From: Bugula neritina
Taxonomy: Eukaryota; Animalia; Bryozoa
Direction: 5' to 3'
Length of the DNA stretch: 64,000 nucleotides
Assembly (NCBI GenBank): GCA_964035545.1
Contig: OZ037772.1
Span: forward strand, 9,107,150-9,171,149
In this document: positions 1 to 64,000 of the stretch, piece by piece
Layout of the letters: the number at the start of each line of letters is the position of its first letter
Numbering within the stretch: position 1 is the first letter of the stretch
Program-made: the position numbers and the translations under genes
The notes under the pieces: generated by a model
Database searches by the model: none
What the model was told of the DNA's origin: nothing
The model's input: only the letters and a program-made list of their open reading frames with translations

Positions 1-375
1 TTATGATTGGATGTAATATTGTCAGTGGTCTCCAAAAAATGCATTAATAAAATTTTGTATTTTATCTTCAGCATCAAAGACTTTTGATATAATTGTACAT
101 ATAATAAAAGATGGATTTGTTGCACTATATTATGTTAAAATTAAAATTAATACTTAACTCACTAGGAGACATCTTTTACATCAATTACTAATTGATACAT
201 ATCAATGTCAAAAGTACAAAGTGACATAAATTGTTCTAGCTAAACTCTCTGAATTATTTATGGTATTTGGAAGAATAAAACAACCGGCCCAAGTGCACAA
301 ACTTCACAAACTAGTAAATTTTTATCAAAATCGCTTGAAGATTTTCTGCCAACTAACTATTAGAAGCATGCATAT

Positions 376-763
376 TGTGATAGTTTTGTGGGTTATGAAT
401 GAAACTAGTGCTTTACATGCTTGTTATGAGAAACAAGGCGAGAAATAAGGTAGAAGATAAGATAGCTTTATTGTAGTCCGAGTGATCCAATAATCTGTAT
501 CCAGCGAGCTCCAGTAGTAGACTGAATCTACACTGAAACTCGCTGGCTTTTATATACATGCAGGACAAAGACATTCCTTTGTTTGCCGAGATCGGAGGCC
601 TGAAATGCCGAATATCGGCACCTCGGGAATCCGAAATGCCAAATTTGGCATCTCGGCACTTCGGTATTCCGATATGCCCAGAATCGGCATATCGGTGTTT
701 CAGAGGACCGAAGTGCCGATCTCGGCAACAAAGGACACACACACGCAACATAAATTTACCACA
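376..763 (-). repeat. 3' LTR (388 bp)
   Basis: TGTGATAG...TTACCACA; about 8 substitutions versus 7830-8217 by eye. Minus-strand TATA-like TATATAAAAG at ~547-556 and AATAAA at 467-472. Confidence 0.96.
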
Positions 764-775
764 CACACCCCCCAT
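764..775 (-). promoter_or_regulatory. Polypurine tract (G-rich)
   Basis: ATGGGGGGTGTG on the minus strand immediately before the 3' LTR. Confidence 0.7.
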
Positions 776-1044
776 CGGAAAGCATGCTTTCCGATAAAGA
801 GGCGTACACAACATCAAACACACAACAGGAATGACACGACAATAAAACACACAGTTGATAGGTAACATACAAAAAAACAATTACGGTAGCCATGCAGTGA
901 TAATAATAAAAAAAACAAGGAAAATTGTGCACACATAAGAAAAACGGAGCATGGATAAGTACATAACATTACATGAAAGAATTTACATACACATAAAAAA
1001 ACAAAGAAATAAGAACAGGAAAAAAAAACAATATACAAACAGTC

Positions 1045-2757
1045 TCATTGGCGGTCCCCAGATCGGCCCTGCTCCAGGCGGCTTACACGTCTCCTGAGTT
1101 GCCCCAACTCCTCCTCATACCTGCGGAGCCGCCGGCGTAGGTGTTGTACTTCTTCCGCCAACTGGGCCGACGTCTGGTGTCTGGGGCGGTCGGTGGTACC
1201 ATGGCTGGGACGTCGCTGGCGGTACGTCTGCTTCTCGCCCGCCGCCGAGGGCCGGGGGCCCAGGTCCGATGAATCGGTCCTGGCGCCTAGTCCGACCCGT
1301 GCCAGCACGACCCGAAGTGGCTGGGTGGCTGCCGGTTGGGGTGTCGCGGCGGGCTCTCCTTCTTCCTCACGAACAGGCCTACACGCTGGGAATCCCAGAG
1401 CGAGAGCAGCCCGTTTATGGGGATCTGCCACGTGTGGCAATATCAGGTTCCGAAACTCGGGAAAAGAGGCCTGGTCTACAGCGAACGTGTAGCCCGTGTG
1501 GCAGTGAGCTATGCGTTGATGTCTCAACACATAGTCTCTCTAGTAAGAGAATTCGCCACACGGGCAAAACACGTTGATGTAGTGCTGTGGGGCGTGTACA
1601 CGTAACCGCCGTGCAGAGGAGAACTTCCTCTTGCACTGATGGCAGATGCGGTTGCCCGGCTCACCGCAAGCTTCACCAATCTTAAGATTGGTGGGTCCAG
1701 TCACCCAATACTGGCGGGCGACCAGGGCCCGAGGCAGGGCCAGTATTGGGGAGTCATCTTCTTCGGCTGTCAGGTGGTCGCCGTGTAGGATGCCCGGCTG
1801 CTCCCCGGCCATGAGCTGAAGCTCGACCGGTTTGGGGTCAGGGCCACTAACGATGGTGGAACACACCTCTGTGGAGGAGGTGGCGGCCTGCTGGCTGTGA
1901 GAAGCCGAAGCAGGGGCCAGTGGGAGAGGGGAGTCGGACTGACTGGCCTCCTCAATGTCCATACGCTCCTCTAGAACAGATAGTAGAGGCTGTGATAAGC
2001 CGGTCTCACTATCGCCGAAATTCGGCACAGGTGTGTATGGAGTTAAATTAAAAACCGGGGGCCGAGGTGTATCGCAGAAATTGACTGAGCCCACGTCATG
2101 ATTCAACAAAGTATCAATGGCAGAGTCATCTCCGAGATCCATCTCGGCCTCCGGTTCTAAGAAATCAGAACCCAGTAAGTCTAATAAAGACCAGTCTACT
2201 CTAGTTTGACTAGACTTTGTAACTGGAGGATCTAATCTAGAAGAAATACCTGATTGCGTGTCTGGTAAAGTAATTCCCATAGCTGCTGATAGCGTCTGGA
2301 GAACAGTATTTAAATCAAACTTAGTATCAGAATCAGAATTCAACTTAAGCTGTAACTGACGTGCGAGCTGTGTGAAATCAGAACTAGAAATGGCCGAACC
2401 TCGTGCTTCAGAAGTATTACCTGCCAAAGCCCAAGTCACGTGGCCCGTGGGAATTTCCCCCGGATTTCGAAAAGACAACTCGCGTGATCGAGTGTCTTCC
2501 GAAATTCGGTCGGCCGTTTCTTCTTCTTGGTGAAATTCTCCGGGGTGATGGAGGGAATTTTCAACCAAGATGGGGTGGTCGTCAGTACGGGGGGGGGGGG
2601 GGGGGTTGTCCTCGTGAGGGGGCCACTCCAGGTGCCCTTCAGCATAGTCTGCCAGATACCTGGGGGGTCTTCTTGATCGCTGGCTCCTCTCAATTGGAAC
2701 AGGCACCGGTGGTGTTGGTGGCTCCTGGGCTGCCCTAGTAGGGGGTCCCGCCTTCAC
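1045..2757 (-). CDS. Extra ORF or long integrase tail: low-complexity region, two C2H2-like zinc fingers and a C-terminal coiled coil (one in-frame TAG at 1540-1542)
   Basis: ORFs 2757-1540 and 1530-1045 are in the same frame. CHQCKRKFSSARRLRVHAPQH fits C-x2-C-x12-H-x3-H; CPCGEFSY*RDYVLRHQRIAH is a second finger. Heptad repeat LAEEVQHLRRRLRRYEEELGQLRRRVSRLEQ. Confidence 0.7.
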
Positions 2758-4169
2758 CCAGCATGGGGGTGGGGGTGTCCTCCCCCAGGGAGGGTGGTGG
2801 TCCTAGGGCTTGCTGCCGTTCCTGTTCCCGCTCCTCTCTCTGCTGTCGCTCCAGCTGCTCTATCAAGGCGGCCTGCTCCTGATCCGCCTCTCTAGGAACT
2901 ATAATTTCCACCTCTCGGGGCTGGGTGGTCCGTCCTCGACGGTTGGGCTGGCGGTGGGGCTCCAGGAGGGGTGGAGCCTGACCCACAGCGTCTGGGCTGG
3001 CATGATAAAGTTTGAGGCGCTGCTCACTCTGGACGGAGATCTGTCCAGAGCGCTCCACACGGTACGTGTGGTTGGGCAGCACCTCCACTACGCAGTAGGG
3101 ACCGACGAATTTGGACTGAAGCTTAGCCGACTGTCCGCGTCGCCTACGGTAGCTCACCATCCAGACCCAGTCTCCCACCTGGTACAACGGGGGCTCCTCT
3201 GAGTCCTCTGTGCGGATCTGCCACTGCTAGGCGCGCAGCGCATCATGAGCCTTGCCCATGATGTCCATCAGACCCTCCACATATTCGTGTACCGGTGACT
3301 CGGAGGCAGGAACATGGTATGTCAGGTGTTCCGGGACCGGCGTCTCTCGGCCTAGCATCAGGAAGTTTGGGGTCTCCTGCGTGGCGGAGTGCGGTGTGCT
3401 GCGGTAGGCCCGCATGATTTGCGGCAGCACCACGTCCCATTCTTCCTGACCTCAACCAAGGAGCAGGCTCCTGAGGGCGTCACCCAACATCCTGTTGTTC
3501 CGCTCGACGACTCCGTTCCCTTGCGGGTGATATGGGGTGGTCCGACTCTGGTTCACCCCCCATATTTGGCAGAGGTCTCCCATGAGCTGGGACTGGAACT
3601 GGGCGCCCTGGTCTGTATGTATCTGCTCAGGTAAACCGAGGTAACAGAACACATGTTGGTCCAGGGTCCGGGCCACCGTGGGGGCGGTTGCGTCTGGAAT
3701 AGCCAGAGCATCCGCCCACCGGGTAAAGTGGTCCGTGAGCACCAGTATCCAGGTGTTCCCTCTGGCGGATAAGCCCGACGAGGTCTACCGCCACTACTTG
3801 CCACGGTCGACCAGCGTACAGCCGGCGTCGACCAGTGGTTTCCGTGGGGCGGCCATGCTTGCTAGCTTGGCAGACCTCGCATTGCCGTACCCGCAGTCGT
3901 ACGTCCCGAGTCATTCCGGGCCAATACCAACGCAGCCGCAGACACCTGATGACTCGACTGACTCCAGAATGAGCCTGCTTATGGGTGTCCCAGATCAGTT
4001 CCCGCCGGAGGGCCCGTGGACAGACGACGCGGTCCCTTGCTTGCTGGCGGTTGTCTGCTGCTAACGTTATCATCAGGAGGCCATCAGGACTAACCTTGAG
4101 GGCGTCCCAGTGACGACAGAGGAGTTGGAACTCAACGTCTCCCTGCCGCTGCTGTTCCTTGCTCGGTCG
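2735..4169 (-). pseudogene. pol: pol: integrase (HHCC, DDE, GPY/F), split by frameshifts and a stop
   Basis: THKQAHSG...CEVCQ; VAVDLVG / IHTDQGAQF / NGVVERNN; KFVGPYCV. Spread over ORFs 3627-4073, 3452-3742, 3227-3433 and 2735-3187. Confidence 0.92.
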
Positions 4170-5891
4170 TCAGCCCTCCTTCTTGGCCCGGAAGATGTCC
4201 GCTACCGCGCCGGGTAGCGTCTCCTGGAGTCGGCACAGCTCCTTGACGTTCTGGTGCAGAGTAGGGTTGGCGTGGAGCGCCTGGACACCGTCCTGGTGGG
4301 TTTCGGTCCGAAGATGGCCGTGCTCCCACAGGTAGGCGGTGCCCTCCACTAGCTCCGCTTCCACGTCAAGGCGAGCGGGTCCCCCGTCCCGCTGCTCAAT
4401 GTGCAGGCATTGCTTACAGTCCTCTACCGGCCGGCGGCTCATGCTGTCGGCGTTCCCATGCTTCCGGCCTGCAGGGTGCTCTCTCTGGTAGGAAAACTCA
4501 GCAAGAATCTCTAGCCAACGAGCCACCTGGCTTGAGGGCTCTGCACATTTACACAGCCATATCAGTGATGCATGGTCTGTTCGCAAACGGAACGATTTCC
4601 CATACAGATATGGCCGAAAGTGCTTGACCGCCTTGACTACTGCTAGGAGTTCCTTCCTAGTGGTGCAGTAGTTCTTCTCGGCGGCCGCGAGAGTCTTGCT
4701 ATAGTAAGCCACAACCACCTCACTTCCACCCTGGACTTGAGACAGGACGGCTCCCACGCTGTGGTCGCTGGCGTCGGTGTCCAGGATGTACTCCTTGGCT
4801 GGATCAGGATACGCCAGGATTGGCGCTTCCATTAGCCGTTGCTTGAGGTGGTCGAATGCCTGCTGCTCCTCCTGTGTCCACTGCCACCGGACTCCCTTTT
4901 CGGTCAGCCGATTTAACGGCTGAGCCACTCCTGCGAAACCAGGTATGTACTGCCGGTAGTACCCTACTAGGCCCAGGAATGCACGCAACTCAGGGAGGTC
5001 ACGGGGGACAGTCCACTCCTTCACAGCTTGTACCTTCTCTGGATCGGTAGCGACCCCATCACGGCCAGCCACATGGCCCAGGTACGTGACTTCTGGCTGC
5101 AAGAGTGCGCACTTGGAGGGCTTCAGCTTCAGTCCAGCTGCCCGGAGACGGTCAAAGACCTCCCGCAGAGGACTGACATGAGTCGAAAAGTCTGGGGAGA
5201 TGACAATGACATCGTCCAGATAGTTGAGGAGGGTCTTCCAGTGTAACCCACTGAGGACTTGCTCCATGAGCCGTTGGAAGGTTGCCGGAGCGGACGTTAG
5301 TCCGAATGGCAGTACTTTCCACTTCCAGAGCCCGTCGCGAGTAATGAATGCTGCTTTGTCCTGGGCATCAGGACTGAGGGGCACTTGCCAGTACCCGCTA
5401 AGCAGATCCAAAGTACTGAAGTACTTGCTACCCACGAGGGCATCTAGAGACTTATCTATCCGTGAGAGAGGGTAGGCGTCCTGGATGGTAACGCTGTTGA
5501 GTCTGCGGTAGTCCACGCAGAATCTCCAGCTACCATCCTTCTTCTTGACCAGGACCACTGGGGAGCTCCACGCACCGTGGGCAGGCTCAATCAGATCCCG
5601 GTCCAGAAGATCCTGTACCTGTCGGCTCACCTTCTTCTCCTTCTCCGGGCCTAGACGTCGGGTAGGCTGCCTGATGGGAGTGGTGCCGGCTGCCAGAGGT
5701 ATTTCGTGGGAGATAACCTTAGTCAGCCCCATGTCTCCATCGCCACGACTGAAGACATCACTGTACTCCGCGAGTAGTTGAGCCAGTACTTGGCGTTCAG
5801 TACTACTCGTACAGTTTCCGCATGCTCCACCATACAGGTCAGCCAGGTGCTCCGGGACTGCTCCTCGTCTGGTGTGAGGGAGGACCCACAT
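4170..5891 (-). pseudogene. pol: pol: reverse transcriptase + RNase H
   Basis: WSSPVVLVKKKDGSWRFCVDYRRLN, LPFGLTSAPATFQRLM, YLDD; RNase H motifs LDTDASD, KELLAVV, TDHASL, NADSMSR. Confidence 0.96.
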
Positions 5892-5970
5892 CCGCCTCCT
5901 GGATGGAGTGGTACTTCCCCACCAGCGCTCCGGCCGATAATCGGACAGGTTCCGTGAAGGGGTTGATGCA

Positions 5971-6897
5971 CTACACGAGGAGCTCTTGCCGACAATCTAG
6001 CCGATTCAGGCTGTTCGCTAGTCGGATGGCTCCGTGCGTTCCCTCAACCATCCCCAGGCCGGCGATCCCCTTGCAGTTGACTCTGCAGCGGAGAGTCGCC
6101 TGGGATCTCCCCGAAACCGTGCAGTCCCGCACTACCTGGACTCCGCCCACCAAGGGCCTGCCAAACTTGTCAACACAGACAAGTTCCTTCCCAGCCATCA
6201 CCACCACTGACTTCTGGAAATCCATGTGACACTGGTGTTTCTCCAGAAAGGGCATTCCCAAGATGGCGTCCTCCTTCAGCTGGCTGACTATGAACGTCTC
6301 GTGAATTGCTTGATCACGGACGCGTCCAGGCAGTGAGATGACGCCGTAGAAAGGGATGCATGATCTGTCCGCCAACGTACCATGCGCACCTTCATACGGC
6401 TCGAGGCTCACCCGCTCTCGAGCACCAAGAGTGTCAAAGAGACGCCTACTCAGCAGGTTGGTAGTGCACCCAGTATCCAGTAGGAATGTGGCAGCTTTAC
6501 CCGAAATCTTTCCGGGCAAGAAGTAGCTGCTTCCGTATGGCTGGGTGCTCCTGGAGCGGTCAGTCTCTGGGGGAGACACAACTTGGGTTCGCACAGCGGG
6601 CCTCCTCTTCGTCTTAGAGACAACGGGGGTTTTCTGAGGTTGGGAGGGTAGCTTGGGGTACTCTTGCGAGTAAGCTGAATCCTCCTCCACAACCTCCTCG
6701 GGCAACCCCGCGAACCGGTTACGGAGTGGCCAGGCTGGAGGATCGGGTAGACCTTGCGGTCTTCGAGATCTCCGGTTTGCTTGCCACTCGATGTAGGTCG
6801 ACTCTGGAGAGGTCTCTTCTGTTGTCCTCCGAGTCCTATCCCGGACCGGATTGGCGTGGGGCCCACGGGTGGCGGAATTCACCGTGAGCCTCGAGTG
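5971..6897 (-). pseudogene. pol: pol N-terminal part: retropepsin aspartic protease
   Basis: FLLDTGCTTNLLS catalytic motif and DAILGMPFL. In the -1 frame relative to gag. Premature TAG at 5971-5973. Confidence 0.9.
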
Positions 6898-6903
6898 TTT
6901 AAA
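6860..6903 (-). promoter_or_regulatory. -1 programmed ribosomal frameshift signal
   Basis: T TTA AAC heptamer in the gag frame (6903-6897), 6-nt spacer, then stem GGCTCACGG/CCGTGGGCC. The -1 frame is the protease ORF. Confidence 0.8.
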
Positions 6904-7778
6904 GGCTTCTGTCCCTTAGGGCAGTGCCTTCTCACATGTCCTGGCATCCCGCACTCCCAACAGGTGGACAGAGGGGGGCGGACAGGGTCGTCCCGCGAGC
7001 GGGGAGCCCGCCTGTTCGTCTGGTTGCGCTGCAACTCCGTCACCATAGTCTGCAGGCCTTTCATCATGCTCATCAGCATGTTGAGCTGTGTCTGCTCAGG
7101 CGACGGAGTGGCTGCTGCTGCCACTTGTGGGCTTGGGGGTACCTCTTGTGTATCTCCGGCCACCTGGCGAGCTGCGTAGTTCGCCTTCCGTGGTTCTTCT
7201 ACTTGGAAGTAGGCCTTCCCCATCTCTAGTGCCTCTTCCAGGCTCTTGACCTTGGCGGCCAGCCAGTACCGCTGGAGGTCTGGGTGGTTCACGCTCTGGA
7301 AGAACGCGTTAAAAACGAGGCGCTTCCAATCTTCGCCAGTGGCGTGACCGAAAGCAGCCTGAGCCAGGCGCTCTACCTCGTTAGCGTGATCTTCCAGAGG
7401 TGTCCTTCGGTCTCTCCTCATCACTTGTAGCTGGTCTGACGCCTCTTCCGTGGTCAGACCGAACCGGGCCCTAAGAGCCCGCATGATGTGGGCTTCGTCG
7501 GGTCCCAGTGCGAAGTTCCTGGCCCGGCCTGTCAGACAGGCCCGGAGTTGGAGGACGCGCACCCGTACTGGCCATTCAGCGGCGGTGGCCACGTCCTCGA
7601 ACTCCTTGATGAATTGTTCCATGTCTCCATCTCCTCCGAAAGTCGGGGGCTAGAGGCGATACCTGTCACCAGGTGGTGCCTGTCCTTGCCCCCGCAATCC
7701 TTGGAGGGCTGTGACCAGCGCCTCAACAGTGAGGGCTGGTGGTGCTGCTGCCTCAGGGGCTGGGTCCCCTGGGGCCAT
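6879..7778 (-). pseudogene. gag: gag with CCHC zinc knuckle; 5' part broken by a 1-nt frameshift and a TAG
   Basis: ORF 7622-6879 ends with CWECGMPGHVRRHC. The likely true start is ATG 7778 (MAPGDPAPEAAAPP...), which joins ...RYRL*PPTFGGDGDMEQF only through a frameshift near 7690 and a stop at ~7650. Confidence 0.85.
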
Positions 7779-7808
7779 CCTATTCCTCTCAGCAACTAGC
7801 TATTCGTA

Positions 7809-7828
7809 GAATCCCACCGCTGCCACCA
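7809..7828 (-). promoter_or_regulatory. Primer-binding site complementary to the tRNA-Leu 3' end
   Basis: Minus strand reads TGGTGGCAGCGGTGGGATTC, 1 nt from the 5' LTR. The plus strand GAATCCCACCGCTGCCACCA matches the 3' end plus CCA of metazoan tRNA-Leu(AAG-type) as I recall it. Confidence 0.88.
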
Positions 7829-7829
7829 A

Positions 7830-8217
7830 TGTGATAGTTTTGTGGGTTATGAATGAAACTAGTGGTTTACATGCTTGTTATGAGAAACAAGGCGAGAAAT
7901 AAGGTAGAAGATAAGATAGCTTTATTGTAGTCCGAGTGATCCAATAGTCTGTATCCAGCGAGCTCCAGTAGTAGACTGAATCTACACTGAAACTCGCTGG
8001 CTTTTATATACATGCAGGACAAAGACATTCCTTTGTTTGCCGAGATCGGAGGCCCGAAATGCCGAATATCGGCACCTCGGGAATCTGAAATGCCGAATTT
8101 GGCATCTCGGCACTTCGGTATTCCGATATGCCGAGAATCGGCATATCGGTGTTTCGGAGGACCGAAGTGCCGATCTCGGCAACAAAGGACACACACACAC
8201 AACATAAATTTACCACA
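7830..8217 (-). repeat. 5' LTR (388 bp)
   Basis: Near-identical copy of 376-763, adjacent to the PBS. Confidence 0.96.
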
Positions 8218-8240
8218 ATATTTTAGTTTACTTTATTAAG

Positions 8241-10322
8241 GAATATACATGACTCAGTTTTCTTTAAAAGAAGCTAGCTCACTCTGTTATCAAACTCTAG
8301 ATGTAACTGATGTAGCTGGTGGACCCTCCAGCCAGATTGCTAAGACCTTGACCACAGAGAATGATGACAGTATCGAGCTAGACTTGGATTACTATCTGAC
8401 CAATGTCCCTTTGCCAGATTACCAGAGACAGCTAGACAGCATTGCTCAGAAGCTTAAACAGTAATTATATATATAAATATCTTTTACTAGAAACATTTTG
8501 AATCTTATGGTACCTATATACTTATATTATATAAACGTAAAGCAGTTAATCTAACAAAAGTTTAAAGATCTTCTGGGTCTAGGCCAAGAAAATTCGCATT
8601 TTAGTAAGTTTTCTTTTTGTATAAGATGCTCTTAAAATGTCTGTAATTTCCTAACCTAATTACTGTAGCGAAATCAATAATCACCTGACCATAAAAACTA
8701 AAAGGATGCTTTTCATTATTTTTCAAAACTCAATTTTATAATTTTGATTAGTAAGATTTCCTCAATGCAAGCACAACAAATTACTGTAGTGCAGACTTGT
8801 TTACCACACTTCTCTACCAGGAAAACAGTTGGTTAATAAAAAATAAATTATTTATGCTAATTTTTTTAACATAATTATAATTAAAAGGAACTTTTCTGGG
8901 TTTTAATTACTTTACCTTGATGTTTTTAGAGTGTGTAAGAAGTATGCTGTTGAACATTCTTCTACGGTAAAGGATCCCGATGACCCTAATCATGTGCTCT
9001 TACTGGGTGAAAATGTTGAGAATATTCCAGAAGAGGAGATAGTTTCAGTCACTAGTGGAACTTCTTTCACAGTCACAAGACAAACAACTGAAGACTTGCT
9101 ACTCACTGAAATGCTTTCTTTGACATTTGCACTGTCACTCGAAAAAAAGGAATGGGAAAACGAGCGTTGGGGTAGAAGTGAAGGGGCTTCTACTCAACTC
9201 TTGGTTCAGGCAAAAGAGAAAAGTAAAGAAAGGCCCAAACCAACCGGATCAGCATTTATTGTTGGCCCAGCTCACATGGTGCTGAGGAATGAAGCTGCTA
9301 GAACATTGTACGCTCAGGTCAACAAAAGCGCAGACGTTCGAATTGAGGTTGAAAGCAGAACAACTTGCAGCAGATATGCTATTCAAGTACGAGAAATGAA
9401 TGATGGGTTTGATTTGAAGCATCCTATTTTGTTCAGTTACCGGTACTGGTGCAGCACAGCGAATAATCCAAACTGCCGTTCTTGTAGACAGCTTGCTTCT
9501 AACCCTAGCCAAGCAGTCAGATTCTGTCAGCACATTTTACTCAATGACATTGTTTTCCTTCCTTTGAAAAAATCTACTGCCAGTGAACTTCATGAAAGAC
9601 TCCACCGTGAACTAAACCACAAGTTTGGGCCAATGGTTGATGTTAACACAACTGGACAGCTTGAGGCATTAAGCAAGAACGAGATGCCAATTGCAATTGG
9701 TGGGGCAGAAGGAAATCTCATTCCAATTATAAATGAACCAGATGAGCACAGCTTTGTGGGATATCATTTTCAGTTTACACTACGTTCCAGAGACCCTGCT
9801 ACAGGCTTCCTGCAGTTAGTATGAATTATGCTATTTAAATTCTTAGCCTGTTGAGAAATTTAAAACATTTGTTTATATTATAGTTTTATTTTTACGAAGT
9901 TAATAATCATCAATTAAGTTATGTTTGATTATGTAGTTAAATGAAAGCTCTGTAGCTGTAATCTAAACCATAGCCTGTACCAAAAAAGAAAACAGTGGAA
10001 TAGACAAAAGTGAGAATACAGCAGCCATATTTTTTTTAGATGTTCCTGTTTAAATATTCAGCAAATTAAAAAAAGCTGTGTAGAATTGATGACTTTTTTC
10101 TATTTCAGCACACTTGAAGCAGGTGACTGCGGAAAAATTCTTTTCTTCAAAGGAGGTCCCAAAAGTCAACCAGTTTACCACCCTTTAGGTGTGTTTATTG
10201 GCAAATCTAAAGCAGAAATCACCCGCCCTATTTACCAAGCTGTCATATTGAGTGCTGCCATTGAAGATGTGGGACGTGAATATAGACATCACGTCAGTGA
10301 CATTGAGATCTACAACCCTTGA
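8241..10322 (+). CDS. Last three coding exons (8241-8460, 8930-9814, 10109-10322) of a host gene; putative chymotrypsin-fold protease with GDCG motif; 5' exons lie upstream
   Basis: Canonical AG/GT boundaries with compatible phases (CA|A = Gln, CA|C = His). Motifs GSAFIVGPAHMV, LLNDIVFLPL and TLEAGDCGKILF...PLGVFIG occur in His-Asp-nucleophile order. Confidence 0.7.
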
Positions 10323-11326
10323 TTCATCACATTGATATCTACATTCTTAAATAAATTACATTTAGCTATACAACTCTTGATTATCTATGCAGACAGGTAT
10401 ATGCAATAAGTATTAACTGTAGCAGCTATAATGACACTTGTTACATTTTCTCTGCTTAACATTAAACACCAGATATATTTTATAGTATGTGCTAACAATG
10501 AAAATATAAAAAAAGATATTAATAATGTGGTTTTTGAGTACTTTTAAAAAACTTCTGGACTATTTTTAAATTTTGAATTTTTTTTTAATTGCCAAATTTT
10601 AGAATTAATTGGTGTTTTTAAAGATTACTAATTTTCTCTTTTATGTTATATGGTATTTTTGTGTATCTTTTTGAACGCATAAATTGAAAAAGTTTTACTA
10701 GGTACTTAATAAATGTTGAGTTGAGAGGCTGGAAAGAATTGCCAAAATTACTCTTGCAGATTATTTGGGAAAATATTTGTCAATATATTCTGTATTTAAC
10801 TTGGAAGCTATGAAGAATGATTTTAATCATATACTATAATTCTGAAGCTCAACCCTAGTTTCAATTCTTGACTTTTTTGATGTTGTAAATTAAAAACTAA
10901 ACATATATATATATTGGGAGGTACTATATTTTGATTGATACTTTAATACAAGTTAATAATTTAAAGCTTTGTAATTTTGGTCTCGGTGAATTGAAATCTT
11001 TCCCAAATAGCAACTTTAAATGTCTAATTATTTGAAAATCAGCCATAAATATAAAATAGGCAATAAAAAAAGTAAAAGAAAATGGAAAAATTTAGAGTGA
11101 CATTATATAGACTTAGATGTGAAGACAAATGACATGAGATTGAATAAGTTTTGAGTTTCACTCAGGCAAAGACAGAGACTTGATTCAGAAACTAGAGAAA
11201 TCAATCGAATGAGTATATTGATTACAAAGGGACACTTATATATGAGCATTGCTATGTAACGCCATGAACAGCTCAGCTGGTGCCTATAATAATAAATTGT
11301 ACTGCAACATCTACAAGTTGTACACA

Positions 11327-11752
11327 TAATAGACCCTTTTCAAAGGTCCCCAATGTCCCCCTTACAATTAAGAGTTGTGTCCTTTCAAAATGAAAATGTT
11401 GAACAAAATAGACTTGAACTCATTCTCGTGGATTTGGTTGCTGAGCAATGCTGAAGTGCTACTCCAGCCTCGCTCAGTAACCAAAACCACAAAAATGCTT
11501 TCAAGTTTATTTTCTTTAAAATTATCCATGAAGAAATATTTTAAAATATTTTTTTGACTGCTAATATATTTTGTGCTTATAATATCAAAATATTTATCTC
11601 CTAAAAAAACAATTCTATAGCATAATTATAATTTTAAATAGCAGTCAAACTTTAATTTTTTAATGAGTTTGCTCTTTATACAAAGGTTCAACATTTCATT
11701 TTGAGAAGACACAACTCTTAATTGTAAGGGGACTTTTGAAAAGGGTTTACTA
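11327..11752. mobile_element. MITE/foldback element with ~75-bp terminal inverted repeats
   Basis: TAGACCCTTTTCAAAG...CCCCTTACAATTAAGAGTTGTGTC...GTTGAAC is mirrored by GTTCAAC...GACACAACTCTTAATTGTAAGGGG...CTTTTGAAAAGGGTTTACTA. Confidence 0.8.
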
Positions 11753-12012
11753 TATTGTTAAAGTCAAAGTATTTTGCTTTTAAAGTTTAAAAACTGGTGA
11801 CACAAAATTTGATAATAAATATTTATGGAAACTAAAACACCGAAAAAGAAAGTTGACTGCTATAATTGTAATTAAGCTTGTTTTAAATGTGTTACAGCTA
11901 AATTCTTCAACATATTTTTGCATATTTTAAATTGCTAAAGAACATTATTACTCTGCAAACATATAATACAATTATAAATTTCAACATTACTATAATGATT
12001 AAATAGTTTACT

Positions 12013-15000
12013 ATGTCTTCTCAATTTTTCTCAGTATTACGATGCAACAACAGTGTGACAAATATTACTCAATATGTCAGCAGGTAATAAAATATATCAC
12101 TGTGTCAATTTATCAATGTGTCAGACTATAATTGCGTCAGTCTATCAATGTGTCAGTCTATTAATGTGTCAGTCTACTAATGTGTCAGACTATCACTGTG
12201 TCAGACTATCACTGTGTCAGTCTATCAATGTGTTAGTATATCAATGTGTCAGACTATCAATGTGTCAGACTATCAATGTGTCAGTCTATCAATGTGCCAG
12301 TTTATCAGTGTGTCAGTCTATCAATGCGTCAGTCTATTAATGTGTCAGCATTTAATAAAGTTTTTTAAAGTTCTCGCAGATAGTTGAAATGTTCTAATAC
12401 GGTGACAATAATCAAAACTTTGTCAGAGAAATTATCCAGCTTACAAATAAGTACAAATAGAAATGCTCTCAATCGGTCAACCTAAAAGGAGCAACACTGC
12501 TAAATAAGTCAGCATACTGTCGGATGCGTATAATCAGTGTTAACATGTCTCCTGACTCTTAAAATTGTACTTTATCTAAAAAGTTGACGTGTCCATCTGA
12601 AGATACTGTAAATATGTTAAAAACTATTAACAAACCAAAACAGCAATTTATGAAAAAATTTAAAATGTTTTAATTTTTTGAACACTTTTTGGCAAAAATT
12701 ACACACATCTGATTAGTAAAAAATTAAAATGAGTCCCACGTACATGTAGGATCTATTTCCAAATGGTTCAAGTAAAGATAATGTTTATATTATTGCATAA
12801 TTTTTCTTGTTTCTGCCAGAATTGATCTATAATTAACTAATCTTTATACTTCTCAACTCAATTTATAGGTGGCAGCACCAAGGAAGAAGATTCATCTCTA
12901 AGTCTACTTTGAATAGAACTCCATTTCCTGCCAACATATCAGAGTTGGTATCAGTGACGGACTTTAAAACTCATCTCAACATAGCTAAGCGGAAAGAAGA
13001 TGCAACTTCAAGAGAGCATTTAAAATATTATATGCCCGAATTTAAGTGAGTTTTTGCAAGGTTTTTTTTATCAAAATCTAAAATTCACTGTTTCTAATAA
13101 CGTGTATAGCATCAGAAAAAGAATTGATATAGATCAGGAAATAAGTGGTTACTATGAATGTGCTGTCTATCATTGAGTAGGCCCTAAATGCCTACATCGT
13201 TGAATGTTATTTTTTCTCTACATGTGCTGAATATGCTATTCTTAATATGTATAAAAGTACATTATGAATCATAACCCATGAGCTTTTAGTTTGTTTTAGT
13301 ACAATAGACAATAAAAATTTTATATCTTTTTAAATTTTCAAAATTAGATGCAATTAAATATTTAGTTTTATCTGGCCACCTCTGGAATTATTTCAGTAGC
13401 CTAAACAAAGACCTTTGATTAAAAAAGAACTGTGGTTATACTTCATGCATGCTATAATATGATGTATCTAATATGTTGACATATGAATGATTATAATAAA
13501 ATTCAACATTTTATTTTTAGAGCGTCAGCAACTGTAACCATCAAACCAGATACAATAGGAGAAAATGATGAATGGGAGATCGGGTGGATTACAGGTTGCA
13601 AAAGCTTTGAACACAACTATTTATTTAACTCTTATGAAGCCTTTGGAAAATGGTACATACCAGCATTGCTTTTAGGTTTGTGTCTGCTTACACACCGCAT
13701 TTCTATCACTCATAAGATAAGAATCTAAGACAGATTGCATGGAGTCTAAGATAATTTTTTTTTTAATTTTTGCTTTGTGGTAATTATTAGTATTGAGCTA
13801 TAACTGTAATAGTTTCAGTTCAGTGGCTAAAACTATTAACAAAATTCAATATAAGTACTATAAGTTAATAACTCTCACTCAACTCACTCAAGCAAGTTTA
13901 TAGTAAGCTATCCCTGTGAGAAACTCCTGATGGAAAGGGTTCTTGATTGTACGGCTAAGGACTTGTTTAGATGAGGCACAGGAGCAATTATGACTGGGTG
14001 CTTTTCCTAACATCAACAATGGCCTTTACCGGGGTTTGAACCCATGACTTCATGTTCTCAAAGCAAACACTTTAACCCCTAAACCACGGCTGCTCTCTAT
14101 AAGTACTAGTTAATAGTTGGTAAAAAAATGAAACATTATATATATTAGTATTTACATCACCAGCAATACAGTAATGTAGTAATGTGACATTTTATTCTGT
14201 CCTCACTTGCAATTAGGACACCTGGTGGAGATTGCTTTTAGACAGATCTCTGCTTGGAACACAAAAGCCTACCTGACATTATCAGTAGTTAAGAGTTAAA
14301 TCTAGAACTTTGTACTTTAACATTACACCTGTCCCTAATACTAATATGGCGACATTTGCATATGCAACAGATTTGAGAAAATAACATTTGATAAATATAA
14401 ATTGAAAGCTTTTACCAATATCTAACCTATATAATTATATCTACAAATATTTAGAATAACAGATGGATTAGCATTTATTATGTATACATACAAAAATGAA
14501 GTCTATTACATTTAAGATACATTATATGAAGTTTAATTTTTATGTAGCAAGATGGATACAGTATTTAATATGAAATATCAGATATATTAGTTTCAAAACA
14601 TACATTCAATTTAATATTTTACATACTATGTCAATTTAATTTCATTTAGGAGGTCATTAAACATTGAACAAATCCCGTTTCAAGTATACCAGACCTTGAA
14701 AAATAATATATATTCTATACTATAATTTATATAACATAGTTTTCTATTCTATTTTTAGAAGAAACAGACATGATTCATGTGTTTCATGATGGGAAAGGGC
14801 CTTGGCATAAAGTTTCCAAGGACTCGGTAAGTTTTTCATCTCAGAATACTGAGAGATGTTCATTTTCAGCTTTCTCCAAACTAAGTAAAATAACTTACAA
14901 CCGTATTATAGTGATGGGTTTACTCAGTGGTCCCCGTGGTGTAATGGTCACCACACTTGCTTGCAAGCCAGAGGTCTCGGGTTCGATTCCCAGTGGAGGC

Positions 15001-18000
15001 AAAATTATTTTTCACTTATAAATGAGTTTTTTTACTAAGTAAGATAAAACTATGTACATTATTTGCAATTAAGCCTGCCAGAAAAAGCATTAATTATGAA
15101 CCAAAAGTGAGTACGTATCAACTTTGCAAGACTGAGATCCCTTTACTTTGCCATCTAAATATTGTACAATCAGAGATTCATGGCAATGAAAATGGGCTTT
15201 TTAATTAGACTCACGACTTCTTTTCTATTAGGCTACAAAGAAGCAAATATGGCTGAAGGAACTTTTATCATTATCACGGGCTTTTACTGAAATTAGAACC
15301 CCTGACCTTGTGCTTACCAAACCCAACTCACTTTCAAGTCAGAAGCCTGTTTAATCTAATACTAAACTAGTACTAATACTAACACTAAACTAGTACTAAT
15401 ACTAATACTAAACTAGTACTAATACTAATACTAAACTAGTACTAATACTAATACTAAACTAGTACTAATACTAATACCAAATTAGTACTAATACTAATAC
15501 TAAACTAGTACTAATACTAATACTAAACTAGTACTAATACTAATACTAAACTAGTACTAATACTAATACTAAATTAGTACTAATACTTATACTAAACATG
15601 ACAATTTTACAGTTAGTGAGGTTCAATTCTCAATCAAATAAGGAAAAGGAGATCAGTACGAACTTGAAGCTCTCCAGTCAAGCCATTATGCAATGCAAAT
15701 GGCACACCCCAGCAGACCCGAGATATGCCATTAGCCAACTCAACTTTGTCTCAGGATTAGAACAATTCTCAACTTGGCTGGTGCTCAAATCCTGCCCCTC
15801 AGGTAGAGTTGAGGGTGGCTTAGTGCATTAGTTTGGGTTCTCCAGTTTAGAGTTTGGAGCTTTATTTAAAGCCCTAATTCTAAATTTGAAAAATCAAACT
15901 ATTGCACTCAGTCACCTCCAACTCGGAGCTGCTTATAGACCAAAATACTGTACTTCAGCTTACAATCTGATTGCATTGATATCATAGCCACTTATTCTAG
16001 TGTTTATACTATTTAGTGTTTACCAAAGATAAGCATACAATGCACCCACTGAAAAAGTTTTTTAATGTGATATATTATAGGCATGTAAGCAGTACCTACC
16101 ATTGGTGCTACCAATAAAGCAGACAATCATAACTGTGTCTCTGCTGCAATAAAATGTTTAAAAGCAATGTTGGTAAAATTCACAATGCTTTTATATAGCT
16201 ATATATTTTGAAGAATAAAGCCACTTAGGTTTTTATAGAAATTTGGGTTTCCATTAATATTTTGCTTTTAAACAGGAATATATCTTTATTAGATAACATT
16301 GAAATAATGAAGTTTAATTTTTTAGTATTTTGGTTTGTATTTGAATAAATGTGCAACAGTTTATGTGAAAGCTGTTGTCTCTAGAATGTTCTAAAAACAA
16401 GTAAAATATTATTTTTGTATAGATGAAATATGATGTACACATTATACCATGTTTGTAGATGAAATACAAATAAAGAATAATAAGTTTGCAGAAGAATTCC
16501 ATGTGCTGAAAACTATTGAATGGTGTACATATTTTCAAGCTTATGTAGTTTGGAACAACCAATTAGGTACGAAAGAGATCAGCATTCTTCCAAAAAGTAA
16601 GTTTATTACGCAAAAAAAATTGAATTATCTTTTGCTATTAGTCAATCACATAAAACTCGAACCTGGAAATTTCCCTCCCCTTTTGCCTTACACTTCACTA
16701 TAAAAGCCGAAATAGCTTGTAATTATAAACTCTGCCTTTACCAAGATTTGAGCAGCAGACCTTCAGCTTGCAAGCAGAAATGTTATCCATAACACCACAG
16801 GGGCTGCCCTAGGTCAACTCAACATTACAAAACCCTTGCTTGTTAATGAATCTTGTGACTGATTGTCAGTTTTGAGAGTCATATACATAAAGCCAATTAT
16901 TACCAGTTCTCATGCACTATGATTAGCAAATCAGATATATTTGGTTAACTTGATCAATTTCAGTATATTATATGTCTGTTCTCGCTGAGTTGATAAACTT
17001 GAACGCTTTAGTCACAAAAAGATTCTGATTAAAGTAGAAGAATATGTTGCATTTAAGTTTATAAAATTGTTTTTTTTTAGCAATTCAGAATGAGTCTAGA
17101 CCCTTGAAACTTGCCAAACCTCTTCCAGAAAACATCCTAGCAGGACCAAATTTCAACGACAATGTAGCCTTTACGTTCCTTCGAGCTGTAAATGGTGGCC
17201 AAAGATTTTCGTCGGTAATTTTTTTTATTTCTTACACTTTGAAAATAAATGTTATTCTGCAGAGTCATACTGCAAGACAGGTTGAAAAGAAATATGCAAA
17301 ACTGTCTTTTGCAAATAATAAAATAAATGAGGGGCTAAATTTGTCTGGCTATAACATGCCAGTGTAGGATGAAGTGTTCCATTGACTGACCGTGACGTAT
17401 ACGTTTCTCGCAAGAAATAACATAATTATAAGAATTTTGTGAATATTTTTGATTATCCATAACTATATTTCTCACCTATCTCCGCTTTGTCTTGTTCGGT
17501 AGATTTTCTGCATAATTATAAAAGACAAAGTAAATTTTACGTACATATTTTATACTCAAATATCTATAAGCTCAAGTGTTTCATTAGTCTCATCTCTTTA
17601 AAAAAAACCTTTGATGTGTTCAGCCAAAGTAAATATTTGATTAAAATTTTAAGATAAAATATCAACGTTATTTTCTCTTGTGAGTAAGGAAAACATAATA
17701 ATCCTAATTGCTCAGAGGTCAAAGGTGAATTGTAGGCTAATATGAGCGTGTTACATAAAAAGTTGATTCTTTTTAGCAAAATTTATTTACCAAAGCTTTC
17801 TCACCAGTTACCATTAATAACCTTGTTTATTTTAATAACAGAAACTCTTACAATTTTTGAAATACTTTTAGAACAATATTTTTGTATTTTAATGATATTC
17901 ATCAAAAATTATTTTTTCTATGCAGTATAAATATATGAACAAAGAAGCTTTGTATGGCAGGTATTTTATTATTCAATTTAATTTATATGTTATACGTACA

Positions 18001-18055
18001 TTTATTCTAGGCTGTTATCCATCGCCCTGATGTACCTCTACCAACATTCAGCTGA
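12013..18055 (+). CDS. FAM78: FAM78-like paralogue A (exons 12013-12083, 12869-13045, 13521-13675, 14759-14826, 15613-15802, 16492-16596, 17081-17214, 18011-18055)
   Basis: Spliced ORF is open with GT-AG introns. Motifs LKYYMPEFKASATV, WEIGWITGC, GPWHK, EQFSTWLVLK, VLKTIEW and PLPENILAGPNFND resemble FAM78 as I recall it (FKASA, WVVGWIQAC, YPWY, FTTWLVA, LQTIKW, PIPPNALVKPNAND). Confidence 0.8.
12095..12350. repeat. 16-bp minisatellite (TGTGTCAGTCTATCAA)n in intron 1 of A
   Basis: About 15 degenerate tandem copies. Confidence 0.9.
13890..14096 (-). mobile_element. tRNA-derived SINE family 1 copy
   Basis: Sense strand GAGCAGCCGTGGTTTAGGGG (A box) ... GGTTCAAACCC (B box), then a body with GGCCATTG.TGATGTTAGGAA.AGCA.CCAGTCATAATTGCTCCTGTGCC. 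About 12 copies in the window. Confidence 0.85.
14908..15005 (+). repeat. tRNA(Ala-TGC)-like repeat family 2 copy
   Basis: Leader GTGATGGGTTTACTCAGTGG, then A box GTGGTGTAATGG, CTTGCAA loop, B box GGTTCGATTCC. Confidence 0.75.
15352..15597. repeat. 23-bp minisatellite (ACTAAACTAGTACTAATACTAAT)n
   Basis: About 10 copies ending just before the exon-5 acceptor of A. Confidence 0.9.
16690..16828 (-). repeat. tRNA-like repeat family 2 copy
   Basis: Reverse complement of the same leader, tRNA-like head and GCTATTTCGGC tail. Confidence 0.65.
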
Positions 18056-18934
18056 TTGCCTTAAGGAGAGAAAAAAGTGCCTTATGCCCAGGCCAAGAAC
18101 AATGTGCAGCTATTTAATTTGCTATAGCAATATATTGTGAAAAAATTGTATTTTGTCTACACTGCCACAAAAATGAGCAGTGATATCTAAAAATAAATTT
18201 TAGTTTTTTGAATGAATATTTGTTGATTTGTTTATTAAGTTAAAAGCAATACCAAAAAGTGTTGACAAAACCCTTTGTCCATTACGTTTTTAAAATCAAA
18301 TAACTTTTTTGAAAAGGTAATCATATCATGAATGCAACAATAGTAATAATTATAGGCTTAATAAATTTAAATTCAATTAGACTTAGTTTAGCTACCATGC
18401 AGTTATAATCCTGATATATCAGTATACATGTATACATGCATGCACAGTAATTAATCTTCAATATATAAGTTTAATAAAATTGATAGGCCAATGAATACAA
18501 TTGAATAATCTACTGTTTTGTACAAATAACGTTTTATCACTATAACTCAAATTTGTGAACTACTTGAATAAAACATACAAATTGAAAATTGCAACTCTTC
18601 AAAAACTGCTGGACAAATTCAATGTGTAAACAACTTCATATAAAGGCTATAGTTTAAAGGGTTGTTCAAATAAACTTATATTTTACAATTTTTAAATGAT
18701 GAAAGAAATTTTTAAACTATGCAATGAATTTGTAAATCAAGCTAGCAAAATTAATTAAATATTACTGTTGCTAGTAAACTAATTTTTTTTTAGAAAACTG
18801 TTAAAAATGTTTCTTTCAAAATAATATGTTTTTTGATTATAGTTGATTATTCCTAAAAACTTTCTTGAAATAGAAAAAAAAATAAACCTTTTTGTTTTGA
18901 TTTGAGAGTTTTTCATGGACCATACTCAATAAAA

Positions 18935-21900
18935 ATGCTCATTAATAAACTGAGAACTATTGCTTCAGCTCTTAAAAGATGCCAGCAACTAAAGAAATGG
19001 TCTTGTTCTAATATACCACACAACTTCCACACTTCTAGGTATGTGTGCATCTTACACTTTTACTGGTTTCAAGATTCCAGTTTCAAACTTTTAAACTGAA
19101 TGTTGTTCTCTAGCTGCAATCAGTTGAGAAAAAGCATTAATATTGTGAAATTTGGTTTATACAACAATAGGATTAAAAGAACATTAGGTAAACTGTGAAC
19201 AATTTTTTAATGATACATGAGTTTTGTTATATAATGATTCTAATTTTGTGAAATATAAAACTTTTGCCACCACCATATGGGATTCAAACCTGAGACTTCC
19301 AGCTCGCAAGCAAGCGTTAACCATTACACTGTAGAAACTATACTGCGACCACATCAAATTTAAAACTGTTTAAGTTGCAACCCATTTTTTTTAAAAATTG
19401 TTCCTGCAAGTTATACATTAAGGTGAGCTTGAAAAGTGCTCTTTTGTTAATGTTACATGTGCTCCCATTTAGGTGCAGTAAAGGATAAATTGAGATAGCT
19501 TAAGTCTTTTAGATTTCTTTATAAATTTTTGTTTGGGGCTCCGGTTGAAGTGTTTGTGAGAACACAACTTTTTTTTGCTACATTTCTAATCTAGAACACA
19601 GGCTTTTCTCAATTTCCTCATTACTGCACCTATAACTGTACCTCTGCTTGTGAACACTCATGGTTAGTTGTTTACAAACTAAAGGTTCTTTTCAACATCT
19701 CATTGGAGACTGGCTGGTCTACCGGACAACATAGAGAGTGTGGTTGATGTGTTACATCTGGAATATTCTATAAAAAAGCCTAAACATCCTGTAGAGATCT
19801 ATGCAAGTTCAATTGGCCCAAAATTCAACATGTATAATCTTTTGTGAGTTTTTCTCCCATTTTCCAGTCATACTGCAAGTTGTAAAAATTTCAGTATCAA
19901 CTGTAAACTATGAGTAGTTGTGAACAAAATATAGCTCAAGTAACTCTTAAGTAGCTCTTAAACAATGTTACTTAAGTAGTTCTTAAACTATGTTACTCAA
20001 GTAACTCTTAAGTGTTAATAGAAAATCAAAAGTAGTTATATTACCTAACTATAACTTAAATGTATTATAGTTCTTGACAAAAAAATTAAGTATCTAATAA
20101 GTTTAAGCTAATTACAACTTAAGTGGGTCTTAGTCAAATAAAATTAAAGTATAGCTATATTAACCTACTATAATTCAAGTAGCTCTGAGGTCTTGACCAA
20201 CTCTACATTAAGTGGCTCTTGGCTAATAATACTTTAAGTAACTTTTATAACTCAACTATAACTTGGGTAACTTCTTCAACCAACTGCAAATTAGAGTAAA
20301 TTTTGACCAACTATATAACTATACATTTTATGTGAACAGTGTTAAGGCATTAGTACACATACGTAAAGAGTGTGATGATGACGAGTGGACCATTGGCTGG
20401 ATTCAGGGTATAAACACAAACTTAGCATCTCATTATGGTGACTATGGATGTGTAAGGGTTGTCAACCCTACCCTTGCACCAGGTAAGCATTAAATAAACT
20501 CACACAAGTCGAAATCTCTGTGCAAAACCCCTGATGTAAAGGGAGTTTTAAGCAGGCTAAGAACTTATTCATATGTGGCACAGGAGCAATTATGATTAGA
20601 TGCTCTTCCTAACATCACCAATGGTCTTTACTGGGGTTCAAACCCATGACTCCGAGTTTACCGAGCAAGCACTCTAACCCCTAGACCACAGCTGCTCCCT
20701 ATTCACTATAAGCTCTACTAAGCTAAAACTGTAACCCCTAGAGAAAGTGAAAGCAGTTTATGATGTAGATGCAAGAGTAGCAAAAAACTGCTGATTTTTG
20801 ACAGTTTTTATTTCAGCCTTAAACCAAATTTATTAGGTGAATTAACTGTTTTGGCAAGTAAAGCTTTGTTCTACTGCATGCACGTAAATAAAAAAAATAA
20901 AAATTAAAAAAATTAAATAGTTATTATCTTGCTGCAATATATGTGAAAAATTATTATTAGAAAAATACTGTTTTAATTTCTAATCCCCCAAAAATTAGAA
21001 TTCTATAAGTTTACAAATTAGTGTGTAAATTAGAATTTATTAGAGTCAGCTAGAAATCACTTCGTATGCTTTTGAAATCACTTTAAGGATTAATATGTCG
21101 CAATATATCTTGTTTGGCTTCAGATCCAAAAGACAAGAAATATCTGACTAAAGATGGCCACCAGACAACAGACCAGTATCTGCAAAGTTTAGAACGTAAG
21201 GCTAAGCTTTCTATACTGTAAAAGTTGTAATAAATTTAGTCTCCACGGTCAGTTATACACTACCTCAATTTCCATTATCATATTATGGGAATGGATTTTT
21301 TCATTTGGCTAATGGAAGTAGTTTTATCAAATGAAACTGCAACTATAAGTTAATGCAAACTGCAAACCGCAAATAATGCATAAAGAAAAGCAGTGATATA
21401 GTATGTTTCAGGAGTAAAAGTCTATAAACTAATATATAAATAACTCTCAGTTCATAACTTTATGGCAGTTCAGAGCTACCTTGTATCATGCAAATGTTGT
21501 AATTATCTTGACTTAATAAAGTAGATCAGCAATTTTAAGTGTTACAGCTTTTCAATTTTCTATTCAGCACTTAATTGTTCAAATTTGTAAACGGTTTGTT
21601 TAGCAATAATTAAAACAATGCAGTAGGTACTCGATAAATAAATTTTGTTTTCTTTACATGGTTTTCCTCAAAAACACATTTTATAAAATATTTGCTAAAT
21701 GGATTAAAAATGATCAATTTTTGAACATAGCTTAATGAAATATGTCTTTTTTCTTGAAAACATGGTACTGCTAACTATATAGAAAACACATAATATATAT
21801 ATTCACTGTTCTTATTTATAGATGGTTACGAGTGGTCAAATGATTCAGATGGAAGTTCTGAACTTCCCTGGATGTATTTCTATACTGTAAGTTTATTTCC

Positions 21901-24900
21901 TGATGTAGTGATGAGATCACCCATCAGTCTCCGTAGTGTAATTGGTTAGCACACTTGCTTGTCAGCCAGAGGTCTTGGGTTCGAATCCTAGTAGAGGCAA
22001 AGTTTTTTTATATAAGCTATTTCGGCCTTTAGTGAAATGTAGTAGTACTTCGAGGGAGTTGAGTAGACAGGAGAGCCTGAAGACTAAAGGAGTAGTAGCC
22101 AGGCCAGTGGAGTTGAGAGAACTGGGTGGGTTGTAGTAATGAATTTACCCAGTTTACTATAATGCTCTTTACTAAAGGCCAAAATAGCTTATAAAAAACT
22201 TTGCCCCCTTCTGAGACTTGAGACCTGAGACCTCTGACTTGCAAGCACGTGTGCATGGGTGAACTCATCACTACACATGCAATATTTTATATTCTAAGGG
22301 CACTTGCATCACTTGTTCATTCTGTCAGCTATACCAAAGTATGTGCTATAACATGTTTTGGTTGACACTATTAGTTTGGTAGATTATAGCCAATTATATC
22401 TCAATTCTTCTACTTTGAGGGCATAATCTGACCCTTGGTGCATATGGTTATATATTATATATGACATAAAGCAATTGCCTATATACTATGCTGTTAGCAA
22501 TATATAATTTTATTAATTTCAAATTTAATTTAAATGGTATCCTTTTCCATAAATTCACATTATGCAAATGAATGCCTGTACGGATTGTTTGTGGTTTGCA
22601 TTCACTTATATTTGCAGTTTCATTCAATATGTAACTATTTTCATTAGTTGGGTGGAAAAGTTCATCCACGATAATAGAAACACAAGTGATTATGCAAATC
22701 ATGGATAAAAAACTCATGCAAGCTTATAGTCGCTATCCCTGTGAGAAACCTCTAATGCATGGAAGGTGTTTCGTTAAAGTGGGCTAAGGACTTATTCGAA
22801 TATGGCACAGGAGCAATTATGACTGCATGGATGCTCTTCCTAACATCACCAATGGCCTTTGTCTGGGCTTGAACCCATGACTTTGCGCTTCCTATGAGGC
22901 GAACGCTCTAACCCTTAGACCACGGCTGCTCCCTTGCAAATCATGAATGCCTGTACAGAATTATTTGTTGCTTGGGTTTGCATAATGTTATGGTTGTAGT
23001 TTCATTAGATCAAATTAATTCAATTAAGTCCTGAGTGAAAAATTAGTTTGCATAATGTGAATCATGGAAATGTAATAAATAAAATGTAATAAATAAAAGA
23101 CCTGTAATTTGAGAGTTGTGTTGAGAGCGTTTTTGTAAATTATTTTACTTTAGAATGCAAAAATATTAGATAGCTTTCAAATGCATTAATTTTGAATTAT
23201 GGTTGCAAATAAAATTATCAGAAATTTTTTACTCTCCTATGCATAATATTATATGAACTATATATAACTTTCTATAAAATATTATAAGTAAAACATACAG
23301 AATATTTTCTGTGATCTATAATGCTCTACACCAATCTTATACCATGGTATAAAGCATTTATTAGCTTTGCGTTTAAACCTCTTAAGTCTTTACCTCTAAG
23401 TTCAAAAGAGTTTTGTAATCAACACAAAAAATTTAACTCAGGCATTAAAACATTAAAAAATTTGAATTCTTTTCATTAAAAACTCTATCATGCAATCTTT
23501 TTTTAAATAATTTGCTGAAACAGAAATATTTCTTTTTACAAACTCGAGTTGGAAATATTATTATTTTTTTTAAAAAAAGAATTACAAAAAATTTACAAAA
23601 AAAATTTACATTATATTTTAATTACCAAAATTGCTACCTTACCGTATATACCTGTAGTTTGGGTGTTTCAGATAATTCAATTCTCCCATCACTGAGCTCA
23701 AAAATAAATTTTCTGCTTTAGAGAGAGCCTAACGTAACTGACACTAAAATGATTCCGTGGGTGTGTCAATTATTTTCAACTGACAAGCCTTTCATGCTGC
23801 CTTCATGGGAGCATCCTTTTAGCAAAGAAAAACAACCGACTCTCACTAAAGTCACAAGAAAAGACCAATTCCTTTTGTGGCTGGCTATCAAATCTAAAAA
23901 ATCCAGTAAGTTGAAAAGCTTAAAAATGGAAGATATAAATATTAGCACTTTTTCTTTTATTTCAACACTGAAAAAACCTTGTTATACTAGGTTACATTTA
24001 AAATTTTCAACTACCTAAAACAAAAATTTGTTGCCTCATAAAACAATTGTGAACTGGGAACTTTATTTAGTACAGATCAGCAAGTTGTGATCAAACGTTA
24101 AAGTTTGCTCAAAATTAATTGGAGTTTACTATATTTGGTATGTTAATGTGCTGATTATATAGTAAAATCTATACAATACAGTAATGGTATTGATATTGGG
24201 TAATCTATACACTAAAGTAATGGTATTGATATTTGGTTAATCTATACAATACAATAATGATATTGATATTGGGTAATCTATATACTACAGTAATGGTATT
24301 GATATTAGGTAATCACATAGTAATATGGTACTGGTATTGTAGAAGAAGTAAGGGTATTAAGAACTCTCAGATGGAATACAAGTCTACATGCTGACTTTGA
24401 CGTAACAAAGCCTCCTTTTGACGGAGGCATCACAATCACCTTCCCAGGTAATTGGCAGCAAATCTGATTATAATCGGCAGCTGGTTTGATTATATTACTT
24501 TGTTAGCCTAGGGCCACACTGTGCGTGTTTTCGCATGCAAAAATTGAAACCACAAGTAGCAAAGGTGTCCACTGTAGCGTCAGTGATGCGTGATGAATAA
24601 AGCTTTCATTTTTAAATCGCACTTGCTTTCAATAAAACGCAATTCACTGGAATGTAGCACTAAAATAAAGAAATTGGGCTTGCTGAATAACTACCAGCCA
24701 ATTAGGTGACGACGACAGAGACAATTCGCACTTGCGTTGAGAATGCTGAGCGACAAGTGCGAATGTTTTCTCAACGCGTACAGTGGACACCTTTGCTACT
24801 TGTGTTTTCAATTTTCGCATGCGAAAATACGCACCATGTGGCCCTAGGCTTAGTGTTTACGCAGAGATACCAAATTTTATGTATCAAATTGAGGTTTTTG

Positions 24901-25580
24901 AAAAGTTGAGTCCAAAATTTGAGTATTGAAACTAAAGAAATCTTCTATAAGACAAAAAAATTGCTTTGTCGATTAAAATTATATGTTAATTATTGAAAAT
25001 ATACGATTAACAGATTAACACATACATGTAGCTGAAACTTTGTTGATCAATTTATTATAAAAATAAGTTTCTGATCAATTTATTTTAAAAAATCCGATTT
25101 GATTCTTTAAAAATTATTGCTCTATTTGAGTATAGTTTTTTAATATAAATTGTTGAAGGCGCTCTTTTAAAGAGTGCATTTATATTCTAGGCAATAAATG
25201 TAAATGTGAAAAACATACCGGTAATATGATTTTTAGAAAGACTAAAGTCATAGTTGTTAATATATAACATAAAGGAATAAAATAAATTTTTTGTTAGTAA
25301 AAAAACAATAACAAATGTTGATGGAGCTATTTGTGCTAATAAAAACTTTTTTATTTCATAATTACAGTAGGGCTAAAATTCTCTAAAGACACTACTGATG
25401 TAACAGAATGATTTAATATATGAATATTTTTGTCTCTGTAACAGATGAGGATAACTATATCAAACTGTTGGACAAGAATATAGATATTCCTCCGAATGTA
25501 TTGAAATTTCCTAGAGCTAACAAGGCCTTTACACACCTCTGGCACCCAAAAGATTCCCCAGATAACCCAGTAGTAAGTGG

Positions 25581-25628
<48 letters not shown>

Positions 25629-26806
25629 GATTTTTATTGGTGAATGATTCAAATTTAATAGATTTTTATTAGTGCTGAAATGAAAATGGGCATTTGTTTA
25701 GGGTTAGCTCTTTTGCAAAGAAGGAAAGATTTTACTTTCAGGAAGTGTATGATTATGAGGGTGGCCTGTTACCAGACAATGGTCAATCAGCTTCGGAACC
25801 ATCGGGTAGAAGCAGCAGTTCACCTTCTAAAGTGAATTTATCAGACTCAAACAGTTCTGACGTCATGTCTGCTCCAATAAAGAGAAAGAGATCAATTTCA
25901 ACATCTCCTAAAGAGTCAAGTTTCGAAGGTGTGTTGTGAATTTATGCTTTCACTAATTATGGGTATTTATAAAAGCTAAATCAACACTGCCGACTCGGAG
26001 TAAAGGCCTGGCCTCACAATCGTGAAAACCACACAAAATCGTGTGACCATTTTCGTGAGTTATCCTCTCATTATGACCAGCCACACACATAATAAATAGT
26101 CCGTGAATGAGTTTTGCACAAGATACGAGAAACAGAAAATTGCCAAATAGAGAAACATGGTGGAAATGAAATTATTACCATTGCTTAAATTCTCTTGACC
26201 AATCAAATAGTGCTTATTGTCGATTGTGATTTTTCATTTATCGTCATCATTGTGTACACCCAACAATGACAATTTTATTTGAATTCTCTCAAATTTTCTT
26301 GTACAAATATTTTTTCAAGTCAAATAGACGATTTCGATTTCGTGTGATTCTCACGATCGTAAGGCCAAGCCTTAAGAATATAGTTTATTTAGGCGAATGA
26401 TACAAGAATAACTATCAAGATACACAAGTAGGCCTATTACATAATTTCACAAGAGTATAAACACAACATAACTAGTCCACTGCTATCAAACAACTGTGCG
26501 CTATACGAGAGCGCGTTGTCAATCACCTTATCCAATTAGCCTCATCCCTATCGTGGACTATACATCCCATTGTTCCGAGTGCCAGTATATATGCTGCATA
26601 TAGACCTCCTCTGGTGCACGGTAGATAATAGAGCAATCAGACAAGGAGTTGCCTGTTCGATATAATTATATAAATTCCTTACAGGTGTAGCCAGCTCTTA
26701 TTCAGGAAAGAAAAGGAGAGGTGGCTCATTCAATAAACCAGCTGCGTCAAGCAGCGGTCTCGCAAAAGATGCTGCTAAGAAGCCTGAGAAAGATTCTGAT
26801 TCCTAA
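18935..26806 (+). CDS. FAM78: FAM78-like paralogue B (exons 18935-19038, 19685-19843, 20340-20482, 21822-21886, 23722-23905, 24343-24447, 25445-25572, 25742-25928, 26685-26806)
   Basis: WTIGWIQG, SNDSDGSSELPW, LTKVTRKDQFLLWLAIK, VLRTLRW, IPPNVLKFPRAN; Ser/Lys-rich tail; splice phases consistent. Confidence 0.85.
19258..19345 (-). repeat. tRNA-like repeat family 2 copy, diverged
   Basis: GGATTCAAACC...CTCGCAAGCAAGCGTTAACCATTACAC. Confidence 0.6.
20505..20699 (-). mobile_element. SINE family 1 copy
   Basis: Same consensus as 13890-14096. Confidence 0.85.
21904..22275. repeat. Family 2 composite: one full unit plus an inverted partial unit (hairpin)
   Basis: Left arm ~21904-22045 is reverse-complementary to ~22165-22275. 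Confidence 0.75.
22715..22933 (-). mobile_element. SINE family 1 copy
   Basis: Same consensus. Confidence 0.85.
24165..24340. repeat. ~36-bp tandem repeat (AATCTATACAATACAGTAATGGTATTGATATTGGGT)
   Basis: 4-5 degenerate copies running into the exon-6 acceptor of B. Confidence 0.8.
24506..24849. mobile_element. PIF/Harbinger-type MITE
   Basis: ~70-bp TIRs starting GCCTAGGGCCACA / TGTGGCCCTAGGC; TTA TSD at 24503-24505 and 24850-24852. Confidence 0.85.
25582..25624. repeat. (TA)n microsatellite
   Basis: Direct observation. Confidence 0.95.
25932..26683 (-). mobile_element. Putative solo LTR (~380 bp once the nested MITE is removed) forming intron 8 of paralogue B
   Basis: TGTTGTGAATTTAT...ATAAATTCCTTACA termini (TG..CA, imperfect inverted ends). 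GGTG TSD at 25928-25931 and 26684-26687. Minus-strand AATAAA at 26384-26389 and a TATA-like motif at ~26586. Confidence 0.7.
26004..26372. mobile_element. PIF/Harbinger-type MITE nested in the solo LTR
   Basis: TIRs AGGCCTGGCCTCACAATCGTGA / TCACGATCGTAAGGCCAAGCCT; TAA TSD at 26001-26003 and 26373-26375. Confidence 0.8.
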
Positions 26807-28146
26807 CAGTGAAAGGATGAAAAATCAAAAAATCCTTTCACTTGCTGTGTCTATACGAGCTTAATTAGTGCACAAATTGTTGCTGAAGTTCCAATTGCAG
26901 TTATTAATAACTGCTTTTGTTAAAATTTGTATTTAGACAGAATAAAAGCTCCTTCTATATATAATAGTTATTTAAATCTCAAAATCTTACATAGGTACCT
27001 AAAAATGTTTAAATAATTATGAAAACTTTTGAATAGAACAATAATTAATGACAAAAATCAATTTCTAAGACTTTGAGTGCTAAAATAGATTTATGTTTAA
27101 TATTGTAACGTTTTACAATCAATTTAAATCAAGTCATCCAAACTCCTACAGATACTGGGATAATCAAATATTAAAACTGTTTGCTCGGTGAAGCTGTAAA
27201 AACATCATTTTACATTACACTACGTAAAGCAATTCTTGGAAAAAAAAACTTTAGTGAAATTTCTTTGTTCTTTAAAACTCTGACTAAATTATTTTTCAAT
27301 TGTAGATATTTTTTATTACCAGCAAGATACTTTGTATACAGTTGATTTAGGTTGCTAGCGCATGTTTAATGCTAATATAATTTTAACAAGTATTTTCCAC
27401 TATAGTCTCAAATTATATTTATAGCAAATTTTGAAGATATAGTTAAAAGTTTATTTCCTAGCTATATATACTAAAATAAGTTGTTTATTTTGTAAAAAAA
27501 TAATTGATCTAGTTCAAGTTATTTATAAGCCATAGAATCATCTGAATCTTTTTTATCCTTTGCGTCAGTTGCAGATGTGTCAGTTGCAGATGTGTCAGTT
27601 GCAGATGTGTCAGTTGCAGATGTGTCAGTTGCAGATGTGTCAGTTGTCAGTTGCAGATGTGTCAGTTGCAGATGTGTCAGTCGCAGATGTGTCAGTTGCA
27701 GATGTGTCAGTTGTCAGTTGCAGATGTGTCAGTTGCAGATGTGTCAGTTGCAGATGTGTCAGTTGCAGATGTGTCAGTTGCAGATGTGTCAGTTGTCAGT
27801 TGCAGATGTGTCAGTTGCAGATGTGTCAGTTGCAGATGTGTCAGTTGCAGATGTGTCAGTTGCAGATGTGTCAGTTGTAGATGTGTCAGTTGCAGATGTG
27901 TCAGTTGTCAGTTGCAGATGTGTCAGTTGCAGATGTGTCAGTTGCAGATGCGTCAGTTGTCAGTTGCAGATGTGTCAGTTGCAGATGTGTCAGTTGCAGA
28001 TGTGTCAGTTGCAGATGTGTCAGTTGTAGATGTGTCAGTTGCAGATGTGTCAGTTGTCAGTTGCAGATGTGTCAGTTGCAGATGTGTCAGTTGCAGATGT
28101 GTCAGTTGCAGATGTGTCAGTTGCAGATGTGTCAGTTGCAGATGCG

Positions 28147-35093
<6,947 letters not shown>

Positions 35094-35392
35094 TATGAAA
35101 ATTCACATGACATGTGAGTTCCTATTTTTTTTTATTTAGCTCTAAATTATATTGAGCTGGATAAAAATATTTTTTGGCAATTTCAAATATTTTAGAATTA
35201 CAAAGTTGTAAATAACTATAAATATGATTAAAAACTGCTGTTATAATATTTTTATTGGTTATGGTTCAGTGTAAGCTAGAATAACTGTGAGAATATTTAA
35301 CTCTTGAAGTTATACTGGCATAGACTATACACTATAACTGCATGCTTTACTGAGCAAACGTTAACTAATATAGTATAATATAATAATACAAC

Positions 35393-37179
35393 CAGGGATG
35401 TAGTGGTACCCATACGGTCCCATACGCCGTATGGCCTAGAAGAAAATAGGCTGTTCTTGGCCATACGCCCGTATGGGCATATTTTTTTTGAAAGTGTTAC
35501 TGATTAGTGCACAGGATAGTTAGGGCATCCTCACTGAGAACATCATAAATTTTGCTCACAATCTAGTTTAAGTTCTTGTTATGTTAATGCTATGTGGGTG
35601 GCATGCGTGTTGCCTACTTGTGATTGTTTAGCCTGAGATTACACTATGAATAATAAGCAGCTATCAACATTCCATCTTCTCATCTCTAGGTATTCACTGA
35701 AGCGCGAAGTGCTGCGCATTAGTGATTACTAAGGAAAAAATATTTCATTTTCAGTGTATAAATCACTAATTTGTAGAAAATCTATGAAGGCTATTGAAAA
35801 GATAAAAAAATTTGCTATGCATAAATTTCTCAGGTTTTCGACAGTGTTTGTTTTATTCGAATGCTATGCTTTCCTGCTGAGATATTTGGCAGGGATTGAA
35901 AAATAAACTTTTCAGGTAAAATTTGGCCAAAATAGTAGATTTTTGTCTATAACCTTGCAAAAAAAATATTGAAAATTCGAAAAATCAGGTGCTCTGAGGA
36001 ACAGGGAGATCTAAAACATAGTTTTTAAATTTTAATTCTAGCACAATTAAGTATGGTTTTATTTGGCAGGACTGAATTCTTATAATATACCAATAATGTG
36101 GCCTCAGCAAGGCAGTGTCAGCTAGAAAGTTGCCATTATTTATCTTGTGTGGACTTGCATTTTGTCAATAAGCAATGAAATTTGGAAAAAAAACCAACAT
36201 GAAATCCAGAAATAAAATCAAAATGTCTTCAGGAAACAGTACCAGGTGTGTAGGAGAGGTTAATGAAAATTTATCACTGAGGTCTACAGGTACTATATCC
36301 ACATTTTGGTTGCGTTATTCCATGTTAATTATCAATGCAATGAGGTTTTGCAAACTGTACACCACCATAAGTAACCTTTTATGTTTGATTGTACCAACGT
36401 CTGGCTTTACATTTAATCATCTTCTAGGTTAACACATATTGAACCTGTCAAATTTGTTCTTTTGGGTATATTTCCTCGATGTGTCTAGTGGAAGCTCAGG
36501 GGTTTTACTTTAAAACCAAGTTAACATACTCTTCTTTGGTGTGCTTTATTGTGTGCAAGGAGGTGCGGTGGTATCTCCTTATGGATTAGACTAGTATACT
36601 CTAATAAACTCCAACTAGGTTTTCAACCAATTTCTGCTTGCCAATGAGTTATCAATTCAAATTGCTCTTTATAAATAACCAACACACATTTTCTGATTTG
36701 CAATCTTCCTCTGTTCTGTTCTATAATTCTTTTTCTGTGCACGTCAGTGTATTAGTTATTTGAAGTAATCAGGTTACATTTGGAGAGCACTTGTTACCTG
36801 TCTCTATCCTTCCATCTTTTTGAGATCTTCAGCAATTTTTCTGTACAGGTTGGACTTAGTGTCAGTTGAGTAAGACTTCATTTAAAATTACAGTCAACAG
36901 GTATGGGACAATACTGAATATTTATATAGTTTGCAGCAATGCCCAGTGGTCATGTAGCTGGTATGGTATGAAAATAATAGTGAGGTGCACATTTCAACAC
37001 AGATTTTTTCAGAAGAATTAGAATTCACAATGGCTTTAAATTGCATAAATTTGCATCAGAAGCGCTCTGAGGGCTTCGGCGGCCGGGGCGCTACCCCGGA
37101 CCCCGCCGGGGGCCTGGGCGGCCCCCTGGACCCCCGGCCTGAGAGTATGGCCTAGAATATTTTTGCCACTACATCCCTG
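35393..37179. mobile_element. Non-autonomous hAT DNA transposon (1787 bp)
   Basis: 14-bp TIR CAGGGATGTAGTGG / CCACTACATCCCTG; perfect 8-bp TSD AATACAAC (35385-35392, 37180-37187); subterminal GTATGGCCTAGAA repeats; no intact transposase seen. Confidence 0.9.
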
Positions 37180-37343
37180 AATACAACTACTTAAGTGCAA
37201 ATTGGGAACTTTAACCAAAGTTACTCAAATAATACAATATTTCAATGAACAAGTCTATCAATTAATATTATCATCAACAGTTTATAATTGTAGTAGTATT
37301 TCTCATGTAATACTGGAATAGGATTTAGACATTGATATGAAAC

Positions 37344-37752
37344 AACATTGGCAATAGGTGTATAGTTTATATAATAGGTGTGGATATAGGTATATATAGA
37401 GGTATATGGATAATTATTATTTAAGTATAATTATAGGTACATATATTATAGATGTTATACGTGTGTAGGTATTATAGTTGTAGGTATTATAAGTGTAGGT
37501 GTATAAGTATTATAGGTGTAGGTGTATAGGTAATATATGTGTAGGTATTATAATGTAGGTGTTATACATGTGTAGGTATTATAGGTGTAGGTATTATAGT
37601 TGTAGGTATATATGACTCATTATTGTAGTTATATATAGCCATATATATTATATAAGGCATTATACAAGAGATAGTAATGAAATAATTTTGCAGTTGCACA
37701 CGATTTAGGTAGAGTTGTTGAAGAAAATTAGTAAAATAATATTTAATAGCCA
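37344..37752. repeat. Arm 1 of a long inverted repeat (partner 38900-39160), including a TAGGTG/TA-rich subrepeat
   Basis: GCAGTTGCACACGATTTAGGTAGAGTTGTTGAA versus TTCAACAACTCTACCTAAATCGTGTGCAACTGC, and flanking matches. Confidence 0.85.
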
Positions 37753-37862
37753 TTAATCTATTTTCTAATTTCATACATAAGATATGTAATGAACAAAAAA
37801 TCCCATTATGTTAGACAATTTATTGCAGATGAGAGAAGCTCCTTAAGGATCTCTCCTCTCGG

Positions 37863-43231
<5,369 letters not shown>

Positions 43232-44140
43232 CTTTGTAGGATTTATTAATCAGCTCTAAAAACTAGGAAAATGATATGTTTTATTATAACTATTAACCAA
43301 AATGATGAACAATAATAAATTCTAACAATAATATAATTGTAAAGCAAACTGCAAGAACTATGCAAACTATTTTGAAATCACAAAACAGTTGTGCATATTT
43401 AGTTTTATTGTGAGCATGTTGGCTGCAAATAAACATGTTGAAGCTCTTAAAACATTTTATGTTTAGCAATCCACCAAATTGCAATATGTCAGACAAGTGG
43501 TTTTGAGAAACATGACAATTTTGAGTTTGAAAAAGTTTTGGTTCACATGATTATTATTAGCAAAAACGTAAAAAAAGCTATAAAATATTTGAAAATTACT
43601 TTCACTTCTTATATAGTATATTTTAAGAACATTGAGTTAATAATTTCCTATTATGCCTTTGGTGCAGTATTTCAGACTGTTGAGCATGATCAGTACTAAT
43701 TTTGTTGTATTAATTGACTTTTAAGACCTGCATTCATCTACTCTAAGTGTATATGGTGTATAGCCGAATGCATTATCTGCTGCACTGTTTACCATATGTG
43801 TAATATAGTGCTTATTTGTTATACAATCCATGTTTATTGTATTGAATGGCAATACATAACAATACTATCAAGAATGTTTAATAATATTTTGCAGAAATTA
43901 ATCAGTGAAATCCAACCCCATTAGTAATATTATAGACTTCGCCTTTAACCAAACTTATGTTTAATATATAAAATACTCTTATATGTTGTTAGTATAATAT
44001 ATAATAATTTGTAGAGTGCTACTAGTTTTGGTTAAAAAATAATGACATCAAAAGCTCCAAGTGTTTTCAGCCGCATCCTGAATTGCTCTCATCTGTCTGC
44101 AACAAGATTTATATTTTAATTCTTGCTAGTTGGTATCTTT

Positions 44141-47100
44141 TTAGTTTCCAGCATCACTATTTTCTGTGTCCGCTTTTTCAGGCGCATCACCAGCAGCTGT
44201 CTGATTGGACGGAGGTTTGGTAGCCGAAGTTAGAGTTGTCCCCTCGTCACTCGAGTCGGAAGATTGAGAAGGTGTCGTCTCCTCTTCGTAACTGGTGTAG
44301 TCTCCAGGTGGCTCAACAAGAACCTAAAGTCAGCTTAGAAAAGTCAGCACCAGGGTTAATGGGTGTAAAGTAAACATAATACCAAGAAGTTTTGATACAA
44401 ATAATTATATGGCATATGATTTTATGAACTTGGCAATAATTTATGCTGCCTATAAAAAGAACAAAACTACCCGTTAATTTTTCTAAATTTTCAACAGAGT
44501 ATATTTTATTTCAATGAATTTAACGGAAATTAGAATATTTGATTCAATAATATTGAAGCAAATTACATTAATTTCTATTACATTCTTTATTTATTAATGC
44601 AATATTCTTTGCAAATTTATTGCAATACAAATTTGCATGTACTTGTGCATTTGGTATATGCAGGGATGAAGTTATGTATAATATACATAAAATCAAATAA
44701 TTATATTTTTACTTGAGGTTTAACGTACTCGGTATATAATAATACTTATACATACAATTGGAGCTACCCATATTTCAACTACAATTTGTTCTCATAGTAT
44801 ATCACAATACTATGTTTTAGGGATGAAGTTATACATACAATTGGAGCAACCCCTTCATCAGATGAGTAGAACACAAGTTTCTGAGACCCGGTAACAGTTG
44901 GACCATTCAACACGCAGTCTGGAATTTCTACGTTGTCATCCAGTATTTCTGGTTGTTCAGGATCATCTATACAAATGATTATAACTTCAAATATTTTTAT
45001 ACGAACAATTATAATTTTTGTCAGACTATTTTTTCAGAAGAATATTATTCTATAAATTATAGGATAAATTTAAATGAGGCACAGGATCAATCGTGACTGG
45101 ATGCTCTTCTTAACATCACCAATGACTTTTGTCCAGGCTCAAACCCATGACCTCTTGTTTACTAGGCAAATGCTTTAACCCCTAAATCAAGGCTGCTGCT
45201 TTGATTGAGTTTAGAAAAGCGTAATAGCATTTTAATCACCTAAGAAATATGTTTTTAAGTTATACATTATAACATATTTTCTATTTGCTAAAGGTAATAT
45301 TTTAAAGTTTTTGAGTGAACCAATAAACATTAAAATTCTACTTATTAAACGATTAAAAGTATATAGCCATAAAGTAAGTAAAATGTTACTGATTGAATTA
45401 AACAGATAGTTCTGGCAGCATGATGTCATAGAATGCTGCCTGACTGAGTTCTGTCATAGATTCATTTTTAAATACCTGGAGTCAGAAATTTGATTTTCAA
45501 CTCTGCAGGTGCGTTTGGGAAATAGTCAAACTCCATGTGTGTCATCCATTGAATAGTTTTAATAGGATAAATTTTCTCTAAAATAAAATAATTTAAAAAC
45601 TTAGTTAATTGTATACGTTATGAAAAGCTATAAACATTATTAGTATGTTAATGTTTGTAAAGTTTAATTTGGGTTACTTTAAAAGACTATATATGCAAAT
45701 TAAACTATATGAGAGACAACTTTTATACATGCAAATACATATCGTGAATAAGTATACCTGTGCTAAGGCACTTCATTGCTAGCCAGGTAAGAAATTTATC
45801 TTTCCGAACAACTCTGTTTAGAGTGGGACTGTGTATCTCAGGGAGGTGTAAAGGAGCATATAAGCAAACGTTGCATGATAGGTGGTCGGCCATGTTTACT
45901 TTCACAGTCGTCTCTGCTTCTGTCGGTCCACAAACTGTTTTCAACTAAAATGAGTATAGAATCAGAAATTTATATGAGCAGCATGCATGTTTAATTGCCT
46001 TTAAAAGAACTCACGAAAGTCTATAGTGTCTATCCCTGTGAGAAAACCCCTGATGGAAAGGGTTTTTGTTAAAGCGAGCTAGGGACTTATTTAAATGAGA
46101 CACAAGAGTAATTATGACTGGATGCTCTTCCTAACATAACCAATGGCCTTTGTCCGGGCTCAAACCCATGACCTCCGTGCTTACTAAGCAAATGCTTTAA
46201 CCCCTAAACCAAGGCTGCTGTTTGATTGCGTTTCGAAAAGGGTAATAACATTTGCATTATAAGCTATTTTCTATTTGCTAAAGGTAGTATTTTAAAGTTT
46301 TTGAGTGAACCGATAAATCGTTGTGAAAATCGTTAAAAGCCTGCTCTGTACATTGTACATATGTTTCTGTTATTTTAAAAAAAATATAAATACATCAATT
46401 ATTTACAAAAGAAATACTCTTATATAAGTTGCTCAATTACATTCTTTGTTTTGTTGTTAAGAAATTGCAGCTGTTATAATCAAATTGAATTTTTGCTCAG
46501 TTTTGTGATTTTATTAGTGTTAATAACTTCTATATATATATATAATTCAATAAATTTTATGAAAAGAGTTAAAAGTATAAAGTAAATAATATACAGAGTA
46601 ATTTAAGTTATTCTTGTTGACGGACATCAAACAATTTTTAGTACATAAAAGCCTGCAGCTTAATTGAAATCTTCGCTTTACACTAAATTCACTTTTAGAT
46701 CAATTTATAAATTGCATTGAGATATAAAAATTAAGCATGAATAAACTCTTACGATGATCATATATTGCTATAAAATATTTACTAAAAACTAAGTTTTTAA
46801 TTCCAAAAGAACTGCAAAATATTTTACACTCTTACTCGATGACTGGTGACTGTATACCAAGGCATGGCGTAGTTTGCAAAGCTGTCGCTCATCATGGGCT
46901 GTTCACCTGAAAAATTAACCAATAAGGTAATTCTTGGAGTTATGCAAATTGCATGCACTAATTAAATCACAGTGAACATGTCAGGAAAACAAAATGATCA
47001 TAATAGTGATATATATAAGAGAGTGAAATAATCTGAAACTATCAGCAAACAGGTGAAGGTGACTCCAAATATAAATTTGAGTCATAAGTCTATTTTTAAC

Positions 47101-50082
47101 TTTTACAGAACGTCAAAAGCTAGTCTGTGACACAAAAGATACTTGTTTGAGTAACATTTGTTGAGTGATCACTTTATTTTCTGTTACTTAAATAATATTT
47201 ATTACGCATAATTTTTTTTGGTGGACAAATAATAGAGTATAGTTTATAATGCAAAGTTATTTTAATGAAAGGACTTCAACAAATATTGCATTTAAAATTA
47301 AATTAACTCAAAAATTGGATAAAGCGGTTTAATAGTATATACAGTTACACAACTGTGATCAACAAAAGCATAGCATAAAATTAAGTATTCCACTTACTAA
47401 TGTGTACATAAAATTATTTTCAACTTACCAATAATAGCTAATTATAAGGTTATTATTAACTTATGCAATTATTTTATCAACTCAGCAGTAAATAATATTT
47501 TTTTAGTAACCTGAGTCAAGATTAGGAACTTCCCAGACAGATTTCCCGTGTTCTGAGTGATGCAATACAAAAGATGATTCTGTCATAGCCTGAATCCAAC
47601 CTACAGACCAGATCTCAGATTCTTCTAGAACTGGCAACTTTACCGTAGCCTCAGCTCTAGAAGAAATTAGTCAGTTATCATATAAATGAGCAGAGCATAT
47701 AGCAAACTCTGATAATTCCTGGCTATTGCATATGATTAAAGTAAGTTTATATATAAAATTTTGATATACTTCAACTACTTGTCTAAAAACTTAAGGAGCA
47801 GCCTTGGTCTAGGGGTTAAAGCGTTTGTTTAGTGAACACCGAGTCATGGGTTCAAACCCTGACAAAGGCCATTGGTGATGTTAGGAAGAGCATCCAGTCA
47901 TAATTGCTCCTGTGCCTCATCTGAATAAGTCCTTAGCCTGATTTAACAAAAACCCTTTCTATCAGGGTTTTCTCACAGGGATAGTGACTATAAACTTGTG
48001 TGAAAGTATTAAAAACTTTCTGGAATGTCTTTAATTGTTATAAATTATAATATGAATAAATTTCTTTTTTTATTTTTTACCAGTAGACACACCACTGATC
48101 AAGAGTATGCACAATTTTTACTATATTATACTACATATTATGAGGAATAAAGTAAAATATTATATATAAATATATATTATGATATAATATAATATACAGT
48201 ATATTATAATAGTGTCATATAATGTAATTTATTATTATGTAAAAATATATAGTATAATATGATATAATATAATATAACATAACATAATGAAAATTATTTG
48301 AAAACTACAGTAATTATCTCAAGCAGTATATTAGTATGAGTAGCAGTTAGTCTAATTGGGTTATCTGGATGCCAAATGTTTTCTTCCCAGCTGCTGATTG
48401 GTCGAGGCAAATACATACCTGAAAGCTGGATGACTTATCTCAAGGTTCACAGAGCTCTTCTGACTCACCACTGACTGCTGTTTGTCTATTGTAGCTTTTA
48501 ATCCAACATTTATTGCTTTTATTTCTTCTTCAGTAATAGGCTGCAGCTTGTTTTGTGTTGTTACAAAATTCTTTCTGCAAGAAATAACGAAAACTTACTT
48601 TTACTAACTTTCTTACTTTTTAAGACATACGTATAAGAATATCTGTGGTCTAGGGGTTAAATCGCTGCTTAGTAAGCACCAAGTCACGGGTTTGAACATG
48701 AAAAAGGTCAGCATTGGTGATGTTAGGAAGAGCATCCAGTCATATTTTTTCTTGTGCTCCATTTAAATAAGATCTTAGACCAATTTAACAAAAGCCTCTT
48801 CTATTCGAAATCTAATTGACCTTTTTGTTTTCTTTAAAAATCAAAATATAAGATTGAAGAGTTATCGAAAGTGTTACATAACAAATGTTTCAAGCTTTTT
48901 AATATTGCAGAAGCTGCCTAATAATTGATGATCTGCAAATTGATGCAAGTTATAAGCAGATAAGTTCAAATAAATTCCAATTATCTTTCTTTTTACAGTT
49001 TGCATTTTTATAGTATTATTAAAATATGTAGATATAAGAGCAGTTCAGAAAAAGTATTGGGATTTTTAAAGCAAAATGCTTTTTTGCTGTCACAACATTT
49101 ACAAAAGCATGAACCTGGGATAATGATTTTAATGATGTTTTATTTCAATTTTATTGAATCTTGGTTTTTAAAGAAAACATGCATTATATATTTCCCAATG
49201 AATAAATTTTGCTAATTAATATAACGTTTACTACAACAATCTGAATAACCAAAAACCGTTAAAACAAAAACGTTTGTGATTATATACAGCTCTAAATTTT
49301 GATGTATAGCTTGCAGTATTAATTAGTCTAGTATAATAGTTTATAGTAGTGTGTATCACATAATTGGAAAAATACCCTATAAAGTCTTTACTTCAAATTC
49401 TCAAGACTTGATTTTGAAAGTGCATACAGTTGTAGAGTTTAATGCTCATTTACCAAGTCAGAGAGGTTTGATTTCAACTTCATTTCTAGCGTATAACCAG
49501 GAATCAATCAGCAAACAATGGTTTATACCAACCTTTACCAACCTTGTGGGTCTATGCCTAGTAGATTACTGATTAATATTTGTATTCACCATATGCTTGC
49601 TATAATAAATAGCTCAAAGCAAAGGTTATTCCTTAGTGCAGGGGCTTAACAGCTATAAGCAGTAGTGAGTTATATATAGCTGAATTATGTTGAGTCATTC
49701 TAGCTTTGAAATTAAATTAGCAATAAGAACTAATAGTGGACCAGCCACAAACCTGCAGGCCTGGATGAAGTGCAGTTCTCAAGCCCTGTCTAGTTCAAAA
49801 AACTTTTATTTACCCTATGTAAGACTTGAAAACGTATTATGTCTTGCCATAGTGCTTAAGACATAGGCCTATTCATCAGACATTACATTAAACTATAATA
49901 GCCTATATAACTATATTATATTCTGAGTAGAAAATGCTCTTAGATTTTTTGTTTTACCTGTGAGATGTAGTCAATGGAAAACATTTTCTATTTGAGAAGA
50001 ATAGTTGAGAGGAAAAGTTCCTTTGTATGAGTTTGTAGTAAATAGGAAAGTTGTGAGTTGAAGCTATTATCAAATTCCTCAT
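44141..50082 (-). CDS. FAM78: FAM78-like paralogue E (exons 50082-49958, 48574-48419, 47656-47511, 46906-46836, 45944-45758, 45577-45476, 44966-44839, 44323-44141)
   Basis: Most canonical copy: PAFRAEATVKLP, WSVGWIQA, GKSVWEVPNL, MSDS...MPWY, TVCGPT, VNMADH, RKDKFLTWLAMK, IKTIQW, EQPEIL...IPDCVLNGP, VLVEPP. Confidence 0.9.
45065..45198 (-). mobile_element. SINE family 1 copy, partial
   Basis: Same consensus; shares its flank with the copy at 46010-46220. Confidence 0.8.
46010..46220 (-). mobile_element. SINE family 1 copy
   Basis: Same consensus. Confidence 0.85.
47795..48003 (+). mobile_element. SINE family 1 copy, full length
   Basis: GGAGCAGCCTTGGTCTAGGGGTTAAAGCG...GGGTTCAAACCC...CAGGGATAGTGACTATAAACTTG. 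Confidence 0.88.
48645..48800 (+). mobile_element. SINE family 1 copy, diverged
   Basis: Same consensus. Confidence 0.75.
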
Positions 50083-50324
50083 TGTGGAAATACTATCTGT
50101 CACGTATTTACTTAGTTGAACTAATTCTTTTGGCATTAGCTAAAAAGAGTATTTCTAAGAGAACTTCAAAACTAATATGCCTGGTATACAACAATGCTCT
50201 TGAATTTAAATTCCGGAATCAATCAATTATCACATTTTTATAGTAACAGAAAATGTTTACCTCTCTAACTGTTATAACATACTAAAATGATTGTATTTAC
50301 TTTAAAAAAAATATAAACGCTAAT

Positions 50325-50697
50325 CATTATAACCATTCTAACCATTATAACCACTACAACCACTATAACCATTATAACCATTATAACCATTATAACCACT
50401 ATAACCATTATAACCACTATAACCACTATAACCACTATAACCATTCTAACCACTATAACCATTATAACCACTATAACCACTATAACCATTATAACCACTA
50501 TAACCACTATAACCATTATAACCACTATAACCACTATAACCATTATAACCATTATAACCATTATAACCACTATAACCATTATAACCATTATAACCCTTAT
50601 AACCACTATAACTATTATAACCACTATAACCACTATAAACACTATAACTATTATAACCATTATAACCACTATAACTCCTATAACCATTATAACCACT
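50325..50697. repeat. 9-bp minisatellite (ATAACCAYT)n
   Basis: Direct observation; ~250 bp upstream of the start codon of E. Confidence 0.95.
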
Positions 50698-51444
50698 AAA
50701 ACATTGAAACTTCCTGCTATGTATAATTTTACATAAAATTCAAGTATAATAATGTAAACAACATATTGCATAACAAAAATATACACGTACTGCAAAAACA
50801 TACTCTGCTAGCCTTTGGAAAGACAAAGCATAGAAATTTCTAAGTTTTTAAAATTATAATGAATCTGCATGCCCAACAGAAAGCTGGTAAGCAACAAAAT
50901 AAATGCTGCTTTATATTCTGTTAATAAATAATATAATAAATGTAGTTGAAATTTGATAAAAACTCAATCTCAAGGTTTTTTTAAATTGTTTACTCACTAT
51001 ATACACATTGGATCACATATAACAAGGGTTTCTCAACACGAGGATATATATTTTTTTCAACTTTATTTGTAGTTTAGTAATTTTTAAAATTCACTCACCT
51101 CACATCTAAAATCATTTAGTTCAAAATGTGTTTTTACTTTACATATAATGCACATTCGTGAGTAGGAAATGTTTTTCAAATCATTCATATAGAAATATAT
51201 TGTGAAAATTTTGAAATGAATATATTCAAAGCTTTTTAAAGCTCTAGCAAAACATAATATAGCTACTTTTTTTAGAATAAACTGTTTACCAAAATAACCA
51301 GCTTACAAAAATATTGTTTACATAATAGTTGCATGTATATGTATGTATATAGGTTGTTTCGCTAACATAAGGTGTAGGTGAAAATAAAACATAATATATT
51401 TTCTTAAAATATACAAGCAATTATAATATATAATAGCAGGTTGA

Positions 51445-54400
51445 TCAGTTTTTTCTTCTGTTCACCAAATCAAGTCTAACTTTAAGCTGGTTGTATAGCA
51501 AGTTTTCTGCTTTTGTAAATTCAAGCAAAAAATGTTTATGAAAATTTTGGAATTGATGAAATCAGCTGCAATGCAAAATAAACCAAGATATACTAAGTAA
51601 CAACTTAAATGATAAGATATTATTATATATAAACTTTAACATCAGTTAAAAAACTTAAATGAAAAATGTAACTATTGTGTTTTCTAAATTTTTTAAACTA
51701 ACATGTCTGAAAAATTGCAAGCATATCTAAATGGAAATGTTGCTAAAATTGTTGATCTAGTTACCATTTTATTGCAAACTTATATATTTAGTCATGCATG
51801 GTTGGTATCATTTTTCTGAAAAAAATTACTGCAAGATAAAGAGTAACATTCTTGCTTCTATTTATAATATCCTCAATCTAATATCTGACATACTATATAC
51901 TAACCAAAGGCTTAGCCTGGGTTCCCTCACTCTCCCAGTACAAGGATAGGCTGTTTAAACAGTTAGCTTTGCTTTTCTTAGCAAACTCTCTGTCATTTGA
52001 CTCCATGATTGTGTTAACGTAATCTAAACCAGTAATTTTATTATGATTATGTAGCATTTCCCAAACTGCCACATGTATATTATTGTAAAAATTTTTACTG
52101 TTCACTGAAACCAATTACTTTTTGAATATATAGCATATTATTATAGTATACCATTTATAACTTATAATATATACATACAAGCATGATCTAAAATGCTATT
52201 AAAAGTAATTAATCTGCAAAAAGAACACTCTGGTTTAGCACTTAAATCACCGTATAATGCATAAGTACTTCTTGTGTTGTTTAGAATAAATTTATTTTTA
52301 GTGTATATACTAATATTTCAGTCGGGTTTTAGGTTTTTTCATTATAATGTATAGACTTCTAGTTAGCCTCAAGTTTGCAAAAAACTTTAGAGAAAGTTGC
52401 GGGCATTTTATTTATTTTTTGCCCAAATTTGAAAGAAAAATTATAGCAGCAATTACCTGAAGGCTTGTCTATGGAACAGCGATGTTTAAGAGGCTTGCTA
52501 CAGTCCACCTTCGTGTCAAGAAACACCTCATGTGTAAGAGCTCTTAGAGGGTAAATCTCTCCTTAAATTAAAAGTGGCATATAAACATCATTAAATATAT
52601 TAGTTACATATTATTCTCACAGTACAGTTTTAAATTATTTATTATATAAGTAAAATATTTGCAAGTTTAGAAGAGATTTTGCTGTAACAGATATTTAACT
52701 TTTAAATGACAATTATTTTAACATGTAAAAGATTAATAAGTTTCTTTGCTCTATAAGAAATTAAGTTTTTCTATAATCGCTTGAAAAATAAAAAATATAT
52801 GAATAATAATTTTTACTTTTTTATATGCAAAGTAAAAAGCTTGTGGTATTGCTTTCCTTGTCTATTAAGTAAAAAGTTAAGAATGTATACTATCCATAAA
52901 TAATATAACAGAAGACTACCATACCTGTAAGGCAGCAGCGTACTACTAAGTGAAACAGGTATATCTGGTGAGTTCGGACTCTACTCAAACACTCCCGTCT
53001 ATTTTTATCTGCAAGTGGTGGATTCCATGTAGAACTTAGGTCTATGTTTCTTACACAGTCTAATTGTAAATATGTCAAACTTGTGGAGATAGAAGGATTC
53101 CCTGTTATATGTTGCACCTTTGAGACAATATTGAAATGATTGAATATAATTATATGTAATGTACAGTGTTTTTAGTAGAACAAAGGCTAAGATTTATCAC
53201 CTGGTGCACTTTTCTCTATATATAATAATATAACAATATATAATAATATAACAATATATAATAATATAATATAATATATAAGATAATAATATTATATAGT
53301 AACATGATCTTGATATGACAACAAATAAAATGCTTGTGTTAACATGAAGTACTGTGATGCGTTTTGATGATTCAAATATTTAACTGTAAAAGATTAATAA
53401 GTGAACATTTCAACGGTTTTAATATATATACATCATGCAACAATAATTACTAAAGATTTTCTTAAAGCAACTATGAAAGGTTACTAAGTATTGTGCTCAT
53501 TATGAGAAAATTAGCAATAATTTACACTTTTTATAAATTTAGCTGTTATATAATGTAGCATATTAACCGATATAATATATTATAAGATATGTATATTATA
53601 TATTATATATATAACATATAATATATATATATATCTTATAATATATTATATATATAATATATATAATATATATATATAATATATGTATATATTATAAGAT
53701 CATTGTAATTAATACCATTTCAACAATCAGTGTATTTTTTTTTAAATTTCTGTTCAATATTCAAACGAATTTATACTAACTTCATTTTCATCTTGAGCGA
53801 GCCATGGGAAAGATGAGTCACTATTAACTTCATCTTCTGCTTTTAAAACTATGAAAAATTGTACTTTGTCAGTGTATTATAGTTGCATATGTAGTTTAAG
53901 TTAGATCATGTGTATGCTTTCTAGAAGTTTCTGCTGCTTGGTAGTTACAACGCTGCCATAGTATATGAACCAAGTCATTGGTTTAAACTTTTTTAGTTTC
54001 GAAGGAACATCAAACTATATAAGAATCTCTGCAACACCTGTTAGAATCCTTCAAACCATGCAAGTTGCCAGCATGGTAAAAGGTGCATACCTGCTATCAA
54101 ACCTTTCTCAGGATCCTCCTACATTAATAAAGTCTTTGAATATTCAACAATACCAACCTTCAGGCTTGGAGGGACAACTCCAATAGCTCTTTCCTACTCC
54201 TTTGTAGTAATTTTTGTGTAGATACGATTTGACTCTTTGCATCCAACCAATTTGCCAGTTTGCTGTTTCTGGTACTGTGGATACAGTAATGCAAGCTTCC
54301 ATTCTGTAGTCATGACAAAAATTGTTTTGCTTATGAAAATTTAATTATTTCATTAGCATAGTATAAATGTTGCATAATATAATAAATATTTTTGCATTAT

Positions 54401-55726
54401 ATTGTCAATTTAATAATAAAAATTGTGAGCATCCGTGATATAGTATAGTTATAGAGTGCTGTATATATTAAGGTTCACTTTGATTCCAGTAAAAGCAATT
54501 AGCAATGCTATTATAGGAAGGGTATTCAGTCTTCTATAGCAATACGAAATAAGTCTTTAGTCTGTTTAAAATAAACTTTTCATATATACTATATTGTTTT
54601 TTATTTTACAAACCTAATTTGTGAAATATTAAGTTGTAAAAGATTTTCTCCACCATTATTCTCAACAGGTACAGATGTGGTGTCATTTAAAACTTTTGTT
54701 TTGACTTCTTGAATTTCTACTAAACTTGGTATAACTTTAGCAAGTGACACGTTTTCTTTTGGTGATGTTACAATGCATCTATTCAGCCTAAATAAATAAT
54801 TATTTTATGTATATAAACATATTTTCATAATAATGAAATAATAAAAAAGTTTGCAATGTTTATTAGCTAAAAATATCTTTTTAAAATAAAGTAATAAATA
54901 AAGTTATTTATTCTAGATTTGCTACTTAATCAAAAGCTACTCATACAATTATATTTAGTTATATTCAATTCATTTTTTTTAATAAAACGAAATATTTTAA
55001 TCCAATCTCATTTAGGCCTATATGAATAAAAGTTATAATGCGCTAAAATTTTCAAAAAGAGTTATATGATATTTCTCAGTGGACATTTAATTGTTGTAAA
55101 CTTTTAAGCTAAAATCTAGACAAGTATTTTCTTGGGTTTGAAAATTTTTTTCAGCATTTGTTTACCTTTGAGAATAGCAAATTTTGCAATATTTTTCTCT
55201 AACACCAGCATTGCTTTTTCATGCTCAAAACCAGCAAATTGTTTTCAAATCAAATTATCGCTTTATAAATTACATAATATAATTTATATGCTTCTTTTGG
55301 TACAGCTCCCTAATTATTTTTGTGTTGTTATAAGGCTCTATGGTAATTGAAAATACTTTTTACATCTATAGAAATCTATAGAGATTCTAGCTAAATAAAA
55401 CTAATTATTTAATTTATAATTATTTTTGAATGTTGAACTAGTAATAAAAACCACATACTATTATGTATATAAACTTTTTTTTAGTAACATACAAAGCTAG
55501 TTTTAGTTAGGCAAATATAGGATATATTAATATTATATATTACGAACATGAATTTTTATAAAATAGGTAGTTAAAATAGAACATTCTTATGAGTCATGTT
55601 ACAACACTACTTCTCCTCTATCCTACAAGTCATTTAAATTTGAAAACGCTCTTACATGCAATTTGATTTTGGATTTCGACTTAATACTCCCAATTGACGC
55701 AGCAAAACTCTATTTATTGCCCTCAT
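51445..55726 (-). CDS. FAM78: FAM78-like paralogue F, divergent (exons 55726-55656, 54787-54614, 54303-54158, 53848-53781, 53117-52925, 52561-52457, 52023-51905, 51486-51445)
   Basis: WQIGWMQ, SYWSCP, SDSSFPWL, IYPLRAL, VDCSKPLKHR; same intron phases as the other copies. The last exon is the least certain. Confidence 0.75.
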
Positions 55727-56031
55727 GGCTAAATTAATTCTCATACATGAAAAGAATGTGAACTCAGTTAATGCATATATAGCAAAAATGCTACTAAGGT
55801 CAACAATAGTAAAGTTGTACAATGGCAAAAAGAATTTCAAGCTTGTGAAAACAATTTAAAATTAATTATAATATAAGTCTTTTTTGGAGAAAAGAGAAAA
55901 ACATTGTGGTATAATTTAAAAAAAACCACAGAAATAAAGTGTGATCTGGAATTACACCAAAAGCAAAAATTCTTACTCTTAATGGAGTATTAATGCACTT
56001 AAATAGAAGCCAGTAGCTTTTAAAGTCGAAA
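55727..56031. promoter_or_regulatory. Putative bidirectional promoter between F and G
   Basis: Divergent predicted start codons only 305 bp apart. Confidence 0.55.
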
Positions 56032-60562
<4,531 letters not shown>

Positions 60563-61417
60563 CAAAACAAGAAAAAAAAATTGAAGCCAGAGTTATTAGC
60601 TAAAACGTAAAATTACTGTAAAAAAATTATAAAGTTCAATAATATTAATATTAACAACTTTTAATGAATATTTGTACAAGGTAGAAGATCTTTTGAGATA
60701 AATAAATATTGTGAAATATTTCTGGATAACAAAAAACCCGTAATTTAAAATCATAGATACGTATAACTTTAATTAATTTTATTTTTGCACTACTAAGTAA
60801 ATGAGCAAATAAATGTTTTATAATATGTGCATTATATCTGTTCTATTAAAATTAAACAAGAAAGAAACGCTTTTGTATTACTAAGTAATTTGTTTACTAA
60901 AAAAAACAAATAAATTGTGCTTATATCTTAGATACAGCGTACCAGCATGCAGTTTGGCTTAATGTAGTTGTATTACCCAGTGCTTAAGTGCTTCCACGTA
61001 ATATATACTGAGCAATATATTATTAATAAATTGAGGGTTTTTGATTTAATAAACACATTAAATAGCAACTTGTAAGTTTCACGAATATACAATTAATGCA
61101 ATTGCAATGTCGTATTCATTGCATGGTTTGTAAAAATAATCAAATATTTTTTTTAAGTATTAAAACATTTTCACTTTATTTATTTTAACTTGCAGATAAT
61201 GCAATAAATGAGAACAGCAAAAAATAAAATAAATATTATTTAAAAATTCAAATGAACTCTAGAAATGTCAACATAGTATACTTGAAGCAATACAAGCCAT
61301 ACAAAAAGATTTACACACATTTTTTTGTTTTTTGAATATTTAAAGTTTTCTTGCATCACTTCTCATAGTTATAAAGCCCAGCTTCCTAAGTTATGTAATT
61401 TAATAAACCACCATACC

Positions 61418-63993
61418 TCACTGGTTCAGGTATTTTGGTCCCATTATTACCTAAACAACATTATTACATAAACTATATTATCGTCCCCAACATGCATCTA
61501 TGCACATAGTATATTATTTATAATATAAGAAATATTGCAAAACAGTTTTACAAAACTACTTATTTATTTAAAATTACTTGCATATCTAAAACCAAATGTA
61601 AATAAACTACACCAGTACTAAGAAATTAAAAACTTGCAAATTCTATAAGAACTCACTTTTCATCTCCAATTTATTAGCATATGATTATTTATATAGTTCT
61701 AATATCTACTGATAATTGCTTTAAAAAGAAATGAAATATATGACCTATATATATGTATAAACAAAATATATATTGGATATTAGATATTTGAGTGTTTTAT
61801 AGGGAATGAGTCACACAGCGATGACACACTAGTTTGTAAAGGTGAGTTCACTTGAGTAAAATTTAGCAAAAATTCCGTAACTTATCTCAATCAAAGGAAT
61901 AAACTTTACTCTCTAACATTATACATCACTATAATATAATTATATAAATACTATAATACAATTACTATATATAGCAGGTATTAGTATTTGTATTGCAGTA
62001 TTTAGTAACACATACATATAGTGTAGTAAAAGCAATTACAGTTTTTGATATCATAATACTATGTTGCAGCATCTAAAATAGCATGATCAGCAGTCAACTA
62101 TACAACATGTAATAAAATTTACGATATCATTTAGTAATAATGATATTCCCTCTCATCTACTATATAGCATCGTATAGCACGTACTATCTATAATGCAACA
62201 TGTGATAACACATGCTTTAGCGTATATAATAGCACAAATAATAGTAGCATGGCACTTACATATTAGTATAATATATTAACATATAGGTGTAATAGCTAGC
62301 ATTTATGGTAGCATTTACATTGTCACATGTTAGCACAAATAATAGCATGTATAGTTATAACATTCACATTATTATATACATATATCATAGCAAAGACCTT
62401 AGCATATATAGTAGCATTCTATGCATCCTACATTCTATACATTAATAGCAGACTAAAGCATTAATATAATATCCTTACCAGCTCAGGCTTGTTACGATCA
62501 GAATACTGCCACAAAAAGGAAACAGCTTCATTGGCTGACGGTGGACCCAGCACATTGGCCGGGATCTCTTTATGGTTGTTGACATATATCACAGGCTCCT
62601 CTTGTATACCTGCATGACAGAAAAAAGAAGACAACTACCAACACGACCACAGAGAAACATATATAATATTATATTATATTTATTTTAATATATAATATCT
62701 TATTATGATATACTATAAAACTTACCATTGTTTAATAAAAATGTTGTTCTCTGCCTGATAGGTTGTGTAGAATCATATTTTACTAAAAGTTTAACGTTCC
62801 ATTCAGCAGAGCGTAAAATTTCATAATCTTCTACAAGAAACATGAAACAATTAAGATAAAACAGAAATATCTATTACATGTTAGATGGTTGTGAGGATGA
62901 TAAATACGAAAATATATAATTTAATATGTGCAAACATGTTAAATTATAGCAAACAACTGACAACAATTGAATTAGTTAAATTTGATAGCCTATAATAAGA
63001 GAAAAGTTTATGAAACATTGGATTTGGGGTTTGGTTTCAATACTATCAGTGAGATTTCAAACTATCTGTAAAGACGTTTATGAAGTTACTTAGAGTAGAA
63101 CAACCATCTACAGTTTTATCTATTTTATAAACACAAACTGCATGTATATATAGAGCTTTATTTTTATCTATAATGTATTCATTTTAAACTAATGCATTTA
63201 GATGAGTTAAACTATATTATTTAAGTAATTATATGTTCGTGCATGTATGGTCTAAATTAATTTATAAAGTAACTCATTTAGTCAACTGCTATTAAAGTAA
63301 AATAATAAAGTAAAATAATTTAGTTTATGATTTAAATGTTTCATAAATAAATTTATGAATCTAAATTTCTATTCATATTTAGTTTATGATTTAAATGTTT
63401 CATAAATAAATTTATGAATCTAAATTTCTATTCATATACAAATTAGAAAAGTGTCTGACTACTTTCATTGTACCTTTATGCTTTATGCAGTTCAATTTAT
63501 GATACCAATATTTCTATCGACTAAAATTAACAAGTTATTGAAGTGCCAACTGTTAAAAAAGCTATTTTTGTTTTAATGAGGCACAGCCAGTGCTAACTAA
63601 AAGGCCTCTGGCACTTGGCTGTGCTGTAGAAAGCTTTTCGTAGTACGTTTTATTATAGCTAAAGTAGCTTAGCAAAGTAGCGCTATAATTTCACTACAAC
63701 TTTAGTGGTCAAAGTAAGAAGTTACCTGAGTTTGAAGACTTGAGTGCCAGCCAGGTTATGAACTCATAGTCTACGTTGATCAGTGACATCGGCTCTTCGG
63801 CAACTTTCTCTGGCAGGCAGCGACAGTTTTCTCCAAAAATTCTGTGTAAATTCAGTCTCTCACACAGCCGCTGCCAAAATGTCGCTTTTGATAACAAAAG
63901 ATTGTAGCAGTTTGTAGGAAAAATAGCATCTGGCTCGTCAATCATTTCCAGATAAAGAAGTCGTTCTGGTGACGGCCCTTCTATATTCAAAAC
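61418..63993 (-). CDS. FAM78: FAM78-like paralogue H, last four exons (63993-63726, 62830-62726, 62609-62479, 61450-61418); 5' part outside the window
   Basis: FITWLALK, ILRSAEW, IPANVLGPPSANEA, VIMGPK. Closest to G. Confidence 0.83.
63318..63437. repeat. ~59-bp perfect tandem duplication
   Basis: TTTAGTTTATGATTTAAATGTTTCATAAATAAATTTATGAATCTAAATTTCTATTCATA occurs twice. Confidence 0.9.
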
Positions 63994-64000
63994 CTGTCAA

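Follow-up and report, generated by a model that had tools for sequence, protein, structure and literature searches.

In the stretch of Bugula neritina DNA analysed here (64,000 nucleotides, the window), we found seven complete genes (A to G) and the 3' half of an eighth (H) which, on profile matches and exon structure, are FAM78 paralogues. The sequence comparisons support the view that the array to which they belong is a lineage-specific expansion derived from the adjoining canonical FAM78 gene, and its copies have intact frames under purifying selection. We propose that the copies were relocalised, with an acylation-type start exchanged for a mitochondrial presequence; this is the most likely mechanism, and we give it about an even chance of being correct.

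The array genes carry the FAM78 domain

FAM78 proteins, conserved among animals, are about 250 residues long. External searches were run exon by exon, while the spliced models were used for frame checks, identities, pN/pS and the tree. A profile of exon 3 matched 115 cluster representatives with E-values down to 2.5e-13, including proteins named in their sources as FAM78A (Bugula neritina and Lingula) and FAM78B (Watersipora and sturgeon); with hhalign, exon 3 scored 99.1% and exon 5 96.7% when compared with 40 aligned FAM78 proteins. The family assignment made in the earlier note is borne out by these matches, and the profile comparison with FAM78 that it had suggested thus returned significant similarity. 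Exon-wise HMMs built from outside homologues matched exons 3, 5, 6 and 7 in collinear order, and exon 2 of gene D matched the canonical exon-3 profile (E=1e-4). Pfam and NCBIfam, searched with single exons and full-length homologues, returned no family and only sub-threshold noise.

At 18 alignment columns, at least 11 of the 13 sequences have the same residue, and these columns match the invariant positions of FAM78. This core comprises the W, G, W and Q of the W-x-I-G-W-I-Q block, together with Y, G, P, D, F-x-x-W-L and W, and single substitutions in it occur in A, G, I, K and the copy on another chromosome described below. The predicted fold of the domain is an all-beta, Ig-like sandwich, whose best PDB match (VIA-align, Z 7.4) is to generic Ig-like domains; the fold search offers no functional lead. 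Apart from such generic matches, it showed a weak NDT80-like resemblance (TM 0.35), which was set aside.

Eleven divergent copies lie in one array

Beyond the window the array continues to 11 divergent copies (A to K) in tandem and inverted arrangement, which occupy about 80 kb of one chromosome, or about 100 kb with the canonical FAM78 orthologue at the far end (G000:C8:9208673-9221843). The "at least eight" genes counted previously were therefore a correct lower bound. One further FAM78-like copy is located on another chromosome (the C9 copy), bringing the total to 12.

Gene A, on the plus strand, has exons 1 to 7 at 12013-12083, 12869-13045, 13521-13675, 14759-14826, 15613-15802, 16492-16596 and 17081-17214, with an open frame and GT-AG junctions throughout. 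Gene B follows on the same strand (18935-19038, 19685-19843, 20340-20482, 21822-21886, 23722-23905, 24343-24447 and 25445-25572), its first exon being the top-scoring ATG-to-donor candidate 5' of exon 2. Its closest paralogue, with 41% identity, is gene C, which spans 29613..35093 on the minus strand (exons 1 to 7 at 35093-34999, 34560-34405, 33867-33725, 32943-32879, 32242-32056, 30915-30820 and 29737-29613). Also on the minus strand are gene D, spanning 38704..43231 (43231-43167, 42809-42654, 42275-42130, 40818-40757, 40165-39991, 39480-39376 and 38831-38704), gene E (50082-49958, 48574-48419, 47656-47511, 46906-46836, 45944-45758, 45577-45476 and 44966-44839) and gene F (55726-55656, 54787-54614, 54303-54158, 53848-53781, 53117-52925, 52561-52457 and 52023-51905, the last of these exons being weakly supported). 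Gene G stands head-to-head with F, with 305 bp between their ATGs, and its exons 1 to 8 run on the plus strand at 56032-56147, 56438-56587, 56881-57026, 57453-57514, 58692-58959, 59560-59664, 59963-60096 and 60521-60562, where the stop codon lies. Gene H, on the minus strand, has exons 7, 6 and 5 in the window (62609-62479, 62830-62726 and 63993-63726) and exons 4 to 1 past its end (64792-64731, 65079-64934, 65842-65702 and 66601-66450 in continued numbering). An insertion of 25-31 aa is present in exon 5 of G, H, I and the C9 copy; that of G, about 30 aa long, is common to H.

Several structural claims of the earlier note could be compared with these models. Its seven start codons fall exactly at the modelled positions (12013, 18935 and 56032 on the plus strand; 35093, 43231, 50082 and 55726 on the minus strand), gene H enters the window with an acceptor at 63993 as described, and the matching exon boundaries of the eight paralogues proved identical in intron position and phase to those of the canonical FAM78 gene. 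The eight-exon skeleton with phases 2,2,1,0,1,1,0, which it had given to all seven complete genes, stands in part: the phases 2,2,1,0,1,1 hold in the models of exons 1 to 7 for A-G, and for H-K, but within the window, exon 8 and the seventh intron (phase 0) could be placed with confidence in G alone, and outside it in J. In seven of the seven genes A-G, the exon encoding W-x-I-G-W-I-Q is flanked by a phase-2 AG acceptor and a phase-1 GT donor. Across the 12 copies 84 exons were expected; every one that was placed is open with intact GT-AG splice sites, exons 6 and 7 of J being those not placed.

The copies resemble the neighbouring canonical gene in exon structure

Exon by exon, the canonical orthologue is 82-100% identical to B. 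neritina FAM78A. The array copies share 23-36% identity with the canonical protein and 16-41% with one another. Canonical gene and copies have the same intron phases, with acceptors and donors at the same profile offsets. All seven exons that encode the domain in the canonical gene are kept in the copies, and its two 5' coding exons are replaced in them by one short first exon spliced to the same phase-2 acceptor. The lineage-specific expansion proposed previously is supported, and the copies derive from the gene next to them. We also considered whether the C9 copy might be the ancestral gene and rejected this, because its identity to the canonical protein is 34% and it clusters with K. In the B. 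neritina draft assembly, the contig with FAM78A stops 3.8 kb beyond the gene, short of the array.

Purifying selection acts on the copies

Between sibling species, exons 2-4 of the array have a pS of 0.257 and a pN of 0.045 (pN/pS 0.18), against a pS of 0.229 and a pN of 0.005 (pN/pS 0.02) for the canonical gene. Exons 3 and 4 of gene E, compared with sibling contig L008, gave pN/pS values of 0.16 and 0.33, and gene F was compared with sibling contig L009. In one DNA run (X1), two haplotypes of the region are present, the second of which keeps the first exon of gene F open at about 8% difference.

The sibling-species comparison of first exons covers gene A (contig L012). Its exons 1, 2 and 3 are 87, 89 and 92% identical and gap-free, while introns 1 and 2 are 71-72% identical and the 5' flank and intron 3 about 80%. 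The ATG, frame and donor of its first exon are conserved and no acidic residue has been gained; its pN/pS is about 1, a value that gives no sign of coding constraint on this exon.

First exons encode basic leaders that are nearly free of acidic residues

The first exons are models from genomic DNA: the run search for RNA evidence returned the DNA run X1 and no RNA run with the locus, and the reads of X1 gave no sign of splicing. In 11 of the 12 copies, the reading frame of exon 2 closes within 1-15 codons 5' of the acceptor with no ATG between, so that a start exon further upstream must be spliced in. Upstream of exon 2, each gene offers 8-63 ATG-to-GT candidates. An unbiased best-donor rule gave the first exon in B, C, D, G, H, J and the C9 copy; the one chosen in A, E, F, I and K was tied or second by donor score, and in these genes the true first exon is a putative choice among candidates. 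In gene E, an alternative start at an in-frame ATG farther upstream (50136) would bring in two acidic residues. The leaders of MDH2 and SOD2, considered as positive-control presequences from the B. neritina genome, are also encoded in separate first exons.

The modelled first exons encode 21-50 residues, which are basic, Ser/Thr-rich and nearly without Asp/Glu. Taken together, their peptides contain 4 D/E and 48 K/R in 360 residues (1.1% acidic, 13.3% basic), compared with 7.8% acidic and 4.6% basic residues in 122 pseudo-first-exons from local non-coding DNA, and with about 12% and 10.5% in the mature parts of the copies. Within the best-donor set, a net charge of at least +3 with at most one acidic residue was found in 5/7 peptides (null rate 8.2%, P=7e-5). 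The first acidic residue has a median position of 44.5 in the copies and of 11 in 57 FAM78 homologues (p=2e-7). The peptides of A (1 K/R) and, outside the window, of K (2) and J (3) are weakly basic. The maximum 18-residue amphipathic moment was barely higher than in comparators (median 0.40 versus 0.37, p=0.04), and a secretory hydrophobic core of 7-15 residues was absent (maximum 9-residue Kyte-Doolittle mean 0.46-1.86).

These data agree with the earlier description of the leaders as acid-poor, basic and dissimilar in sequence: no pair of leader exons showed significant homology after correction. They also fit its suggestion that an acylation-type N-terminus had been replaced, as an M-G start is absent from all 12 modelled N-termini. 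This start, of myristoylation type and common though not universal in the family, is found in 18 of the 57 homologues and begins many FAM78 proteins of other phyla. Leaders of this kind might have been usual in FAM78 elsewhere, which the earlier note had recognised as evidence against its reading; we looked for them, and FAM78 of other phyla is without such leaders. Its other argument, that an R-x-F-x-(T/S)-S motif marks a presequence, held only as to the presence of the motif. An R-x-hydrophobic-S/T-S/T stretch opens exon 2 in all 12 copies, but exon 2 itself encodes it, and the canonical gene has the homologous R-S-G-L-T-P-S-T at that position. It is thus inherited from the canonical linker rather than convergent, and provides no independent evidence for targeting.

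A model for relocalisation by first-exon replacement

The composition of the leaders fits a presequence, from which we infer mitochondrial import and cleavage of the copies. Our model suggests that the M-G-x3-S/T acylation-type start of ancestral FAM78 would imply a membrane anchor, and that, after duplication, first-exon replacement would have swapped this start for the leader. The leader would then act as a mitochondrial presequence, probably cleaved near the R-x-hydrophobic site, and the diversified FAM78 domain would be delivered into mitochondria. More tentatively, and at somewhat under even chances, we hypothesize that Bugula possesses its own family of roughly a dozen mitochondrion-targeted, fast-diversifying FAM78-domain proteins, which would have arisen from a membrane-anchored cytosolic ancestor via a single exon swap. 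The heteromeric complex and the sperm structure envisaged in the earlier note are speculative.

There is a small but appreciable chance that several first exons are mis-modelled, and that their shared presequence look comes partly from the choice of candidate. The many candidates per gene, the tied or second-ranked choices in A, E, F, I and K, the run search that returned DNA only, and two metagenome scans for orthologous first-exon regions (the gene E first-exon ORF and the gene G exon-2 region), which gave no match, are consistent with such errors. However, the best-donor picks show the pattern by themselves, the spliced start exon is required in all but one of the copies, the first exon of gene A is open across species, and that of gene F is open in the divergent haplotype. 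A further possibility, which we consider very improbable, is that the copies are decaying or unexpressed duplicates whose leaders are secretion signals or meaningless. In its favour are their extreme divergence and the result that, in a collection of 15 billion proteins, no array copy occurs among annotated or transcript-derived proteins, their traces being genomic ORF fragments from Bugula metagenomes only. Against decay stand the open exons and intact splice sites (with exons 6 and 7 of J not found), the pN/pS between sibling species and the 18 family-defining residues retained, while the secretion variant is opposed by the lack of a hydrophobic core of signal-peptide strength.

It is also conceivable, though unlikely, that the leaders are real N-termini but not import signals, and that they are basic, partly amphipathic replacements of the acyl anchor (e.g., binding acidic membranes directly) or act in another compartment. 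Canonical FAM78 is predicted from its M-G starts to be lipid-anchored, which makes a substitute membrane-binding N-terminus plausible; moreover, the amphipathic moment is not clearly presequence-like, and the R-x-hydrophobic motif pre-exists in the linker of a canonical protein that is presumably non-mitochondrial. On the other hand, an acid-free, Ser/Thr-rich extreme N-terminus, here of 35-57 residues, is the classic signature of a mitochondrial presequence in an animal protein, and this acid-free stretch is kept in 12 copies despite sequences that cannot be aligned.

Significance of the array

Among the top-ranked papers that mention FAM78, which list it in expression or association screens, we found no functional study. 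The array offers a natural experiment, in which the domain was multiplied twelvefold, its lipid-anchor start was lost and an import-like leader was attached. It points to the residues that are indispensable, as the 18 columns survive at 16-41% identity, and indicates that the N-terminus, and not the domain, may set the site at which the protein acts. If relocalisation is true, the array would be a clear example of relocalisation through replacement of the first exon, with expansion afterwards. It would also have enlarged the mitochondrial proteome in the Bugula lineage, and the diversification of the copies would suggest an interaction-driven role, for instance with germline or larval mitochondria or with bacterial symbionts. 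If the leaders are not import signals, the finding would be an ordinary fast-evolving tandem gene family.

Comparison with known systems

The array proteins share a homologous domain of about 250 residues with FAM78A and FAM78B of vertebrates and the single-copy FAM78 of invertebrates (e.g., Lingula, Owenia, Watersipora and Bugula FAM78A). They have in common with these the blocks W-x-[IV]-G-W-I-Q, S-D-S-D-G...P-W, F-x-T-W-L and P-x-A-N...W and the predicted all-beta sandwich, and the intron positions and phases are those of the canonical Bugula gene. In contrast to the one or two copies found elsewhere, 12 are present here. The copies also differ from canonical FAM78 in a pN about ninefold higher, in the exon-5 insertion of G, H, I and the C9 copy, and in a short, basic, acid-free leader in place of an M-G acylation-type or long Cys-rich N-terminus.

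Presequences processed by MPP and Icp55 have R-2 or R-3 motifs. The leaders resemble them in length (20-60 residues), net positive charge, near absence of Asp/Glu, Ser/Thr enrichment, and an Arg placed two or three positions ahead of a bulky hydrophobic residue, with Ser/Thr after it. Unlike in these presequences, the Arg motif stems from the canonical linker, helical amphipathicity is not clearly raised, and the leaders are rich in Lys/Asn and not in Arg/Ala, in keeping with a genome of 30% GC. Relocalisation of a protein within the cell after duplication, by gain of an N-terminal targeting exon, is a known evolutionary mode. As in that mode, the domain was kept and the N-terminal exon alone changed, spliced to an acceptor that was already present and has the same phase; what sets the array apart from the usual case is that the putatively relocalised lineage then expanded to about a dozen strongly diverged copies.

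Array extent and gene models

In a six-frame self-comparison, the window resolved into eight gene-sized blocks in which families of short and diverged coding segments recur in the same order. Exons were found with exon-wise HMMs, built from the FAM78 proteins of other animals and iterated on the locus, after which phase-matched splice sites were enumerated. Across the whole genome (216.0 Mb, 321 sequences; for the published assembly, PMC11480708 gives 216.00 Mb, with 320 scaffolds and the mitochondrion), the exon-3 profile matched 13 places, 12 on C8 (9,120,671-9,211,928), the sequence that contains the window at 9107150-9171149, and one on C9. Seven complete genes (A-G) lie in the window. The 5' part of H, as well as I, J and K, were modelled from the 50 kb past the window end, together with a dispersed array-type copy on C9 (G000:C9:6449393-6453834, minus strand; seven open exons). 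The twelfth C8 match closes the array at its far end and represents the canonical FAM78 orthologue (C8:9208673-9221843, minus strand).

The earlier note had described paralogues with matching exon boundaries and an eight-exon skeleton. The boundaries agree: splice acceptors and donors of the array copies have profile offsets identical to those of the canonical gene, and all models have open frames and GT-AG introns. The skeleton stands for exons 2-7, recovered in every copy except for exons 6-7 of J; exon 8 is short, poorly conserved and convincing only for G, in the window, and J. It is tentative for B (window 26625-26690, within the 3' region 25573-26700), E and K. The best conserved exon encodes W-x-I-G-W-I-Q, with a phase-2 AG acceptor, a phase-1 GT donor and 143-155 nt in A-G (7/7). 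Exon 5 carries an insertion of 25-31 residues in G (58692-58959), H (63726-63993), I and the C9 copy compared with the other copies and the canonical gene.

The proposed family membership was confirmed by profile. External searches were run one exon at a time, with joined models serving to check frames and to compute identities, pN/pS and the tree. Of 1.84 billion cluster representatives, 115 matched the exon-3 profile; the source names looked up among them were FAM78A (Bugula neritina, Lingula), FAM78B-like (Watersipora), FAM78B (sturgeons) and FAM78A/B (cuttlefish). In profile-profile comparison with 40 FAM78 proteins, exons 3 and 5 reached 99.1% and 96.7%, respectively; no Pfam or NCBIfam model covers the FAM78 exons or the full-length homologues. 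We regard the array and its family assignment as virtually certain. The AlphaFold model of the Watersipora FAM78 domain is all-beta and confident (pLDDT 92); PDB fold searches returned generic Ig-like sandwiches only (Z ≤7.4) and no functional lead, while the ESM Atlas matches were FAM78 clusters followed by a weak NDT80-like match.

From 8.3 kb onward the window has a GC content of ~30%. Upstream, a Ty3/Gypsy-type LTR retrotransposon (230-8240, minus strand; protease, RT/RNase H and integrase domains) has 57% GC against about 30% in the surrounding DNA; direct repeats bound it at about 230-880 and 7790-8240. A 297-aa ORF at 8931-9824 (plus strand) lacks a Pfam match; its DNA is 90% identical to a sibling-species contig (L012:7-1790), compared with about 78% in the flanks. 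The ORF probably represents a conserved single-exon gene of unassigned family. Many array introns contain a SINE- or MITE-like interspersed repeat of about 170-200 bp, also found in the sibling species (13900-14080, 20470-20680, 33367-33525, 34153-34470, 45050-45180, 46014-46200, 47812-47938, 48616-48816, 58004-58177 and 60136-60320). Tandem repeats occupy intron 1 of A (12059-12384) and G (56100-56590), the latter creating a long spurious ORF that reads into exon 2, and a satellite-like block separates B and C (27500-28560).

Origin and evolution of the array

The canonical gene comprises nine coding exons; its identity to FAM78A in the older B. neritina draft is 82-100%, depending on the exon. 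Its last seven exons pair one-to-one with array exons 2-8, and the intron preceding the first shared exon is in phase 2, as in the array. Thus, the array copies have one 5' coding exon in place of two in the parent. Canonical exon 2 (G000:C8:9218429-9218521, minus strand) runs on in frame beyond its donor to an M-G-A-S-G-S-S start. This suggests an alternative isoform of canonical FAM78 with a myristoylation-type start, such as the one annotated in Watersipora. An M-G start, typically M-G-x3-S/T, is found in 18 of 57 FAM78 homologues from other phyla.

Array copies are 16-41% identical to one another (median 23%) and 23-36% identical to the canonical protein, and 18 family-defining columns are retained in at least 11 of the 13 sequences. 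In a maximum-likelihood tree, 11/12 copies cluster on long branches, with B+C, K+C9 and G+H+I as supported groups. B. neritina is a cryptic species complex. Two Bugula-associated JGI metagenomes supplied contigs of a sibling species that overlap A, E, F, I and K in part and have 77-80% identity across mostly intronic DNA. Over array exons 2-4 this comparison gave no indels, pS 0.257 and pN 0.045 (ratio 0.18); the canonical gene, compared with the older draft, gave pS 0.229 and pN 0.005 (ratio 0.02). By these values, the array is under purifying selection, its proteins evolving about nine times faster than the canonical one. The protein collections searched contain no annotated or transcript-derived array protein. 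It is unlikely that the copies are dead or secreted; the leaders lack a signal-peptide-like hydrophobic core.

First exons and their leaders

In 11/12 copies a stop codon interrupts the exon-2 frame 1-15 codons before the acceptor, with no ATG between, and Met is absent or late in exon 2 itself; translation must therefore begin in an upstream exon that is spliced in. The seven start codons reported in the earlier note all lie where it placed them. Ranking by donor all right-phase ATG-to-GT stretches within 2.5-3 kb upstream, we found that the best candidate was the previously proposed exon 1 in B, C, D and G and our own choice in H, J and the C9 copy; for A, E, F, I and K we chose an exon that was tied or ranked second. 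Against the sibling species, the first exon of A shows 87% identity, no indels and a conserved ATG and donor (introns 1-2, 71-72%; 5' flank and intron 3, about 80%), but 7/9 of its changes are non-synonymous. That of F also remains open in a second haplotype, which differs by about 8% and carries R-to-K and V-to-T changes. In X1, a DNA run and the only sequencing run found, window 54100-56099 shows two haplotypes at equal depth, 5-8% apart; one contig has 24 differences over 294 bp of F exon 1 and the F-G intergenic region. Mis-modelling of first exons is a rival explanation for the leaders; we consider it likely that most of these models are right.

Composition was as the earlier note described. 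The modelled exon-1 peptides contain 4 Asp/Glu and 48 Arg/Lys among 360 residues. Acidic residues make up 7.8% and basic residues 4.6% of 122 pseudo-first-exons taken from the same non-coding DNA, and about 12% and 10.5% of the mature parts. With best-donor exons only, 5/7 have a net charge of at least +3 with at most one acidic residue (null rate 8.2%, P=7e-5), and the best-donor exon of the C9 copy is basic and acid-free. Compared with the 57 homologues, none of which has an array-like leader, the first acidic residue comes later (median position 44.5 versus 11, p=2e-7), the first 30 residues are more positive (+4 versus +1, p=4e-5) and the amphipathic moment differs marginally (p=0.04). Even between the closest paralogues the leaders gave no significant alignment, consistent with constraint on composition, not sequence.

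Our best reading is that duplication was followed by relocalisation: a single duplicate of the canonical gene would have acquired a new first exon, spliced into the old phase-2 acceptor, would have lost the acylation-type start, and would then have expanded into the array. Whether the leaders direct mitochondrial import we put at an even chance; a rival is that they form a basic, membrane-binding N-terminus.

The R-x-(F/I/L)-x-(T/S)-S motif, previously placed at the exon 1/2 junction as the end of most leaders and a presequence hallmark, is present in all 12 copies, but its coding sequence opens exon 2 and does not lie at the end of exon 1, its Arg often in a split codon. Because it aligns with R-S-G-L-T-P-S-T beginning the homologous canonical exon, the motif is inherited, so it cannot count as independent evidence for a presequence. 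The residue after its Arg is a bulkier hydrophobic one in the array copies than in the canonical gene. R-2/R-3 (MPP plus Icp55) is a cleavage pattern of mitochondrial presequences, and the array motif fits it.

Follow-up and report, generated by a model that had tools for sequence, protein, structure and literature searches.

An antisense solo Ty3/gypsy LTR as a candidate spliceosomal intron in the last coding exon of a Bugula neritina gene

New introns are rare in metazoans. With regard to introns derived from transposable elements, the introners constitute the closest group described so far. LTR retrotransposons account for about 12% of the classified introner families, and in a Copia family of Panicum virgatum both full copies and solo LTRs make functional introns (PMC12130899). 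Among introners, the use of splice sites taken from target-site duplications, which leaves mRNA length unchanged, is on record (PMC9860276); for DNA-transposon introners, the recruitment of splice sites from duplications has been described by Huff et al., 2016, as cited in PMC9860276.

The insert studied here interrupts the last coding exon of a gene of the bryozoan Bugula neritina, termed gene B. It resembles the Copia introners of Panicum virgatum in that an LTR or solo LTR constitutes the whole intron body and in its probable origin by inter-LTR recombination (PMC12130899). On the other hand, those introners are multi-copy, with many intron-forming copies and support from annotation and RNA (PMC12130899), whereas the Bugula insert is one old copy of an animal Ty3/gypsy family that is decayed and has few members, and it is a candidate intron judged from sequence alone. 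In common with DNA-transposon introners, the candidate splice sites stem in part from the duplication and mRNA length would remain unchanged (PMC9860276). In the Bugula case the GT derives from the duplication, while the AG combines the last A of the element with the first G of the duplication, and the element is a retrotransposon LTR, whereas DNA-transposon introners are MITE-like (PMC9860276). A sequence-only reading of this DNA had proposed that a solo LTR inserted into coding sequence had become an introner-like intron and had regarded an LTR-derived case as notable. The first label implies many intron-forming copies and does not suit one old insertion of a family that is decayed and present in few copies, and the novelty was overstated, since LTR and solo-LTR introns have already been published (PMC12130899). 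As the same applies to splice sites supplied by duplications, the present case is modestly new at most. We consider it an even chance that a fixed solo gypsy LTR has acted here as a constitutive intron of an animal gene from a time before two Bugula lineages split, with both splice sites arising upon insertion from a GGTN target and the CA end of the LTR.

Anatomy of the insert

The window, i.e., the whole stretch of 64,000 nucleotides that was analyzed (G000:C8:9107150-9171149, within a 216-Mb assembly), is eukaryotic and AT-rich. The insert occupies positions 25932-26683 and has TG...CA ends (TGTTGTG...CCTTACA), beginning with TGTTGTGAATTTAT and ending with ATAAATTCCTTACA; read as inverted repeats, these termini match at 11 of 14 positions. 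The direct reading places one copy of a GGTG target-site duplication on its left (25928-25931) and one on its right (26684-26687). The candidate donor GT is located inside the left copy at 25929-30 (context AAG/GTGTGT, with the slash marking the junction), and the candidate acceptor AG at 26683-84 (context TTCCTTACAG/G) takes its A from the LTR and its G from the first base of the right copy. Local translation after exact removal of 25929-26684 (756 nt) yields GAA GGT GTA GCC and a frame of 40 codons that ends ...KKPEKDSDS, with the stop codon at 26804-06. Without splicing, an in-frame TGA on the plus strand (25937-25939) ends the protein at ...FEGVL. In all these respects the sequence-only reading proved accurate: the TG...CA boundaries with their imperfect inverted ends and the GGTG direct repeat, the position of the GT in the left duplication and the composition of the AG, the repaired frame and the stop in the unspliced form were found as it had described them, and its estimate of about 380 bp for the insert without the nested element agrees with the measured 380 bp.

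That nested element is a PIF/Harbinger-type MITE of 369 bp (26004-26372) with terminal inverted repeats of about 39 bp, bounded by a TAA target-site duplication at 26001-03 and 26373-75. It belongs to a high-copy family, for which at least 347 candidates occur genome-wide; 39 other full-length copies that were scored are 79-87% identical. Nine other copies begin with AGG(C/T)C and end with GCCT, and they are flanked by matching TAA or TTA in seven cases and by triplets with a one-base mismatch in the remaining two. A 3-bp TWA duplication is typical of PIF/Harbinger MITEs.

The MITE divides the LTR into two arms, both of which lie on the minus strand. The arm next to the U5 end (25932-26003) carries the family terminus at 25932, which corresponds to the end abutting the primer-binding site in two relatives, L036 and L007. 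The U3-side arm (26376-26683) has the plus-strand end ...TTCCTTACA, and the MITE-less composite of the LTR aligns up to its position 380 in relatives L002, L007 and L003. Because the window copy matches the elements of its relatives on the opposite strand, the sense strand of the LTR is the minus strand of the window and the LTR is antisense to gene B. The U3 start of the LTR is purine-rich, and its antisense reading makes the end of the candidate intron pyrimidine-rich; this U3-side end at 26683 furnishes the pyrimidine tract as well as the A of the candidate AG. According to the sequence-only reading, any LTR ending in CA that inserts at a GGTN target could repair itself in this way; the logic of this rule holds, but a pyrimidine-rich LTR end is needed as well.

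Identity and relatives of the LTR

For LTR alignments only, a 380-bp composite of the window LTR lacking the MITE was used. It aligns from end to end with L002 (75.5% identity) and L007 (65%), the termini of which are the same as those of the window LTR, and in 14 of 15 genomic LTR copies fetched the alignment starts exactly at 25932. The family is small: besides the window copy, the two arms have only 6 and 12 matches in the genome, with 65-90% identity. In L036, the window LTR aligns to both members of a pair of direct repeats (313-683 and 7226-7595, 370-bp) that are 89% identical and located 6.9 kb apart. Inside L036 and the related L035, the interiors of which have 3.2 kb in common and represent a degraded Ty3/gypsy interior, Pfam recognized remnants of RT_RNaseH (2e-20), Integrase_H2C2 (3.6e-10) and rve (1.4e-8). 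A tRNA-type primer-binding site starting with TGG is situated 1 nt past the 5' LTR copy of L036, and L007 is arranged alike; we take this site to match tRNA-Leu. The genome contains 617 occurrences of the 14-mer core of this site and none of a reversed control. All six further occurrences that were inspected (L040-L045) abut an LTR end in the arrangement CCA, one base, TGT, and the possibility that these six sites are tRNA genes was rejected on inspection. Many LTR families of the genome thus seem to rely on one and the same tRNA-type primer site.

Since the termini of the insert coincide with the family termini and its relatives border an interior of the Ty3/gypsy type as well as a primer-binding site, its identification as the solo LTR of a Ty3/gypsy retrotransposon is well supported. 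GGTG is present on both sides, an internal region is absent and the two exon halves follow immediately outside. The sequence-only reading had already taken the insert for a solo LTR and had proposed a genome search for paired LTRs with internal domains. The end-to-end relatives, the 89% identical pair in L036 and the pol remnants in L036 and L035 agree with both. A convincing polypurine tract beside the 3' LTR was not detected in the decayed L036 copy, and no clean target-site duplication could be confirmed for the older relatives L036, L007 and L002.

Another locus, L031 (G000:C8:10561500-10571499), contains a long sequence that is directly repeated about every 8.4 kb and includes an LTR-like piece of the same family. 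Its copies were rejected as a clean LTR pair about 8.4 kb apart, as they form part of a longer 94% repeat without pol open frames. Three consecutive copies of this repeat are found on the chromosome of the window, at a distance of 1.4 Mb from it, and may represent either a tandem array of elements or a segmental duplication.

The sequence-only reading had likened the insert to 388-bp LTRs within the window. The sizes are indeed similar, but there is no detectable common sequence: these LTRs (376-763 and 7830-8217) are 97.9% identical to each other and have nothing in common with the insert. The element that they delimit (376-8217) is much younger than the solo LTR and unrelated to it in sequence. 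It is a GC-rich (about 58%) gypsy LTR retrotransposon in a region that otherwise has 30% GC.

Gene B and its paralogues

Gene B is encoded on the plus strand. Paralogue matches and the reading of junctions place its upstream exons at about 19685-19843, 20340-20482, 21822-21886, 23722-23905 and 25445-25572. The first part of the terminal coding exon (25742-25928) is an open frame that encodes EVYDYEGG...KESSFE and contributes the first base of a glycine codon; its acceptor AG (25740-41) corresponds in position to that of paralogue C. The downstream part, which continues this frame upon exact removal of the insert, comprises 40 codons including the split glycine codon and a TAA stop (26685-26806). 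The terminal exon encodes a Ser/Lys/Asp-rich tail, and a putative polyadenylation signal AATAAA of gene B is located at 26941-26946 on the plus strand. This signal is conserved in L039, a contig from a sister lineage that is described below.

The gene is one of about eight tandem paralogues on both strands of the window (12888-62600), the C-terminal tails of which are very different in length and sequence. The family has the motifs EWxIGWIQ, NDSDG..PW, F..WLA and IPxNVLxxPxAN..LW in common, which may recall vertebrate FAM78. Pfam scans of the exons and of paralogue open frames gave nothing usable, and an ESM Atlas search gave nothing. An exhaustive phmmer search with exon 20338-20493 returned 0 hits, the 51-residue query being too short for the library. 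Word searches, which covered proteins of 0.55-1.75x query length, yielded no candidates for exon 23749-24015 and only the genomic ORF P0001 for the open frame with the first exon half; this length window excludes full-length annotated or transcript-derived proteins. When the first exon half was scanned against metagenomes, no match was confirmed, in a collection that may omit records near the Bugula neritina genome.

Both the number of tandem paralogues and the single genomic ORF among database protein matches to the exons would fit an unexpressed or dying gene B, for which splicing and truncation would be equally irrelevant. The searches, however, were blind to full-length proteins owing to their length window. 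All junctions of gene B agree in phase and use canonical splice sites, its exons are free of stops and the first exon half has a pN/pS of 0.35 when compared with the sister lineage. On these grounds gene B looks intact and we regard its decay as improbable.

The sequence-only reading contrasted gene B with uninterrupted exons in paralogues C and E. The terminal exon of paralogue C is indeed unbroken (28497-28147, 116 codons), and so is the open frame in the paralogue taken as E (44323-44141, 60 aa), but homology of position cannot be claimed. As the tails of the paralogues are unalignable with that of gene B, they show only that the last exon of the family is normally unbroken. A tandem repeat with copies 80-94% identical is located at 27560-28300; from 28147 it encodes the T-D-T-S-A repeats that end the exon of paralogue C, while its remainder runs beyond the stop codon of that gene. 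In addition, the window contains at least 11 copies, in both orientations, of a repeat about 200 bp long that is probably a SINE or MITE; these copies are 73-87% identical and start at 13886, 20507, 22705, 33336, 34195, 45068, 46002, 47749, 48632, 57936 and 60135.

The possibilities that the LTR landed in an ancestral intron, or that the insert is something other than an LTR, have very little to recommend them and are refuted as far as sequence alone allows. For the former, only the general frequency of transposons in introns can be cited. It is excluded by the composition of the candidate intron, which consists wholly of the LTR, the MITE and one GGTG copy and contains no older intron sequence, and the unbroken terminal exons of C and E likewise speak against it. 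The latter is countered by the family termini and by the primer-binding site and pol remnants of the relatives, which establish the LTR. Insertion into coding sequence, as proposed by the sequence-only reading, is thereby borne out. With only a transposon and one copy of the duplication between the exon halves, the reading frame of the gene must, on this anatomy, have continued into the downstream 40 codons before the insertion.

Sister lineage, age and splicing

L039 is a metagenome contig of 1467 bp (JGI sample 3300003318) and the source of P0001. It represents the orthologous locus of a lineage that is about 9% (7-10%) diverged and is occupied at this site by the same LTR and the same MITE, so that the insertion is old and common to both lineages and not recent. 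The sequence-only reading had suggested looking for the empty site in other individuals or sister species. No such site emerged: L039, the sole related lineage found, is filled, and neither an empty site nor a second copy of either exon half was found in the genome. Copies of the MITE differ by about 18% from one another, which dates the insertion of the window MITE to roughly 10% divergence ago and that of the LTR to an earlier time. From these comparisons the order of events is read as LTR, then MITE, then lineage split. The MITE of L039 is devoid of 66 bp (window 26068-26133), including an AATAAA that the window MITE carries on the gene-sense strand.

The candidate intron begins with GT and ends with AG, contains a pyrimidine tract and restores the frame when it is removed. 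With a donor context that appears acceptable and an acceptor that appears good to strong, a functional intron is plausible. On the other hand, the donor GTGTGT, with G at +5 and a base other than A at +4, is weaker than the five native donors of gene B (three GTAAGT, one GTAAGC and one GTGAGT), which counts against splicing, as does the sense-strand AATAAA within the window MITE. A clear branch-point motif was not detected in the candidate intron. The length of 756 nt falls within the range of the other introns of gene B (about 170-1830 nt) and, like the intactness of the rest of the gene, counts in favor of splicing.

L039 retains the GT, the AG, the TGA at 25937-39, with P0001 ending ...EGML, and the open downstream frame. 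The bases of its right-hand duplication (26684-26687) are the same as in the window, while the left-hand one reads GGTA and results in the donor GTATGT. The single donor change, G to A at +3, thus replaces one purine by another and preserves the site, and the last 22 bases of the candidate intron are identical in both lineages; both findings count for splicing. The first exon half (25742-25928) is 93% identical to L039. The downstream 40 codons differ by 11 substitutions (9.0%), eight of which are non-synonymous and three synonymous (pN/pS 0.84), and therefore evolve almost neutrally, at a rate like that of introns and non-coding flanks (7.7-10%). Nevertheless, they exhibit no indels and end in the same stop codon, which counts for splicing, whereas the non-coding flanks contain 10 indels in about 1170 nt. 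In a neutral simulation the downstream frame survived in both lineages with P = 0.06-0.12. A second frame is also open over most of this stretch in the window, which renders the open downstream frame not very surprising.

Much of this evidence can also be accommodated if the solo LTR remained exonic and unspliced, the protein ended at ...FEGVL and the last 40 codons were a relic within a long 3'-UTR, the GT...AG arrangement being a coincidence of the GGTN target. The neutral rate of the downstream codons (pN/pS 0.84) and the retention of the TGA in both lineages are what such a tolerated truncation would entail, and the paralogue tails, which are unalignable, very different in length and apparently disordered, indicate that a truncated tail could be tolerated. 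In addition, GGTN is a chance target for about 1 in 64 LTR insertions and the present case was singled out for its fit. The insertion would then resemble exonic insertions that truncate a dispensable C-terminus, with which it has in common the location in the last exon, the early in-frame stop and the fast-evolving tail. Such insertions, however, normally lack both a frame-restoring GT...AG and an open downstream frame in two lineages. The strong acceptor and the acceptable donor also argue against truncation, as does a frame that has stayed open and free of indels in both lineages since before the arrival of the MITE (about 10% diverged from its family; P about 0.06-0.12), and since the LTR is antisense, the sense strand of the gene receives no polyadenylation signal from it. 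We regard truncation as a tentative but serious possibility. Comparison with L039 lends weak evidence to either side, as this contig is compatible with splicing as well as with tolerated truncation. A working intron and a truncation appear to be roughly in balance.

The anatomy, LTR identity, order of events and age of the insert are shown by the sequences; its removal by splicing is the step that we infer, and an antisense Ty3/gypsy insertion reduced to a solo LTR with a nested MITE and removed by splicing is our best explanation, which may just as well prove right as wrong. According to this explanation, a full-length Ty3/gypsy retrotransposon inserted in antisense orientation into coding sequence within the last exon of paralogue B, creating the 4-bp GGTG duplication, and inter-LTR recombination later collapsed it to a solo LTR. 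The Harbinger-type MITE then landed inside the LTR, prior to the split from the lineage that is now about 9% diverged. With a target starting with GGT and an LTR ending in ...CA, the left GGTG would provide the donor, and the LTR end together with the G on the right would provide the acceptor. Most likely, the spliceosome uses both sites and removes the LTR, the MITE and one copy of the duplication (756 nt). Splicing would restore the original frame, and the insertion could thus have been nearly neutral and fixable.

The rule that combines an LTR ending in CA with a GGTN target is testable genome-wide, and the principle has already been published for other organisms, irrespective of whether the insert in gene B is spliced. 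If it is unspliced, it would be a tolerated insertion of the ordinary kind, located in a tail that is disordered. If it is spliced, it would provide a clean animal example of the one-step creation of an intron by a retrotransposon, with splice sites explained base by base and an intron gain that is datable, bracketed as it is by the nested MITE and the sister lineage.
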